IMG/VR virus record: IMGVR_UViG_3300048834_001011 | Location: 1 to 56,829 of that record | Direction: 5' to 3' (one strand) | Length of the DNA stretch: 56,829 nt | Source of the DNA: a virus | Lineage: Duplodnaviria > Caudoviricetes | Part shown: positions 1-56,829 of the stretch, piece after piece | Numbering within the stretch: the first letter of the stretch is position 1 | Layout of the letters: every line of letters starts with the position of its first letter | Position numbers and translations under genes: made by a program | The notes under the pieces: generated by a model | Told to the model about the DNA's origin: nothing | Database searches by the model: none | What the model saw: only the letters and a program-made list of their open reading frames with translations

Positions 1-383
1 GGATGAAGCAGGCCGTGCTCGCGGGCGCGCTCGATGCGCCGGGCTTTGCGCGCGGCGGCGCGGCGCGCCGTCGCCAGTACCTGCAGGTGAAGTGGATTCC
101 ACAGGGCTGGCAGTGGGTCGATCCGGAGAAGGAATTCAAGGCGATGCTGCTGGCGATCCGCGCGGGCCTGATGTCGCGCTCGGAAGCCATCTCGGCCTTC
201 GGCTACGACGCCGAAGACGTCGACCGCGAAATCGCCGCCGACAACAAGCGCGCCGACGACCTCGGCCTGATCTTTGACTCCGACCCCCGCTACACGTCCA
301 AGGACGGGGGCAGCGCAGAACCCAACCGCAGCGCGGTCGCCACCGACGAGGCCGACACATCCGGCAGCACGCCGACTGCCTGA
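1..383 (+). CDS. Lambda-family portal protein, C-terminal part (5' partial)
   Basis: WIPQGWQWVDPEKE...AIRAGLMSRSEAISAFGYDAEDVDREIAAD matches the lambda-type portal C-terminus; lies directly upstream of the S49 protease. Confidence 0.88.
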   Translation, partial: MKQAVLAGALDAPGFARGGAARRRQYLQVKWIPQGWQWVDPEKEFKAMLLAIRAGLMSRSEAISAFGYDAEDVDREIAADNKRADDLGLIFDSDPRYTSKDGGSAEPNRSAVATDEADTSGSTPTA

Positions 384-393
384 AGGATTTCCC

Positions 394-1632
394 ATGACCT
401 TGCTGCCACATCTGGCGGCGCGCCTCTTTGGCGTGCCGCTGGCCATCCATCGTCCAAAACTTGACGTGATCCTGGCCGTGCTCGGGCCCCGGGTCGGCCT
501 TGCCGAGCTGACCGCCGCTCCCGGCTTCACACCGCCGCCACGCGCCGCACCCGGATCACCCACCGGCGTGGCGATCATTCCGATCCACGGCACGCTGGTG
601 CGCCGCACCATAGGGCTGGAAGCCGAGTCGGGCCTGACCAGCTACGCGGGCCTTACCGCGCAACTGGACGCCGCCATCGGCAATCCGGCGGTGTCGGCCA
701 TCCTGCTCGACATCGATTCGCCGGGTGGCGAGTCGGGCGGTGTGTTCGATCTGGCCGACCGCATCCGGGCGGCCAGCCAGATCAAGCCCGTGTGGGCCGT
801 GGCCAACGACATGGCCTTCTCGGCGGCCTACGCGCTGGCGTCCGCCGCCAGCCGAGTGTTCGTCTCGCGCACCGGTGGTGTCGGCTCGATTGGCGTCATC
901 GCGATGCACGTCGACCAGTCGGAGAAGGACGCGCAGGACGGCATTCACTACACCGCCGTGTTCGCGGGCGACCGCAAGAACGACCTCAACCCCCACGAGC
1001 CGATCTCCAGCGAAGCCCACGCCTTCCTCAAGGCCGAGGTGGGTCGCATCTACGGCCTGTTCGTCGAAACGGTGGCCCGCCACCGTGGGCTGGAGCCGTC
1101 CGCCGTGCGCGACACCGAAGCCGGGCTGTTCTTCGGGCAGGCCGCCGTGGCGATGGGCCTCGCCGACGCCGTCGGCACCTTCGACGACGCGCTGACCCAG
1201 CTGCTCGCATCCGTTTCCACCAACCCGACTCCGATGGCTTCGGCCAGGCGGGCGGGCTCTTTCTGCAACCACCCCCAGGAGTCATTGATGAATGATCGAA
1301 CCGACCCCGCTGCTCTTGATCGGCCTGTTGCTGATCCTGCTGGCAGCGTTTCTCAACCGTCCGCCGCCGCCACCCTGAACGTGGCCGACGCCATCGAGAT
1401 CGCGCAGACCTGCCAGCTTGCCGGTCGCGCCGACCTGATCGCGGGCTTCCTCGAAACCAACACCGCGCCCGCCAAGGTGCGCAGCCAGCTGCTCTCGGCC
1501 AAGGCCGATGCCAGCCCGGAGATCGTCAGCCGCATCGCGCCTGACGCCACCCGTCCCGCGCCCAGCAATCCGCTGATCGACGCCGCAAAGAACCTCGCGG
1601 CGCAGTCGTCCGCAATGAAGAAGGAGTTCTGA
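394..1632 (+). CDS. S49-family head maturation protease (lambda gpC-like) with C-terminal scaffold domain
   Basis: LLDIDSPGGE, AFSAAYALAS and GVGSIGV SppA/S49 motifs; ATG at 394 after GAAGGA. Confidence 0.92.
   Translation: MTLLPHLAARLFGVPLAIHRPKLDVILAVLGPRVGLAELTAAPGFTPPPRAAPGSPTGVAIIPIHGTLVRRTIGLEAESGLTSYAGLTAQLDAAIGNPAVSAILLDIDSPGGESGGVFDLADRIRAASQIKPVWAVANDMAFSAAYALASAASRVFVSRTGGVGSIGVIAMHVDQSEKDAQDGIHYTAVFAGDRKNDLNPHEPISSEAHAFLKAEVGRIYGLFVETVARHRGLEPSAVRDTEAGLFFGQAAVAMGLADAVGTFDDALTQLLASVSTNPTPMASARRAGSFCNHPQESLMNDRTDPAALDRPVADPAGSVSQPSAAATLNVADAIEIAQTCQLAGRADLIAGFLETNTAPAKVRSQLLSAKADASPEIVSRIAPDATRPAPSNPLIDAAKNLAAQSSAMKKEF
1288..1632 (+). CDS. Putative nested in-frame scaffold protein (Nu3-like)
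   Basis: AGGAG at 1277-1281 precedes in-frame ATG 1288 after the protease domain. Confidence 0.6.
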   Translation: MNDRTDPAALDRPVADPAGSVSQPSAAATLNVADAIEIAQTCQLAGRADLIAGFLETNTAPAKVRSQLLSAKADASPEIVSRIAPDATRPAPSNPLIDAAKNLAAQSSAMKKEF

Positions 1633-1633
1633 A

Positions 1634-2014
1634 ATGCCCACCGTATTCACCGAGGCCATGAACCTGGGCGATCTGCTCAAGTTCGAAGCGCCCAACCTCT
1701 ATTCGCGTGACCGCGCGACCGTCGCCTCCGGCCAGAACCTGCCGCTGGGCACGGTCGTCGGCATCGTGACCGCCACCGGCAAGGTCAAGCAGTTCGACCC
1801 CTCCGCCGAGGATGGCACGCAGGTCGCTGCAGGGGTGCTGCTCCAGCCTTGCGACGCAAGCGCCGCCGACCGCACCGACGGCCTGCTCGTCACCCGTCAC
1901 GCCATCGTCTCCGATCACGCGCTCGCGTGGCCCGAGGCGATCACCTCCGCCGAGCAACTGGCGGCCATTGCCCAGCTCAAGGCGCTGGGCGTCCTCGTCC
2001 GCCAAGGAGTCTGA
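1634..2014 (+). CDS. Head decoration protein (lambda gpD-like)
   Basis: 126 aa between protease and capsid; SR..TVASGQNLPLGTVVG...DGTQVAAGVL pattern. Confidence 0.85.
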   Translation: MPTVFTEAMNLGDLLKFEAPNLYSRDRATVASGQNLPLGTVVGIVTATGKVKQFDPSAEDGTQVAAGVLLQPCDASAADRTDGLLVTRHAIVSDHALAWPEAITSAEQLAAIAQLKALGVLVRQGV

Positions 2015-2016
2015 CC

Positions 2017-3027
2017 ATGCAGAACATCTTCGAGAACCCGGCGTTTTCGATGTCGGCGCTGACGGCCGCCATCAACATCCTGCCCAACAACTACGACCGA
2101 CTGGCCCAGATGGGGCTGTTCGTCGACCGCCCACAGCGCTTTCGCTCGATCATCGTCGAGCAGCAGAACGGTGTGCTGACCCTGCTGCCGACGATGCCCG
2201 TGGGCTCGCCCGGCACCGTGGGCGTGCGCGGCCAGCGCAACGTGCGCTCGTTCCACATCCCGCACATCCCGCACGACGACGTGGTGCTGCCCGAGGAAGT
2301 GCAAGGCATTCGCGCCTTCGGCTCGGAGACGGAACTGCAGACCGTGGCGGGCGTGATGGCGCAGCACCTGCAGACGATGCGCAACAAGCACGCGATCACC
2401 CTGGAGCACCTGCGCTTCGGCGCGCTCAAGGGATTGATCCTCGATGCCGACGGCAGCGTGATCTACAACCTCTACAACGAGTTCGGCATCACGCCGCAGA
2501 CCTTCACGTGGGACATCGCCGCGCACGACAGCGGCTTCGACGTCGGCAAGGCCTGCCGCGATCTGCTGCGCTACGTCGAGGACAACCTGCAGGGCGAACG
2601 GATGACCGGCATCCACGTGCTGGTCGGCAAGGACTTCTTCGAGGCGCTCACCACGCACGACGACGTCATCACGGCCTACGAGCGCTGGCAGGACGGTCAG
2701 GCGCTGCGCACCGATATGCGCGCGGGATTCAGTTTCTGCGGCATCACCTTCGAGGAGCATCGCGGCCGTGCGACCGCACCCGGTGGAACCGTGCGCCGCT
2801 TCGTCGAGGAGGACGAGGGCCACGCCTTCCCGCTGGGCACGATGGACACCTTCGCCACCTACTACGCGCCCGCCGACTTCAACGAAACGGCCAACACGAT
2901 GGCGCTGCCGCTCTACGCCAAGCAGGAGCCGCGCAAGTTCGACCGGGGCACCGACCTGCACACGCAGGCCAACCCGCTGCCGCTGTGCCATCGCCCGCAG
3001 TTGCTGGTCAAACTGACGGTGGCGTGA
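2017..3027 (+). CDS. Major capsid protein (lambda gpE family)
   Basis: F.IPHIPHDDVVLPEEVQGIRAFG and QANPLPLCHRPQLLVK C-terminus; AAGGAG RBS; ATG 2017. Confidence 0.92.
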   Translation: MQNIFENPAFSMSALTAAINILPNNYDRLAQMGLFVDRPQRFRSIIVEQQNGVLTLLPTMPVGSPGTVGVRGQRNVRSFHIPHIPHDDVVLPEEVQGIRAFGSETELQTVAGVMAQHLQTMRNKHAITLEHLRFGALKGLILDADGSVIYNLYNEFGITPQTFTWDIAAHDSGFDVGKACRDLLRYVEDNLQGERMTGIHVLVGKDFFEALTTHDDVITAYERWQDGQALRTDMRAGFSFCGITFEEHRGRATAPGGTVRRFVEEDEGHAFPLGTMDTFATYYAPADFNETANTMALPLYAKQEPRKFDRGTDLHTQANPLPLCHRPQLLVKLTVA

Positions 3028-3329
3028 TGGCCTTGATCGAGCGTCTGTACCAGTCGGCCGCCAATGCGGGCCTGACGGTGCGTTGCCGCTGGGTACCTGC
3101 GGGCGGCGAACCCGCCCGAACGCAGCAGGTCGGGTTTTCCGCGCCGGACGACACCGTGTTCGACGGCCTGGCCTTGAACACCGACTACGCGATCACCTAT
3201 CCGGCGTCGGTGTTCGTAGGCCTCGCGGCGCGCGACACCGTGGTGATCGGCGGCCTGACCTACCAGGTGCGCGATGTCCGGGCCGTGGCCGACGGCTCGG
3301 AAATGCGCGCCAAGCTCACAAGGCTCTGA
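3027..3329 (+). CDS. Head-tail joining protein
   Basis: TGATG overlap with the capsid stop; 100 aa ending YQVRDVRAVADGSEMRAKLTRL; position. Confidence 0.75.
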   Translation: MALIERLYQSAANAGLTVRCRWVPAGGEPARTQQVGFSAPDDTVFDGLALNTDYAITYPASVFVGLAARDTVVIGGLTYQVRDVRAVADGSEMRAKLTRL

Positions 3330-3332
3330 CCG

Positions 3333-3779
3333 ATGGCTGCCCACTCGATCCGCGAACAGATTCTGCTCGCGGTGCTTGACGCTGTCCGCGTGCCAGTGGA
3401 ATCGCTCGGGGCCACGCTGCACCGCTCGCCCACGGTGGCCATCAGTAGGGAGCAATCCCCGGCCCTGGTGTTGTTTCCCGAAGCCGAGCAGATCACCGAG
3501 CGCGCCAACGACCGCGTCACGCGCGAGCTCACGGTGCGCCTCGTGGCGCTGGCCCGGGCGGTACCACCCGCGTTCCCCGAAACCGAAGCCGACCGGCTGC
3601 TCACCGCTGTCCACGCCGCGCTCTTGGCCGACCGGAATCTGGGCGGCCTCGCCTTGGGCATCCGCGAACTGGACTGCGAATGGGACGTCGAGGACGCCGA
3701 CGCGGTCGCCGCCTCGATTCCGGCGCGCTACGCGATCACCTACCGCACGCTCAACACCGACCTATCAACCAAGGGATGA
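3333..3779 (+). CDS. Tail terminator / minor tail protein (gpU-like)
   Basis: SIREQIL N-terminus and AITYRT C-terminus; position before the tail tube. Confidence 0.65.
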   Translation: MAAHSIREQILLAVLDAVRVPVESLGATLHRSPTVAISREQSPALVLFPEAEQITERANDRVTRELTVRLVALARAVPPAFPETEADRLLTAVHAALLADRNLGGLALGIRELDCEWDVEDADAVAASIPARYAITYRTLNTDLSTKG

Positions 3780-3784
3780 CCCCC

Positions 3785-4006
3785 ATGACCCACATCGTCT
3801 TGAACCGCCCGCACACCCACGCGGGCCGAGCCTGCCAAGCGGGCGAACGGCTGGACGTGGATGGCGGCACCGCCGACTGGCTTGTCGCCAACGGCATCGC
3901 CCGCCACGACCGCCAGCCTGTCCCCGCGCCGCAACCGGAAGCTGACGGCACCCCTGTCGAACCCACCCGACCCATCACTACCCACCGCAAGGAATCCAAA
4001 TCATGA
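3785..4006 (+). CDS. Small virion-associated hypothetical protein
   Basis: HTHAG...GERLDVD...ADWLVANGIA; ATGA overlap with the next gene; alternative start at 3776. Confidence 0.65.
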   Translation: MTHIVLNRPHTHAGRACQAGERLDVDGGTADWLVANGIARHDRQPVPAPQPEADGTPVEPTRPITTHRKESKS

Positions 4007-4755
4007 GCACCTACGCATCGTTCCAGGGCCGCGTCTTTCTCGGCAAGCGCGATATCGACGGTTTTCCCATCGAAGTGCGCTCGCCCGGCAACGTGGCCGA
4101 GCTGAAGCTCTCGCTCAAGACCGACGTGCTGGAGCACTACGAGAGCCAGACCGGCCAGCGTTCGCTCGACCACCGGATGGTCAAGCAAAAGTCCGCCACG
4201 GTGAACCTCACCATCGAGGAATTCACCAAGGAGAACCTCGCGCTGGCCCTCTACGGCAACCACGTCACCGGCACCACCGGCTCGGTGACTGCGGAAACCA
4301 TTGGCGGCGCGACGCCGGTCATCGGCGACCGCTACTTCTTCGCGCATCCGAAGGTGTCAGCGGTCGTCGTCACCGATTCGGCGGGCGCACCCGCGACGCT
4401 GCTCGCAGGCACCAATTACACCGTCGACAACGACTTCGGTGCCCTCCAGTTTCTGGATACCACCGGCTTTACCGCGCCGTTCAAGGCGGCCTACACCTAC
4501 GGCGCGGCCACCGAGATCGGCATCTTCACGCAGTCGGTGCCGGAGCGGTATCTGCGGCTGGAGGGCATCAACACCGCGCAGGGCAACGCCAAAGTGCTGG
4601 TCGAGCTGTACCGCGTCGCTTTCGATCCGCTGAAGGAAATCTCCTTCATCTCGGACGAGTACAACAAGTTCGAGCTGGAAGGTTCGCTCCTGGCCGACAC
4701 CACCAAGCCCTATGACGCGGTGCTGGGCCAGTTCGGCCGCATCGTGCAGCTGTGA
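4003..4755 (+). CDS. Major tail tube protein
   Basis: 250 aa beta-rich; QGRVFLGKR...GNVAELKL...FELEGSLLAD; lies upstream of the chaperone and TMP. Confidence 0.8.
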   Translation: MSTYASFQGRVFLGKRDIDGFPIEVRSPGNVAELKLSLKTDVLEHYESQTGQRSLDHRMVKQKSATVNLTIEEFTKENLALALYGNHVTGTTGSVTAETIGGATPVIGDRYFFAHPKVSAVVVTDSAGAPATLLAGTNYTVDNDFGALQFLDTTGFTAPFKAAYTYGAATEIGIFTQSVPERYLRLEGINTAQGNAKVLVELYRVAFDPLKEISFISDEYNKFELEGSLLADTTKPYDAVLGQFGRIVQL

Positions 4756-4772
4756 ACGAGGTGAGGCCAACC

Positions 4773-5174
4773 ATGAGCGATCTGGAAACCCTCATTCCGC
4801 AGGCGGTGGAACTGGTGATCGACGGCGAGCCGCTGGCGATCAAGCCGCTCCGGGTCGGGCAGATGCCCGCCTTCCTGCGCGCGATCACGCCGGTGATGCA
4901 GCAGATTGGTGGCGACGGCATCGACTGGCTGGCGCTGTTCGGCGAGCGCGGCGACGACCTGCTGACGGCAGTGTCGATTGCCGTCGGCAAGCCGCGCGCG
5001 TGGGTCGACGAGTTGGCCGCCGACGAGGCCATCCTGCTGGCTGCGAAGGTGATCGAGGTGAACGCGGATTTTTTTACCCGGACGGTGATGCCGCGCCTCG
5101 ACGGCCTGATCGCGCAGACCAGCGCAGTGGCGGCCACAGCGGCCACGGCTGGTTCGACACCGTCCAGTACCTGA
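4773..5174 (+). CDS. Tail assembly chaperone (gpG-like)
   Basis: Between tail tube and TMP; contains EVNADFF with slippery T TTT TTT at 5069-5075. Confidence 0.75.
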   Translation: MSDLETLIPQAVELVIDGEPLAIKPLRVGQMPAFLRAITPVMQQIGGDGIDWLALFGERGDDLLTAVSIAVGKPRAWVDELAADEAILLAAKVIEVNADFFTRTVMPRLDGLIAQTSAVAATAATAGSTPSST

Positions 5175-5380
5175 TCGCGCACGGTCACCGGCTGCCGGAC
5201 GTCCTCGACTACACCCTGGCACAGCTGCGCGGCTTCGCCGCCGCCACGGCGCGAGAGGAGGCGGCGCATGACGCACGGCTGCTCTCCCTGATCGCCATCG
5301 GGGCGCGCGGCGATTCGCGTCACCTCGACCAGACCCTCGACAGGCTTCAAGACCGTGCGCATCTCGATCCGCATCGATAG
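5069..5380 (+). CDS. Tail assembly chaperone -1 frameshift extension (gpT-like)
   Basis: Open -1 frame (WFDTVQYLIAHGH...YTLAQLRGF) with no obvious start of its own, entered at the slippery heptamer. Confidence 0.65.
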   Translation, partial: FFYPDGDAAPRRPDRADQRSGGHSGHGWFDTVQYLIAHGHRLPDVLDYTLAQLRGFAAATAREEAAHDARLLSLIAIGARGDSRHLDQTLDRLQDRAHLDPHR

Positions 5381-5999
5381 CAAGGCCGCGCAGGCACAGT
5401 TGCGCCGTTGGGGCGGCGAGTTCCGCGACAAGGTCAAGAAGGCGGTCGCGCGTGGCATCGCCAGTGAGGCCGCCGATCTCAAGCAGGACGTTCGCAGCCA
5501 CGTTGCAGGCCAGATGGCGATGGTCAAGAAGTCCTTCGTCAAGGGCTTCACCGCCAAGGTGCTGGACAAGGACAAGAACCGGCTGCCCGCGCTCTACGTC
5601 GGTTCGCGCATCCCGTGGTCGGGCATCCACGAACGCGGCGGCGTGATCGGTGGCCGGATGTTGATCCCGTTGCACGGGCGCATCGGCCGCAAGCGCTTCA
5701 AGGCCCAGATCGCCGAGCTGATGCGCGGCGGCAATGCTTATTTCATCAAGAACGCCAAGGGGAACCTCGTGCTGATGGCCGAGAACATCAAGGAACACGA
5801 CCGGCCACTGTCGGGCTTCAAGCGCCGATACCGCAAGGCCGAAGGCATCAAGAAGTTGAAGCGCGGCGCGGACGTTCCCATCGCCGTGCTGGTGCCACGC
5901 GTGCAGCTCAAAAAGCGCCTGAACATCGAGCGCATGGTCGCCGGTCGCATCCCGCGCTTGTCGGTGGCTATCGAGAAGCAGTTGCGGCAGGTGGACTGA
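5355..5999 (+). CDS. Basic phage morphogenesis protein (neck/tail-completion-like)
   Basis: 214 aa K/R-rich ORF with WSGIHERGGVI motif, immediately before the TMP. Confidence 0.6.
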   Translation: MRISIRIDSKAAQAQLRRWGGEFRDKVKKAVARGIASEAADLKQDVRSHVAGQMAMVKKSFVKGFTAKVLDKDKNRLPALYVGSRIPWSGIHERGGVIGGRMLIPLHGRIGRKRFKAQIAELMRGGNAYFIKNAKGNLVLMAENIKEHDRPLSGFKRRYRKAEGIKKLKRGADVPIAVLVPRVQLKKRLNIERMVAGRIPRLSVAIEKQLRQVD

Positions 6000-6000
6000 C

Positions 6001-9000
6001 GTGGCAAACCGGATTTCCGTCCTCGTTGCGTTGGAAGGTGCCGACGAGGGGCTCAAGCGCGCCATCAACTCTGCCGAGCGCAGCCTCGGCGGCTTCGGTG
6101 CCAGCGCCAAGACCGCGAGCGACAAGGCTGCCGCCGGGGTGGCCGAGGTCAAGGCCGGGATGAATGCCTTCGGCGATCAGGTTGCCAAGGCCAAGACCCA
6201 GCTTCTGGCCTTCCTGACCATCAACTGGGCGGCGGGCAAGCTGCAGGAGATCGTCCAGATCGCCGATGCGTGGAACATGATGTCCGCGCGCCTGAAGCTC
6301 GCCACCGCAGGGAGCCGCGAATATACGGTCGCGCAGAAGGAACTGTTCGCCATCGCCCAGCGCATTGGCGTGCCGATCCAGGAAACCGCCACCCTCTACG
6401 GCAAGCTGCAGCAGGCGGTGCGGATGCTGGGCGGCGAGCAGAAGGACGCGCTGTCGATCACCGAAAGCATCTCGCAGGCGCTGCGTCTGTCTGGCGCGTC
6501 GGCCACCGAGGCGCAGTCCTCGTTGCTGCAGTTCGGTCAGGCGCTGGCCTCGGGCGTGCTGCGCGGCGAGGAATTCAACTCCGTCGTCGAGAACAGCCCG
6601 CGTCTGGCCAAAGCCCTGGCCGACGGCCTGAACGTGCCCATCGGGCGGCTGCGCAAGCTGGCCGAGGAAGGACGGCTCACCGCCGACGTGGTGGTCAACG
6701 CGCTGATGAGCCAGAAGGACAAGCTGGCCGCCGAATACGCGCAATTGCCACAAACCGTCGGCCAAGCCTTCACGCGCCTGTCGAACGCCTTCGGGCAGTG
6801 GATCAGCAAGCTGGACGAATCCACCGGTTTCACCAAGAAGCTCGCCGAAGCGCTGACGTGGTTGTCGGAAAACCTCGACACGGTGATGAAGTGGCTGGGG
6901 CGTATCGCCGAAGTGGGCCTTGCGGTGCTGATCTACCGCCTGATCCCGGCGCTGATCATCGCGTGGCAGACAGCGGGCGCGGCGGCGGTGACGGCGGCCA
7001 GCACCACGGCGGCGGCGTGGGCAGCGGCGAACCTGTCGCTGTCGAACGCCATAGCCACCGTCGGCAAGCTGCGGGTGGCCTTTGCCGTGCTCGGCGCGGC
7101 CATCGTCGGCTGGGAGATCGGCACCTGGCTGTCGGAGAAGTTCGAGATTGTCCGCAAGGCAGGCATCTTCATGGTGCAGGTGCTGATGACGGGCATCGAG
7201 CACCTGCGCTTTCGCTGGGAGGTGTTCGCCGCGATCTTCACGTCGGACACCATCGCCGAGGCCACCAAGCGCCACGCCGAACGCCTCACGGAGATGAATC
7301 GAATCTTCGCCGAGATGTACGCCGATGCCTCTGAGGGCGCGAACGCGGCCAAGGGGGCGATGAACACCGCCGCGACCGCCGCCGAGGAGATCGCCAAACG
7401 GTTAGAGGCTGTGCGTCAGGGCACGCAGGAGGCAGTCGGTCGCGGCATCGAGGCGGTTCACGCCGCGCTGGAGAAACTCAAGTCCCGGCTGGGCGAGGTC
7501 GAACAGGCGGTCGGCAAGGCCCAAGGGGTGGTCAACGATGCCACCGCCAAGATGGCCGAGGCCTACAAGGGCTTCACCGCCATCGTTGAGGCCAATCTGC
7601 AAACGCAGATCACGGCGGTGAAGGCGCGCTACGAGCAGGAGAAGGCAGAACTGGAGCGCACCCAGCAGTCGGAAGCCGCCAAGATCACCAAGTCCACGCA
7701 ACTGCTCACCGAAGCCCTGACGCAACAGACCACGCTGCGCCGTCAGGCCACGACCGACACGCTGCAACTGATCGACCAGGAAACGCAGGCGCGCAAAGAG
7801 GCCGCAGCCCGCCAGGGCGCGACCGAAACGGAGCGCGCGGCCAACGTGCAGCGTGTTGAGAACGACATCCTCGCCACCAAGCGTCAGACGCTGGCGCAGG
7901 CGCTGGGCGAATACCGCCAGCACATCGACGCGCTCAACGCCGAGGCCAACCGGCATCTGGCGGAAGTGCAGCGCATCGAGGAGGCCAAGCGCCAGTTGTC
8001 GATGTCTACGGAGGAGCGCATCCGCGACATCCGCCGTCAGGGCATGACGGATTACGAGGCGACCGAGGATCGGAAACGCCAAATCGCTGAGATGCAAGAG
8101 CAAGCACGCCGGGCGCTTGCCAACGGCGAACTGGAACTGGCGCGACAGCTTGCGCAAAAGGCGATGGACATGGCCGCTCAGGTGGCCAGCGCCCAGACCA
8201 GCGAGGCCAAGCGCGGCGAGGAAGCGCGCAAGCAGTCCGAACAGGCGGTGTCGCAGGTCACGCAGCTCGAAGCGCAGTCGCGCGAAGCCTATCGTCGGCA
8301 GGAATACCAGCAGGCCACCGATCTGATGCGGCAGGCCGACCAATTGCGCGCCGAGCTGGCGCAGAAGTCCAAAGAGGCCGATGCGCAGGCCGCGCAGGGC
8401 AAGCAAGGCGTGCGCGACGCCATCGACCGCATCCGCCAGTCCGAGGAAATCCTCAACCAGACGCTGGATGCCGAGGCCAAGGCGCACCAGACCGCCGCAC
8501 GCGAAGCGCTCAGCGCGCGTGACCAGATCCGCCAGACCCTGGAGCAGACGCAAACCCAGATCGACCAGATCACCGCCAAGCTCAAGGATGGCCTGAAGGT
8601 CACGCTGGACGCCGACACCGAGCGATTCGACAAGGCCATCGCCGATCTCGACAAGGCGCTGGCCGAGAAGGAGTACCTGCTCCAGATTCAAGCCGATCTG
8701 CAGGAAGCGGAGAAGAAGCTCAAGGAATACGAAGCGCTACTCAAGGAAGGCAAGACGCTGCCGGTCGATGCCGACGTGTCGAAGGCCAAGGAAGCGCTCG
8801 ATAAGCTCAAGGTCTACGCCGACCAGAACGCACAGTTCGAACTGAAGGTGGCGACCGAGAAGGCGCAGGCCGCGATCACCAACGTCGACGGAATGATCAA
8901 GGCGCTGGATCGCATCCAGACCGAATCGCGCCACACCGTCAGTCACAACGCCGACGCAGCACGCTCCGAGATCATGAGCTTGAACGGGGCCAACACCAGC

Positions 9001-10029
9001 AGCACGCACACCATCTACGTGACCAAGGTGGAGACAAACGCCACCGGCGGTCTGGTCGGCGGTGGCGTGCGCCATTTCGGGGAGGGTGGCGCGGTGGCTC
9101 CGGCGTTTCCCCGGTTGACGGGCGGTTCCGTGCCGGGTTCCGGTCACCACGACACCGTGCCGCGCACCTTGGAGGCCGGTGCGTTCGTGATCCGCAAGGC
9201 GGCGGTGCAGAAGTACGGAGCTGGGCGCTTGGCGGCCCTGGCCCGTGGCGTAGCGCATTTTGCGGTCGGAGGTTCCGTGCGGACGTCTGGCGCGAATCGC
9301 TCGCAGGGCCGTGACCCGCTGCCCAGCACGCCAAAGAAAAACCGAGACGTCGTCGAAGCCGAAAAAATGATCGAACTGGGCTTGCAGGGCCTGCGCGAGT
9401 ACTTGTCGTGGTCGCAAACCAAGTTCGGCGGCAGTCTGGATGCCACCTGGAAGACGTTTCAGCTTTGGAATCCCACGGCAGCGAAGGACAGGACGGCCCT
9501 TCAAGCGATGGTGGATCGCAAGACCTTGACCGCCAACGAGCGCCAGTCCCTGGAGCAGATCAAGCAGCGTTGGCGCTTTGCGATGGCCCAGCCCATGGCC
9601 TACGGGAAGGATCTGGAGCGCGATCTGATCGACTACATGGAGAGCTTGGAAGGCCAGTTCCTCGCGCGCGGCGGCCTGGCGAAGTCCGACACCGTCCCGG
9701 CGATGCTGACCCCCGGCGAGTACGTGGTGAACAAGGGAGCCGTCGCCCGTTTCGGCGCAGGCTTCTTCGAGGCCATCAACAACCTGAGCGCTCCGGCGCA
9801 CGCACTGGCCGGACGCGCGATGGCGGGCATCCAGGGCTTTGCCTCGGGCGGTCTGGTGCAGCCCGCAAGCCGCAGCCTGCCACGTCCGTCGTTCTCCGAA
9901 AGCACGCCCACCCGCACGGTGCGCGTGGAGCTGGCGGCCGGAGCGCAGAAGGTCAACGCCACCGTGGATGCGCGCGACGAAGCGCGCTTGCTGCAACTGC
10001 TGGACGCCGCCCGCGCCCGCACTGTCTGA
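6001..10029 (+). CDS. Tape measure protein
   Basis: 1342 aa, Ala/Gln-rich and helical; QFGQALASGVLRGEEFNSVVEN tape-measure motif; DTVPAMLTPGEYVV near the C-terminus. Confidence 0.93.
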   Translation: MANRISVLVALEGADEGLKRAINSAERSLGGFGASAKTASDKAAAGVAEVKAGMNAFGDQVAKAKTQLLAFLTINWAAGKLQEIVQIADAWNMMSARLKLATAGSREYTVAQKELFAIAQRIGVPIQETATLYGKLQQAVRMLGGEQKDALSITESISQALRLSGASATEAQSSLLQFGQALASGVLRGEEFNSVVENSPRLAKALADGLNVPIGRLRKLAEEGRLTADVVVNALMSQKDKLAAEYAQLPQTVGQAFTRLSNAFGQWISKLDESTGFTKKLAEALTWLSENLDTVMKWLGRIAEVGLAVLIYRLIPALIIAWQTAGAAAVTAASTTAAAWAAANLSLSNAIATVGKLRVAFAVLGAAIVGWEIGTWLSEKFEIVRKAGIFMVQVLMTGIEHLRFRWEVFAAIFTSDTIAEATKRHAERLTEMNRIFAEMYADASEGANAAKGAMNTAATAAEEIAKRLEAVRQGTQEAVGRGIEAVHAALEKLKSRLGEVEQAVGKAQGVVNDATAKMAEAYKGFTAIVEANLQTQITAVKARYEQEKAELERTQQSEAAKITKSTQLLTEALTQQTTLRRQATTDTLQLIDQETQARKEAAARQGATETERAANVQRVENDILATKRQTLAQALGEYRQHIDALNAEANRHLAEVQRIEEAKRQLSMSTEERIRDIRRQGMTDYEATEDRKRQIAEMQEQARRALANGELELARQLAQKAMDMAAQVASAQTSEAKRGEEARKQSEQAVSQVTQLEAQSREAYRRQEYQQATDLMRQADQLRAELAQKSKEADAQAAQGKQGVRDAIDRIRQSEEILNQTLDAEAKAHQTAAREALSARDQIRQTLEQTQTQIDQITAKLKDGLKVTLDADTERFDKAIADLDKALAEKEYLLQIQADLQEAEKKLKEYEALLKEGKTLPVDADVSKAKEALDKLKVYADQNAQFELKVATEKAQAAITNVDGMIKALDRIQTESRHTVSHNADAARSEIMSLNGANTSSTHTIYVTKVETNATGGLVGGGVRHFGEGGAVAPAFPRLTGGSVPGSGHHDTVPRTLEAGAFVIRKAAVQKYGAGRLAALARGVAHFAVGGSVRTSGANRSQGRDPLPSTPKKNRDVVEAEKMIELGLQGLREYLSWSQTKFGGSLDATWKTFQLWNPTAAKDRTALQAMVDRKTLTANERQSLEQIKQRWRFAMAQPMAYGKDLERDLIDYMESLEGQFLARGGLAKSDTVPAMLTPGEYVVNKGAVARFGAGFFEAINNLSAPAHALAGRAMAGIQGFASGGLVQPASRSLPRPSFSESTPTRTVRVELAAGAQKVNATVDARDEARLLQLLDAARARTV

Positions 10030-10038
10030 GATTCCCTG

Positions 10039-10449
10039 ATGCAACTGAAGAACCTCGCTTCCGGGGTGGCTTTGCCATTGCCCGACGACTTGCTGTGGGC
10101 GGACGAACACGCGTGGTCGCCTGCGGTGGCCAGCACTTCCTACCTGATCACCGGGGCCTTGCTGATCCAGTCGGCCACCCGGCAGGCAGGACGCCCGATC
10201 ACCTTGGTGGGCGCGCCCGACATGGCGTGGGTGACGCGCGCCACGGTCGAGCAACTGCGTGCGTGGGCGGCGCTGGCAGTGAGCGAAGCCACGGGCCGCT
10301 TCGAACTGACCCTCACCGATGGCCGCGTGTTCACGGTCGCCTTCCGTCACGCGGACACCGCCATCGAAGCCGAACCGGTGATGGGTTTCCCGGCGCGTGC
10401 CAGCACTGACTTTTACCGACTGACCCTTCGATTCCTGGAGATTGCCTGA
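10039..10449 (+). CDS. Distal tail protein-like
   Basis: 136 aa right after the TMP; LPDDLLWADE..WSP...GRPITL. Confidence 0.65.
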   Translation: MQLKNLASGVALPLPDDLLWADEHAWSPAVASTSYLITGALLIQSATRQAGRPITLVGAPDMAWVTRATVEQLRAWAALAVSEATGRFELTLTDGRVFTVAFRHADTAIEAEPVMGFPARASTDFYRLTLRFLEIA

Positions 10450-13400
10450 TGCCCATCCAATCCGGCGACGTGAAACTGCTGAAGTCCGCCGTGATGGCCG
10501 ATGTGCCCGAAGGCGGCAACGCGCCCACCGGCCTCGTGATCGCCGACGGCGTCTCCAACGCCATCTTCCCCGACATCTCCGAGCTGGATCGCGCCGGGGG
10601 CCGCGTCAATCTGCGCAAGACCTTCGTGCAGGTGGCCACCGACGACACCGACACCTACTTCGGGGCCAACGTCATCGTAGCCGAGCCGCCGCAGGACGAG
10701 CGCGTCAGCGTCACGTTGTTTTCCACCAAGAAAACCTTCGACACCCGCGAGCAGGCGCAGACCCGCATCGAGGCCTACCTCAACAAGGGCCCCGAATGGG
10801 CGGGCTACCTGTTCGAGAACCACATCGCGGGCCAGCGTGTAGTGCAACTTTTCCAGCGCCTTTCCGATGCCGTGCCCAACGTCGGGCAGACGCTGGTCTT
10901 GATCGAGAACGAGGGACTGCCAACGCAGAAGGAGCAGTACGTGCGCGCCACCGCCGTCTCGGTGGTCGAGCGCAGCTTCACCTACAACACCGATCAGGAC
11001 TACAAGGCGGCGGTCGTCACCGTCGCCATCAGCGACGCGCTGCGCTTTGATTTCACGGGCTCGCCCGCCAGCCGAACGTTCACGCGGGCAACCAACAGCA
11101 CGAAAACGCGCGACACGGTGGTGGCCGACGCGGGCACCTACGTCGGCGTTGTGCCGCTGACGCAGGCTGCCAATGTGGGCGACTTCACCATCAAGGGCGC
11201 GTCCATCTACACGCAGCTCGTGCCCAGCGCCCAGACCGAGACGCCGATCTCCTTCGTGCCACCCTACGCTGCAGCAGGTTTGCCGGTACCGGGTGCGGCA
11301 CCCGTGAGCTATACGGCCAGCCACGCCTGGAACACCAGCATCAAATTCAACCTGCCGGGCGGCTGCCTGCCGGGGTCGCTGTCCATCGTCACCGATGGCA
11401 TCACGATCTTCGACGATGCGGGCCTGCTCAAGACCGCCAGCGGCACGCTGGGCACCATCGACTACGCCAACGGCATCCTGAGCCTGAACTCCGGCTCGAT
11501 GTCCAACAGCAAGGCCATCACCTACACACCTGCTGCACAACTGCAGCGCGCGCCGCAAAGCGCGGAGATCGCGGTCACGCCGGAATCGCGCAGCCAGTCC
11601 TACGTCGGCACCGTAAATCCGGTGCCGCAACCCGGCACGCTTGCCATCAGCTACATGGCGCAGGGCCGGTGGTACGTACTGTCGGATGGCGGCAATGGCT
11701 CCCTCAAAGGGCTGGATGCCAGCTACGGCGCGGGCACTTTCAACAAGAACACCGGAGCCTTCGTCGTGACCTTGGGGGCACTGCCCGACGTGGGCTCCTC
11801 GCTGATCCTGACGTGGAACGTGCCGACCCAGGAAACGCAGCAGCCAACTGCCGCCCTGAAGGCATCGCAGGCCCTGCAGCTTGTCCCGCCCGAAGGCAAA
11901 AGCGTTCAGCCGGGCACGCTCACCATCACCTGGCCACACGAGAGCGGCACGGGCACGCGCACGGCGTCCGCCGCCATGTCTGGCGAGCTCAGTGGTGCTG
12001 CAACCGGCAGCCTGAACGTCGCGCAGAACCTCTTGAGCTTTGCGCCGAATGTCCTGCCGCCAGTCGGCGCACTGCTGACCGTGGACTACGTTGCGGGCCC
12101 CAAGCAGGAAGACAGCTTCGCGCACCCCTCGCGCGACGGCCAGGGCAAGGTGCCAGTGACCGCGAGCCTGGGCTCCATCGAGCCGGGTTCGCTGGAAATC
12201 GAGTGGAACACACTGACGGACACCGCCGTGCTCGGGGTCTACACGCTGCAGCAGATTCAGGCGATGGGGCTGGGTCTGTGGAACGGGGTCGATCCCACGC
12301 AATACGCCCGCGACGATGGTGCGGGCAATGTGCTGCGCGCAGGCCAAGTCATCGGTAGCGTCAACTACGCCACCGGGGCGGTGCAGTTCCAGCCCGACGT
12401 CACAGTCAAGATTCCAAGTCCCGTCTACGGGGCGCAGCGCCTTGGCTGGGCGTCGGGCGTGGGCCAGATGTTCCGCCTCAACTACGGCGGCATCAACTAC
12501 GTGGATGCGCCGTCGCTCTACCCGAACGACGAGTCCGGCTACGTCAAGCTGCGCTACAACAGCGCGGGCTCGACCAGCAACCACAGCGAGACGTTCGCGT
12601 TCAGCCCATCGTTTCGGTTGGTGCCCGGCGTCAACGCGCAGGTGGTGACGGGCACGGTGTTGCTGGCCATCGCGGGCAGCCAGCCCTGGGGTGACAACGG
12701 TCAGGGCACGCTGCGCGAATTCACGCCCAGCGGCTGGGTCACGCGCGGCACCATCAACTACCTCTCTGGTGCGGTGACGCTCACCTCGTGGTCGGCGGGC
12801 GCGACCAACAGCATCACGCGCGCCAGTTGCGTGACCACTGTGGGCGAGAACATCTCCAGTGAGTACGTGTTCCGCACCGGTGCTGCGCCACTTCGCCCAG
12901 GATCGCTCTCCATTCAGTTCGCCCGCGCGGTGGGTGGAACCCAGACCGTGACGGCAGGCATCGACGGCACGATCACCGCGTCTGGCGTCATCGGCAGCGT
13001 CGATTACGACACTGGCCTTGTGCGAGTGCGGTTTGGCACCGTGGTCACGGCGGCGGGCAACGAGAGCGAGCCGTGGTTCGATGCCGAGAACGTGCGGCCA
13101 GACGGCAAGATCTTCCGGCCGGAGCCGGTCGCGGCCTCCAGCCTGCGTTACAGCGCCGTGGCCTACAGCTATCTGCCCCTGGATGCGGCGTTGCTGGGCA
13201 TCGACCCGGTACGCCTGCCCAGCGACGGGCGTGTGCCGATCTTCCGTCCTGGAGGCTTCGCCGTCGTCGGCCACACCGGTCGCATCACCGCCTCGGTCAG
13301 CAACGGCCAGACCATCGATTGCGCGCGGGTGCGTCTGTCGCGCGTGCGTGTGGTCGGCCACAACGGCGTGGTGATCCACACAGGCTACGTTACCGATCTG

Positions 13401-14057
13401 GAAGCAGGCACCGTCACGTTCACCGACGTGACTGGCTACAGCCAGCCAGTGACCATCGAGCACCGCATCGAGGACATGGCCGTGGTGCGCGACGTGCAAA
13501 TCAACGGCGAGATCAGCTTCACGCGCCCGCTGACGCACGCCTATCCGCTGGCCAGTCCCGGCGATCCGTTTTCTGGCAGTTTCGTCTCCAGTGCGCTGGT
13601 GGCCGGCGACCTGTTCGCCCGCGTGAACCTCGTGTTCGACCAGAGCACCTGGAACGGCAGCTGGTCGGATGAACTGATCGGCAGCGCCGCCACCGCCACC
13701 TTCAACCACACCCAGTACCCGATCACGGTCACCAATCGCGGGGCGCTCACCGAGCGCTGGGTGGTTCGGATGACCAACAGCACATCGTTCGAGGTCATCG
13801 GCGAGAACGTAGGTGTGATCGCCACCGGAAATACCAGCGCCGACTGCGCCCCCAGCAACCCGGCGACCGGCGTGCCGTACTTCCGTCTGCCCGCGCTCGG
13901 CTGGGGCAACGGCTGGGCCACCGGCAACGTGCTGCGCTTCAACACCATCGGCAGCCAGTTCCCGGTCTGGGTGGTGCGCACCGTCCAGCAGGGGCCCGAA
14001 TCCGTGCCTGACGACCACTTCACGCTGCTCATTCGCGGCGATGTCGACACCCCCTGA
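10449..14057 (+). CDS. Large tail tip / virion structural protein
   Basis: 1202 aa; NAIFPDISELDRAGGRVNLRK N-terminus, repeated GTIDYxxG beta motifs. Confidence 0.8.
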   Translation: MPIQSGDVKLLKSAVMADVPEGGNAPTGLVIADGVSNAIFPDISELDRAGGRVNLRKTFVQVATDDTDTYFGANVIVAEPPQDERVSVTLFSTKKTFDTREQAQTRIEAYLNKGPEWAGYLFENHIAGQRVVQLFQRLSDAVPNVGQTLVLIENEGLPTQKEQYVRATAVSVVERSFTYNTDQDYKAAVVTVAISDALRFDFTGSPASRTFTRATNSTKTRDTVVADAGTYVGVVPLTQAANVGDFTIKGASIYTQLVPSAQTETPISFVPPYAAAGLPVPGAAPVSYTASHAWNTSIKFNLPGGCLPGSLSIVTDGITIFDDAGLLKTASGTLGTIDYANGILSLNSGSMSNSKAITYTPAAQLQRAPQSAEIAVTPESRSQSYVGTVNPVPQPGTLAISYMAQGRWYVLSDGGNGSLKGLDASYGAGTFNKNTGAFVVTLGALPDVGSSLILTWNVPTQETQQPTAALKASQALQLVPPEGKSVQPGTLTITWPHESGTGTRTASAAMSGELSGAATGSLNVAQNLLSFAPNVLPPVGALLTVDYVAGPKQEDSFAHPSRDGQGKVPVTASLGSIEPGSLEIEWNTLTDTAVLGVYTLQQIQAMGLGLWNGVDPTQYARDDGAGNVLRAGQVIGSVNYATGAVQFQPDVTVKIPSPVYGAQRLGWASGVGQMFRLNYGGINYVDAPSLYPNDESGYVKLRYNSAGSTSNHSETFAFSPSFRLVPGVNAQVVTGTVLLAIAGSQPWGDNGQGTLREFTPSGWVTRGTINYLSGAVTLTSWSAGATNSITRASCVTTVGENISSEYVFRTGAAPLRPGSLSIQFARAVGGTQTVTAGIDGTITASGVIGSVDYDTGLVRVRFGTVVTAAGNESEPWFDAENVRPDGKIFRPEPVAASSLRYSAVAYSYLPLDAALLGIDPVRLPSDGRVPIFRPGGFAVVGHTGRITASVSNGQTIDCARVRLSRVRVVGHNGVVIHTGYVTDLEAGTVTFTDVTGYSQPVTIEHRIEDMAVVRDVQINGEISFTRPLTHAYPLASPGDPFSGSFVSSALVAGDLFARVNLVFDQSTWNGSWSDELIGSAATATFNHTQYPITVTNRGALTERWVVRMTNSTSFEVIGENVGVIATGNTSADCAPSNPATGVPYFRLPALGWGNGWATGNVLRFNTIGSQFPVWVVRTVQQGPESVPDDHFTLLIRGDVDTP

Positions 14058-14074
14058 GCACAAGGAAATCAGCA

Positions 14075-15343
14075 ATGACCGACCTCACCGTCAAATTCTT
14101 CAACAGCGGGATGACGGGCGCGCCGCAGATCGCCAACAACTGGGGCGATCTTGTGACGATGCTCGACGCCTGCATCGTCAACGGCTTCGCGCTCAAAGCC
14201 ATCGACACGATGACCTTCGCTGATGGCATCGCCACGGCCACCATCAGCGCGGGCCACGCCTATCGGCTCGAGCAGGTGCTGGAGATCGCTGGAGCCGACC
14301 AGCCCGAGTACAACGGGCAGTTCCGTGTCATCGCCACCACCGCGACCACCTTCACCTTCGCGGTGACCGGCACGCCCGTGTCGCCCGCGACCAGCGCCAC
14401 CAGCCTCTCGGCCAAGGTTGCGCCGTTGGGCTGGGAGAAAGCGTTCGCGGGAACTGACAAGGCGGCCTACCGCAGCAAAAATCCGGCTTCGCCGCAGAAC
14501 CTGCTGCTGATCGACGACAGCCTCAAGACGCCCGGCTACACGACGACGTGGGCCAAGTGGGCGAATGTCGGCATCGTCGAAGGCCTGTCGGACATCGACA
14601 CCATCGTCGGCGCGCAGGCCCCGTTCGATCCGAACAACCCGACGCAGAACTGGAAGCAGGTGCAGGCCAACCAGTGGGGCTGGCACAAGTGGTACCACGC
14701 ACGCCAGACCGGCTATGACACTTACGGCGACAGCGGCGGCGGCGGCCGCAACTGGGTACTGGTAGGCGACGACCGGTTGTTCTTCCTGTTCGTCTCCAAC
14801 GCCGCCGGGTACGGCTGGTACGGGCGCAACAGCTACTGCTTTGGCGATATCGAAAGCTTTAAGCCGGGCGACAACTACGCCACTGTGCTGTGCGCCGACG
14901 ATCTGTACTGGAGCAACAACAACCACTACCTCAGCTACCCAGGCCAATACAACGGATACGGGATGGCCTCGTCGCTCGACTTCGCGGGCAAGGTTCTGCT
15001 GCGCAGCCACACCCAGCTCGGCCACCCAGTGCGCTTTGGCATCACATCGCTGAACACCAACAATGGCCAGCAGATCTGCGGGCGCGGGCCGATGCCGTTC
15101 CCGAACGGGACGGACTACAGCCTGTGGCTGCTGCCGACCTACGTGCGCGAGGAGTCGGGCCATATGCGCGGCCTGATGCCGGGGATGCTGTGGATGCCGC
15201 AGGATCGTCCGTACTCCGATCAGACCATCGTCGACAACGTGGTCGGTCAGGCGGGCAAAAAGTTCCTGCTGGTCAGGACGCAGTACAGCTCGGAAACCGA
15301 GGGCGCGCAGATCGCCTTCGACATCACCGGGCCGTGGAGGTAA
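14075..15343 (+). CDS. Tail fibre / virion structural protein
   Basis: MTGAPQIANNWGDLVTMLDACIVNGF N-terminus; aromatic-rich C-terminal half; AAGGA RBS. Confidence 0.7.
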   Translation: MTDLTVKFFNSGMTGAPQIANNWGDLVTMLDACIVNGFALKAIDTMTFADGIATATISAGHAYRLEQVLEIAGADQPEYNGQFRVIATTATTFTFAVTGTPVSPATSATSLSAKVAPLGWEKAFAGTDKAAYRSKNPASPQNLLLIDDSLKTPGYTTTWAKWANVGIVEGLSDIDTIVGAQAPFDPNNPTQNWKQVQANQWGWHKWYHARQTGYDTYGDSGGGGRNWVLVGDDRLFFLFVSNAAGYGWYGRNSYCFGDIESFKPGDNYATVLCADDLYWSNNNHYLSYPGQYNGYGMASSLDFAGKVLLRSHTQLGHPVRFGITSLNTNNGQQICGRGPMPFPNGTDYSLWLLPTYVREESGHMRGLMPGMLWMPQDRPYSDQTIVDNVVGQAGKKFLLVRTQYSSETEGAQIAFDITGPWR

Positions 15344-15346
15344 GCC

Positions 15347-16342
15347 ATGGCGTGGTGGGACAGCGTGGCGTCCTTGACGCCGGTCGCGGCGTGGGATGCG
15401 CTGCACTTCTCGGGCGGGCAACTGCAGGATCAGATCGGCAACAACGCGATCACCGTGCAGGGCGACGTGGCCACGCCATTCCCGCTGTACGGACTGTACG
15501 GCCAAGACAAGCCCTGGCCGCTGGCGACGCCGCTGTCCTTGTCCGGCGAGTTCGTGCTGATGGGCTTCGTGATGCACGTCAGTCGCGGGTTGGTGTTCTA
15601 CAAGGCCCTCGCCGACAGCAGCAGCTACTTTCTGGATCAGGAATCCAACGGCTCGATCTACCAGTACGCCAACGGCACGGGCGGCGTGGTGGGCAGCGGG
15701 CCCGCCTGGGCGACGCCGAAGTTCATGGCGCTGGTGGTCACCCCGGCCACTGCCCGCGTCTACATCAACAACGACTGGGCGGGCGCGGCCTTCGCGCGTT
15801 CGTGGGTGGCGGACACCGTGGGTGGCATTGGCTATTACGCCGACGGCTACGAATACAACCTCGGCGGCAGCGAGCGCTTCTTTGCGGCTGGATTGTGGTC
15901 GGGTGCCGCAAGCCTTGCCGATCTGCGTGCGCTGGAGACCGCCTGCCGGGCCGCGCTCGCGGGCCCACCGGTTGGCGTGCATTCCGCTGCCTTGGCCCGC
16001 TGGCACAGCCCGAACACTGAACTGTGGAGCCAGCCAGGCAGCTACCCGCGCCGGGTTCGAGCTGTGGCCAGCGCGCGCCGAGACATCTATTTCGGCGGCA
16101 ACGGCCAGATCACCGGCACCGTCAAGGAAAAGGGCCAACCGGATCAGCCGCTGGTGCGGCAGGTGCTGCTCTACAGCGAGAACACGCACACGCTGGTGGC
16201 CGACACGTGGTCGGATGCTGCGGGCAACTACCGCTTCAAGTGGCTCGACCCGGCACAGCGCTACACCGTGATCAGCACCGACTACCGACAGATGTACCGA
16301 GCCGTGATCGCGGACAACCTTCGCCCGGAGGCGATGCCATGA
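15347..16342 (+). CDS. Tail-tip protein, candidate receptor-binding protein
   Basis: Lectin-like aromatic beta-rich N-terminal region plus GQITGTVK...TWSDAAGNYRF beta-sandwich C-terminal module. Confidence 0.6.
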   Translation: MAWWDSVASLTPVAAWDALHFSGGQLQDQIGNNAITVQGDVATPFPLYGLYGQDKPWPLATPLSLSGEFVLMGFVMHVSRGLVFYKALADSSSYFLDQESNGSIYQYANGTGGVVGSGPAWATPKFMALVVTPATARVYINNDWAGAAFARSWVADTVGGIGYYADGYEYNLGGSERFFAAGLWSGAASLADLRALETACRAALAGPPVGVHSAALARWHSPNTELWSQPGSYPRRVRAVASARRDIYFGGNGQITGTVKEKGQPDQPLVRQVLLYSENTHTLVADTWSDAAGNYRFKWLDPAQRYTVISTDYRQMYRAVIADNLRPEAMP

Positions 16343-16734
16343 CCGTCGCCATCACCCAAGAGCACAACGAGGCGCGGCTGGCGGGCACGCTGTCGTTTCT
16401 GGATGCGGGCAGCAACCCCGCGCGCCTGCGCATCTACGGCGGGGCGCGGCCGCCCAATCCGGCTGCGACGCCCACCAGCGCGATGCTGGTCGAGATTGCG
16501 CTGACCAAGCCCGCAGGCACTGTTTCCAACGGGCTGCTGACGCTCACGCAATCCGAGGATGGCCTGATCACGGCCACCGGCATCGCCACGTGGGCGCGGC
16601 TGGTCAATGGCGACGAGGTGACTGCCCTCGATCTCGATTGCAGCGGTATCGATGGCGCGGGAGACGTGAAGCTCGCCAGCACCAATCTCTATCTGGGCGG
16701 CGATGCCCGGATGGTGTCGGCCATCCTGGGGTGA
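16339..16734 (+). CDS. Phage tail-associated hypothetical protein
   Basis: ATGA overlap; LRIYGGARP...ATGIATWARLVNG. Confidence 0.7.
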   Translation: MTVAITQEHNEARLAGTLSFLDAGSNPARLRIYGGARPPNPAATPTSAMLVEIALTKPAGTVSNGLLTLTQSEDGLITATGIATWARLVNGDEVTALDLDCSGIDGAGDVKLASTNLYLGGDARMVSAILG

Positions 16735-16737
16735 GCA

Positions 16738-18693
16738 ATGCCAGCGAATTCCGGGCAGAACGTCGACCTGCTGTTCGACCGGCCTGCCGCCACCGACGCC
16801 GATCTGATCTTCGGCGCGGACTACGTGCCGCCGCGCAACGATGTGGCGGTGCAGGCCACGCTGCCTTTGCCGGTCGCCAGCATCCACTTCATCCCGCCCG
16901 CGCGGCTGGACGTGCTGGCCGCTCTGCCGGGCTTGACGGTCAGCACGCTCATCCTGCGCCCCAGCGTGCCGCTCAACGTCGGCGCAGCCAGCCTGCCCGG
17001 CGTGGTGCTCACCGGCGAGGTGCGTTACGCCTCGCGCACGCAGCGCCCCACGGTGGGCCAGACGGCGCACGAGTGGCAACAGGCCGCACAGACCGAAGAG
17101 GGCGCGACACAGGGCCAACAGGACGCCGCTGCGACCCCAGCAGGCTGGGGCGCGGTCTGGCAGCGTGCGGAGCGCTCGATGCAAGGCATCGCGCACCGGC
17201 TGCCGCCGGTCTTGGTCGCCGCGCCTTTGCAGCGGCGCACGGGCCAGCAGCAGGCGACCCGCTTGCACGGCGCAACTGGGTTTCTCCACGAGGACGCGAC
17301 GCCCATCGCGCAGATCCGCGTTGGCGTGTTTCAGAACGCCACCCGCCTGCGCGACGCCACCCGCTTTGCGCATCAGGACGGTGACCGTACCAAGCGCGCC
17401 GGGCGGTCAGCGTTCTGGGAGAACGCCCGGCTGCTGACCCAGCGCCAGAGGACGGACTTCCAGATCGCCAGCCGCCGCCCTGTGGGTTGGCGTGGTCGCT
17501 ACCAAGACGCTATGCGCCCGCCACCGGGCATCAGCGTCTGGATCGTGCCCGAGCCACCCGATCCGCCGCGCTGCTACACGCCCAGCAGCCACCTGCTGTT
17601 TGCCGCGCTGGCTCCCGCCAGCGCGCACCTGCTGTTCATCTGCGAAAACCAAACCGAGCCGCCCGATGGCGAGCCGGTGGTCGTTCCCATCCGGAGGGTG
17701 TACTTCGTGATCAACAACGTGACCCTGCACCGACTGCCCGATGGCCTGCCGGTGCCGGTGTTCAATCTCTCACTGTCGCTGGATGCCGCGTCTTGGACGT
17801 GGGGGTTCGATGCGCAACTGCCCGCCAAGGCGGAAAGTCTGGTCGCGCCCGGCGATGCTTCCGGCCCGGTCGAATTGATGGCCAGCATAAACGGCACGCA
17901 GTTCCGCGTGCTGGCGGAAAGCATCAGCCGTGAGCGCAGCTTCGGTGACGCCAGCATCCGCGTCTCGGGTCGCGGGCGCAATGCCGTGCTGGCCGCGCCC
18001 TATGCGCCAGTGGTGAACTTCCAGCAGCCACAGGCGCGCACGGCCCGCCAGTTGATGGACGATGTGCTCACGCTCAACGGAATCCCGCTGGGTTGGAACA
18101 TCGATTGGGGCCTCACGGACTGGAACGTGCCTGCCGGGGTGTTCGTCAAGCAGGGAACGTGGATCGAGGCTTTGGTCGCCATCGCCAGCGCGGTCGGGGG
18201 CTACCTGATCCCGCATCCCTCCGACCAGAGCATCCGCGTGCGACACCGCTATCCGGCAGCACCCTGGGACTGGGCCACCGTCACGCCCGACTTCGTGCTG
18301 CCCGTGGACGCCGTCGCCCGGGAGTCGCTGCGCTGGATCGAAAAGCCCGCCTACAACCGCGTGTTCGCATCCGGCCAAGACGTCGGTGTGCTCGGGCAGG
18401 TCACGCGGGCTGGCACGGCAGGAGATGTACTGGCTCCGATGGTGGTCGATGCCCTGATCACCGAGGCGGCTGCGGCGCGCCAGCGTGGCATCGCCGTGCT
18501 GGGCGACACCGGGCAGCAGATCGAGGTCAGCCTGCGCCTGCCGGTACTGGCCGAGACGGGAATCATCGAGCCGGGGGCCTTCGTCGAGTACCAAGATGGC
18601 AGCGTCACGCGCTTGGGCCTCGTGCGCTCGACGCAGGTCGAAGCCGGGATGCCCGAGGTCTGGCAGACGCTGGGGGTGCAGAGCCATGCATAA
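16738..18693 (+). CDS. Tail tip hub-like protein
   Basis: 651 aa within the tail module, high coding-like GC bias. Confidence 0.7.
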   Translation: MPANSGQNVDLLFDRPAATDADLIFGADYVPPRNDVAVQATLPLPVASIHFIPPARLDVLAALPGLTVSTLILRPSVPLNVGAASLPGVVLTGEVRYASRTQRPTVGQTAHEWQQAAQTEEGATQGQQDAAATPAGWGAVWQRAERSMQGIAHRLPPVLVAAPLQRRTGQQQATRLHGATGFLHEDATPIAQIRVGVFQNATRLRDATRFAHQDGDRTKRAGRSAFWENARLLTQRQRTDFQIASRRPVGWRGRYQDAMRPPPGISVWIVPEPPDPPRCYTPSSHLLFAALAPASAHLLFICENQTEPPDGEPVVVPIRRVYFVINNVTLHRLPDGLPVPVFNLSLSLDAASWTWGFDAQLPAKAESLVAPGDASGPVELMASINGTQFRVLAESISRERSFGDASIRVSGRGRNAVLAAPYAPVVNFQQPQARTARQLMDDVLTLNGIPLGWNIDWGLTDWNVPAGVFVKQGTWIEALVAIASAVGGYLIPHPSDQSIRVRHRYPAAPWDWATVTPDFVLPVDAVARESLRWIEKPAYNRVFASGQDVGVLGQVTRAGTAGDVLAPMVVDALITEAAAARQRGIAVLGDTGQQIEVSLRLPVLAETGIIEPGAFVEYQDGSVTRLGLVRSTQVEAGMPEVWQTLGVQSHA

Positions 18694-18907
18694 CCTCTAC
18701 GAACAGTTCCGCCAGCTCATCCCCGACCCGCCGCTGCAGGCGGGCACGGTGGTGGGCGTCGGCTCGGGCGTGGTCACCGTCGCCTTGCCCGGTGGCGGCC
18801 TGATCCGCGCACGCGGTAGCGCCGCCATCGGCCAGAAGGTGTTCGTCCGTGACGATGCCATCGAAGGCGTCGCCCCCAGCCTCACGCTGGAGATCATCGA
18901 GATCTGA
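18686..18907 (+). CDS. Small OB-fold-like tail protein
   Basis: MHNLYEQFRQL...GQKVFVRDDAIEG; overlaps the upstream stop. Confidence 0.65.
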   Translation: MHNLYEQFRQLIPDPPLQAGTVVGVGSGVVTVALPGGGLIRARGSAAIGQKVFVRDDAIEGVAPSLTLEIIEI

Positions 18908-18929
18908 AACCCAACTTCCGCTCACCCCC

Positions 18930-18966
18930 GAACCCGCCTTGGTGCCTCGTGCATCGGGCGGGTTTC
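18930..18966 (+). terminator. Stem-loop between tail and lysis modules
   Basis: GAACCCGCC...GGCGGGTTTC inverted repeat; U-tract is weak. Confidence 0.45.
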
Positions 18967-18985
18967 GCATTTCTGGAGACCCGCA

Positions 18986-19288
18986 ATGACCGAAGAAAAC
19001 CAACCCGCCGCCCTCGTGGAAAACATGCTCCTGCTGCACAAGGAGGACTTCGACGATCTGCTCGAACGCGCCGCCGAGCGTGGAGCCGAGCGCTGCCTCG
19101 CGCATCTCGGCATCGAAAACGGTCACGCCGCGAAGGACATCCGTGAGCTGCGCGACTTGCTGGAAGCGTGGCGCGATGCGCGTCGCACGGCGTGGCAGAC
19201 TACCATCAAGGTCGTGACCACGGGCATCCTGGCCGCGCTGCTGGTCGGTGCCGCCCTCAAGTTGAAGCTGATGGGAGGCGCGCCATGA
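18986..19288 (+). CDS. DUF6127-like membrane protein (holin/antiholin-like)
   Basis: AAERGAERCLAHLG...DIRELRDLLEAWRDAR plus one C-terminal TM segment; GGAG RBS. Confidence 0.7.
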   Translation: MTEENQPAALVENMLLLHKEDFDDLLERAAERGAERCLAHLGIENGHAAKDIRELRDLLEAWRDARRTAWQTTIKVVTTGILAALLVGAALKLKLMGGAP

Positions 19289-19512
19289 CCGTCAAGCCGA
19301 AACTCTCTCTGCTCGACGATTGGCGGCGGGTCGCGCGCCGTGCCTGGAGCATTCGCCTGTCCGTCGTTGCAGCCATCTTCACGGCGGCCGAGGTCGTGGT
19401 GCCGCTGTTCGGCGACGTGCTGCCGCGTGGCGTGTTCGTGCTGCTGGCCTTCAGCGCCAGCATCGGCGCGGCCATTGCGCGCTTGATCGCACAGCCGGAG
19501 ATGCGCCAATGA
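19285..19512 (+). CDS. Putative holin
   Basis: LLDDWRRVARRAWSIRL, two hydrophobic segments, ARLIAQP end; upstream of the lysozyme. Confidence 0.7.
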   Translation: MTVKPKLSLLDDWRRVARRAWSIRLSVVAAIFTAAEVVVPLFGDVLPRGVFVLLAFSASIGAAIARLIAQPEMRQ

Positions 19513-19920
19513 TCGGGCCGCCGCAACGCCGGACAGTGGCCGCGCTCACGCTGTCCGCTGCAGCGCTGGTCGGCATCGTGCTGCACGAGGGCTACGCCGA
19601 AGGCGCTGGCTCGGGCGCTCACCGATGTGCAGCAGTTTGAGGGTGCGCTCAAACAATGCGTAACCGTGCCGCTGGCCCAGCACGAGTACGACGCCCTGGT
19701 GAGCTTCTCCTACAACGTCGGCAGCCGCGCATTCTGCCAGTCCACGCTGGTCAGAAAACTCAATGCCGAGGACTACACCGGAGCTTGCGCCGAGCTCCTG
19801 CGCTGGCGCTTCTTTCAGGGCAAGGACTGCGCGCTGCCCAACAACGCGCGGCTGTGCGGCGGGCTGGCCACGCGGCGGCAGGCCGAGTACCGCCAATGCC
19901 TCGGGGATGCTGCCCCATGA
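19509..19920 (+). pseudogene. SAR endolysin (GH24 lysozyme) disrupted by a frameshifting internal deletion
   Basis: N-terminal SAR segment ...IVLHEGY stops matching at 19595; PKALARALTDVQQFE...QHEYDALVSFSYNVG...GLATRR resumes at 19597 in another frame; the catalytic D/T segment is absent. Confidence 0.85.
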
Positions 19921-20417
19921 GTCTGATCCCTTGGCCGTACCGCCTACTGGCCTTGGCTGCGCTGGCCGTCGCGCTGATCGGCTTCGGATGGGTCAAGGGC
20001 GCTGGCCACGTACAAGCGCAGTGGGACGCCGCCGCCCAGCAACAGACCCTGAAGGCTGCCGCCATCCGCCAGCGTCAGGCCGAGGCCACCGTCAAGGTCG
20101 TCACCCAGTACGTCGACCGCGTCCGCATCGTCCGGGAGAAGGGCGACACCATCATCAAGGAGGTACCCGTCTATGTGCCCGTTCAGGCCGATGCTGCTTG
20201 CACTATCAACCGTGGCTTTGTGCGCCTGCACGACGCTGCCGCAGCCGGTGAACTGCCCGAGCCCGCCCGAGATGCTGATGCAGCCGCCGCAGGCATTGCG
20301 CTCTCTGCCGTCGCCGGATCCGTTGCCGCAAACTACCAGACCTGCCACGAAAACGCCGAGCAACTGAGGGCGTTGCAGGCGTGGGTCACGGAAACGAGTG
20401 CAGCCCCGAAAAAGTAA
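19917..20417 (+). CDS. Rz: Rz-like inner-membrane spanin
   Basis: N-terminal TM segment, helical periplasmic part, follows the endolysin. Confidence 0.8.
   Translation: MSLIPWPYRLLALAALAVALIGFGWVKGAGHVQAQWDAAAQQQTLKAAAIRQRQAEATVKVVTQYVDRVRIVREKGDTIIKEVPVYVPVQADAACTINRGFVRLHDAAAAGELPEPARDADAAAAGIALSAVAGSVAANYQTCHENAEQLRALQAWVTETSAAPKK
20173..20367 (+). CDS. Rz1: Rz1-like outer-membrane lipoprotein spanin embedded in Rz
   Basis: +1 frame inside Rz; AAGGAGG RBS; lipobox VALCAC; Pro-rich mature part (CPSPPEMLMQPP). Confidence 0.8.
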   Translation: MCPFRPMLLALSTVALCACTTLPQPVNCPSPPEMLMQPPQALRSLPSPDPLPQTTRPATKTPSN

Positions 20418-20460
20418 CTTGGCGCTGGCCAACTTCTGCCTTCCCGACACACCTCGATTC

Positions 20461-21351
20461 TTACGTCCAGACCTCGTCCAGATTCTTTGCCGCCAGCAGC
20501 TTCTCCCGCAGCGCGTAGCGGGACGATTGCATATTGACCTCGCTGTTCTCTGGGCGCGGGATCGGGACAATCGCAGTCGCTGGCCCTTTGAACTTGATCA
20601 TGTACTTCCCGGTGTCGTTGTAAGGAAGGATGGCCTCGACCTCGGCAATATGGGTGATCGCTGCAACGGGAGCGACCTGATAGGCAGAGATGAACTTCAG
20701 CTTCGAGATGTGCTTCGCATTGATTCGAACGGCAAACCAGCAGTTCTCGTTCAGGAAGCGTTGCTTGAATCCTTCCTCGCGTGCAGGGACGACGATGGTG
20801 TCGAACTTGTCGTTCTCCGGACCAACTGGCTGCACCTGATCGTTCGGGTCTTCCTGCTTCGGTGGCGTGAAAGCGTTGATGCCGAGCATTGGCAGAATCA
20901 GCAACATGTCGGCAAGGAACGCCTGGGCCGTGGCCTTCGCAGCGGGGGCCATCGTCGGAGCCGTGGGGTTGTTCTTGTTCAGCAGAATGGCCCGGTCGTG
21001 CTTCTTGGCAAGCGCAACCAGCGCCGACTCCAGGTACTGGACTTCGGTTTTGCCGATCTTGTGGTTGCGGTCGAAGAAGTAGACGCCCCACACCCAACCT
21101 TCCTTGTTCGAGACGTGGTTTTTCAGCCGGTCACCAACGGGGTCGGCCTCGCCGATGTAGATCGTCTCTTCGGCGGCATTGCCGACAAGGATGTAGATAC
21201 CGGCCTGCGAGAAGCCCGGCTCCTGCTTCAACAGATGGAAAAGCTCCTTGTTGAAGACGACGCCATAGCCCGACCAGTTCGACTTGTCGAGGTGACGAAT
21301 ACCCTCGGGGTCACCAGAAGTCGCAAACAACGTAATGGAAAATGGATGCAT
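20461..21351 (-). CDS. GIY-YIG nuclease with an extra C-terminal domain
   Basis: GIYILVG...IYIGEAD...RLKNH...YLE...N motifs; starts 3 bp after the helicase stop. Confidence 0.85.
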   Translation of the reverse strand: MHPFSITLFATSGDPEGIRHLDKSNWSGYGVVFNKELFHLLKQEPGFSQAGIYILVGNAAEETIYIGEADPVGDRLKNHVSNKEGWVWGVYFFDRNHKIGKTEVQYLESALVALAKKHDRAILLNKNNPTAPTMAPAAKATAQAFLADMLLILPMLGINAFTPPKQEDPNDQVQPVGPENDKFDTIVVPAREEGFKQRFLNENCWFAVRINAKHISKLKFISAYQVAPVAAITHIAEVEAILPYNDTGKYMIKFKGPATAIVPIPRPENSEVNMQSSRYALREKLLAAKNLDEVWT

Positions 21352-21354
21352 TGA

Positions 21355-24090
21355 TTAACCCCAGGCTGCGCTCATCAGAGTGGCGAGATCGCGCCGCGAC
21401 AGCACCTCGGTGAACTCGCGCCAGTCTTTTTCTGGTGGCATCATCGTGCCGGTGTAGCGCAGGTCAAAGCCCGTCGCGGTTTTCTGCGCGTTGATGTAGT
21501 CGTCCAGCCGCTCACCCAGTGTTTCGATGTCCTCGATCCACTCATCCTTGATGGTGTCCGGCAGCGAGCCGAATAGGTCGTAGCGGTTCTTCATCCGTTC
21601 GGACAGGCGTTCGTAGATCTTCTCGTCCACCGTCTGCTCGAACACGAGGTTAAGCATGTCCACGGTTTCGCGCCGCTGCCCGAAGCGTTTGATGCGGCCG
21701 ATGCGTTGTTCAAGCCGCGTGGGGTTCCACGGCAGATCGATGTTGATCAGCGTGCCGAGGGTTTGCAGGTTCAAGCCTTCGCAGGCGGCATCGGTCGCCA
21801 CCATGACGCGGATCTGGTGCTCAGCCACCATGCGCTTGAGCGTTTCGCGCTCGACACTCACGCTGTCACCACGCTGGTAGAGGCGACTGCGGCCCGCGCC
21901 TGCGTACAGGCCCACCGCTTCCTCGGGATAGCGGGCCGCCAGCGCATCGGCCAGCCACTTAGCGGTGTCGTAGTACTGGCTGAAGATGATGACGCCCAAG
22001 TCACGCCACTGCTCTTTGTCGAGGAAGTGGACGACGGCCTCCATCTTCGGGTCGGCCTCCAGTCGCTCTAGGCGGGCGATCAGGCGTTGCAGCACCTCGC
22101 GTTCCTCGCCCGTCTCAACTTTGACGTCACCTTCCTGCTCTTCGTCTTCCTCGTGCTCGGCATCGCCTTGCAGCAAGCGCCGGGCCGTCGCTAAGCCCGC
22201 GTGGACGCTGGAGCAGATGCGCTGCTCCATCAGGTTTTTCATGAAACCGCTGCCTTTACCGCGTTTGGCCAATGCCTTGCCGAACGCACGTGCTTCGCCG
22301 TAGGCCTGCCTGAAGTCTTCCGACGTGCGCAGCGCCTTGCCCTCGAACAAGGCATCGAAAGCGCGCTGCTCCGATACTTGCCCGCGTTCCGGATGCACGT
22401 CCACGCCGACGCGAGCCAGTAGCCCGGCATCTTCAAGCTGCTGGCGTTTGCGTAGCACGACATGACGTACCAGCGGGTTTTCGCGCTGGAACAGCGTGGC
22501 ACCTGATATGCGGCGCTCCAGCTCCTCTTCCAGAATCTCCCGCGTTTCCTCCGTCAGATCGGCCAGCGAACGGTTGGTTTGCCACTCGCCGTTCTGCAAT
22601 CCCAGGTCTTGCCGGATAGCTGAAAACAAGCGACGGGCGCGAGGCTCACTGGTTGATTCCATGCGCGGAAGCGGCGAGCGCAACAACTCCCACGCATGGG
22701 TGAGCGATTCGACCTCCACGCGGCCCGCGAGAATGTCGAGCACTTCGTCGGGTCGGTGCCACGGCGCTAGATCGTGGCCCAGCACGAAGCGGCCTGGGCC
22801 CTGGTGCAGGATGCCCAGCAAGTCCCATAGATCAGCAGGGTTGGTCTGAATCGGCGTGGCAGTGCCCAGCAGCACATGATCGGCACGGGCGGCGATCTCA
22901 CGCATGAAGGCGAGCAGCTCGTTCGGTGTTCCGGCTTCCTTGCCGAAGCCCTGGCGGGTTCTGGCTTTGTGCGCTTCGTCGAGGATCACTACGCCGAAGC
23001 GCATACCGAGCAGGTGCTGCTTCTCCAGCGAGTCGCGCATCATCAAGCCGGTGGAGACAATGCCGATGCGCAACGGGCAATGGGCAATTTGCTCGCGCCC
23101 GGCAGGCGACAGCACTCGCTCGTCAGCATCCAGCCAGACTTTGCCAACGGTATCCCAACGCGCGGTTGGGATGCCCAGCTTGTCCAGCATTTCGGTCTGC
23201 CACTGCTCGGTCAGTGTGGCGGGAGCGAAGATCACCACCGGACGGCGTGGGCCATTCTCTTTATCCGCCAGCAGGCACAACGTCAACGCGGCGGTAGCCA
23301 GCGACAGCGTCTTGCCCAAGCCCACTTCGTCGGCCAGCAGCAGGCGCACCGTGCCGTACAGACGCTGATGGCGCAAGCACTCGGTTAAGAACCCCTGCTG
23401 CCACGGCTGTAACTGCTGGCCTTCGCGGTATAGCGGCGATTCAATCAGTGCCGCAGGGGCAAGATTTTCGTCATCGTCGATCTCGACGAACTCGATCTCA
23501 CGCCGGTAGCCACGCCGATGTACCTCGCGGATTACGGCCTGCGGGAGGGGCTTGGCGGCGTTCCAGAGGAAGTCGAATTCTTCCTCGATCCACGCCACAC
23601 CCTCCGGCGATTCGTCTTCCCACAGGATTTCATAGTGGCGCTGCCAGCCGTTTCGCGTCTCGTTCATCGACCCAATGAAACCCAGCCTACGGCCATCAGC
23701 CAGGGTAATCACACCTGCTTTGCCATGCACGAAACCGCAGATGTCGTCCGGTGCTATACGCACCGCCTGCCCATGCTTGGCGAGGAAGGCGTCCAGCCGC
23801 CGATAGCGTTCGCGGTTCAGCAGTGCCTCGGCCTCCAGGGCGCGCTCGTTCCAGCGGCCCAGCATCTTGCTCTCGCGCAGTTGCGCCACCTTCAGGTCGT
23901 CTGGGTGGATGTCCACGTTGCAGACGATCTTGACCTCGGGGATGTGCTCCAGCGCCTCGCCAGCCACTTCGAACAACGAGCTGGTGAAGTAGCCTGCAAT
24001 GCGCTTGTAACTCTGCGCACCGGCCAGATGCTGCATCAGGAAGCTGGCATCCAGCCGATGGGTACGCGAAGAGAAGCGCCGGATGCCCAT
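21355..24090 (-). CDS. PLD-nuclease / SNF2-type helicase of the DUF499-DUF3780-DUF1156 restriction-like anti-phage system
   Basis: HGKAG...GSMNET PLD-like motif; LLADEVGLGKT, DEAH, TATP, EGLNLQ, DLPWNPTRLEQRIGRI. Confidence 0.9.
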   Translation of the reverse strand: MGIRRFSSRTHRLDASFLMQHLAGAQSYKRIAGYFTSSLFEVAGEALEHIPEVKIVCNVDIHPDDLKVAQLRESKMLGRWNERALEAEALLNRERYRRLDAFLAKHGQAVRIAPDDICGFVHGKAGVITLADGRRLGFIGSMNETRNGWQRHYEILWEDESPEGVAWIEEEFDFLWNAAKPLPQAVIREVHRRGYRREIEFVEIDDDENLAPAALIESPLYREGQQLQPWQQGFLTECLRHQRLYGTVRLLLADEVGLGKTLSLATAALTLCLLADKENGPRRPVVIFAPATLTEQWQTEMLDKLGIPTARWDTVGKVWLDADERVLSPAGREQIAHCPLRIGIVSTGLMMRDSLEKQHLLGMRFGVVILDEAHKARTRQGFGKEAGTPNELLAFMREIAARADHVLLGTATPIQTNPADLWDLLGILHQGPGRFVLGHDLAPWHRPDEVLDILAGRVEVESLTHAWELLRSPLPRMESTSEPRARRLFSAIRQDLGLQNGEWQTNRSLADLTEETREILEEELERRISGATLFQRENPLVRHVVLRKRQQLEDAGLLARVGVDVHPERGQVSEQRAFDALFEGKALRTSEDFRQAYGEARAFGKALAKRGKGSGFMKNLMEQRICSSVHAGLATARRLLQGDAEHEEDEEQEGDVKVETGEEREVLQRLIARLERLEADPKMEAVVHFLDKEQWRDLGVIIFSQYYDTAKWLADALAARYPEEAVGLYAGAGRSRLYQRGDSVSVERETLKRMVAEHQIRVMVATDAACEGLNLQTLGTLINIDLPWNPTRLEQRIGRIKRFGQRRETVDMLNLVFEQTVDEKIYERLSERMKNRYDLFGSLPDTIKDEWIEDIETLGERLDDYINAQKTATGFDLRYTGTMMPPEKDWREFTEVLSRRDLATLMSAAWG

Positions 24091-24101
24091 GGATCAAGAC
24101 C

Positions 24102-27100
24102 TCAGTCGCCGAAGCGAAGATTCTTCAGGCGCGCGCCCAAAACCTCGGCGGCAGAGCGCACCTCAGGTTCGGGTGCTTTGCGCTCGATGAAAGTGAGCAT
24201 GTCCACCAGCAGGGAGCGAACTTCCAGGAAGTCCGCCAGCTCGGCTCGCAGTTGTTCGACGATAACTTGCGCCTCGGTGTCCTTGAGCAGCTGTTGCAAA
24301 GCGATGATGAGCTGACCCAGCCGCGTCACGCCGATCTCGGTGGCATCTGTCAGATCACGCGAGGCGTATTCGCTTACGCGCTTGAGACGTGCGTTGTTGG
24401 GCCGCATGTCGCCCATCACACGGGTGTAGTCCGTTACGCGGAAGGCCTTAGCAAAGTTCTGGTAGTTGTCCAGCTTGCCCGCGCCTGCGGTTTCCATGTC
24501 CATCATTCGCAGCACAAAGCGTTCGATACCGGTGAGGCGTCCCCAGGCGTCGGCGGTGAGATCCTCGGGCACCAGCAGGCTGGATGCGGTTTCCGCTGCC
24601 TGCTGGACGATTTCGTCCACCACCGTGACTTCACCCCGTGCGCGCGGGCGCAGAGCGAAGGTGGTGACGTCCTCGTCTCCGATGCGTGTGTAGGCGGTCA
24701 GCACCTTGAGGGCTGCTGCATACCCAGCCATCTGCAAGTCGGAGTCTCCCCACACCGGCTCACCGTGATGGGCTTCCACGGCGTCGTTCAGGTGCATCAT
24801 GGTTTCGATTTGCCGTGCCACTTCCTGCCGAACCGCTGGCAGCAGGCGCTGTTTGAAGCCGGTGCGCTCGCCTGCCGCACGCTTCTTGAGCATCAGGATG
24901 ACGGTGCCCTGAACGTAGCCACCTTTCTTCTGAGCGGAATTGGTTTCAGTTGCAACATACCAGGCAGCAAATACTTGCAAACCTGCTGCCCAGAAAATAC
25001 CGATCAAATCACCCCAAACAGCAGTGTCTTGGTGAGTAAACATCACGCATTGCATGCCGTTGTCGGGCATATGTTCGGCCATCGCTTTGTAGGCAGCGAC
25101 CATGCCGCGCCTGAAGTCCTCGCCGGAGCCTTTTACTGCTAGCGCACGGCGAGAGTCCCATACCCATCCGTCGAAGGGTTTTGGCGGATTCCTGCGCAAC
25201 CAAGCAATGAAAAATTCAGTGATTTCGTGGTAGTTGACAGCGTCGGCGTAAGGGGGGTCGGTTACGTAAATTTCCGCCTGAATTGAGTTGTCCGCTGCAG
25301 GACTTGAAGCTACCCGAGTCTCAACTTGTGCAATACCAGGCGCATCCCCAAAACCAATTATTGTGTGATTTTCCAGGTTGGGAACCGCACGTGCAGCGTA
25401 ATTAAATAAAGTGTTTAGCGCTTGGTTGGAAAATGTATTGACTTGATTTTCATGTCGCGAAGAAGTTGCCCATCTGCACAAACGAGAATTCCATTCGTAA
25501 GACTTGGATTGAACAACAAATAGTGCGGAGATGAGGCTTTCATCTTCGATTAGGCTCAAGCTTTTTCTATAGGTATAGTAAAGCAGTAACTGGCGTGGAT
25601 TAAACAAGTGATGCCAATGCGTCCAGCCCCGTTCACGAAATAAGCGCGTCGTCTCGTCACCTGGCTCGATAGCCATATTCGGCACTAGACCCTCGTCCTG
25701 CCAATGACGAAGATTAGCCGTAACAATACGTTCCACCTGCTGCTCACGCTGGTAGTCCGCATCAGTAGGTGCAGCAAAAAAGGTTTCTTGCCGTCCAGCG
25801 TCTAGCGTGTCTTTGGTAATCCACTGAACGCAGTAAAGCCGCTCTTGGAAAATGTCATCTTTCCGTGGTTTGAAGTCATCGGACGCCCACAATCTTAAGC
25901 GGTTTCCAGTGGTTCCATCTTCTTTTCGATAATCGCCGCGTAAGGTTTTTATGGACGTTCGGTAGGTCTTGCCGTCAAGCTGATAGACCATGTCGCCGTC
26001 TTGCTCGGTTCCTTGCCCAGCTGCCGCCATTTCATCCTCTGAGACATTGCTAATAACCTCAAAGGTGAACCGTTTGTTTTGGTGGTCTGGAGAGAGGCGC
26101 GCAATAACATTGCGCATTTTGGATATTACCCATGTGGGCGATATCGGAATCATCCATCCGGTTTCTGGGCAGCGGGCTTCAAGGCAGTACAAATAAGCCT
26201 TCGCCCGGTTACCATTGCTATCGTGCTCAACACCTAGGTCGATGACTTCTTTATCAACGGCCGCCGCTACTTTCCGCTGCGCTCGCTCAATTGCCAGCCG
26301 CCGCTCTGGCGAAGCACCGATGATATTGAATGCCCCCCACGTCAACATACAAGCGATTGGGTTAAGATCAGAAGCGTAGGCATCACAACCTATCCGCGCC
26401 GCCTCAAACGGGATCGAACCACCGCCACTAAAGGTGTCGGCCACGCGAGGACGATGTCCGTAGCGCAGGATGCCAAGTTGCTCAACCAACTCGGGAAGAG
26501 ACTTCACATTCACGCCTAAGTGGGCGTAATGTCGATTGACATCTTCCCAAACTGGGGCATACAGCCATTCCTGATCCAACTCTTCCGGTCGCTTGCCAAG
26601 ACTGGCCTTTTCCTCGTAGCTAGCACAGGTGGCCAGCAACTTGCGATAAATCACCAGCTTCTCGTCGTCACTCAGGCTGCGCTGCCAGCGCAGAGAGATG
26701 CCTTCTGCATCCGCGTCAAGTGGAAAGCGCATCCAGCGAACATCTCCACCTGTGACATCACCTCGCCTGAGCGTGGCCTTAAAGTAGTCCCACGGATTTT
26801 CGAGATGGATTCGCGCGGCAATCTCAGCTGGCGATACGGCGTTGCCGATCAACGCACGACGCGCCAAGCCCTCGTCGTCGAAGGCCATGAGTTTCTCGAA
26901 GATTGCAAGATCGGCCTGAGCGTCGTCGGTGGGCGGCAACAAACAGCCGAGCACAATTGCGCGCACCAGAATCAGAGGCTTGCGGCCTTTCCAGTAGGAG
27001 CCAAGTGCAGTAAGCGTTTGCCCTGCGCCGGCCTTGCGCTCTGTCTGCGATTCGACCGACACCTTCTGCGCGGGGAAAACTGTTTCGATCAGCGCGGGCG

Positions 27101-27146
27101 CATCTTTGAGTGCTAGTGGCGTGAGGGTTGTTGTTGTTCTTTGCAT
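24102..27146 (-). CDS. DUF1156 DNA methyltransferase (amino-MTase)
   Basis: GQTLTALGSYWKGRKPL N-terminus; DTFSGGGSIPFEA SAM motif; TDPPY catalytic motif; ATG 27146. Confidence 0.9.
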   Translation of the reverse strand: MQRTTTTLTPLALKDAPALIETVFPAQKVSVESQTERKAGAGQTLTALGSYWKGRKPLILVRAIVLGCLLPPTDDAQADLAIFEKLMAFDDEGLARRALIGNAVSPAEIAARIHLENPWDYFKATLRRGDVTGGDVRWMRFPLDADAEGISLRWQRSLSDDEKLVIYRKLLATCASYEEKASLGKRPEELDQEWLYAPVWEDVNRHYAHLGVNVKSLPELVEQLGILRYGHRPRVADTFSGGGSIPFEAARIGCDAYASDLNPIACMLTWGAFNIIGASPERRLAIERAQRKVAAAVDKEVIDLGVEHDSNGNRAKAYLYCLEARCPETGWMIPISPTWVISKMRNVIARLSPDHQNKRFTFEVISNVSEDEMAAAGQGTEQDGDMVYQLDGKTYRTSIKTLRGDYRKEDGTTGNRLRLWASDDFKPRKDDIFQERLYCVQWITKDTLDAGRQETFFAAPTDADYQREQQVERIVTANLRHWQDEGLVPNMAIEPGDETTRLFRERGWTHWHHLFNPRQLLLYYTYRKSLSLIEDESLISALFVVQSKSYEWNSRLCRWATSSRHENQVNTFSNQALNTLFNYAARAVPNLENHTIIGFGDAPGIAQVETRVASSPAADNSIQAEIYVTDPPYADAVNYHEITEFFIAWLRRNPPKPFDGWVWDSRRALAVKGSGEDFRRGMVAAYKAMAEHMPDNGMQCVMFTHQDTAVWGDLIGIFWAAGLQVFAAWYVATETNSAQKKGGYVQGTVILMLKKRAAGERTGFKQRLLPAVRQEVARQIETMMHLNDAVEAHHGEPVWGDSDLQMAGYAAALKVLTAYTRIGDEDVTTFALRPRARGEVTVVDEIVQQAAETASSLLVPEDLTADAWGRLTGIERFVLRMMDMETAGAGKLDNYQNFAKAFRVTDYTRVMGDMRPNNARLKRVSEYASRDLTDATEIGVTRLGQLIIALQQLLKDTEAQVIVEQLRAELADFLEVRSLLVDMLTFIERKAPEPEVRSAAEVLGARLKNLRFGD

Positions 27147-27160
27147 TACCTGATGAATCC

Positions 27161-28219
27161 TCAATGGGCCGATGCCACTTCGGGCGACAGCCAGCCGTGG
27201 GAGCGCAGCCGCGCTTCGGCAATGGCAAGCTGGCGTGGGGTGAACTGCTGCTTGCGTGCGTTCCAGCCATAGACCTGACGTTCCACGATCTCGTGCTGCG
27301 TGGCACCCTCGCGGCTCATCACCCAATGCACTGTGGCCAGGAGTTCTAGCCCGTAAGGCGACTCGAAGCCTTCGACCAGCTTGGTTACGCGCTCGAAGCG
27401 GGCGCGGCTGATGTCGTGCTGATCCAGATAACCCTTGGCGTCTTCCACCGCGCCGGGCACCAGAGTGAGCGGCTTGTCCGGCGCATCGCCGCCGTCGGCA
27501 TAACCCGCGATCAAATGGCCTTCCACCGCCTTCAGCACATGGCGCAGGTTCTCGGCATAAGGGCCGTAGTGATGCTTGACGTACTGGAGCCGCAGCGGCT
27601 CACCAGCCTCCTGCATGAAGTACATCAGCTTGTGGACTTCCAGCAGGGTGACGAAGGGGTCGAGCAGGCCGCCAAGATAGCGCTGCATCAGCTCCACCAA
27701 GGCGGCGCGGCCCGCCGTCATTTTGGGCACCTCGCGCACGTGCGCCATCTTGTCGTTGGCCGGAGCCCCGTTCGGCTCAAACACCAGCACGCGTACTTCG
27801 GCAAGCTCCGCCAGTGCGCGCTCGATGCGTGGTCGCACCTCGTTCCAGTCCAGCCCGCCCAGGCCTGCGCCCAGCGGCGGGATGGCGATGGAGCGGATGC
27901 CCTTGTTGCGGATGACATTGACCAGATCGACAAGGCCCGCATCGATGTCTTCAATACGGCTCTTGCCGCGCCAGTGGCGCTTGGTCGGGAAGTTGATGAT
28001 GAAGCGCGGCAATGTGAGCTGCCCCGTCTCAAAAACGAACATGCGACCAGGCTGCACGGCTTCGCGTTTGCAGGCGGCCTCGTAAGCCTTGAAGTTTTCG
28101 GGGTAGACGTTCTTGAACTGCAAGGCGATACCGCGCCCCATCACACCAACGCAATTGACGGTGTTGACCAGTGCGTCGGCCTCACACTGGAGGATGTCGC
28201 CCGAGGTGTACTCGATCAT
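27161..28219 (-). CDS. darG: DarG antitoxin, macrodomain DNA ADP-ribosyl glycohydrolase
   Basis: GDIL...ALVNTVNCVGVMGRGIALQFK...INFPTKRHWR...PPLGAGLGGLDW; C-terminal HKLMYFMQ...YGPYA, LELLATVHW. Confidence 0.93.
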   Translation of the reverse strand: MIEYTSGDILQCEADALVNTVNCVGVMGRGIALQFKNVYPENFKAYEAACKREAVQPGRMFVFETGQLTLPRFIINFPTKRHWRGKSRIEDIDAGLVDLVNVIRNKGIRSIAIPPLGAGLGGLDWNEVRPRIERALAELAEVRVLVFEPNGAPANDKMAHVREVPKMTAGRAALVELMQRYLGGLLDPFVTLLEVHKLMYFMQEAGEPLRLQYVKHHYGPYAENLRHVLKAVEGHLIAGYADGGDAPDKPLTLVPGAVEDAKGYLDQHDISRARFERVTKLVEGFESPYGLELLATVHWVMSREGATQHEIVERQVYGWNARKQQFTPRQLAIAEARLRSHGWLSPEVASAH

Positions 28220-28236
28220 GGCTGTGCTCCTCTCAT

Positions 28237-28887
28237 TCAGTAATACCAATCCGTTAGGACTTCGACCGCAGGCCGGTGTCCGTTCGCCGGAAGGGCGTTG
28301 ACGACTTGGCCGTAAACGGCTGCTGATTTGACGCCGATGCGCTCGATCAAATGCCAGGGGAAGCGCTGCTCCAGGAGGAACTCGGCCTGCTTGCCTTCCT
28401 TGTGCGCCCGCCAGTCGCGGGCCTGCACGGCAGTCCAGTTGATCTCGTTCAAGCGCGCGAGGTCGCTACGGTCTTCGAAGAAGTACGAGCCCGCGTTCGA
28501 CAGGGTGAATGCCCAGCGCGCAGCTTGCACGTTGGCCCACGCAACAACCGCGTTCAAGTCAGCTTCAAGATGCAGGATTGGCCCTTGCCCGCCGCGATAG
28601 GTCATCTCCGGATGGTTGCCCTGGTAGATCAGGTAGAGCATCACTGAGCGCGGGCAGAAGTAGAACGGCACGCAGTCGCCGACGTGTAGGTTGGGGTGGC
28701 TGCTGAGGCGCAGTTCGTTCAAGCGTCTCTGCTTGATGCCGGTCATGCCAATAGTGGTGCCCGCCGGTGCGCGCCGCACGATCTCCGCATCGCACCACAG
28801 TAGGCCGTCTGCCACGATTGAGGGCAGGCGATCCACATGGACGATGTGGTAGATCTTGGGCTGCGGCGGAACCAGCACGGCGTTCAT
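28237..28887 (-). CDS. darT: DarT toxin, DNA ADP-ribosyltransferase (DUF4433)
   Basis: IYHIVHVDRL, VPFYFCPRSVMLY, FTLSNAG and KQAEFL (catalytic Glu); directly upstream of darG. Confidence 0.93.
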   Translation of the reverse strand: MNAVLVPPQPKIYHIVHVDRLPSIVADGLLWCDAEIVRRAPAGTTIGMTGIKQRRLNELRLSSHPNLHVGDCVPFYFCPRSVMLYLIYQGNHPEMTYRGGQGPILHLEADLNAVVAWANVQAARWAFTLSNAGSYFFEDRSDLARLNEINWTAVQARDWRAHKEGKQAEFLLEQRFPWHLIERIGVKSAAVYGQVVNALPANGHRPAVEVLTDWYY

Positions 28888-29516
28888 GGCACTTCGTCTC
28901 CGAACAGCCCCAGCGATCCCTGGGCGGCTTCCTGCTCAGATTTGCCACGTCGTGCGCGAGGGGCGAGCAGTTCGCTCTGCGCCACATCGCCCAAAGCGTG
29001 CTTGAGCGCCACGCGCCAGCCCTTGCCCGCATCCATCACCCCGCCGGTGCTCATGGCGGTCATGCCGAACAGCCACCAGCGTTCCTCCGGGCGCAGCGCC
29101 AACCAGTTGCGCACGCCTACGGGAATTTTCTCCATCTCCATCTGTTCGACGGCCCAAGCCAGTACGCACAATTCCTTGCCGAGCAAGCGATCCACCGAGT
29201 TGTCGCCGACCTTCCATGCGCCCGCCTTGATACCGTGCGAGGCCAAGCGGGCATTGAAGGCGCGCTGCACCTCGGCGCGGATGGCCGTCCAGCGCGGGCG
29301 ATCCAGCAGAACACGGTCGATCACCGCGTTGTCGTTGCTTGCGGCCTGCAAGCCGAGGTGTTCGCTGATCTGAACCTTGCCGGTGCTGGCCTTGGGAATG
29401 GTGATCTTGAAGTGATGCGGATCGGAAGTCGCAGGCACGCCAAAACCCAGCGTGTGCAGCACTTGCGCACGCGTCTTGGGCGATGGTGTGTTGCCTGCGG
29501 CCTTGGCCATCCTCAT
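28884..29516 (-). CDS. DUF3780 anti-phage-associated protein
   Basis: GFG...DPHHF...FNARL...W..GDN.VDRLLGKELCVLAWA...W.AL.PEERWWLF. Confidence 0.88.
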   Translation of the reverse strand: MRMAKAAGNTPSPKTRAQVLHTLGFGVPATSDPHHFKITIPKASTGKVQISEHLGLQAASNDNAVIDRVLLDRPRWTAIRAEVQRAFNARLASHGIKAGAWKVGDNSVDRLLGKELCVLAWAVEQMEMEKIPVGVRNWLALRPEERWWLFGMTAMSTGGVMDAGKGWRVALKHALGDVAQSELLAPRARRGKSEQEAAQGSLGLFGDEVP

Positions 29517-32500
29517 TCCTCCTGATTGATGTCGCCCGGCTTCAGCTCGATTCCGGCGAGCTTGGCGAATTCTTTGAGTGCAAAGCCGGTATCGAAGGCG
29601 ATGCCGTCGGCAATGGCGATGTTGAGCGGGGCGTCGGGTTCCTTGAGCACGTCGCGCAGGCTGTTGACCACGCCTTCGATGATGGCGGCGGTGACTTCGC
29701 GCTCCTGGAAGCGCACGGTCACGGTGTTTTCGCCCTCACCGATTTCGACGCGCACCCCCTTGAAGCGTGTGCCCGGCTGATCGCGGAAGCGGTTGATGAC
29801 GCTGAAGACGCGGTCGGTGGTGTCGAGGGCAACACGCTTACTTTGCAGGCGGGCGGGCTTGCTGTCGACGATCTGCACCGTCTTGTCGCCGCTGGCGGGG
29901 ATCTGGAAATCCGCTGTCTTGTTGGCCTCGCCCGCGCGGGCAAATACCAGCAGACGGCAGCTTGCGGAACCGATCTCGAACGGCGCGTCGTAGCGGGTAC
30001 CGTCCTTGGGGTTGGAGCCGTCCAGGGTGTAGAAGATATCGGCGTGTGGTGTGGCGGCCAGGGTGATCCGACGCTTGTCGGCGGCAGGTTCGACCTGATG
30101 ACGAATCTTGAGGTCGGCAAGCCAGCGGGTGGCAGGGCCGGTTTCATATCGCCCAGTGGGTTCCTTCACCACAAAGTAGACCGTGCCTTCGCCGGTGGCG
30201 AAGTTCTCCAAATCTTCAACCTTGTTGTCCTTGTCGGACACGTCGGGTTTGTTCGACCAGTAGACGACCGGACTGTCACCCGCGTGGCGCGGCGTGAGGC
30301 TCAGGACCGTCTCGCCGGTGTCCGGCTTGACATTGACGACGGAAACATTGACGGTAGTCTTGTCCTTGGGGAACGGGCCCTTCTCGATATAACCGTCCTC
30401 GCCCAAGCGCCAGCGGCCTTGCTTCAGGGCCTCTGTTTTCAGCGTATCCAGGCCACTGGCACCCGGCATCCACGGCCAGATCGGCGAGCACTTGGCGCGG
30501 GTGGCGACGTCTTTCCAGGGCGTGCGACGGTTGTCCTTACCGGACGGCCACAGGTACTCCTCGGCCTGTGCGAAGCATTCGTCGAAGTTGTCCTTGCCCA
30601 GTTCTGCGACGAGCTTGTAATCAGCGCGTGGGCTGGACAGCAGTTTTTCGATCTGCGTCTCGGCGGACTGATCGCCCTGGCCGAGTTTGAGGCCTTGGTC
30701 GATGCTGACCTTGCCCAGTTTGTTACTGCCATCCACCGCATCGTTCACGGGAATGTAGAGGCAGTTGTAGGCGGCGGACAGCGCCTTGCCGAAGCGATCT
30801 TCCGACTCTTCGAAGCGGTCGCGGGCTTCTTCGAAAAGGGTGTCGCCCGACTTGAGGCGCTTGTGGATCTGCTCGATGGCGTACAGCTCGCGCAACCGCT
30901 CTTCGACCGCGTCGGCCAGCAGGCTGTCCTGGCCGCTCAACACCAGCAGGTTGTTCTTCTCCTGCTGGTAGTCGAAGAAATTTTGCAACTCGTTGGGCGG
31001 CACCTTGCCGTCCGGCTTGATGACGATCAGGGTGCGTGGGCCACCGAGCTTGAGTTCATCCAGCCGGGGCAGTACCTGCACGTCCTGATAGGCGATCTTG
31101 CTGACCGGCGTGAGGATGCCCGAGAGGCGATTGATGAGTGCCTGATCGACCTTGGGTTGCGGTACTTCCTTGGCGTTGCGCTCGATCTGACGCGAGAGGT
31201 TCTCAGTTTCCTTGATGAAGAAGCGTTGCTCTTCACGGTGGAGGTACCACGCCGATTCACGCAGGCGTTGCAAGGCCTGCAGGAACTCGTCGGGCTTGCG
31301 CTGCGGCGCGGCCAGGAACTCGATCAATTCGCTTTCCGACAGGCCGATACGTCCGCCGACAGCGCGGGACAGACTGGATGACAGCAGCAAGGTCATGAGC
31401 TGCTGCGCAGCATCGCCCGCCAGGTCGGCGTCGATTTGCTCGGCGATGGCATTGCCCGTGTCGGCGATGTCGCGCGTCACAGCCGGCATCAGCTTGGGCG
31501 CAATGCGCTCGATCTCGTCCTTGACTTGCTCGTCGTTCAAGTTGAGATGCTGCGTGCCGATCAGGAAGACGTCGTCGGCTTCGCGCTCATCAACACTCTT
31601 GAGCAGGCGCGCGGTGAACTGCATCAGGCCACGGGTCTGGCGGAAGCCTTCGTTCTCCTTGAACAGCGCGACGAGGTGCTTGAAGGAGGGATGAAAGGGA
31701 TAGGTTTCCCGCACCTGCTCGGCGATCTGCTCGATGCTGCTGGCGACGATGTAGCCGCCATCCTCGGCCTTCTTGATCTGCTGTGCGTACTCTTCAGCGA
31801 CGTCGGAAACGACACGCTCGTCCGGCAGCTCGTCGATGAGGCGCTTCTTCAGGATTTCGTAGATTTCGTTGCCCGCCAGTTGCACCGGCGTGATGGTCAT
31901 GGCCTGACGGCGGGTTTCCTGCTGCAGGTTAGAAATGGCGTCGGCTAGCGCCTTGGTCTGGGCCTTGTAGCTTCCAGACAGGTTGGCGACCACGATGGCG
32001 CAGTTGGGCAGTTCCAGTGCGGCGCTCATCAGGCTGGAGAGGCTGTAGACCGCCATGTTGGCCAGCGTGCCCTGACCGAATACCTGCGTACTGGCGTTGT
32101 CGAGATAGGGCGGCAGTTCGTCAAGCAGGATCAGCGTCGGCTTGTCGCCAATGATTTCCTTCCACTGACGTTGATCGACAGCCTTCGGCCCATTCGCCCA
32201 ATACGGCTTGATGGCTTCTGCGGCTCCAAGCTGGGTGGCGATCTCGCCCCAGATGAAGTTGTCGGGGTTGTTGCGTCCGTTGAACGCCGCAATGCGCGCT
32301 TGGCCGAAGTCGATGCGCGAGGCCAGATCCGCAGGCAGAACATCCTTGCGCAGATGTGCATGGCGGGCAAGCAATCCCAGTGCGATCATCATGTGCGTTT
32401 TACCGCCGCCCATCGCCTGGGTCAGTTCGAAGACAGCCTGATCCGACTTGCCGGACAGACGCAGCAGACCTTCACGGAAAAGCTGATCCATGCCGTGGGT

Positions 32501-32638
32501 GACGAAGTTGCGCGAGAAGAACTCGCTGCCGTCGCCCGCGTCATTGATGAGGTCTGCGAGGTTCTCGATGCCCTGAGCCATCCGGTAGTCCCGAATGACC
32601 GGGTTGAACCGACAGGCTTGCTTGACCGTCTTGATCAT
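29513..32638 (-). CDS. DUF499 AAA+ ATPase
   Basis: QAMGGGKTH Walker A, ILLDE Walker B, YPFHP, FRQTRG; Fn3-like IFYTLDGSNP near the C-terminus; ATG 32638. Confidence 0.9.
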   Translation of the reverse strand: MIKTVKQACRFNPVIRDYRMAQGIENLADLINDAGDGSEFFSRNFVTHGMDQLFREGLLRLSGKSDQAVFELTQAMGGGKTHMMIALGLLARHAHLRKDVLPADLASRIDFGQARIAAFNGRNNPDNFIWGEIATQLGAAEAIKPYWANGPKAVDQRQWKEIIGDKPTLILLDELPPYLDNASTQVFGQGTLANMAVYSLSSLMSAALELPNCAIVVANLSGSYKAQTKALADAISNLQQETRRQAMTITPVQLAGNEIYEILKKRLIDELPDERVVSDVAEEYAQQIKKAEDGGYIVASSIEQIAEQVRETYPFHPSFKHLVALFKENEGFRQTRGLMQFTARLLKSVDEREADDVFLIGTQHLNLNDEQVKDEIERIAPKLMPAVTRDIADTGNAIAEQIDADLAGDAAQQLMTLLLSSSLSRAVGGRIGLSESELIEFLAAPQRKPDEFLQALQRLRESAWYLHREEQRFFIKETENLSRQIERNAKEVPQPKVDQALINRLSGILTPVSKIAYQDVQVLPRLDELKLGGPRTLIVIKPDGKVPPNELQNFFDYQQEKNNLLVLSGQDSLLADAVEERLRELYAIEQIHKRLKSGDTLFEEARDRFEESEDRFGKALSAAYNCLYIPVNDAVDGSNKLGKVSIDQGLKLGQGDQSAETQIEKLLSSPRADYKLVAELGKDNFDECFAQAEEYLWPSGKDNRRTPWKDVATRAKCSPIWPWMPGASGLDTLKTEALKQGRWRLGEDGYIEKGPFPKDKTTVNVSVVNVKPDTGETVLSLTPRHAGDSPVVYWSNKPDVSDKDNKVEDLENFATGEGTVYFVVKEPTGRYETGPATRWLADLKIRHQVEPAADKRRITLAATPHADIFYTLDGSNPKDGTRYDAPFEIGSASCRLLVFARAGEANKTADFQIPASGDKTVQIVDSKPARLQSKRVALDTTDRVFSVINRFRDQPGTRFKGVRVEIGEGENTVTVRFQEREVTAAIIEGVVNSLRDVLKEPDAPLNIAIADGIAFDTGFALKEFAKLAGIELKPGDINQEE

Positions 32639-32832
32639 GAACGCGCTCCGTTGTTGTTCTTGATTTCCTCGGAGTGCTGAATCGCAATGCCGTGCCGCTC
32701 GCAGTAGCCCCGAATCAGAACTTCGACCATGTTCGCGATGGATCGATGCTCCTGATCCGCCGCGATGCGAAGCGCTTCCTTGAGTCCGGGGTCGATACGA
32801 AATGTGAGCGTGGCAGTCTTGACTGTGGCCAT
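32635..32832 (-). CDS. Ribbon-helix-helix regulator heading the defence operon
   Basis: TATLTFRIDPGLKEALRIAADQEHRSIANMVEVLIR; GGAGAGG RBS; ATGA overlap with DUF499. Confidence 0.8.
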   Translation of the reverse strand: MATVKTATLTFRIDPGLKEALRIAADQEHRSIANMVEVLIRGYCERHGIAIQHSEEIKNNNGARS

Positions 32833-32848
32833 AGCCTCTCCAGGAACC

Positions 32849-32874
32849 ACTGTAAATGTACTGCACTTTACAGT
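32849..32874. promoter_or_regulatory. Palindromic operator upstream of the RHH gene
   Basis: ACTGTAAA-N10-TTTACAGT perfect 8-bp inverted repeat, 16 bp before the ATG. Confidence 0.55.
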
Positions 32875-33244
32875 ATCGCGGCAGTTCCCACAATGCGGAA
32901 CTGCTCTCGTGCTTGTCCCCGCGCCACGCGATGACGACGCCAGACCCGCGTGGCGCGCTGGGCAGTTGGTGGCGGTTGTCGTGGGTAACGGGCATCGAGG
33001 CGTCGGATCGGCAGCAGATGTCCGTATGAACGCGCTATTCCGACGAAGAGCCAAGCCACTCGTGGATGCCGAGTGTGGGCGACCAGACCTTCAAGTGATG
33101 GCGGGATGCGCTTTGCCTGGAAAACGAGCGCCCGATCGGCGCGTCGGAACGCCTGCGAACTGGCAGGCACTCGCCGAATCGAAATGGCCAAATTCTCTAA
33201 GCCATGTCCAAAGGGCCGGGCGCGTTACTATTTACGTCGGAGCG

Positions 33245-33277
33245 CGGACGCGGGTTCGATTCCGGGTTCCACCACCA
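33245..33277 (+). other. att-like junction: tmRNA/tRNA 3'-end-like fragment
   Basis: CGGACGCGGGTTCGATTCC...TCCACCA (T-loop plus CCA) with no 5' half of an RNA gene. Confidence 0.7.
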
Positions 33278-33520
33278 CCTACAAGGGCTCGGATAGTCTC
33301 CGGGCCCTTTCTCTTGCCTGAAATCCCCGCGCCACGCGGGGTTCCGGCCGATGGGCTTGCGGATGCCATCCTGCCGCTAGGCTCCAAAACCGGCGTTTTT
33401 CGGGCGTTTTTCCCGCCCAGAGTCGTCTCTGTCTCTGTTTTGCTTGCGGGTAGTCGCAGCCACAAGCCTTCAAAATCAACCACTTACGCGCCCTGGTTCG
33501 CTGTCAACCGCGCCCGCCAG
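33268..33520 (+). repeat. Conserved non-coding element end (copy 1); copy 2 at ~53559-53801
   Basis: Shared blocks CTTGCCTGAAATCCCCGC..GCGGGGTTCCGGCC, CCAGAG.CGTCTCTG, TGCGGGTAG.CGCAG, CAAAATCAAC.ACTTACGCG. Confidence 0.85.
33283..33312 (+). terminator. Intrinsic terminator after the junction (copy 1)
   Basis: AAGGGCTCGGA-TAGTC-TCCGGGCCCTTT; same hairpin at 53574. Confidence 0.7.
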
Positions 33521-33976
33521 TCAAGTATCGAACCGCGCCACGACCGCACGTTGCGCCGTCCAGTCCACCGGCAACGGGTTCCGCTGGAACCACAGCAGGC
33601 TCATACAGCGGGGCTGCTGCCCGGCATAGATCGCCTTCACGATGTCCGGCTCCAGCAGCGTCAGGCGCAGCAGTTCGTTGACCGTGGAATGGTGCAAGCC
33701 TTCGCGCTTGGCGATCTCACTGCCGGTTTCGACCACGCCGTCGTCGAGCAATTGCTGCCAGTAGAACGCCCGTGACAGCGCCGTCAGCAAGGGCTGGTCG
33801 TGCACGGCGGCCGTCTTGGCCTGCACCTGCGCCACAGCAGGCCGCACCACCACGGCCCGCCCGCCGCGCTTTCTGATCTTGATCGGGATGAAGGTCGTGA
33901 GCCGGATTTCGTCGCCGTCGCGCCGCTCGCGCTTTTCCGCCAACCCGGTGGCCTCGATCTTGGGTTTGTTCTTCAC
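33521..33976 (-). CDS. Recombinase-associated HTH protein (often labelled LacI-like)
   Basis: RAFYWQQLLDDG...SEIAKREGLHHSTVNELLRLTLLEPDI; overlaps the recombinase stop; paralog at 54284. Confidence 0.8.
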   Translation of the reverse strand: MKNKPKIEATGLAEKRERRDGDEIRLTTFIPIKIRKRGGRAVVVRPAVAQVQAKTAAVHDQPLLTALSRAFYWQQLLDDGVVETGSEIAKREGLHHSTVNELLRLTLLEPDIVKAIYAGQQPRCMSLLWFQRNPLPVDWTAQRAVVARFDT

Positions 33977-35307
33977 ACCGCCTCCGCTTCCAGTTCCTGC
34001 AGTTCCGCGCCGATGGTGCCGGGCAGCAAATCCATGGCCAGTTCCTGCCAGCCGAGGTCACGCCAGATGATTTCCAGCCCGGCATCACCCAGCACCACCC
34101 GCTCGATCAGCAACTGCGCCAGCCGCCGCTGCTCGGCGGGATAGAGCGTGGGCCACATCGCCGCGAGGTTGCGCATCGGCAGCACCACCTGGGGCTCGTC
34201 CATGTCAGGCCGGATGACGTGCATCCGATCCACGACCATCTGCACGATGTGCGGGGCCTGCAGCGCCATCACGATCTGCTCGACAACCAGCGATTCGATC
34301 GGTTCGGCGGGCAACGACCCGTGCCGACTGGCCCACGCACCCATGCGCCGATGCAACACCGGCGTGTAGTAGCAGTACCGTTTGCCCTTCTTGTTGGTGT
34401 AGGTCGGCATCAGCTTCTCGCCGTCGTCGGTGAACAGCAGCCCCGACAGCAAGGGTTCGACCTCGCCGCGCGCCACGCGCTTGCGTTGCCGTGCTTCCGT
34501 TTCGATCAGCGCGTGAACGGCATCCCACTGCGCCTGCGTGATGAGGGCCTGATGCTCGCCGGGGTAGCTCTGGCCCCGGTGATTGATCTCGCCCAGGTAC
34601 ATCCGGTTGTGCAGCAGCTTGTACATCGTCTGCTTGGTCAGCGGCTTGCCCACCTTGCTCAACAGCCCTTCGGTGGCGTAGGTTTTGGCCATCGTCGTGG
34701 TGGAGCCGACGTTCACGAAATCGTCGAAGATGCGCCGCACCAGCGCCGCTTCCTTCTCGTTGACGACGAGCTTGCGCTCGACCACGTCGTAGCCCAGCGG
34801 TAGCGGTCCGCCCATCCACATTCCTTTCTTCTTCGACGCCGCGATCTTGTCGCGGATGCGCTCGCCGGTGACCTCGCGCTCGAACTGCGCAAAGGACAGC
34901 AGGACGTTGAGCATCAGACGCCCCATCGAGGTGGTGGTGTTGAACTGCTGCGTCACCGACACGAACGACACGCCGCGCCGGTCGAACACCTCGACCATCC
35001 GCGCAAAGTCGGATAACGAGCGCGAGAGCCGGTCGATCTTGTAGACCACCACGACGTCCACCTTGCCGTGCTCGATGTCGGCAAGCAGGCGGCGCAACGC
35101 AGGCCGCTCCATATTGCCGCCCGAGTAGCCGCCATCCTCGAAGTGGTCGCCGACCGGAATCCAACCTTCGGCACGCTGGCTGTGGATGTAGGCGCGGCCT
35201 GCCTCGCGCTGTGCATCGATGGAATTGAAGGACTGGTCAAGGCGTTCGTCGCTGGATACGCGGCAATAGACGGCGCAGCGTTTCGGGTGCACGAGCGGCA
35301 GGTTCAT
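33973..35307 (-). CDS. Large serine recombinase (integrase)
   Basis: AVYCRVSS catalytic Ser, DGGYSG, RPALRRLL, VYKIDRLSRS, FAQFERE, GPLPLGY; ATG 35307. Confidence 0.95.
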   Translation of the reverse strand: MNLPLVHPKRCAVYCRVSSDERLDQSFNSIDAQREAGRAYIHSQRAEGWIPVGDHFEDGGYSGGNMERPALRRLLADIEHGKVDVVVVYKIDRLSRSLSDFARMVEVFDRRGVSFVSVTQQFNTTTSMGRLMLNVLLSFAQFEREVTGERIRDKIAASKKKGMWMGGPLPLGYDVVERKLVVNEKEAALVRRIFDDFVNVGSTTTMAKTYATEGLLSKVGKPLTKQTMYKLLHNRMYLGEINHRGQSYPGEHQALITQAQWDAVHALIETEARQRKRVARGEVEPLLSGLLFTDDGEKLMPTYTNKKGKRYCYYTPVLHRRMGAWASRHGSLPAEPIESLVVEQIVMALQAPHIVQMVVDRMHVIRPDMDEPQVVLPMRNLAAMWPTLYPAEQRRLAQLLIERVVLGDAGLEIIWRDLGWQELAMDLLPGTIGAELQELEAEAV

Positions 35308-35786
35308 CGCACACCCGCCTTCTGGCCGCGCAGGCCGAAAAATCGCGGCCCGTTCCACTGCACGCCCGTGATATGCCGAGCCACCGCCGACAGGCTGCGA
35401 AACGTCTTGCCTGCGTACTCGCATTCACCATCCGGTGTGACGACGACGCGATGCTCGCGTTCGTCCCATTCGCGGATCAGCACCGTGCCGGGCATCAGGT
35501 GCTGCTGGCGGCTGTCACCCGCAACCGGGTCCAGCCGGTGCTTGATCTTGGAATGCGCGGCACCGGCTTCGACCAGATGGCGGCGAATGCCGGTCGGCAC
35601 CGCGCCGTAGGCCATCTCCTGAATCCGGTAGGCCAGCCGGGATTCGAGGAAGGGGCGATTGATGTGCTTGGGCCGCCGGGGGAAGTGTTGATCCCACAGC
35701 GCCCACAGTTCGGCCATCGGCAACGCGGGCAAAACCGCGATCTGCGCCGACACGGTGCCGACGCCCGTGTTGGGGTTTCTGGTCAT
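35304..35786 (-). CDS. DUF2924 family protein
   Basis: RLAYRIQE.AYG, PGTVLIREW, SLSAVARHITGVQWNGPRFFGL; upstream of the recombinase. Confidence 0.88.
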   Translation of the reverse strand: MTRNPNTGVGTVSAQIAVLPALPMAELWALWDQHFPRRPKHINRPFLESRLAYRIQEMAYGAVPTGIRRHLVEAGAAHSKIKHRLDPVAGDSRQQHLMPGTVLIREWDEREHRVVVTPDGECEYAGKTFRSLSAVARHITGVQWNGPRFFGLRGQKAGVR

Positions 35787-35847
35787 CGAGGAATCTCCAG
35801 TGGTTGAGACATCCGCATTCAGGCGCTGTGGCGGGCAAAAGCCAAGG

Positions 35848-36258
35848 TCAAACCGTGCTCTGTGGCTGTGTAGCCAAGGGCGGTGGCGCGAATCCGACGG
35901 CGGACTCCGTATCGGTGCGGTAGCTGATGGCCTTGCCCGTGACCGGGTGGCACAGCGTGCCGAACGTCACTTCACTGCCGATGCGCTGCGCGACGACGCA
36001 GGTGTCGTCGAGATGCGCCGGAAAAACCCAGCCCCGCACGCCATCGGGCAGATGGGCAAATTCCTCGATGCTTTGCAGTAAGTGGGGTTTGCCGAGCGCG
36101 TCGGCTTCGGCCTGCGCCTGCACGATGGCGTCGGGCTCGTCGCCGACCTCGACGATGGGAATCCACAGCACGTCGTGACCCGCAGCGAACCACAGCAGGA
36201 CTTCGACCTGCATCGACGAGGCGTGCGGGCCGAGGGGATGAATGATGTGATGGCTCAC
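35848..36258 (-). CDS. Hypothetical protein
   Basis: GTG 36258 after GAAGG; globular-looking 136 aa. Confidence 0.55.
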   Translation of the reverse strand: MSHHIIHPLGPHASSMQVEVLLWFAAGHDVLWIPIVEVGDEPDAIVQAQAEADALGKPHLLQSIEEFAHLPDGVRGWVFPAHLDDTCVVAQRIGSEVTFGTLCHPVTGKAISYRTDTESAVGFAPPPLATQPQSTV

Positions 36259-36429
36259 GGGATGACCTTCAGTTCCAGGATGGGATCGGGTTGAACGGAT
36301 ACCGGTTTGCGCGATGCCTTTCGCGCTTGGCACCGGTGGGCCTCACGCGGCATGGGCGGAGTCGGACTGGCGGACACGACCAAGTTCCAGTCCGAGGCGG
36401 ACGGCGGATATGCCACGACTGCCCATGAA

Positions 36430-37275
36430 TCACGCACCTGGCATTTCCGACGCCAGCTTCGCGCGGGCGGCTTCGATGTACTCGTGCGGAATATCGATCT
36501 CGTACTTGCTTTCGCGGTGACTGCGGTAGCCACAGGCGTGATCCGCGACGGAGGCGCGGGCCAGCGCGTCATAGAGGTGGTGCAACTGCTCGTAGAGCTC
36601 GATCTTGGCAACCGTGGCTTGGGCGTGCTCGAACGAGCGTTCGGCATCTCGAAGCTGATTTGGGATGGCGGCGATATCGATATCGAGTGCCTGCACCTTG
36701 CCGGTGACGTTCTCCAGCGTGGCGCGCGCCACACGCAGTTCGACATCGAGTTTCGTCAGTGCGTCGGGCAAGACGAACTCGCCCTCGGCAGCCGCCATCG
36801 TTTCGCTGGCGGACAGGGTCTCAGCGGCGATGCGCTGCTCCAGTTCGCCGATACGTTTCTGCAGCTTGGCGATGAGGCTGGAATGCTGCTCGCGATTGGT
36901 CTGAAGGGAGTTGCGACGACGACGTAGTTCGATGATGACTGTGCGTGCGCTATCCAGCTTGACCGGCGCTTCGATGATGTGGCGCAGTTCGTTGAGCTTG
37001 GTTTTGAGCGGGCTGAGCTTGCGCTCCAGGTCACCAGCGCGGTTCTGGGCTGCACTGGAAGCCAGCCGCGCACGGCGCTCCTGCTCCGAGACGGAATGCT
37101 GGTTGCCGCGTTGCTCCAGTTCGAGGGCGTGTTTCGCCTTGGCTTCGGCATCGGCCTTCGCTTCGTCGGCTGCGGCCTGCGTTTCTTCGAGTCGCTGCTT
37201 GACCTCGGCGAACTCGGTCTTGATGCGCTCGTAGTAGCCGGTGGTGGTCTTCTTGCTGAAGGGATTGAATTTCAT
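36430..37275 (-). CDS. Long coiled-coil protein (candidate Sid/Psu-like satellite protein)
   Basis: 281 aa almost entirely heptad-helical; GGAG RBS. Confidence 0.75.
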   Translation of the reverse strand: MKFNPFSKKTTTGYYERIKTEFAEVKQRLEETQAAADEAKADAEAKAKHALELEQRGNQHSVSEQERRARLASSAAQNRAGDLERKLSPLKTKLNELRHIIEAPVKLDSARTVIIELRRRRNSLQTNREQHSSLIAKLQKRIGELEQRIAAETLSASETMAAAEGEFVLPDALTKLDVELRVARATLENVTGKVQALDIDIAAIPNQLRDAERSFEHAQATVAKIELYEQLHHLYDALARASVADHACGYRSHRESKYEIDIPHEYIEAARAKLASEMPGA

Positions 37276-37299
37276 GGTCCGGGCTCCGGTGGTCTTGAA

Positions 37300-37614
37300 T
37301 CAGGAATGGGTGATGAACTCGGCGGGATAGCGGGCATCGCCCGGTCTGGCCACGGTGCTTGCCCACAGGCCAGGGCCGAGCGGCTTCTTGATGCCCACAG
37401 GCGCGCCGTGGCGGTGCGGACGATTCGTGGCCTGCCAACCGTGGTGAGTACCGGATGGATCGGTGGATGTGGCGGTCATCACCGCAACGGCCTGTGCCAA
37501 ATCTGTTCGGGCCCAGGGCGAGTTGGTGTCCAGCGTCTGGACGGCATCGGGTTCTTGAAAGCACAGCGCCTTGCGCCAGACCGGATGCAAATGGGACAGA
37601 TTGGAATGGCTCAC
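37300..37614 (-). CDS. Hypothetical protein
   Basis: GTG 37614 after GGAGAA; co-oriented with and 24 bp upstream of the coiled-coil gene. Confidence 0.45.
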   Translation of the reverse strand: MSHSNLSHLHPVWRKALCFQEPDAVQTLDTNSPWARTDLAQAVAVMTATSTDPSGTHHGWQATNRPHRHGAPVGIKKPLGPGLWASTVARPGDARYPAEFITHS

Positions 37615-38002
37615 TGTGTTCTCCGTTGTGGGTTGAGGATGTGCAACGTGCACAAGAGAAATGGTGGCGAAACAGAGACGTTCTGACGATCTGGGCGTAG
37701 CGGGTTTGGGCGTGTTTTGGCGTGCGAGCGCTCCCTACAGCGCCCGTCAGCGCACTCGGACCTGCTGCGGATAGACGGTTTTGCGGCGATGCTTGAGGCC
37801 ATCTGTTGCGGATGTGCATCCGAAGCCATGAGCCACATAGAGCAATGCATGGGCGGTTTGTCCTTGGTTTCAACGATTCGGCCATTTCGGGTGTTTGCCG
37901 CCACGACAGGAACCACGAAAAATCTGTTGCAACGCTCGCCGCGCAGCCCCCACCGATGGAATGTGAGGGACGCCAAGGGCACAACGACCAGAAAGGAAGT
38001 CC

Positions 38003-38230
38003 ATGAACACCATCGAACATCCGGGCCTGCTCACACCACGCCAATTGGCGGCCCGCTGGGGCATGAGCGAAAAGACCCTCGAGCGCTGGCGCACGCTGGG
38101 CACGGGCCCGATGTACCTGAAGCTCGGCAGCCGCGTGATGTATCCGCTGACCTCCATCGCGGAACACGAGCAGGGCCGGATGCGCCGCTGCACGGCAGGC
38201 CAAGAACTGTCCCAGTTCCAACACTGCTGA
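38003..38230 (+). CDS. AlpA/excisionase-like HTH protein
   Basis: LLTPRQLAARWGMSEKTLERWRTLGTGP.YLKLGSRVMY; AAAGGA RBS. Confidence 0.88.
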   Translation: MNTIEHPGLLTPRQLAARWGMSEKTLERWRTLGTGPMYLKLGSRVMYPLTSIAEHEQGRMRRCTAGQELSQFQHC

Positions 38231-40368
38231 TGTCCTCGATGCAGACGGCCTCGGCGATCAGCACGACAGCGGTCGCGTATCCGTGGTTCGACTTCAACGA
38301 TGCGGTCGCCGTCGAGCCGCGCCTGGGGAAGGAGGACATCCGTGCCCGGCTGATCGAGCAACTGGAATCGGCGCTGGCCTACCTGCTGCCGCGCGGCAAG
38401 CGACGTGGCGCGCAATTTGTCGTCGGCAATGTGCAGGGTGATGCGGGCGACAGCCTTGTTGTCGATCTCGATGGCGCAAAGCGCGGCCTGTGGCTGGACT
38501 TCGCCACCGGCGAATCCGGTGATGCGCTCGCTCTGTGGGCCACCGTGTGCGGCTTCATCCTTCCCCAGCAGTTTGATGCGCTGCTGGAGGACATCGGTCA
38601 CTGGCTGGTGGTGCCGCGTGTCGTGGTGCCGATCACGGTGCCGTCGAGCGCGCCGCACGATGAGCTTGGCCCCGCCACCGCCAAGTGGGACTACCACGAT
38701 GCCAGCGGCGCGCTGCTGGCCTGCGTTTACCGCTATGACCCGCCTGGAGGCAAGCAGTACCGCCCGTGGGATGTGAAAACACGCTCGATGCGGATGCCGG
38801 AGCCGCGTCCGCTCTACAACCTACCTGCCATCGCCGCCAGCAACGATGTCGTACTGGTCGAGGGTGAAAAATGCGCCGATGCCTTGATGCACCTCGGCAT
38901 CACGGCCACCACCGCAATGGGCGGTGCGGCTACCGCCATCGCGAAGACCGACTGGATGCCACTGGCCGGGAAGACGGTCGTCATCTGGCCTGACCACGAC
39001 GAGGCCGGATCGCGCTACGCCGATGCCGTGATTACGAGGTTGCGGCAGATCGGTGCGAAGGTACGGCGCGTGACCGTGCCTCAGGACAAGCCCAAGAAGT
39101 GGGATGCCGCCGACGCGGTGGCCGAAGGCCTGGATGTGTCGGCGCTGCTGCGCTCGTCCGCGCCGGTCGCCGATGACCTCCAGCCTCTGGAGACCATCCA
39201 GATCTCGCAGTGGCGTGCGTTGGATCGCTTCACCGGCCACCCCCAAGCCCGGCGCTGGCTGGTCGAAGGCGTGTTTCCGCAGGCGCAGGCCGCGCTGGTG
39301 GCCGCAGCAGGCGGTGTCGGTAAATCCTTCCTGCTGCTGGCCTTGGCGCGCGAGGTCGCTGCCTTCGATGGCACCAAAGACCATGCACCGATGGTGTTCG
39401 GCAGTGCATTGGCAGGCCATGGCGTGGCGATTTACATCACCGCCGAGGACGATGCCATCGAGGTGCACAACCGCCTGAACGCCCTGGGCCCGATTCCTGA
39501 CCGGCTCTACGTGCTGCCGCTGCCCGATGCCGGTGGCGCGCAGCCGCTGTTTGCACCCGACCCGGCCACACGCGGCCCGGCCACGACGGCAGCCTGGCTC
39601 GAACTGGAACGGCAACTCCGAGCGATGGCCGGGCTGCGGCTGGTGGTGCTCGATCCCCTGCAACCGCTGTGCGCGCTCGATCTCAACGTGCCCGAGAACG
39701 CGCAGTTCGTCTGCTCACGCCTGGCTGCGCTGGCGGCCCGCACCGGCGCATCGGTGATCGTGTCGCACCACTTCGCCAAACGTGAGGCGACCACACCGGA
39801 GCAGGCGCGCGAGGCGATTCGCGGCACGGGCGGACTGGTGGACGGCGTGCGGTCGGTGTACGCGTTGTGGCAGCCCAAGGAGGAACAGGCCCGCAGGCTG
39901 TGCAAGACCTTGGGCGAGCCCTTCGAGCGCGGGCGCGTGGTGCTGGGTGGCGTGGTCAAGGCCAACGGGCAGGCCGACCTGCACGTCACGACCTTCCTGC
40001 GCGATGCGCGCGGGCTGCTGGTGGATCGCAACCAGGACCTTCGGCGCACGGCGCAGCCGGACATCGAACTGCTCCCTGCATTGAAGGCCGCCATCGCCCG
40101 TGCGGCTGCCGCAGGTCAGCCCTACACCAAGACCGGCGGCAACGGCATCTACGAGCGCCGCCACGAACTGCCGGAAGACTTCCAGCGCATCGGCAAGCAT
40201 CGGCTGACCGAATGGGTCAGCGCACTGCTTGACCGCGAGGAACTGGTGATGGCGATGGCAGAAGGCTCCAAGCTGGTGAAGTGGCTGGACGTGCCCAATG
40301 GGCCCGTCGCCAACGGCGCGGCGCAGTTCGTGACCGGGCACCTGGGGCGCTCGTCCGCTGGCCGATGA
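38230..40368 (+). CDS. TOPRIM primase - AAA_25/RepA-type helicase fusion
   Basis: WLDFATGESGD, LVEGEKCADA, IWPDHDEAG, KWDAAD; AAGGVGKS Walker A, VVLDPLQ, VSHH; TGATG overlap with the HTH gene. Confidence 0.9.
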   Translation: MSSMQTASAISTTAVAYPWFDFNDAVAVEPRLGKEDIRARLIEQLESALAYLLPRGKRRGAQFVVGNVQGDAGDSLVVDLDGAKRGLWLDFATGESGDALALWATVCGFILPQQFDALLEDIGHWLVVPRVVVPITVPSSAPHDELGPATAKWDYHDASGALLACVYRYDPPGGKQYRPWDVKTRSMRMPEPRPLYNLPAIAASNDVVLVEGEKCADALMHLGITATTAMGGAATAIAKTDWMPLAGKTVVIWPDHDEAGSRYADAVITRLRQIGAKVRRVTVPQDKPKKWDAADAVAEGLDVSALLRSSAPVADDLQPLETIQISQWRALDRFTGHPQARRWLVEGVFPQAQAALVAAAGGVGKSFLLLALAREVAAFDGTKDHAPMVFGSALAGHGVAIYITAEDDAIEVHNRLNALGPIPDRLYVLPLPDAGGAQPLFAPDPATRGPATTAAWLELERQLRAMAGLRLVVLDPLQPLCALDLNVPENAQFVCSRLAALAARTGASVIVSHHFAKREATTPEQAREAIRGTGGLVDGVRSVYALWQPKEEQARRLCKTLGEPFERGRVVLGGVVKANGQADLHVTTFLRDARGLLVDRNQDLRRTAQPDIELLPALKAAIARAAAAGQPYTKTGGNGIYERRHELPEDFQRIGKHRLTEWVSALLDREELVMAMAEGSKLVKWLDVPNGPVANGAAQFVTGHLGRSSAGR

Positions 40369-40425
40369 TGAGCATCGAGGGAGGTGAGCATTCCCGATGC
40401 TCACCCTCTCTTTAGAGAGTATTCA

Positions 40426-40610
40426 CCGGGAACTGGGAATGATTTGTAGATCGTTGATCTGCAAAGGAAATCGCTGAAACAATCGTTCCCACTTCACCCC
40501 TGGGAACGATTCGACCCGGAAACGATTTTTGTCCGCGCCCGCACTGGATTTAATCGTTCCCACTCGGTCAATCGTTCCCAGCCGGGAACTGGGAAGCCGG
40601 GAACGATTGG
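40426..40610. repeat. Iteron-like repeats, putative replication origin
   Basis: AATCGTTCCC/GGGAACGATT at ~40481, 40502, 40552, 40570, 40598 in both orientations; CCGGGAACTGGGAA twice; directly after the primase. Confidence 0.65.
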
Positions 40611-40708
40611 CACGGCATGGCGGATCATTGACCGTGAGGGTGGTGACGATGGTGACGGTCACCGCCTATTGTTATGGTCGGCGCACGCAACCACGCCCCA
40701 GGCGAAAG

Positions 40709-40808
40709 GGGTCCTTCCTGGCGATATTCCAATACGGGGGGCGCGAGCGCTGCATCTCGCCACCGACAGGCCACGAAACCAGGTTACCGCCCGAGGTTAC
40801 CGGTTACC
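40709..40808 (+). other. cos-like packaging site 1 (cosQ-cosN-repeats)
   Basis: GGGTCCT (identical to lambda cosQ), N16, ATACGG-GGGGCGCGAGCG-CTGCAT, then GGTTACC x3. Confidence 0.65.
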
Positions 40809-40821
40809 ACCCGCCGACGAT

Positions 40822-40936
40822 GCAAACCGTGGCCATCGGTGCAAACCGCAAACCCCTGCAAACCTTGTTTTGGGTTCGCACGGTAGCGAAGCGTGGCGCT
40901 CACGCCTCCCGTATGGATCACGCTGAAGAAGGACCC
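40822..40936 (-). other. cos-like packaging site 2, inverted
   Basis: Minus strand: GGGTCCT, N15, ATACGG-GAGGCGTGAGCG-CCACGC, then GGTTTGC x4. Confidence 0.65.
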
Positions 40937-41285
40937 ATTTTGCCTCGGGGATGGCCGTCACGCGACCGGCAAAACGGTGATCGGCGCAAACGCAGCAACG
41001 GCGCAGGCCTCCGGCCATTTCAATGCCCGATGGCGTCCAATCGGTGAGCGTGGGGGAGTGCTGGCGCAGGGGGAGGCGCTTTGGTGCCGGTCGCGCGCCG
41101 GAAAACGGCCGACGAGAGAAACCCAACACTGGCGCGGGTTTGGCGCGGCTTCGCCGCCTGAAACAGGCAAATCGGCTGACGTGTCGGAGGCGCGATCCCA
41201 AGGGTGTGAGCCGCGCTCACAACCCTGCGCCAGCGCCGAAGGGTATCCAGATACTGGACACCCCGGTGGCGCAATCAGCAGATGG

Positions 41286-41651
41286 TCAGGCCGCTTCCTG
41301 TTCCTCGACGAGGCCGCAGTGAATCACGAAGCCTGTCAGGTAAGGCAGGCCGCGCGGGATGCCGTACTGCTTGCTGGTCTGGCGTCCAATCGTCCAGCCC
41401 ATCCACTTCTGCGTGGCGGCGATGATGGCCTGCGGCAGCGCGCGGCCGTCGTAGATAGCGTTGTGGACGTCGTCCGCGAAGTGGCGTCCGTGGCGGCTGT
41501 CGAGGAAGGCCCGGATGTTGTCGAAGTCTTCGCCCGTGGCGTCGGCGATGGCGGTCATGGCCAGCGGCCAGGCAGTGGCGGCGTGTTCGTTCATCGCGCC
41601 CCAGAAGCCCCGCGTTTCGTTGTGGGTGGCCGGGATGGTGATGTTGCTCAT
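41286..41651 (-). CDS. Phage-type hypothetical protein
   Basis: GFWG...IRAFLDSRHGRHFADDV...YGIPRGLPYLTGFV; GGAG RBS; next to DUF3489. Confidence 0.75.
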   Translation of the reverse strand: MSNITIPATHNETRGFWGAMNEHAATAWPLAMTAIADATGEDFDNIRAFLDSRHGRHFADDVHNAIYDGRALPQAIIAATQKWMGWTIGRQTSKQYGIPRGLPYLTGFVIHCGLVEEQEAA

Positions 41652-41738
41652 GGTGTTCTCCGTGATGGCGATGATTGAAGTAACGCGCTGACGGAGACGG
41701 AAGCCAAGCCATTTCTGGCTCCCGGCTCCATATTCACT

Positions 41739-42293
41739 TCACGCCACGCGGTAGATGCGCTTGCCGCCGGGCTGCTTGTCGGACACCAGCGTCAGGCCCA
41801 GTTTCTTCTTGAACGCCCCGGCGAATGCGCCGCGTACCGTGTGCGCCTGCCAGCCAGTGGCATCGCAAATCTGGCGGACGGTCGCGCCTTCAGGCCGTTG
41901 CAGCATCCGCACCACCTCGGCCTGCTTGCTGTGCGCCCGCGTGCGCGGTTTGGCGCACGTCGCTTCGGCCGCGGCAACGGCGTCTTCCAGTTCCGCATCG
42001 TTCGGCGCGCCTTCGGCATTGGCGATGATCTGGCCGAGCTTGGCCTCGAACTGACCAATGCGCTTCTTGCCGATGCCGGGGCTCGGGACGCCAAGCGCGT
42101 CATAGCCTGCGGCATTGACCCTCCACAGCGTGCCAAGCTGCCCGATGAGTCCGCGGTTGGCAAGGCCTGCCAGCACCTTCTGGCGCGCGCCGCCGTGGAT
42201 GTTGGACGGGAACCATTCGACGCGTCCATCGGCGTGGTCGAGGGCGTGGGCGAGGATGGCGCGCTGGGTCGGGGTCAATGGGGCTGCTGTCAT
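41739..42293 (-). CDS. DUF3489 family protein
   Basis: SKQAEVVRMLQRPEGATVRQICDATGWQAHTVRGAFAGAFKKKLGL; AAGGAG RBS. Confidence 0.88.
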   Translation of the reverse strand: MTAAPLTPTQRAILAHALDHADGRVEWFPSNIHGGARQKVLAGLANRGLIGQLGTLWRVNAAGYDALGVPSPGIGKKRIGQFEAKLGQIIANAEGAPNDAELEDAVAAAEATCAKPRTRAHSKQAEVVRMLQRPEGATVRQICDATGWQAHTVRGAFAGAFKKKLGLTLVSDKQPGGKRIYRVA

Positions 42294-42454
42294 CGAGTGC
42301 TCCTTCAAGGATGGTGATGTGGGGCTCGATGAACGCGCTGTTTGGCCCGAAAGCCAAGCGTTTCATGGCTGGCGCAGAGATTCCCTGTTAGATTGGAGTC
42401 TTTGCGATTGAATGCGACTTTGTGCCATCCAATTGCCTACAACTGGAGCATGCC

Positions 42455-42664
42455 GTGACCGAGCCTTGGGTATCCGTCGAACAGATCGCCGAACACTTGG
42501 GCGTCAAACGCGATTCCATCTACCGCTGGATCGACCGCAAGCACCTGCCCGCGCACCGCGTGGGACGCTTGTGGAAGTTCAAGGTGACTGAGGTTGACGA
42601 CTGGGTGCGCGCCGGTGGTGCGGATGACGCCACTGGCAATGAGGCACCCACTGCAGCGCCTTGA
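42455..42664 (+). CDS. Excisionase-family HTH regulator heading the RM operon
   Basis: WVSVEQIAEHLGVKRDSIYRWI...LPAHRVGRLWKFKVTEVDDWV; GGAG RBS before GTG. Confidence 0.85.
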   Translation: MTEPWVSVEQIAEHLGVKRDSIYRWIDRKHLPAHRVGRLWKFKVTEVDDWVRAGGADDATGNEAPTAAP

Positions 42665-42699
42665 TGGCTGACTAGAGCAAAGTACAGGACACGAAATTA

Positions 42700-45600
42700 A
42701 TGCTGACTCAAGACAATCTCTCGGACTTGCTGGTTGCCCTCGGTTTCGAAAGGAAAGGCGCGATTCATCGCAAGGAATTCGGCGCAGCCGTGCTGGAGGT
42801 GAACGTCACCAAGAAGGAGATCACCTACCCCGAAGCAGCGGGATTGGTCATCAATGAGCGCCAAACCTGCAACTTCGAAGCCAACGAAAATTTCGTCGTG
42901 CTGGAATGCGTGTGCCGTCTCCTGGAAAAGGGATACAAGCCAGAGCACATCGAGCTGGAACCCAAGTGGAAGTTGGGGCGCGGTGCCAGCGGCGGGCGTG
43001 CCGACATCCTGATCAAGGACAACGATGGCCGCCCATTGCTGATCATCGAATGCAAAACGGCGGGCGGCGAGTTCAAGCGCGCATGGAACAAGACCCTGCA
43101 AGACGGCGACCAACTATTCAGCTACGCACAGCAAATCAGCGAAACCCAGTTCCTGTGCCTGTACACCTCGGACTTGGATGCAGGCACGGTCAGCTACACC
43201 AGCCACATCATCGCGCACCGCGACAACGAGAGGTATCTGGCTGACAACCCGCTGTTCAAGAGCTTCAAGTCAGTCACTGACGTCAAAGAACGCCATGCTG
43301 TCTGGCGGGACACCTACAAGCTCGACTACACCACCAAGGGCATTTTTGAAGAAAACATTCAGCCCTATCACATCGGCAAAGACAAATATTCGCTGGCCGA
43401 CCTGCACGCCATTTCGGCCAGCGATCAGCAGAAGAAATACCACGAGTTCGCCACCATCCTGCGCCAGCACAATGTGTCGGGCCGTGAAAACGCCTTCGAC
43501 AAGCTGGTTAATCTGTTTCTGTGCAAGCTGGTGGATGAAATTGAAAATCCATCCGACCTGAAGGTTTACTGGAAGGGTGTGGCCTACGACACCCATTTCG
43601 ATCTGATGGATCGCCTGCAGCAGTTGTATCAGGCAGGCATGGGCAAGTTTCTCGGGGAAGACATCACCTACATCAACCAGGGTGACGTCAACAACGCGCT
43701 ACGCTTCATCAAGCAGAACCCGGATGCCACGCAGCGTGCGGTGTGGAATCTGTTCATTCAGCAGAAGTTTTTTACCAACAACGATTTCTCGCTGATCGAT
43801 GTTCACAACGAAAAGCTGTTTTATCAAAACGCCGAGGTGCTGCTGAAAATCCTGCAGATGTGGCAAGACATTCGGCTGACCGATCCCCACGGCCACAACC
43901 AGTTTCTCGGCGATATGTTCGAGGGCTTTCTTGACCAAGGTGTCAAGCAGAGCGAAGGGCAGTTCTTCACGCCCATGCCCATCTGCCGCTTCATCATGAT
44001 GAGCCTGCCGCTGGCCACGCTCGTCCAGCGCAGCGCCACTCCGCCCAAGGCCATCGACTACGCCTGCGGCGCAGGCCACTTTCTCACCGAGCTGGCCTTG
44101 CAGCTCAAGCCATTGGTGGAAACGCACCAGCCAGCAGCAGACCTTGCGGCGTATCACAAGGCCTTGTATGGCATCGAGAAAGAGTACCGCCTTTCCAAGG
44201 TCGCCAAGGTGTCGGCCTTCATGTATGGACAGCAGGGGATCAACATCTGCTACGGCGACGGCCTGATCAACCAGCACGAGGCATTTCCGGACATCAAGGA
44301 CGGAAGTTTTGACCTGCTGGTCGCCAACCCGCCTTATAGCGTGCGCGGCTTTCTGGAGACGCTGCCCGAGGAAGAACGCAAGGCTTACACCCTCACCGAG
44401 ACCATCAACGATCTCGAAACCTCCAACAGCATCGAAACCTTTTTCATCGAACGCGCCAAGCAGCTGCTGCGCGCCGACGGCGTTGCCGCGATCATCCTGC
44501 CGTCCAGCATCCTGTCCAACGGCGGCAGCGCCTACATTCGCACCCGTGAAATCCTGATCCAGTATTTCGACATCGTCGCCATTGCTGAATTCGGCAGCGG
44601 CACCTTCGGCAAAACGGGCACCAACACCGTCACCCTGTTCCTGCGGCGCAAGAAGACCGCGCCGGACACCGCTGCGCATTACCGCGAGCGCGTAGAGGAA
44701 TGGTTCAAGGGCTGCGATGCCAGCAAGCGCAAGCAGGTCATCTACAAGGATGAGCATTTGATCGCCCGCTACGCGGCGCACATCAATGTGCCGCTGGACG
44801 ATTACAAGACCCTGCTCAAGGCCGATCCGGATGGGGCCTGGACCGCCCATCTGGAGGCCGTCTACCTCGAGAAATTCAACACCAGCACCGAGATCACCAA
44901 TCTCTACAAGGCCAAATGGTTCAAGGCCTTGAAGCCTGAAGATCAAGATGCCGAAGTCAACAAGCGCTATCTAGCCTTTGTGCAAGCCATTGAGCGTGAC
45001 AAGCTTTACCACTTCGTCATGGCCTGCGACCAGCCCAACCCGGTGCTGATCATTCGCAGCCCTACCGAAACCAAGGCCATCAAGCAGTTCCTCGGCTACG
45101 ACTGGAGTTCCGCCAAGGGCGATGAGGGCATCAAGCTCATCAAGGATGCCCACGGGCGGCACCTCACGCCGTTGTATGACGAAACCAATCGAGATAACAC
45201 CGGGAAGCTCAATTTCAGCATTGCGGCGAATTTCAATGGCACGCTGGCGGCAGTCCCAGCGGCATTGCAAGACGTGGCACGCAAAGCCCCGCTGGTGGAT
45301 ATGTTGGACTTTTCGCGTGCCATCTTTGAAAAGCAGCTCAACTTGGCGATCAAAGGTGGCGTAAAGGTCGTATCCAAGTGGCCTATCGCACCACTGAATA
45401 GCTTGGCCGACATACGAAAAGGAACTTCAATCACCCAGAAGAAAGCTGTGCCGGGGGCCTATAAAGTTGTCGCGGGAGGGATGACTCATGCCTACACGCA
45501 CAATGTATTCAATCGGGCAGCCAACACTATCACCGTCAGCGCCTCAGGTGCCAGTGCTGGCTATGTGGCCTTCTGGCGGGAGCCAATTTTTGCATCCGAC

Positions 45601-46461
45601 TGTACGACGGTGCGTGGAGCTGATGATGAGCATACGGAATACCTCTACCATTTTCTGAAAAGTCGGCAGAGTGAAATTCAGGCGACTTCAAGTGGTGCAG
45701 CGCAGCCTCATGTTTATCCAAAGGATCTTGAGGCCCTACAGATTCCACAGCCTGACCCGACCACACTGAAGAACATTGTTTCTGAGTGCAGATCGATCGA
45801 GGATCAAGTCAACTCTTCGCGCGACACGTTTCAGAATGCCTTGGCCCGCATTGACGCGAAAGTCGCCAACATTTATGGGTCTTCAGCTGCACATTCAGAA
45901 ATCGACAAACTCGCCATCGACATTCAGTACGGCCTGAACGAAGCCATGAATGAGGGTGGTGTTGGCTACAAGATCTTCCGTATGAACGAGATCATCCGAG
46001 GCCAAATGGTGGACAACGGCAGCATGAAGTGCGCTGATATCAGTGCCGAGGAGTTTGCCAAGTACAAGCTCAACAAGGGCGACTTACTTTTCAATCGCAC
46101 CAATAGCATCGAGCACGTCGGCAAGACCGGACTGTTCGATCTGGATGGCGAGTACTGTTTTGCGTCCTACCTCGTGCGCGTGGTGCCCGACACAGGGCAG
46201 GTATTGCCGAAATTCCTTGAAAAGATGATGAATTCAGCGGCCTTCCAAACAGAAGCGAAAGGCAAGGCCTCCAAGTCCATCAATCAGGCCAATATCAACG
46301 CGACGATCATGCGCAATATCAAGGTGCCCGTGCCGTCCCTGCCCGAACAGAAAAAGTTTGTCGCCGGCGTCGAAGCCCTGGAGAAACAGATTGCCGAAGC
46401 CCAGGCGGTGATCGATGGCGCAGCCGCCCGTAAGCAGGCCATCCTGCAGAAGTATCTGTAA
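42700..46461 (+). CDS. Single-chain restriction-modification enzyme (nuclease + N6-MTase + two HsdS-type TRDs; Type IIG/IIB-like)
   Basis: RADILIK...IIECK PD-(D/E)xK; GQFFTP, DYACGAGHFL, ANPPY; two TRD repeats ending SGAAQPHV and SINQANIN. Confidence 0.9.
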   Translation: MLTQDNLSDLLVALGFERKGAIHRKEFGAAVLEVNVTKKEITYPEAAGLVINERQTCNFEANENFVVLECVCRLLEKGYKPEHIELEPKWKLGRGASGGRADILIKDNDGRPLLIIECKTAGGEFKRAWNKTLQDGDQLFSYAQQISETQFLCLYTSDLDAGTVSYTSHIIAHRDNERYLADNPLFKSFKSVTDVKERHAVWRDTYKLDYTTKGIFEENIQPYHIGKDKYSLADLHAISASDQQKKYHEFATILRQHNVSGRENAFDKLVNLFLCKLVDEIENPSDLKVYWKGVAYDTHFDLMDRLQQLYQAGMGKFLGEDITYINQGDVNNALRFIKQNPDATQRAVWNLFIQQKFFTNNDFSLIDVHNEKLFYQNAEVLLKILQMWQDIRLTDPHGHNQFLGDMFEGFLDQGVKQSEGQFFTPMPICRFIMMSLPLATLVQRSATPPKAIDYACGAGHFLTELALQLKPLVETHQPAADLAAYHKALYGIEKEYRLSKVAKVSAFMYGQQGINICYGDGLINQHEAFPDIKDGSFDLLVANPPYSVRGFLETLPEEERKAYTLTETINDLETSNSIETFFIERAKQLLRADGVAAIILPSSILSNGGSAYIRTREILIQYFDIVAIAEFGSGTFGKTGTNTVTLFLRRKKTAPDTAAHYRERVEEWFKGCDASKRKQVIYKDEHLIARYAAHINVPLDDYKTLLKADPDGAWTAHLEAVYLEKFNTSTEITNLYKAKWFKALKPEDQDAEVNKRYLAFVQAIERDKLYHFVMACDQPNPVLIIRSPTETKAIKQFLGYDWSSAKGDEGIKLIKDAHGRHLTPLYDETNRDNTGKLNFSIAANFNGTLAAVPAALQDVARKAPLVDMLDFSRAIFEKQLNLAIKGGVKVVSKWPIAPLNSLADIRKGTSITQKKAVPGAYKVVAGGMTHAYTHNVFNRAANTITVSASGASAGYVAFWREPIFASDCTTVRGADDEHTEYLYHFLKSRQSEIQATSSGAAQPHVYPKDLEALQIPQPDPTTLKNIVSECRSIEDQVNSSRDTFQNALARIDAKVANIYGSSAAHSEIDKLAIDIQYGLNEAMNEGGVGYKIFRMNEIIRGQMVDNGSMKCADISAEEFAKYKLNKGDLLFNRTNSIEHVGKTGLFDLDGEYCFASYLVRVVPDTGQVLPKFLEKMMNSAAFQTEAKGKASKSINQANINATIMRNIKVPVPSLPEQKKFVAGVEALEKQIAEAQAVIDGAAARKQAILQKYL

Positions 46462-46473
46462 GGAGCGGTGACG

Positions 46474-48981
46474 ATGAGCGACTTCCAAAAGCAATACGCC
46501 CTGTGGGATGAGTTCCTGAGCGTCTGGCCCGCATCACGGCTGGCTACGATGACTCTGGACGACTACAGCCAGGCGGGGTCGAAGGACAGCTTTACCTACT
46601 GGATCGAATCGCGCCTGGATGAGCTGGGCAGCATTTGGGGAGGCTCGTCGTTCAAGTTCGGCGTGTTCTCGCGCAAAAATCTCGAAGCCCGCGAGAGTGC
46701 GGAAAACCGCAGCTACTCCGATACCCACGGCTGGTACTCCTCACTGGGTGCCACGGCCGAAGAAGCCTTTGAAAAGGTGCGTGGCTACATTGGGCAGGTC
46801 GCTGCGTTGGCCGCAAACGGCGATCTGGACGGCATTGAGGCTTTCGATCACTTGGGCGAAGCCACCAAGTGGAAGATAGCCTTCCACTACCAAAACCGGC
46901 AAGCGCCGGTGATCGTGGACATCTTCAAAAAGGCACCGCTGGCTGTCTTTGTCGGCAGCACGGCCAGCCAGTCGATGGCCGCTTTGCAGAAGGCCGCGTT
47001 GGCCAAGCGGCCCGAGGGGCTGGGTATTCTGGAATTCGGGCGGCAGGTGTGGGAGGCGTGGAGCCAGAAGAATCTGGCGGTCTGGAAGCTCTCGCACGGC
47101 AACCCGCCTAACTTCACCGACACCGAGCGCCAGCAGTATCTGGATGGGCAATGGGCGGTGATGCACCGTGACACCGGGAAGGAGCAAGGCAAGAAATTTG
47201 CCGAGGTACCGGTGGGCGCCTTGTTCTTCCTGTGCCACGGCAACAGCCCGCAGCGCATCGGCCAATTCACGTCGGCGGCCATGCCCTGCGCCAAGGGCGA
47301 TGGCTGGCTGCAGCGCAGCTACCGCGTGCTCAAGCCCGCGCAGCGCACCGACCGCTACACCGCCAACTCTAAAAATTGGTCACCACAAGGCAATTCGACC
47401 TTCTGGCAGGTGGGCGCGCACGATCTGCCGGAATTCGAATCCACCTTGCTCAAGCCGTTTTTTGGCACCGATCTGGCCGAATTGGCAGCGCTGGCCGGTG
47501 AGCCGATTGAGGCGGCCAGCTTGGGCGATGGCGTGGCACCGCCTCCGGTCGCCACACCGGGCACTGGCAACCCGCGCAACGCTACCTGCTTCAACCGCAT
47601 TTACTACGGCCCGCCCGGCACCGGCAAAACCTACACGCTGATGCAACTGCTCAAGCGTGATTACGAGCCGCAGGCCGCGTCCATCTCCACCGAAGAATGG
47701 CGCACGCAGGTCATTGCCGAGAAGGTGGCCGTGCTGAAGTGGTGGGAAGGGGCCGCTGCCGCACTGTATGACCTGGGCGGCAAGGCCAAGGTGGCGGACA
47801 TTGCGGAGCACCGGTTCATTCAGGCCATGACCGCCGCCAACGGCTCGAACCGCAGTGTGCGGCAAACGCTGTGGCGCACCCTGCAGACCCACACGGTCGA
47901 GGAGTCCACCACGGTCAAGCTGAAAAAGCGCCTGAGCCCACCCGTGTTCGACAAGACGGCAGATTCGGTGTGGCAGTTCGCCGGTGATTGGCAGGATGCC
48001 TGCGCAGATTTAATCAGCTTGGTCGATCAGCTCAACGCAGGCCAACAGGACACCGCCACGGTGCAGCGCTACAGCTTTGTGACCTTCCATCAGTCCTATG
48101 GCTACGAGGAATTCGTCGAGGGCTTGCGCCCCGTGCTGAACGGCGACGCCGAAGCGGGCGAAGTGGAATACGAAATTCGCCCCGGCGCGTTCAAGGAGTT
48201 GTGCCGCAAGGCACGGCAGGCGCCCGATCAGCGCTTTGCGATGGTCATCGACGAAATCAACCGGGGCAACATCAGCAAGATTTTTGGTGAGCTGATCACC
48301 TTGATCGAACCGGATAAGCGCGATCCCCTCGATGGCGGCAAGCCGCCCATCGAACTGACGCTGGCCTATTCGGGCGAGAAGTTTTCGGTGCCTGCCAATG
48401 TGGACATCATCGGCACGATGAACACGGCGGATCGTTCACTGGCCTTGCTGGATACGGCGCTGCGCCGCCGCTTCGATTTCGTGCCGCTGTTGCCCGACAC
48501 GCGCGCCGTGAAAGTGCCCGATGAGCCGCACAGCGCACCGCTGGCGGGCTTGGTGGTGAGCACGGACGCAGGCGAGATCGATGTGCGCCGGTTGCTGGAA
48601 CGCATCAACGAACGTATCGAGGCGCTGTACGACCGCGACCATTGCATCGGTCACGCCTACTTCACCCACCTGTGGAGTACGACGGATGGCGCGCAGCGGT
48701 TCGAAGCCCTGGCTGATACCTTCCGCAATCGCGTGTTGCCCCTACTGGAGGAATACTTCTTCGAGGACTGGCGCAAGATTCGACTGGTACTGGGCGACAA
48801 CCAGAAGCCCGATGCCGCCCAGTTCATCACCGAGAGCGATGCCCACGAGCAGGCATTGAATGACCTGTTTGGCGACGACCACGGGCTCGACAGCTACACC
48901 ACCCAGCGCCGCCATCAACTCCAGGCATCGGCATTCGCCAACCCAGCCAGCTACCTCGGCATCTACCAGTCCCTGGCTTGA
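46474..48981 (+). CDS. mcrB: McrB-family GTPase with extended N-terminal domains
   Basis: YGPPGTGKT, FVTFHQSYGYEEFVEG, DEINRGN, GTMNTADRS, LRRRF. Confidence 0.92.
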   Translation: MSDFQKQYALWDEFLSVWPASRLATMTLDDYSQAGSKDSFTYWIESRLDELGSIWGGSSFKFGVFSRKNLEARESAENRSYSDTHGWYSSLGATAEEAFEKVRGYIGQVAALAANGDLDGIEAFDHLGEATKWKIAFHYQNRQAPVIVDIFKKAPLAVFVGSTASQSMAALQKAALAKRPEGLGILEFGRQVWEAWSQKNLAVWKLSHGNPPNFTDTERQQYLDGQWAVMHRDTGKEQGKKFAEVPVGALFFLCHGNSPQRIGQFTSAAMPCAKGDGWLQRSYRVLKPAQRTDRYTANSKNWSPQGNSTFWQVGAHDLPEFESTLLKPFFGTDLAELAALAGEPIEAASLGDGVAPPPVATPGTGNPRNATCFNRIYYGPPGTGKTYTLMQLLKRDYEPQAASISTEEWRTQVIAEKVAVLKWWEGAAAALYDLGGKAKVADIAEHRFIQAMTAANGSNRSVRQTLWRTLQTHTVEESTTVKLKKRLSPPVFDKTADSVWQFAGDWQDACADLISLVDQLNAGQQDTATVQRYSFVTFHQSYGYEEFVEGLRPVLNGDAEAGEVEYEIRPGAFKELCRKARQAPDQRFAMVIDEINRGNISKIFGELITLIEPDKRDPLDGGKPPIELTLAYSGEKFSVPANVDIIGTMNTADRSLALLDTALRRRFDFVPLLPDTRAVKVPDEPHSAPLAGLVVSTDAGEIDVRRLLERINERIEALYDRDHCIGHAYFTHLWSTTDGAQRFEALADTFRNRVLPLLEEYFFEDWRKIRLVLGDNQKPDAAQFITESDAHEQALNDLFGDDHGLDSYTTQRRHQLQASAFANPASYLGIYQSLA

Positions 48982-48990
48982 GGGGGACGA

Positions 48991-50367
48991 ATGGCGCACA
49001 CCCCGATCTACGAATTCGATGCACTGGTGGCTGCCGCCACCGGTGTCACCGATGGCGTGGGGCTGCGCACGGTGCCGCCGCAGGTGTTTGCCTGGCTGGA
49101 AGCGCAGGCGCTGCGCCTGGCCGAGGTGGGTGAAACACCCTGGTTGCGCTTGACTCAGCGGCGTGGGCGACGCGCCGTACAGGTGACCCGTTTCGTCGGA
49201 GTGATACGGACCCCGGATGGCTATCAGATCGAGGTGCTGCCGAAAGTCGGCAAAGCCATTGGTGGGGGCGATGTTGAGGCGCGGCAGTTGCTGATCGAAA
49301 TGCTGCGCTGCCTGGGGGGCTTTCGCCACATCCAGACTGACAGCGCCAAGCTGTTTGCCACCCGCATGCCCTTGCTGGAAGTGTTCATCGCTGAATTCCT
49401 TCGCGCCGTGGAGCATCTCGTCAAACGCGGGCTGCGCAGCGATTACAGGGCGCAGCAAGACAACTTGTTTGCCCTGCGCGGCAAGCTGCAAATGGCGGCA
49501 CACCTGCGGCACAACCTGTGTCGGCGCGACCGTTTCTTTGCCGAGTTCGACGAGTTCTCGCCCAACCGACCGGAGAACCGTTTGCTGCACGCAGCATTGC
49601 GGCGTGTGCTCGCCTGGACGGCCTCGCAGGCCAACCAGCAACTGGCACGCGAGCTGTGCTTCGTGTTTGCCGACGTACCGGCATCGGAACACCCTGCCAC
49701 GGACTTCCAGCGAGTGCGCCTGGATCGGGGCATGGCGCATTACGAGGGGGCGTTGGCGTGGGCACGGCTGATCCTGGAGGATGAATCGCCGCTCACCGGC
49801 GCGGGCGGTCATCATGCGCCGTCCCTGCTGTTTCCGATGGAGGCAGTGTTCGAGGCCTTCGTCGCCAAGCACCTTGCACGGCAACTTGAGCAAGGCTTCG
49901 CGCTGCGCACGCAGGCCCGCAGCCTGTCCTTGGTCAGGCACCTCGAACAGAACTGGTTCCGTCTGAAACCCGATCTGCTGGTGCAGGCGTCGAAGGTCAA
50001 TCGGCTGGTTCTGGACACCAAGTGGAAGCTGATCGATGGCCAGCAGGCCACGGGTTCAGACAAATACGGCCTGGATCAGGGCGACTTCTACCAACTCCAC
50101 GCCTATGGCCAGAACTACCTCGACGGCCAAGGGGACGTGGTGTTGATCTACCCGAAGACGGATGCCTTGAACAAGGCGCTGCCAGTGTTCGAGTTTCCGA
50201 AATCGTCAGGACTGCGGTTGTGGGTGCTGCCGTTCTGCCTGAAGCGGCGTGAGCTCATCCTGCCTGCTTGCGGCAGTCTCGATGGGTGCTTCTCGCGTGG
50301 GCATTCTGCACCGTCAAGCACGGACGCTGCTAGCGATGCCGCTGCTCAAGAAGCGGTCTTGGCATGA
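48991..50367 (+). CDS. mcrC: McrC-family nuclease subunit
   Basis: FVGVI...IEVLPK, PNRPENRL, FPMEAVFE, LKPDL...LDTKWK, DFYQLHAY. Confidence 0.92.
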   Translation: MAHTPIYEFDALVAAATGVTDGVGLRTVPPQVFAWLEAQALRLAEVGETPWLRLTQRRGRRAVQVTRFVGVIRTPDGYQIEVLPKVGKAIGGGDVEARQLLIEMLRCLGGFRHIQTDSAKLFATRMPLLEVFIAEFLRAVEHLVKRGLRSDYRAQQDNLFALRGKLQMAAHLRHNLCRRDRFFAEFDEFSPNRPENRLLHAALRRVLAWTASQANQQLARELCFVFADVPASEHPATDFQRVRLDRGMAHYEGALAWARLILEDESPLTGAGGHHAPSLLFPMEAVFEAFVAKHLARQLEQGFALRTQARSLSLVRHLEQNWFRLKPDLLVQASKVNRLVLDTKWKLIDGQQATGSDKYGLDQGDFYQLHAYGQNYLDGQGDVVLIYPKTDALNKALPVFEFPKSSGLRLWVLPFCLKRRELILPACGSLDGCFSRGHSAPSSTDAASDAAAQEAVLA

Positions 50368-52733
50368 TCGACGCCGATGCATTGGCATCGCTGCGCGCCG
50401 AAAACGCGCGCCTGACCGCACTGCTGGACGCGCACGGCATCGCGTGGCGCTTGCCGCCGCAGGCGCAAACGCCGACGGTTGCGGAGCTCTCTCGGCTGAC
50501 CACCGACGAGAAGGTGGCGCTGTTCCGAACGTTATTTCGCGGTCGCACGGATGTGTATCCGATCCGCTGGGAAGGCAAGACCAGCGGCAAGTCTGGCTAC
50601 GCCCCTGCCTGCGCCAACGAGTGGCGAGCGGGCGTCTGCGAAAAACCGCGCATCAAGTGTGGCGACTGCGCTCACCGCGTCTTGCAGCCGCTGACCGATG
50701 CGGTGATCTACGACCATCTGGCCGGTGAGCACACCATCGGCGTCTATCCGCTGCTGGAAGGCGACACCTGCCATTTCCTGGCAGTCGATTTCGATGAGGC
50801 CGATTGGCGCGAGGATGCAAAGGCCTTCAGCCAGTCTTGCACCGAACTGGGCGTGTCGGCGGCACTGGAGATATCCCGCTCCGGCCAGGGCGCGCACGCC
50901 TGGGTGTTCTTCGCCAGTGCGGTATCGGCGCGCGATGCGCGTCGTCTGGGTACGGCCATCATCAGCCACGCCTGCACGCGCACCCGCCAACTTCAATTGA
51001 CGTCCTACGACCGGCTGTTCCCGAATCAGGACACGATGCCCAAGGGCGGCTTTGGCAATCTGATTGCCTTGCCTTTGCAGAAGCATCCGCGTGAGCGGGG
51101 GTTCAGCGTATTCGTGGATGCCAGTCTGCAGCCGTATCCCGACCAGTGGGCGTTTCTCGCATCCGTTGCGCGGATGCCCGCGCATGACATCGAACCGACC
51201 ATCCTGCGCGCCACGGGCGGCGCGCATCCGCTGGACGTGACCTTCATCGACGACGAGGATCTGGCCACGCCGTGGAAGCGGGAAAGCAAACCAGCCAAGC
51301 TGGCCGGTCTGATGCCCAAATCGCTGACCGTAGTCCTGGCCAATCAGATCTATTTCGAGAAGGCGCAACTGCCGCAGGCGCTGGCCAATCGCCTGATCCG
51401 GCTGGCAGCCTTTCAGAATCCGGAGTTCTATAGGGCGCAGGCGATGCGGATGTCGGTGTGGGACAAGCCGCGCATCATCGGCTGCGCCGAAAATTTTCCG
51501 CAGCACATCGCGCTGCCGCGCGGGTGTTTCGACGCCGCGCGCGACCTGTTGGTGGACAACGGCATTCGCCTCGACCTACGCGACGAGCGCCACGCCGGAA
51601 CACCCATCGCCGTCGGCTTCAGCGGCACGCTGCGCCCAGACCAGGAAGCCGCCGTGGCGGCGATGCTGGATCACGATGCTGGCGTGCTGTGCGCGCCAAC
51701 GGCCTTCGGTAAAACAGTGACGGCCGCAGCAATCATCGCCCGGCGTGGCGTCAACACCGTGGTGCTGGTACACCGAACGGAACTTCTCAAGCAGTGGCAG
51801 GTGCGCATTGCCGCATTCCTGGATGCAGGCAAGGATGTGATCGGCGTCATCGGCGGCGGCAAGAACAAGCCCACCGGCCAGATCGATATCGCGGTGATGC
51901 AATCGCTTTCGCGTCAAGGCGAGGTCGATCCACTGGTGGAAAGCTACGGGCAGGTGATCGTGGACGAATGCCACCATGTCGGTGCAGCGTCCTTCGATGC
52001 CATCCTGCGGCGTGCGAAGGTAAAACACGTGGTCGGCCTGACGGCAACGCCGATTCGTCGCGACGGGCAACAGCCCATCATCTTCATGCAGTGCGGGCCG
52101 ATCCGTCACAAGGCGGCGCAGCCGCTTGACGCGCCGCACGATCTGGCGGTGAAGCCGCAGTTCATCGAGTCTCCGATCGCTCTGCCGTCGGAGGCGGGCA
52201 TTCAGGATGTCTTCCGGCATCTGGCACAAGACGCGGCCCGCACGGCAGCCATCGCCAGCGCGATCACCGACGCCTTCCGGCAAGGCCGTAAGGTGCTCGC
52301 GTTGACCGAACGCACCGAGCACATCGACGCCATTCGCGCCGCGTTGGCGGGTCAGGTGCCGGAACCGTTCGTGTTGCACGGCCGGATGTCAAAAAAGCAG
52401 CGCGCCGCGTTGATCGCCGCACTCGATGCCTTGTCGCCGGACGCGCCGCGCGTGCTGCTGGCCACCGGCAAGCTGGTTGGCGAAGGCTTCGACCATCCAC
52501 CACTGGACACCTTGGTGCTGGCGTTGCCCGTCTCGTGGAAAGGCACGCTGCAGCAATACGCCGGTCGCCTGCACCGGGAACACGCCAGCAAGACCGATGT
52601 GCGCATCCTCGACTTCGTCGACACGGGGCATCCGGCCTTGCTGCGGATGTGGGACAAGCGCCAGCGTGGCTATCGGGCGATGGGGTATCGCCTCGATTCG
52701 GGTGCGCCGTCTGTCGGGCGTTTCGAATGGTGA
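50364..52733 (+). CDS. AEP-type primase-like domain (TOTE-conflict type) fused to an SF2 helicase
   Basis: GVYPLL..DTC.FLAVDFD, EISRSGQGAHAW, GNLIALPLQ; APTAFGKT, DECHH, GLTATP, EGFD, QYAGRLHR; ATGA overlap with mcrC. Confidence 0.85.
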   Translation: MIDADALASLRAENARLTALLDAHGIAWRLPPQAQTPTVAELSRLTTDEKVALFRTLFRGRTDVYPIRWEGKTSGKSGYAPACANEWRAGVCEKPRIKCGDCAHRVLQPLTDAVIYDHLAGEHTIGVYPLLEGDTCHFLAVDFDEADWREDAKAFSQSCTELGVSAALEISRSGQGAHAWVFFASAVSARDARRLGTAIISHACTRTRQLQLTSYDRLFPNQDTMPKGGFGNLIALPLQKHPRERGFSVFVDASLQPYPDQWAFLASVARMPAHDIEPTILRATGGAHPLDVTFIDDEDLATPWKRESKPAKLAGLMPKSLTVVLANQIYFEKAQLPQALANRLIRLAAFQNPEFYRAQAMRMSVWDKPRIIGCAENFPQHIALPRGCFDAARDLLVDNGIRLDLRDERHAGTPIAVGFSGTLRPDQEAAVAAMLDHDAGVLCAPTAFGKTVTAAAIIARRGVNTVVLVHRTELLKQWQVRIAAFLDAGKDVIGVIGGGKNKPTGQIDIAVMQSLSRQGEVDPLVESYGQVIVDECHHVGAASFDAILRRAKVKHVVGLTATPIRRDGQQPIIFMQCGPIRHKAAQPLDAPHDLAVKPQFIESPIALPSEAGIQDVFRHLAQDAARTAAIASAITDAFRQGRKVLALTERTEHIDAIRAALAGQVPEPFVLHGRMSKKQRAALIAALDALSPDAPRVLLATGKLVGEGFDHPPLDTLVLALPVSWKGTLQQYAGRLHREHASKTDVRILDFVDTGHPALLRMWDKRQRGYRAMGYRLDSGAPSVGRFEW

Positions 52734-52765
52734 TGTCGGTTGGGTAGGGCGTCGGAACAGGCGGG

Positions 52766-52795
52766 TAGACAATCTATGCCACTCGGTGGCACAAT
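52766..52795 (+). promoter_or_regulatory. TA promoter with palindromic operator
   Basis: TAGACA-N18-CACAAT enclosing TGCCAC-TCG-GTGGCA. Confidence 0.55.
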
Positions 52796-52802
52796 AGAGC
52801 CG

Positions 52803-53174
52803 ATGACGCGAGTGTTCAAAACTCGCCACTTCCAGCGATGGATGCGCAAGACGGAGCTCACCGATGCCGTCCTGTGCAAGGCCGTTCAGGAGATGGCGGC
52901 CGGCCTGATCGACGCTGACCTCGGCGGCAGCGTGGTGAAGAAACGCGTTGGGCTGGCGGGGCGTGGCAAGCGTGGCGGCGTGCGCACACTGGTCGCCACC
53001 AACAAGGGCAACCGTTGGTTCTTCGTGTTCGGTTTCGAGAAGAACGAACGGGCGAATGTCAGCGACGAGGAACTCGAAGGCTTGCAGACCATCGCCGCCG
53101 ACCTGCTGGCTCGAACAGGCCCGCAACTGGATGAAGCCGTTGCCGACGGCGCTTTGCAGGAGATTTGCCAATGA
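52803..53174 (+). CDS. RelE/HigB-2-like toxin
   Basis: DADLGGSVVKKRV...GRGKRGGVRT...FVFGFEKNERANVS. Confidence 0.88.
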   Translation: MTRVFKTRHFQRWMRKTELTDAVLCKAVQEMAAGLIDADLGGSVVKKRVGLAGRGKRGGVRTLVATNKGNRWFFVFGFEKNERANVSDEELEGLQTIAADLLARTGPQLDEAVADGALQEICQ

Positions 53175-53488
53175 CCACCAAGACCAAGAGCCGCATGCTC
53201 GAAGCCGTCCACGAATCGGCCAGCGATCTGCATCGCCTGGGATTCATCGACAAGCGCAAGATGCAGAAATACGACGCGCTGTGCCTGGAGCCGGTACAGG
53301 ACTACGACGCCGAAAAGGTCAAGGCGCTGCGCGAGCGATTGCACCTGAGCCAGGCTGTGCTGGCCAGCGTGCTGAACACCAGCACGTCCACTGTCCGCAA
53401 GTGGGAGGTGGGCGACAAGCGCCCGAGCGGGCCGTCGCAGAAGCTGCTGGACATCCTCGAGCGCAAGGGACTGGAAGCAGTTCTTTGA
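53171..53488 (+). CDS. XRE-family HTH antitoxin (HigA-2-like)
   Basis: LRERLHLSQAVLASVLNTSTSTVRKWEVGDKRPSGPSQKLL; ATGA overlap. Confidence 0.9.
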   Translation: MTTKTKSRMLEAVHESASDLHRLGFIDKRKMQKYDALCLEPVQDYDAEKVKALRERLHLSQAVLASVLNTSTSTVRKWEVGDKRPSGPSQKLLDILERKGLEAVL

Positions 53489-53538
53489 TCCGCCCATTGC
53501 CGCTCACGCCCGCTGCATTGCTATTCAAGCGACGGAGA

Positions 53539-53568
53539 CGGAATTGAACCGGCGTCCGTCCACCACCA
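53539..53568 (+). other. att-like junction 2 (20-bp core inverted relative to junction 1)
   Basis: Reverse complement CGGACGCCGGTTCAATTCCG matches 33245-33264 at 18/20; followed by TCCACCACCA. Confidence 0.7.
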
Positions 53569-53573
53569 TACAC

Positions 53574-53606
53574 AAGGGCTCGGATAGTCTCCGGGCCCTT
53601 TTTCTT
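53574..53606 (+). terminator. Intrinsic terminator after the junction (copy 2)
   Basis: AAGGGCTCGGA-TAGTC-TCCGGGCCCTTTTT. Confidence 0.7.
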
Positions 53607-53882
53607 GCCTGAAATCCCCGCACCATGCGGGGTTCCGGCCACCTGTGCTGCGGGTGACCATCACCCGAAACTCCCGAAATCGGCCATTTTCTCGGCCAGA
53701 GCCGTCTCTGTTCTCCGTTTGGCCTGCGGGTAGGCGCAGATGGGGCTTTAGCAAAATCAACAACTTACGCGGGCAGGTTCATCGTCAACCAAGGCCACCA
53801 GTCAGGCATCGAACGCTGTGACCACATCCCGCCACGCCTTCAAGTCGGTGGTCAGCGAGTGAATCGGACCCTTGAAGCGAAA

Positions 53883-54257
53883 ATGTCGACGATGACCAAT
53901 AGGAAGAAAATCACCGCCGATCTGCAGTCTGCGCTGTCTGGGCAAAGCCCACTGAGCATCGATCTGTACGTGGAAGTTCTGGCCGACTACGAGGACGAGC
54001 TCAAGGCCTCGCTGGACAAGGACGCCGATGACGCCCTGCTGTGCATGCTGGCGGACGACGGTGACGTGGCGATGATGGTCATCGAATGGGATGGCAGCAT
54101 CTACCGGAATGAATACGCGTTGAAAAAGCTGCAGGCCATGTGGCGGCACAGCTTTGAGATCAATGTGCAGACCCTCGTGCCCATCCTCAGTGACCACATC
54201 AGCCAGAAAAACCTGGGGGTGGCAGGTATCAAGTGGCTGCCCGCATCCAGCGATTGA
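53883..54257 (+). CDS. Acidic hypothetical protein (moron-like insert)
   Basis: Globular-looking ~124 aa ORF, absent from the equivalent position of element 2; start uncertain (53859/53883/53892). Confidence 0.65.
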   Translation: MSTMTNRKKITADLQSALSGQSPLSIDLYVEVLADYEDELKASLDKDADDALLCMLADDGDVAMMVIEWDGSIYRNEYALKKLQAMWRHSFEINVQTLVPILSDHISQKNLGVAGIKWLPASSD

Positions 54258-54283
54258 AGCGGGTTGACGGACTGCGGTCCTGG

Positions 54284-54736
54284 TTACGAATCGAATGCGG
54301 CCACCGCCTCCCGCTGCGCCACCCAGTCCGTCGGCAGCGGATTCCGCTGGAACCACAGCAGGCTCATGCACCGGGGCTGCTGCCCGGCCAGGATGCTCTG
54401 GATGATGGCAGGCTCCAGCAGCGTCAGACGCAGCAGCTCGTTGACCGTCGAATGGTGCATTCCCTCGCGCTGGGCGATTTCGCTGCCGTTGCCGACCACA
54501 CCATCGTCGAGCAGTTGCTGCCAGTAGTAGGCCCGCGTCAGGGCCACCAGCAAGGGCTGGTCGATATGGCTGGCGACCTTGCCCGGCGACTCGACCGCCC
54601 CATCTGGCCGCACCACCACTTTGCTGGCGCCGCGCTTCCTGATCTTCAACGGGATGAAGGTGGACAGTTTCACCTGGCCGCCATCCCGGCGCTCGCGGGC
54701 GATTGCCGCTCCCAATGGCTGCACTTTCGACTTCAT
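54284..54736 (-). CDS. Recombinase-associated HTH protein, paralog of 33521-33976
   Basis: TFIPLKIRKRG...RAYYWQQLLDDG...QPRCMSLLWFQRNPLP; ATG 54736. Confidence 0.85.
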   Translation of the reverse strand: MKSKVQPLGAAIARERRDGGQVKLSTFIPLKIRKRGASKVVVRPDGAVESPGKVASHIDQPLLVALTRAYYWQQLLDDGVVGNGSEIAQREGMHHSTVNELLRLTLLEPAIIQSILAGQQPRCMSLLWFQRNPLPTDWVAQREAVAAFDS

Positions 54737-54881
54737 ACGGTTTCCTCCATCTCCTGCAGTTCTGCGCCGATGGTTCCGGGTAGCAGTTCCCCGGCCAGTT
54801 CCTGCCAGCCCTGATCGCGCCAGATGATCTCTAACCCGCCATCGGCAATCACCACGCGCTCGATCAGCAACTGCGCCAGCC
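54733..54881 (-). pseudogene. 3' fragment of a large serine recombinase
   Basis: RLAQLLIERVV...GLEIIWRDQGWQELA..LLPGTIGAELQE matches the C-terminus of 33973-35307. Confidence 0.88.
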
Positions 54882-55991
54882 TGAGCAACTGGGTGCGCCA
54901 GAGCGCCCAGGGTGTCGATGTGGGCGGTGCTGCAGGCAAAGCAGCAGGCATCACACCCGAGCAAATGGAGCTGGCGCGGCTGCGCGCAGAAGTGGCCAGG
55001 CTGCGCATGGAGCGCGACATCGCAAAAAAAGCCGCGGCTCCCTTCCGCAGGACACGCTGCGAGGTACGCCTGGATTTACCAAATGAGAAAGCAGTACCCG
55101 GTGAGCATTTCCTGCGAAGTGCTGGAGGTCAGCGCCAGTGGGTACTTCATTTGGCAGCGCCGCCGTCACGCCAGTCGCTCAGGGCCTGCTGGGCGCCAGA
55201 GCGACGAAGCCTTGCTGGCCCACATGCGGGCCATCCACGCCCAGGTCAAAGGCGAATACGGCTGGCCGCGCATGCACAAGGAGCTGCTGGCGCGCGGGAT
55301 TCGGGTGGGTAAAGACCGGGTGCGCAAGCTGATGAAGCAACACGGCATCAAGGCACGGACCAAGCGCAAATTTGTGGTGACGACCGACAGCAAACACAGC
55401 CTGCCGGTGGCGCCCGATCTGGTGCAACGCCGCTTCAACCCCGAGGCGCCAAATCAGCTGTGGAGCGGCGATATCACCTACATTGCCACCGACGAGGGCT
55501 GGGTGTACTTAGCGGCGGTGATTGACCTGTTCAGCCGTCAGGTGGTGGGCTGGAGTATGCAGGCCCACATGCACACCAGCCTGGTCAACGACGCTTTGAC
55601 CATGGCGTGGTTCCGTCGTCGCCCTGAGGCCGGCCTGATCTTCCACAGCGATCGTGGCAGCCAGTACTGCAGCCATGAATTCCAAGACGCTTTGCGGGGC
55701 TGGGAGATGCGCTCGTCAATGAGCAGGAAGGGCAACTGCTGGGATAACGCGCCGACCGAAAGCTTCTGGGGTCGGTTGAAAACGGCCAGCCTGTACGGCA
55801 GGAAGTTCGCTACCCGGCGTGAGGCCATGGACGCAGTGCTGGGCTGGATGGCTTTCTACAATCACCGACGCTTGCACTCGACGCTGGGGTACCTCAGCCC
55901 GATGCAGTATGAGCACCGCTGGTACGAGGCACAGCGTAAAAAGGCCGCGTAAACCGTGGGCTAAGAACTACACGTAACAGGGGCAAGGTCA
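54875..55991 (+). mobile_element. IS3-family insertion sequence, left end deleted
   Basis: orfA tail (ELARLRAEVARLRMERDIAKKA), A7G at 55024-55031, DDE orfB, right end ...GGGGCAAGGTCA. Confidence 0.9.
55024..55952 (+). pseudogene. IS3 transposase OrfB (DDE), uncoupled from a truncated OrfA
   Basis: YGWPRM, WSGDITYI, HSDRGSQY, CWDNAPTESF, YNHRRLHSTLGYLSP. Confidence 0.85.
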
Positions 55992-56068
55992 TCGTAGGTA
56001 CCTATCCATTTTTTCATTCTTTTTTGCACCTTGGTGACCTACAGATCGAAACGCTCTTGGCACAAGGC

Positions 56069-56074
56069 TATAAT
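56069..56074 (+). promoter_or_regulatory. -10 box of the tRNA promoter
   Basis: TATAAT 10 bp before the tRNA. Confidence 0.6.
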
Positions 56075-56084
56075 CGAAGGCTTC

Positions 56085-56174
<90 letters not shown>

Positions 56175-56179
56175 TATAT

Positions 56180-56216
56180 AACCCTAAGTGATTGATTCAC
56201 TTAGGGTTTTTTCTTT
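56180..56216 (+). terminator. Intrinsic terminator of tRNA-Ser
   Basis: AACCCTAAGTGA-TTGAT-TCACTTAGGGTT followed by a T tract. Confidence 0.85.
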
Positions 56217-56415
56217 GGTGGCTTGTCTTCCCGCCTAAGCACCCGCCCAAAGTCAACTCGGCAGGGCCTGCACTTGATTGCAGCGGGTTCGGGGGAGGGC
56301 TTCAAGGTGTTTCACTTGGCGTGAATCCATGCAAAGCAATTGCGTGAAAAGGCGAATCCCGACCGGGATCGCCTTGCCGGTTGTCGGAATGGGGCATTGT
56401 CAATCGTCGGTGGCC

Positions 56416-56829
56416 TCAAGCCGCTTTCGACGTTCCCTGCACCATCTTCATTGCGGAGCCGATCAATGCCGACACTTCGGTCATGTTGCTGGGGACGATG
56501 AGTGTGGTTGTGGCGTCCGATGCCACCTGGCTGTAGGCCTCGACGGCTTTCTCGGCGACCTTGAGCTGTACGGCCTCCTGGCCGCCGGGCTGGCGGATGG
56601 CAGTGGCGACACGTTCAATGGCTTCGGCCGTGGCCTGCGCCACGGCGCGTATGGACTCTGCCTCGCCCATGGCCTTGTTGATGACCGCCTGCTTTTCGCC
56701 CTCAGAGCGTGCGATGAAGGCCTCGCGTTCGCCGGTGGCGATGTTGATCTGTTCCTGGCGGCGGCCTTCCGACGCAGCGATCAGTGCGCGCTTTTCGCGC
56801 TCGGCCGTGATTTGCGCCTGCATGGCGTG
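56416..56829 (-). CDS. SPFH/Band-7 (QmcA/paraslipin-like) protein, C-terminal part (5' partial)
   Basis: AMQAQITAEREKRA.IAASEGRRQEQINIATGEREA...GGQEAVQLKVAE. Confidence 0.9.
   Translation of the reverse strand, partial: HAMQAQITAEREKRALIAASEGRRQEQINIATGEREAFIARSEGEKQAVINKAMGEAESIRAVAQATAEAIERVATAIRQPGGQEAVQLKVAEKAVEAYSQVASDATTTLIVPSNMTEVSALIGSAMKMVQGTSKAA

Follow-up and report, generated by a model that had tools for sequence, protein, structure and literature searches.

The window, that is, the whole stretch of 56,829 nucleotides analysed here, contains an integrated element of 20,291 bp (positions 33272-53562, given by crossover cores at 33272 and 53563). With a probability of roughly 60%, we consider it a cos-type phage satellite that descends from the family of lambda-like phages to which the neighbouring prophage belongs, and that these phages probably package. 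The element most likely travels in the capsids of such related phages, ferrying anti-phage defence genes between bacteria. A preliminary description of this DNA had already suggested a satellite of phages with lambda-type heads, and the suggestion is backed by lambda-type cos sites, by the gpA-type terminase of the kin phages, and by structural genes of these phages that are 65-90% identical to those of the adjacent prophage. The features are listed in Table 1.

Table 1. Features of the 20 kb element and its flanks (window coordinates).
Feature	Position	Strand	Evidence or description
Lambda-like prophage, right-hand 33 kb	1..33271	+	PHROG and Pfam structural genes
Left junction, 32-nt tmRNA-3'-end-like stretch	33246..33277	+	ends in crossover core TCCACCA(CCA)
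Core and element-side arm (P'), element left end	33272..33304	+	CCACCA..TACAAGGGCTCGGATAGTCTCCGGG
151-aa HTH protein	33521..33976	-	phrog_14161 E 1.3e-45; HTH_ParB E 0.007, under cut-off
Large serine recombinase (integrase), 483 aa	33973..35424	-	Resolvase 2.4e-42, Recombinase 5.8e-14, Zn_ribbon_recom 2e-4
DUF2924 protein	35304..35786	-	PF11149 1.1e-44
161-aa protein	35848..36333	-	confined to 20-kb lineage; dN/dS 0.23-0.45
281-aa coiled-coil protein	36430..37275	-	confined to 20-kb lineage; dN/dS 0.33-0.38
Divergent control region, leftward arm / primase-helicase gene	37276..37716	.	79-95% nt identity to relatives
Primase-helicase, 883 aa (Toprim + AAA_25/RepA-like helicase)	37717..40368	+	AAA_25 8e-32, Toprim_2 7e-6
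Iteron array	40426..40615	.	GGGAACGATT copies in both orientations; repeat families D2, D4, D6, D16; inverted pairs I2, I21
cos-1	40709..40808	+	cosQ GGGTCCT 40709-40715; G-rich 12-mer 40736-40747; three GGTTACC repeats 40782-40808
cos-2, inverted	40822..40936	-	cosQ 40936-40930; 12-mer 40910-40899; four GGTTTGC repeats (GCAAACC on + strand) 40822-40864
121-aa all-helical protein	41286..41651	-	phrog_8020 3.4e-44; AlphaFold pLDDT 92
DUF3489 protein	41739..42308	-	PF11994 1.5e-31; phrog_10315; model pLDDT 79
HTH_17 (AlpA/excisionase/MerR-type) protein, head of cargo arm	42422..42664	+	PF12728 5.2e-16
Type IIG RM	42700-46461	+	Pfam, PADLOC
McrB-like	46468-48981	+	Pfam, PADLOC
McrC	48991-50367	+	Pfam, PADLOC
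TOTE primase-helicase	50364-52733	+	Pfam, PADLOC
RelE-like toxin	52740-53174	+	Pfam, PADLOC
Xre antitoxin	53165-53488	+	Pfam, PADLOC
Right-end arm (P) and core, element right end	53535..53568	+	TCCACCACCA; conservation
Remnant of second element in tandem, ~75% identical	53563..54881	+	repeats D1-D4

Homology to four relatives (L004, L005, L007 and L009) begins abruptly at 33244-33246, and comparison with relatives extends the conserved right end to 53568, so that the limits proposed originally, 33265-53558, were correct within about 20 nt. The P' arm is kept at the left end in L004, L005, L007, L009, L011 and L039, and its second copy is found at 53563-53595. The P arm is conserved in L041 and L036 as far as the core, and beyond the core the flanks differ. 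In all three close relatives that have a 5 kb left flank and a tmRNA call (L004, L007, L009), the element begins immediately beside a tmRNA gene on its left, and a tmRNA-like 3' end precedes the elements of L129 and L133 too. In relatives, the elements are located where the tmRNA gene ends in TCCACCA at its 3' side.

The left junction in the window differs by five substitutions from the tmRNA 3' end of L004 and L007. The same variant occurs at the end of the 51.3 kb prophage of G005 and also in L011, L038 and L042, and a similar one ends the 50.0 kb prophage of G006. The stretch thus belongs to the upstream prophage as its right-end arm and is simultaneously the left junction of the element. 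Here the element occupies the copy of the tmRNA end that a resident prophage carries on its right, and a decayed second copy comes next, giving a tandem array. This second copy retains the P' arm, a homologue of the HTH ORF and the 3' end of a recombinase gene, and is interrupted by an IS3-family element (transposase at 54912-55952, with rve and HTH_21 domains). The preliminary description placed the element beside its likely helper. It does adjoin the prophage here, but the elements of L004, L007 and L009 are located directly on the tmRNA gene; the adjacency is due to the shared integration core.

The element belongs to a Burkholderiales lineage of 20.0-20.5 kb elements. At least 12 more close loci, from bins named as different genera, have the same core, and their primase-helicases are 84-96% identical. 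The conserved core comprises the ParB-HTH protein, the serine recombinase, the DUF2924 protein, two lineage-specific proteins, the primase-helicase, the iterons, the 121-aa protein, and the DUF3489 protein. Four complete units are 20,291, 19,989, 20,506 and 20,533 bp long, and thus the lengths stay within 2.7% although the cargo differs. All eight supported core genes have dN/dS of 0.06-0.61 in comparisons with up to five relatives. No close relatives were observed among 80 IMG/VR loci retrieved by the primase-helicase, where the identity is at most 53%, and hence no free viral contig of the lineage has been observed. Among seven close metagenome contigs, there is no circle of about 20 kb. The primase-helicase shares only 45-53% identity with its phage counterparts, and the elements have their own iterons and two proteins absent from phages. 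Together with the recurrent architecture, intact core genes and conserved ends, this shows that the lineage is old and distinct rather than a recent deletion.

Nine of the ten items listed in the preliminary description are present in the sequence. The leftward arm with its HTH, serine recombinase, DUF2924, unknown and coiled-coil ORFs was confirmed, and the primase-helicase, the iterons that follow it, the DUF3489 gene, about 11 kb of defence genes and the toxin-antitoxin pair were all found. The tenth item, an AlpA gene beside the primase, was misplaced. The ORF in this position (37455-37700) has no Pfam or PHROG match, and its dN/dS is 1.8-3.4 in comparisons with four relatives. Throughout the control region dN is close to dS in all six frames, none of which is clearly coding. 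The sole gene of the HTH_17/AlpA type is located between the DUF3489 gene and the cargo.

The recombinase is similar to phage integrases (phrog_95, 3.6e-102) and has dN/dS of 0.15-0.29. The DUF2924 gene is always upstream of the recombinase gene, and the pair is linked both in elements and in phages. The 151-aa HTH ORF (dN/dS 0.06-0.26) comes after the recombinase gene, again in elements as well as in phages; it is co-transcribed downstream of the recombinase and may encode an accessory or directionality factor. The two lineage-specific proteins were found in none of the 80 viral loci. The 161-aa protein has no Pfam, PHROG or Atlas match, and its tblastn matches are in close relatives only. 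For the 281-aa protein, Pfam yielded just generic coiled-coil matches under the cut-off; it is a candidate helper-interaction protein. A Psu-like identity of this protein, suggested by Atlas (0.88, rank 14), was not supported: neither Pfam at E<=10 nor the PDB profile produced a match.

On the other side of the control region, the primase-helicase matches phrog_239 (DNA primase/helicase, 2.6e-44) and has dN/dS of 0.21-0.25. The adjacent iteron stretch matches the 20-kb relatives only, not phages. These iterons presumably form the origin for the element's own primase-helicase.

A pattern derived from lambda cos has exactly two matches in the window, at 40709-40760(+) and 40886-40936(-), with 0.01 expected by chance and two matches in none of 100 shuffles. 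These matches, together with alignment to the ends of lambda, identify the two cos-like sites noticed earlier as lambda-type cos sites. The cosQ sequence GGGTCCT stands 27-30 nt ahead of the G-rich 12-mer, and the flanks align with the two ends of lambda: of the 27 ungapped positions that follow the nick, 20 by manual count are common to lambda and L109 or L055. The first repeat of cos-1 is at bp 47 from the presumed nick; according to PMC9026076, R3 occupies bp 50-65 in lambda and bp 48-60 in N15. The repeats, GGTTACC in one site and GGTTTGC in the other, sit where lambda has R3, and by position and analogy are best read as cosB-like. The cos-1 site is conserved in the relatives. Two inverted cos sites of different repeat type were observed in nine of the ten elements with a fully covered cos region (those of the window, L004, L007, L009, L012, L127, L129, L130 and L133; L005 has one cos) and in none of 60 typed phage-like loci. 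RNA covariation at the cos region supported none of six predicted pairs. If the element is indeed a satellite, two cos dialects would broaden the range of usable helpers.

Homologues of the 121-aa protein, 52-90% identical, occur in elements and phages, the phage copy being between cos and the large terminase gene; its model has no PDB fold match at E<=0.001. The DUF3489 protein, also common to the element and phages, is predicted to contain two winged-helix DNA-binding domains, and the top Foldseek matches of its model are winged-helix regulators (E about 0.03). The HTH_17 protein matches phrog_66 (excisionase/regulator, 6e-13) and, weakly, the small-terminase family phrog_57 (2e-5), and is 92-96% identical in L012 and L127. 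The cargo proper (42700-53488) makes up about half of the element and in relatives is swapped for other defence systems: type IIG RM, McrBC and TOTE here are replaced by type I RM sets, SIR2 or DUF1828/1829 in other units. The interval from the HTH_17 gene to the right end is a variable defence slot.

Pfam and PHROG found no terminase, capsid or tail families in the 20 kb unit and no relaxase, coupling protein or other conjugation family in the element, and the large terminase of relatives used as a tblastn query had no match in the window, so that the absence of these functions, stated previously, is upheld. The element has no recognisable gene of the Rpp, Sid, Psu or small-terminase kind, nor did Pfam and PHROG reveal a packaging-redirecting or capsid-remodelling gene.

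Full phages of the same core family carry one such cos and a gpA-type large terminase. In G006 and G009 the order is recombinase, primase, cos, methylases, 121-aa protein, DUF3489, gpA terminase, head, tail. All conserved core genes of the element bar the two lineage-specific ones have homologues in full phages, and by this homology the core genes are diverged counterparts of genes that in full temperate phages are early or lie near cos. In tblastn, the large terminase had matches in 31 loci, which include neither the window nor L004, L005, L007, L009 and L012. The neighbouring prophage encodes a gpC-type protease, gpD decoration protein, major head protein and tape measure, and has its own defence cargo at 20461-32995. 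Its protease, major head, tail terminator, major tail and tape-measure proteins are 77-90% identical to those of G006 and G009, and three distal tail proteins are 47-60% identical. In all five larger viral records with a distant core, the major head protein is 65-81% identical to that of the prophage. These similarities place the prophage in the full-phage family with gpA-type terminase and lambda-like heads and make it a candidate helper type. Its endolysin gene looks broken by an apparent frameshift, and its own cos falls outside the window. The family terminase query had a match in one of four element-carrying genomes (incomplete bins), at 39% identity, that is, in a different phage. A search for the small terminase subunit of the helper family did not identify one.

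Transfer of the element could proceed as follows. Upon infection by a phage of the family, or its induction, the recombinase would excise the element, and the primase-helicase would copy it from the iterons into concatemers. The helper terminase would then cut the cos whose repeats suit its small subunit and fill helper-made heads. A single 20 kb genome falls short of what a 50 kb cos phage can package, and thus dimers or small heads are needed; the unit length of 19,989-20,533 bp would fit two units per head of a phage of about 50 kb, or one in a smaller head.

One competing possibility, to which we assign clearly lower but still appreciable weight, is a phage-derived integrative defence island that moves by its serine recombinase, is not specifically packaged, and retains the cos sites as inherited relics. 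It could spread by generalised transduction, transformation, or mobilisation through an unrecognised oriT. The lack of recognised packaging-redirecting or capsid-remodelling genes and of free viral contigs of about 20 kb fits this explanation, as do the share of defence cargo and the three of four carrier genomes, all incomplete bins, where the family terminase has no match. However, relic cos sites would hardly be duplicated, inverted and of two repeat types in almost all elements and in no phage-like locus; cosQ and the 12-mer are intact, exact pattern matches, the unit length is maintained despite cargo turnover, and no conjugation family was matched.

That the element is a decaying, immobile remnant, left when a full family phage lost its late genes by deletion, seems unlikely. 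Such an origin would explain the phage homologues of most core genes, and the next copy downstream is visibly decayed and cut by an IS. On the other hand, the architecture recurs in bins named as different genera, the core genes are intact and have low dN/dS, the ends are conserved, and the primase-helicase, iterons and two proteins set the lineage apart from phages; a one-off deletion, named at the outset as the case against a satellite, disagrees with this recurrent core. Finally, the 20 kb could be the early arm of the neighbouring prophage, one phage then spanning the whole window, since the order head-tail-lysis-cargo-integrase-replication recalls a permuted lambda map. This is already refuted: the prophage has its right end at 33246-33277, of the same type as those closing the G005 and G006 prophages, full phages have cos, methylases and terminase after the replication genes where here there are defence genes and the element end, and the 20 kb unit alone is present at the tmRNA gene in L004, L007 and L009.

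Read as a satellite, the element is similar to the Gram-negative cos-type PICIs known from E. coli (EcCICFT073 type), whose hijacking of lambda-like helpers depends on Rpp: it is integrated, lacks virion genes, and has its own integrase, replication module and origin, and its packaging would use a gpA/Nu1-type terminase. The cosQ and cosN of PICIs resemble those of lambda-like helpers (PMC9026076; PMC6739421). The PICI cosB is described as private and repeat-free (PMC9026076), whereas the element has two inverted cos sites with repeats of types found in full phages. PICIs encode a tyrosine recombinase, and the element a large serine recombinase that targets the CCA end of the tmRNA gene. Also unlike PICIs, it has no alpA beside the primase and, judged by position and Pfam alone, no rpp-like gene after cos, and it is 20 kb long with 11 kb of cargo.

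The cos-type SaPI SaPIbov5 can use cos and pac helpers, and thus has two packaging routes. Like the element, it carries a helper-type cos site (PMC5052747, PMC8569155). It differs by its Gram-positive host, tyrosine integrase and capsid-protein homologue Ccm for size redirection, and is not known to have a pair of cos sites that differ in cosB type.

Serine recombinases are known in satellites, namely in PLEs and 91% of module 3 VEIMEs (PMC9618062). PLEs of Vibrio cholerae, module 3 VEIMEs and tycheposons, as described, resemble the element in integrating by a large serine recombinase and in having a replication module and cargo. However, they are marine or Vibrio elements, the passages of PMC9618062 on them do not mention a lambda-type cos, let alone two, and a lytic helper (ICP1) is reported for the reference PLEs.

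Compared to P4, the element has a serine recombinase, and its helper type is lambda-like with gpA terminase rather than P2-like; homologues of Psu (Pfam at E<=10 and PDB profile), Sid, Delta and P4-alpha were not detected in it. Still, P4-like satellites of P2-like phages resemble it in a hijacking logic built on cos, in pairing a primase-helicase with iterons, in a size about 0.35-0.4 times that of the helper, and in being a hotspot of defence genes (PMC13586616).

The IMG/VR record (56,829 bp, linear class, CheckV completeness 68%) has a G+C content of approximately 60-69%, and hence genes were selected by third-position G+C. Products were named using Pfam, PHROGs and PADLOC.

Coordinates of the main features of the record
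Feature	Positions	Strand	Content
Lambda-like siphovirus late region	1-19920	+	gpC-type protease, lambda gpD decoration protein, major head, tail terminator, major tail, tape measure, distal tail, lysozyme
Prophage endolysin	19440-19920		apparently split
Prophage defence block	20461-32995	-	PDC-S14, PLD-helicase, DUF1156 methylase, DarG, DarT, DUF3780, DUF499
Element	33272-53562		then decayed partial second copy, IS3-family transposase, tRNA-Ser
ORF proposed as AlpA	37455-37700
Stem-loop	40375-40439		just after the primase-helicase stop codon
cos-1	40709-40808	+	GGTTACC repeats (ACC type)
cos-2	40822-40936	-	GGTTTGC repeats (TGC type)
121-aa protein gene	41286-41651	-
DUF3489 gene	41739-42308	-
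HTH_17 gene	42422-42664
IS3-family transposase	54912-55952		HTH_21 and rve; interrupts the recombinase gene in the second, decayed element
tRNA-Ser	56085-56174		downstream of the IS3-family transposase

Comparison of the record with itself demonstrated that region 33268-34124 recurs at 53559-54881 with 75-76% identity. DNA homology to four relatives begins at 33244-33246, and its first 32 nt correspond to a tmRNA gene's 3' end. In three homologous loci (L004, L007, L009) the tmRNA called by ARAGORN ends exactly at the element start. At the right end, conservation extends as far as ...GACGGAATTGAACCGGCGTCCGTCCACCACCA, and the flanks diverge beyond it. Only TCCACCA(CCA) is common to both junctions, and such a short shared core fits a serine recombinase. 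A tmRNA gene is missing from the window, whose left junction (33246-33277) consists of a variant tmRNA end. This variant also closes the 51.3 kb prophage of record G005 and recurs in loci L011, L038 and L042, and the 50.0 kb prophage of G006 is closed by a similar end. We read the window as the right part of a prophage, up to 33271, followed by the element and by a decayed second element cut by the insertion sequence, which together would form a tandem array at one integration core. The same stacking was seen in G002, a genome carrying a complete unit. The tRNA-Ser gene has no role in integration. An exact search with the 36-nt flank for an empty attachment site matched the source contig alone.

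Sites resembling the tmRNA end, 1.4-6 kb apart, were also observed downstream of the tmRNA gene in G002 (contig C10, 52136-62678; L038, L005) and in G001 (contig C124; L042). Between these integration cores, small remnants are lined up in arrays. In the relative L131, region 3331-3390 adjoins a different T-arm-like 3' end (…GGTTCGATCCCCTTCCTCTCCACCA), belonging to a candidate tRNA gene rather than tmRNA. It may be, then, that the TCCACCA core is enough for a gene end to serve as the target.

The defence cargo of the prophage is situated after the lysis genes and consists of a DUF499/DUF3780/DUF1156-methylase/PLD-helicase system, a DarT-DarG pair inserted within it, and PDC-S14. The G+C content drops to 0.50-0.56 at 25001-27000, within this cargo. 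In the endolysin gene, a signal-anchor-like N-terminal part (...LHEGY) reaches a stop codon in one frame, and the Pfam lysozyme match, covering profile positions 48-125 only, is in another. This could be a true frameshift or deletion, or else an assembly error.

The gene content of the element largely agrees with the preliminary description. Its account of the leftward arm and the primase-helicase is confirmed, the iterons are present in the sequence, and the cargo consists of defence genes and a RelE/Xre pair (Pfam, PADLOC). The unit had been said to have no recognisable terminase, capsid or tail gene; indeed, Pfam, PHROG and PADLOC scans of the called ORFs found no member of the structural or terminase families in it, and tblastn with the gpA terminase (large subunit) of the family yielded no match anywhere in the window. 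The AlpA gene proposed upstream of the primase is not supported: this ORF matches no family and has dN/dS >1.7 against four relatives, and the 441-nt spacer contains no coding-looking frame. A genuine HTH_17 gene is found elsewhere in the element.

The recombinase contains the Resolvase (PF00239, 2.4e-42) and Recombinase (PF07508, 5.8e-14) domains and a zinc ribbon (PF13408, 2e-4; 22.0 bits, under its 25.3-bit cut-off), the domain set expected of large serine integrases. The element thus has its own integrase and defined attachment ends, with conserved P'/P arms around the TCCACCA core. The replication module consists of a Toprim and AAA_25 primase-helicase with iterons GGGAACGATT directly 3' to it. 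These iterons are confined to the 20 kb lineage and are taken as the candidate replication origin, so that both the predicted replication module and the origin would be the element's own. The stem-loop after the primase-helicase gene matches Ralstonia megaplasmids (87-96% over 45-65 nt) and may represent a terminator or repeat element of wide distribution.

The 121-aa protein (phrog_8020) had no PDB fold match at E<=0.001, DUF3489 matched only generic winged-helix regulators, PDB sequence searches with three proteins gave nothing useful, and the Atlas search with the 161-aa protein was empty. The 121-aa protein is predicted to be an all-helical domain (pLDDT 92) and is conserved from alpha- to betaproteobacterial phages beside the terminase region. 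A Psu-like identity of the coiled-coil protein (Atlas score 0.88, rank 14) was not supported by Pfam at E<=10 or by a PDB profile search. No gene of the element is recognisable as an interference factor.

The element contains two copies of a non-coding site that retains 70-84% nucleotide identity among relatives even where the flanking proteins are about 45% identical. Lambda DNA opens with GGGCGGCGACCTCGCGGGTTTTCGCTA and closes with ...ACGGGTCCTTTCCGGTGATCCGACAGGTTACG; in the family, the site is GGGTCCTTCC, 17-19 nt, then GGGGGGCGCGAG CGCGGCATTTCGCTA. The lambda-derived pattern has two matches in the window (0.01 expected), and it matches 30 of 126 loci. The heptamer GGGTCCT, which we take to be cosQ, is separated from the 12-nt segment by 26-27 nt, versus 30 nt in lambda. 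Downstream of the core there are 3-5 direct 7-8-mers, which vary between lineages: GGTTACC, GGTTTGC, GGTTCGC, and CTTGAC in alphaproteobacterial relatives. In the window the repeats start at bp 47, counted from the presumed nick, a place taken by R3 in lambda and by the single R in N15 (PMC9026076, which names cosQ, cosN and cosB and also lists where R3 lies). A lambda-type cos site has the heptamer about 30 nt before a 12-nt G+C-rich cohesive-end segment, followed from about bp 48 by repeats that bind the small terminase. By this description, both cos-like sites of the preliminary description are identified as lambda-type cos, and nicking is predicted.

Other functions of the conserved site were considered. 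One possibility is that it is a replication origin. However, the lineage has its own iterons at another position, and the site itself aligns to lambda cos, and thus this explanation is disfavoured. A structured RNA was rejected: the only Rfam match in the window was a tRNA, and RNAalifold on 34 copies of the 100-nt site gave six pairs and no compensatory changes.

Full phages contain repeats of the ACC type in 17 loci, TGC in 28, and CGC in five. One site is typical of phage-like loci, and two sites were found in none of the 60 typed loci. The 20 kb elements have two inverted cos sites of differing types in nine out of the ten with a covered cos region. With both of its repeat types present in full phages, the element appears to carry a packaging signal matched to that of a helper. 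Since kin share labels, which is a confounder, changes of the repeat type on trees, counted to see which protein follows it, should be read with caution: five in 27 rows for the 121-aa protein (12.4 in shuffles), 14 in 60 for the primase (27.7), eight in 25 for DUF3489 (10.9), five in 11 for the recombinase (5.5), and seven in 20 for DUF2924 (9.2). No small terminase subunit was found: in phages, cos is followed first by the gene of a ParB_N-methylase, which stays the same across repeat types, and no conserved small ORF was found before the large terminase. A blastn comparison of the cos region with 50,697 phage records gave no match, and the sole match of the core to cultured phages was a 459-nt stretch of the recombinase gene in a Ralstonia phage.

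The alphaproteobacterial relatives (L014, L016, L043-L055, from Thalassospira and marine contigs) have the same cos core with CTTGAC repeats and retain the order primase, cos, methylase, DUF3489, terminase. Thus the phage family spans at least two proteobacterial classes. A motif of about 45 nt, GAACGCGCT-N12-AGCCAAGC, occurs three times in the window (33026-33071, 41679-41720, 42329-42374; 0.07 expected), in each case 21-76 nt upstream of a leftward gene: DUF499 in the prophage, and the genes for the 121-aa protein and DUF3489 in the element. Similar stretches were observed in several phage-relative loci, in L119 just past the DUF2924 gene. This may be a promoter or operator common to phage and element, coupling their regulation.

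Close relatives found with the primase-helicase are 84-96% identical and come from bins named Ramlibacter, Acidovorax, Alcaligenaceae and Burkholderiaceae. Four complete units are available, of 20,291 bp (window), 19,989 bp (G003), 20,506 bp (G002) and 20,533 bp (G004), and the core is collinear in all of them. Eight supported core genes have dN/dS of 0.06-0.61. Among the loci compared, the 161-aa and coiled-coil proteins are restricted to the 20 kb lineage. The cargo varies: differing type I restriction systems, a SIR2 protein, DUF1828/1829, TOTE, or, in the window, a type IIG restriction-modification system and McrBC. In a scan of the largest ORFs, the biggest cargo ORFs of four relatives were defence genes. 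Judged from these genomic comparisons, the element is a lineage, not an accident. No close relative was found as a free viral contig among the IMG/VR primase-helicase loci or the close metagenome contigs. In L007 (13798-14978) the cassette of the 121-aa and DUF3489 genes is inverted relative to the window (41285-42373) and other relatives.

Distant homologues of the recombinase module, the N-terminal part of the primase, the 121-aa protein and DUF3489 were found in many viral contigs. In all five larger records tested, the major head protein is 65-81% identical to its counterpart in the window prophage. In two full phages of the family (G006, G009) the order is recombinase, DUF2924, HTH-M78 repressor-like protein, early genes, a 755-aa primase protein, DUF6362, the conserved non-coding site, two ParB_N-methylases, the 121-aa protein, DUF3489, gpA-type large terminase, head and tail. 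Their protease, head and proximal tail proteins are 77-90% identical to those of the window, and three distal tail proteins 47-60%. The gpA-type terminase is present in 31 loci and absent from the window and five close relatives of that set (loci L127-L133 being outside it). In the bins carrying the element, the family terminase had no match in three of four, and the match in the fourth was only 39%.

By analogy with P4 and the cos-PICIs of E. coli, the serine recombinase would excise the element, the primase-helicase would replicate it, and the helper terminase would cut the cos site suited to it, followed by encapsidation. Having no virion genes, its own integrase and predicted replication module, and an apparently matched packaging signal, the element has the predicted features of a satellite. 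We tentatively propose (probability about 0.35) that it is a bilingual satellite, whose two cos sites in opposite directions address two helper specificity groups, whose length of 20.0-20.5 kb is held by head capacity, and whose integration core, shared with phages, gives rise to tandem arrays assembling the composite defence islands of this locus. The two sites would have the cutting site in common and differ in the putative small-terminase binding repeats. A head would contain two units if full or one if reduced. Helper and satellite would use the same tmRNA-end core for serine integration, leading to tandem stacking. The helpers have about 50-57 kb, including an estimate for the window prophage. 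Two units (40.6 kb) make about 81% of a 50 kb genome, and one unit about 0.41, near the T=4/T=7 head volume ratio of (4/7)^1.5 = 0.43; this is arithmetic, not evidence. The best public sequencing runs contain no more than 27% of the sampled words; all of them consist of contigs from wastewater or sludge. Four mapped runs contained short pieces of relatives, joints with sides of only 20-46 letters, and no pile-up of ends.

Satellites are well known from Enterobacterales, Vibrio and Firmicutes; if the element is one, its family would extend them to a new host group, environmental Betaproteobacteria. Its descent from the helper lineage would be legible because the integrase module, cos and cos-proximal genes are common to both. 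Two cos sites of differing repeat dialect provide a handle on whether several packaging signals widen the helper range. The defence slot turns over between type I, IIG and IV restriction, TOTE, SIR2 and toxin-antitoxin systems; together with stacking with prophages at the tmRNA gene, this would make the element a vehicle by which defence islands build up and spread. The short core at the tmRNA CCA end may also suit searches for new target sites of serine integrases.

The markers of P4-like satellites are Psu, Sid, Delta, Ash, the P4-alpha primase and a tyrosine integrase. Gram-negative cos PICIs combine a tyrosine integrase with alpA immediately before pri-rep and with rpp beside cos. Judged by integrase and Psu, the element does not appear to be P4-like: it has a serine recombinase, and no Psu match was obtained (Pfam E<=10; PDB profile search with the coiled-coil protein). 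Nor does it look like a PICI, given the serine recombinase, the unsupported ORF upstream of the primase, and no gene after either cos site, Rpp being judged by position and Pfam. Open-access text yielded nothing relevant on DUF2924 and DUF3489, and only a general review for satellites with two cos sites. Satellites with serine recombinases are already known, namely PLE and module 3 of VEIME (PMC9618062). The nearest described systems to the element are the cos-PICIs of E. coli and P4.

Follow-up and report, generated by a model that had tools for sequence, protein, structure and literature searches.

Two head-to-head lambda-type cos sites of different cosB class in a putative phage satellite with predicted dual helper specificity

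Introduction

The cos site of phage lambda comprises cosQ, cosN and cosB, with the R3, R2 and R1 sites bound by gpNu1. Why a stretch of only 228 bp should hold two such sites, facing each other, is the question raised by positions 40709-40936 of the DNA analyzed here, a linear IMG/VR record taken in its entirety (56,829 nucleotides, CheckV completeness 68%; hereafter, the window). A preliminary description of this DNA had read the stretch as two inverted sites, each containing GGGTCCT and followed by its own repeats, and had proposed that they form a compact bidirectional packaging cassette allowing the element to use two helper terminase specificities. It had also remarked on the presence of two cos sites in some E. 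coli PICIs, which is borne out by EcCICFT073 (Fillol-Salom et al. 2018, 2019), an E. coli cos-type PICI reported to harbor cos1 and cos2, both mediating transfer (PMC6739421, PMC6092414; review PMC9026076). Satellites that copy the cos of their helpers, and one island with two cos sites, are hence already known, and the reason why two sites are kept was posed as an open question by the authors of the EcCICFT073 work (PMC6739421).

Results

Two inverted sites occupy one intergenic region

The pair lies beside a field of iterons in a 918-bp intergenic region between convergent primase and phrog_8020 genes, and all the motifs and coordinates given for it in the preliminary description are present in the sequence, confirming the original observation. 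The first site (40709-40808, plus strand) opens with the cosQ heptamer GGGTCCT (40709-40715), followed after 16 nt by ATACGG and the 12-mer GGGGCGCGAGCG (40738-40749), with a predicted cosN at approximately 40735-40750, and then by a cosB with three copies of GGTTACC starting at 40782, 40795 and 40802 (40782-40808); packaging from this site would proceed rightwards. The second site (40822-40936, minus strand) is inverted, with GGGTCCT at 40936-40930, a 15-nt spacer, ATACGG and the 12-mer GAGGCGTGAGCG (40908-40897), a predicted cosN at approximately 40911-40896 and a cosB with four copies of GGTTTGC at 40864, 40854, 40847 and 40828 (40864-40822), from which packaging would proceed leftwards. 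The 12-mers of the two arms are identical at 10 of 12 positions, and the cosB repeats (three GGTTACC, four GGTTTGC) lie 32-115 nt past them, on the packaged side of cosN. Aligned with each other, the arms present a mean column identity of 79% over 143 columns, and they constitute an imperfect 95-nt inverted repeat able to pair together.

The two GGGTCCT copies are the only ones in the 56,829-base window, as against a shuffle mean of 5.7, and both fall on opposite strands within the 228-bp stretch; the composite GGGTCCT-N13-19-ATACGG has two matches in the window and none in 100 shuffles, which upholds the claim of two inverted sites. Three of the four plus-strand GGTTACC copies in the whole window are located between the two 12-mers, as are four of the ten copies of GCAAACC. 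A cos profile built from 122 sites at other loci matches the window only at 40696-40778 (plus strand, E = 1e-20) and 40949-40868 (minus strand, E = 2e-13). The distance from cosQ to the 12-mer is 22 nt in the plus arm and 21 nt in the minus arm, close to the ~20 nt expected of a cosQ; in lambda (J02459), an identical GGGTCCT is placed 23 nt before the right end and its 12-nt cohesive end. The predicted nicks within 40735-40750 (plus) and 40911-40896 (minus) are uncertain by 1-3 nt. With two mismatches in 12 positions to the GGGGCGCGAGCG sequence that is nearly invariant in phages, the minus arm may be the weaker site. A BLASTN search of positions 40380-41300 against 50,697 phage records returned no match, the element being too short and too diverged for BLAST.

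The same type of site precedes the terminase genes of related prophages

Because the terminase genes of the neighboring prophage lie beyond the window, together with its own cos, a circumstance that counts against reading the element as a satellite, the site was sought in relatives, namely 80 prophages collected through the S49 protease of the window (57-89% identity). With the nhmmer profile of 122 sites, 48 of these 80 prophages proved to have one cos site each. The site invariably shares the strand of the head genes and precedes terS, the gpA terminase gene and the portal gene, and in most loci 8-10 kb separate it from the protease gene downstream. A strict regular expression (GGGTCC-N12-22-[AT]ACGG) returned a site in just one of the 80, a false negative outcome attributable to the phage sites reading ATGCGG. 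The 48 sites share cosQ and, mostly, the 12-mer GGGGCGCGAGCG, and their cosB repeats are GGTTACC, GGTTTGC or GGTTCGC, which answers affirmatively, for relatives, the check that the preliminary description had put forward for the neighboring prophage, that of whether a cos upstream of the terminase bears such repeats.

In a Ralstonia prophage (L432), cos is found upstream of two ParB-methylase genes, a DUF3489 gene, terS (5708-6244; phrog_57, terminase small subunit, E = 4e-36), gpA, with gpA domains present, a lambda-family portal gene and the S49 protease gene. Six true phages (L219, L220, L222, L226, L229 and L230) present the order primase, cos, phrog_8020 gene, DUF3489, terS, gpA and portal. 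Viral contigs scanned with the cosQ-ATACGGG pattern likewise yielded many clearly homologous sites, and two IMG/VR contigs terminate next to them, one exactly 12 nt (L181) and the other 10 nt (L153) past ATACGG.

A mapped end is available in the RcC cluster of Rhodobacter capsulatus phages, in which read termini are reported to show 11-base 5' overhangs (PMC8601537, Table 3 and RcC section), lambda-type cohesive ends being about 11-13 nt long. The cultured phage RcBaka, a member of that cluster, shares 57% identity in gpA and 44% in TerS with the cos-bearing family, and in the alignment its record starts no more than 1-3 nt away from the predicted nick. The layout is likewise the same (cos, ParB-like gene, small reverse genes, terS and terL), with the overhang at the homologous place and three direct repeats after it. 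The RcC-cluster phages differ from the island described below in that they are complete phages, virulent or temperate, have one cos each and use another repeat unit, GTTTCCACTT. Three direct copies of this unit lie past the mapped left end of RcBaka (L458), at positions 40-90, and its TerS helix reads HTAVGKAI; these repeats look like a fourth cosB type.

The comparison with lambda holds for the identical cosQ heptamer, the near-equal spacing to a G-rich 12-mer and the position of repeats downstream of cosN, as well as for the gpA-type large terminase and lambda-family portal of the phage family represented in the window. It does not extend to the repeats, which are 7-mers here and 16-mers in lambda, to TerS, for which BLASTP detects no similarity to gpNu1 (E = 14), or to the 4-6 kb of other genes that in this phage family separate cos from terS. 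By homology, we consider the predicted site to be a genuine lambda-type cos.

The cosB repeat class agrees with the TerS helix-turn-helix motif

From 67 of 70 loci, the ORF directly preceding gpA could be retrieved, and the N-terminal helix-turn-helix motif of TerS agrees with the cosB class in 46 of 47 loci. The motif is HVAVKKAI at all 18 GGTTACC loci, DTAVHKAI at all 21 GGTTTGC loci and, among the eight GGTTCGC loci, DAAVRKAI at seven, the eighth being a mis-picked ORF. Mapped on a 62-row gpA tree, TerS undergoes at least eight changes of type, and the cos class, assigned to 45 rows, at least six, with TerS and cos labels never in conflict. Independent pairs of TerS and cosB amount to two or three well supported ones per class, too few for the sign test to reach significance, and this result was counted against the association. 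Searches of TerS against solved structures gave no match at E values up to 1. Taken as predictions from this covariation, the heptamer repeats would be the TerS-binding elements of cosB.

The two classes present in the window, GGTTACC and GGTTTGC, are the commonest in the helper phage family, and both are found in the Comamonadaceae, the family of several of the islands described below. Among the closest relatives of the window prophage with a readable site or TerS, five (L370, L371, L374, L375 and L377) belong to the GGTTACC class and one (L376) to the GGTTCGC class.

The cos pair belongs to a discrete island at a tmRNA-gene fragment

The first 20,000 nucleotides of the window contain prophage head, tail and lysis genes (portal end, S49 protease, lambda-E-type capsid protein, tape measure protein and lysozyme), the capsid protein being 63-67% identical to those of Wolbachia WO and Ralstonia prophages. 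Next to these genes, at the prophage's right end (20461-32995), lies a defense block that may be part of the prophage or a further island. It comprises PDC-S14, a PLD-helicase with DUF499 and DUF3780 proteins, all matched by PADLOC over their full length, and the pair of DarT and a Macro-domain protein; the segment at 24090-27161 presents a G+C content of 0.50-0.56, against 0.63 overall, and contains no long ORF of high third-position GC.

An island is inserted directly past this prophage, which belongs to a group with heads of the gpA-terminase type. Its attL-like left boundary (33244-33330, plus strand) is a 3'-end fragment of a tmRNA gene, with the T-arm, CCA end and terminator hairpin, at which homology with three related loci (L203, L206 and L208) begins. 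In those loci, the left edge coincides with the 3' end of a complete tmRNA gene, of which the window holds the terminal fragment only. The fragment is repeated with 93.7% identity at 53559-53621, within an attR-like right boundary (53539-53621, plus strand) where an inverted copy of the T-arm half-site precedes a second CCA end and terminator. A second, truncated copy of the recombinase-side module follows (53560-54880). We read this arrangement as a tandem array at a tmRNA-gene fragment, composed of the prophage, a 20.3-kb island (approximately 33244-53560) and an island remnant, with crossover points placed to within about 20 bp; the half-sites suggest that the serine recombinase would cross over in the T-loop. 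An insertion sequence with an rve transposase (54912-55952) cuts the second island copy after 1.3 kb, and a tRNA-Ser(GGA) gene lies beyond it (56085-56174).

The recombinase side of the island, all on the minus strand, encodes a 151-aa protein (33521-33976; phrog_14161, a 'recombinase' accessory, with a weak ParB-HTH match), a large serine recombinase that is the presumed integrase (33973-35424; Pfam Resolvase, Recombinase and Zn_ribbon_recom), a DUF2924 protein that always adjoins the recombinase (35304-35786), and a 161-aa protein followed by a 281-aa coiled-coil protein (35848-37275), both kept in related islands. On the plus strand, a primase-helicase with Toprim and AAA_25 domains (37717-40368; phrog_239) is 85-99% identical in the islands at loci L203-L211. 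Directly 3' of its gene, approximately seven copies of an 11-mer, AATCGTTCCCA or TGGGAACGATT, are arrayed in both orientations (40430-40610), and this iteron field is probably the replication origin of the island. Past the cos pair, the minus strand encodes a 121-aa protein of phrog_8020 (41286-41651), which is found beside cos in phages and islands, and a DUF3489 protein (41739-42308; phrog_10315), which in phages lies between cos and terS. In phages, the genes of these two proteins occupy the opposite strand in the interval from cos to terS (approximately 5075-5650 in L432; 788-2077 in RcBaka), and islands have kept them beside cos (41286-42308 in the window); a role in packaging or late regulation is possible. 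The remainder, on the plus strand (42700-53488), is variable defense cargo that differs among relatives: a type IIG restriction-modification enzyme, a McrBC-like pair, a TOTE/PrimPol-helicase and a RelE/HTH pair.

The core conserved with relatives starts sharply at 33244 and ends at approximately 42360, beyond which the cargo diverges. The island keeps the phage order up to DUF3489, with cargo standing in the position of the terminase genes. The plus arm (GGTTACC) has a phage-like position and orientation relative to primase and DUF3489, and the minus arm (GGTTTGC) is an addition. No terS homolog was found in the window, and Pfam and PHROG searches, which covered those ORFs from 33.5 to 53.5 kb that are GC-rich at third positions, revealed no virion or terminase genes in the island, in which integration and replication genes of its own are present. 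The cos pair is hence part of the island and not of the prophage, and the element as a whole is a satellite-like island, discrete and inserted at a tmRNA-gene fragment, a finding absent from the preliminary description. A search of sequencing runs by sampled words gave none that contained half of them, the best reaching 0.29, and all the runs with matches consisted of assembled contigs, in which the ends of molecules do not show.

Paired sites of different class recur in related islands

Close relatives of the primase-helicase (85-99% amino acid identity) are encoded in Burkholderiales genome contigs, and the 9-kb core is maintained with intact reading frames at this level of identity in at least eight contigs from different genera, with the cargo exchanged. 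Nine related islands, gathered in part with a pattern that presupposes the 12-mer and therefore not an unbiased census, have two cos sites, in two architectures. Head-to-head pairs of GGTTACC and GGTTTGC sites occur at L203, L206, L211 and L326 (L309 duplicates the contig of L203, and L253 that of L211; the arms of L330 are identical to those of L206), and the head-to-head pair of L208 combines GGTTCGC and GGTTACC. In the second architecture (L281, L297, L323 and L347), two outward-facing sites are 4.3-4.8 kb apart, the GGTTTGC site being placed as in phages and the GGTTACC site being flanked by the coiled-coil gene and the recombinase operon; the genes between these outward-facing sites match no Pfam family. 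The two sites differ in class in 10 of 10 dual elements, the window included. Other islands, among them L204, L135, L298 and L272, harbor a single site.

Compared with phage sites of the same class, island arms conserve cosQ, the ATACGG flank, the 12-mer and the heptamers, and the spacers drift. The flank preceding the 12-mer (40732-40737 and 40914-40909 in the window) reads ATACGG in both arms of five islands found independently of the search pattern. It reads ATGCGG in the phage sites that reach it, with one exception (ATGCAGG), and also in the six phages found through the primase (L219-L230). Since phages of other clades read ATACGG, this difference between islands and phages may be an effect of lineage rather than of function.

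Applied to relatives of the primase, the regular expression GGGTCC-N12-22-TACGG gave no match in the viral contigs L003-L015 or in the distant genome loci L207, L212-L216 and L221, several of which have a site by the profile. The gene following GGTTACC sites in loci such as L272 and L297 was considered as a candidate terS and rejected; it encodes a 148-aa protein of no known family, followed by DUF2924 and the serine recombinase, which identifies these loci as other islands. Neither terS nor gpA was detected within 9 kb of cos in L203, L204, L206 or L208. A search for helper-type terS in five island-bearing genomes, four of which are metagenome bins that may be incomplete, produced one weak match (1/5), and this was counted against reading the islands as satellites; a strict-pattern search for further cos sites in the same five genomes returned only those of the islands themselves. 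One metagenome bin (L205, L373, L378 and L420) contains an island relative, with a primase 94% identical to that of the window, and three helper-type prophage contigs, one with a GGTTTGC-class cos, a co-occurrence that applies within the bin.

Discussion

The results presented above are best explained, with a probability of approximately 70%, if the 228-bp stretch comprises two functional-looking lambda-type cohesive-end sites, placed head-to-head, in a 20.3-kb phage-derived satellite with a predicted dual helper specificity. The cassette serving two helper terminase specificities that the preliminary description had proposed thereby gains in silico support, the two arms matching two classes that track the TerS motif.

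The same locus could instead belong to one large temperate phage in a permuted or incomplete assembly, with a normal cos between primase and terS, an extra copy of it as the second arm and morons as the defense genes. The record contains no terminase genes, its CheckV completeness is the 68% given above, positions 37.7-42.3 kb present the first part of the true-phage gene order, and the window begins with the portal end and the protease, all of which such an assembly would produce. We nonetheless consider it quite unlikely, as the tmRNA 3'-end repeat brackets 33244-53560 and is followed by the partial recombinase-side module, and as relatives with 85-96% identical primases start at an intact tmRNA gene and have neither terS nor gpA in the 9 kb that follow cos, whereas terS lies 4-6 kb past cos in real phages. 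Nor does the evidence favor a decaying prophage remnant that has lost its morphogenesis genes and in which one or both cos sites are relics no longer serving transfer. An island gene order that mirrors that of phages, the two mismatches in the minus-arm 12-mer, the weak match to a helper terS in one of five island-bearing genomes, and the truncated second copy and insertion sequence next to the island are all compatible with decay. Against it, the 9-kb core remains intact at 85-99% amino acid identity in at least eight contigs of different genera despite the exchange of cargo, cosQ, the 12-mer and the heptamers are kept in both arms while the spacers diverge, and dual sites of different class arose in at least two architectures, rendering a remnant unlikely.

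The stretch might also be a palindrome with another role, such as a bidirectional terminator, an operator, a recombination site or part of the origin, and its likeness to cos incidental, as its position beside the iterons in a 918-bp convergent intergenic region and the capacity of the arms to pair might suggest. This we regard as very improbable: taken alone, each arm shows homology across ~85 nt to the single and non-palindromic sites that precede the terminase genes of 48 of 80 prophages, and each aligns to the mapped RcBaka end. The palindrome itself is not conserved, given that related islands bear a single arm (L204 and L135) or arms 4.3 kb apart.

Read as a satellite with two cos sites, the island resembles known elements in part. 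SaPIbov5 can use pac helpers as well as cos helpers, whereas the dual specificity of the island would come from two cos sites, not from cos and pac. Mobilization of the SaPIbov5 satellite by cos helpers is cited in PMC6092414, and P4-like satellites are described as combining a cos site, a primase-helicase and a defense hotspot (PMC9122126); the recombinase and primase families of both differ from those of the island. The alpha primase with D5_N, psu, sid, delta and tyrosine integrase that define P4-like satellites are not those seen here, where the primase has Toprim and AAA_25 without D5_N, and no gene for capsid-size redirection (sid, psu or cpm) was recognized in the island. Similarly, the island departs from the tyrosine integrase, AlpA-type activator and Rpp of Gram-negative PICIs: the integrase is a large serine recombinase, the scanned island ORFs gave no Pfam or PHROG match to AlpA, and a terS query revealed no terS or Rpp-like homolog in the island. 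Judged by its gene content, the island would work like a cos-type satellite even though it fits neither the PICI nor the P4-like definition.

EcCICFT073 is the closest in design in that, as the cited reports present it, it is a chromosomal satellite without a terminase, packaged via a cosQ-cosN that copies that of lambda-like helpers, a likeness that on the side of the island is one of sequence. These reports describe EcCICFT073 as having no recognizable cosB R repeats and as depending on Rpp, a TerS-binding protein that redirects specificity (PMC6739421, PMC6092414). In contrast, both arms in the window carry heptamer arrays of helper type, and the island has a serine recombinase rather than a tyrosine integrase and resides at a tmRNA gene in the Burkholderiales.

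Under the satellite interpretation, the island would excise and then replicate, by means of its own primase-helicase and origin, into concatemers. A helper TerS would bind the heptamer repeats of the matching cosB, and the gpA large terminase would nick the adjacent cosN and package the island into helper capsids. As the arms carry the two commonest specificity classes, either class of helper could mobilize the island. At 20.3 kb, roughly half or a third of a helper genome, the island would probably be packaged as multimers. We speculate that the inverted placement of the sites leaves each cosQ-cosN wrongly oriented to stop packaging begun at the other.

A literature search for satellites associated with DUF2924, DUF3489, serine recombinases or tmRNA genes in the Burkholderiales returned no description of this island family. 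A broader proposal, to which we give about even odds, is that the islands constitute an undescribed Burkholderiales satellite family with a serine recombinase and a tmRNA-gene target, that paired cos sites of different class evolved in it at least twice (head-to-head within ~230 bp, and outward-facing 4.3 kb apart), and that helper choice follows a simple code, in which three or four residues in the recognition helix of TerS would read two bases of the 7-mer GGTT-AC/TG/CG-C.

These findings would add to the known satellites a family with exchangeable anti-phage defense cargo in the Burkholderiales, an order for which the literature searched describes none, and they point to what may be a compact code for the recognition of DNA by TerS. 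In this island family, the reason for two cos sites becomes readable from the sequence, each site bearing the repeats of a different helper class and tracking the reading head of the helpers' TerS, and the question of why two sites are kept becomes directly testable. If the proposed family and its code hold true, they would account, directly and in general, for the presence of two different cos sites in satellites, the question raised in the literature.
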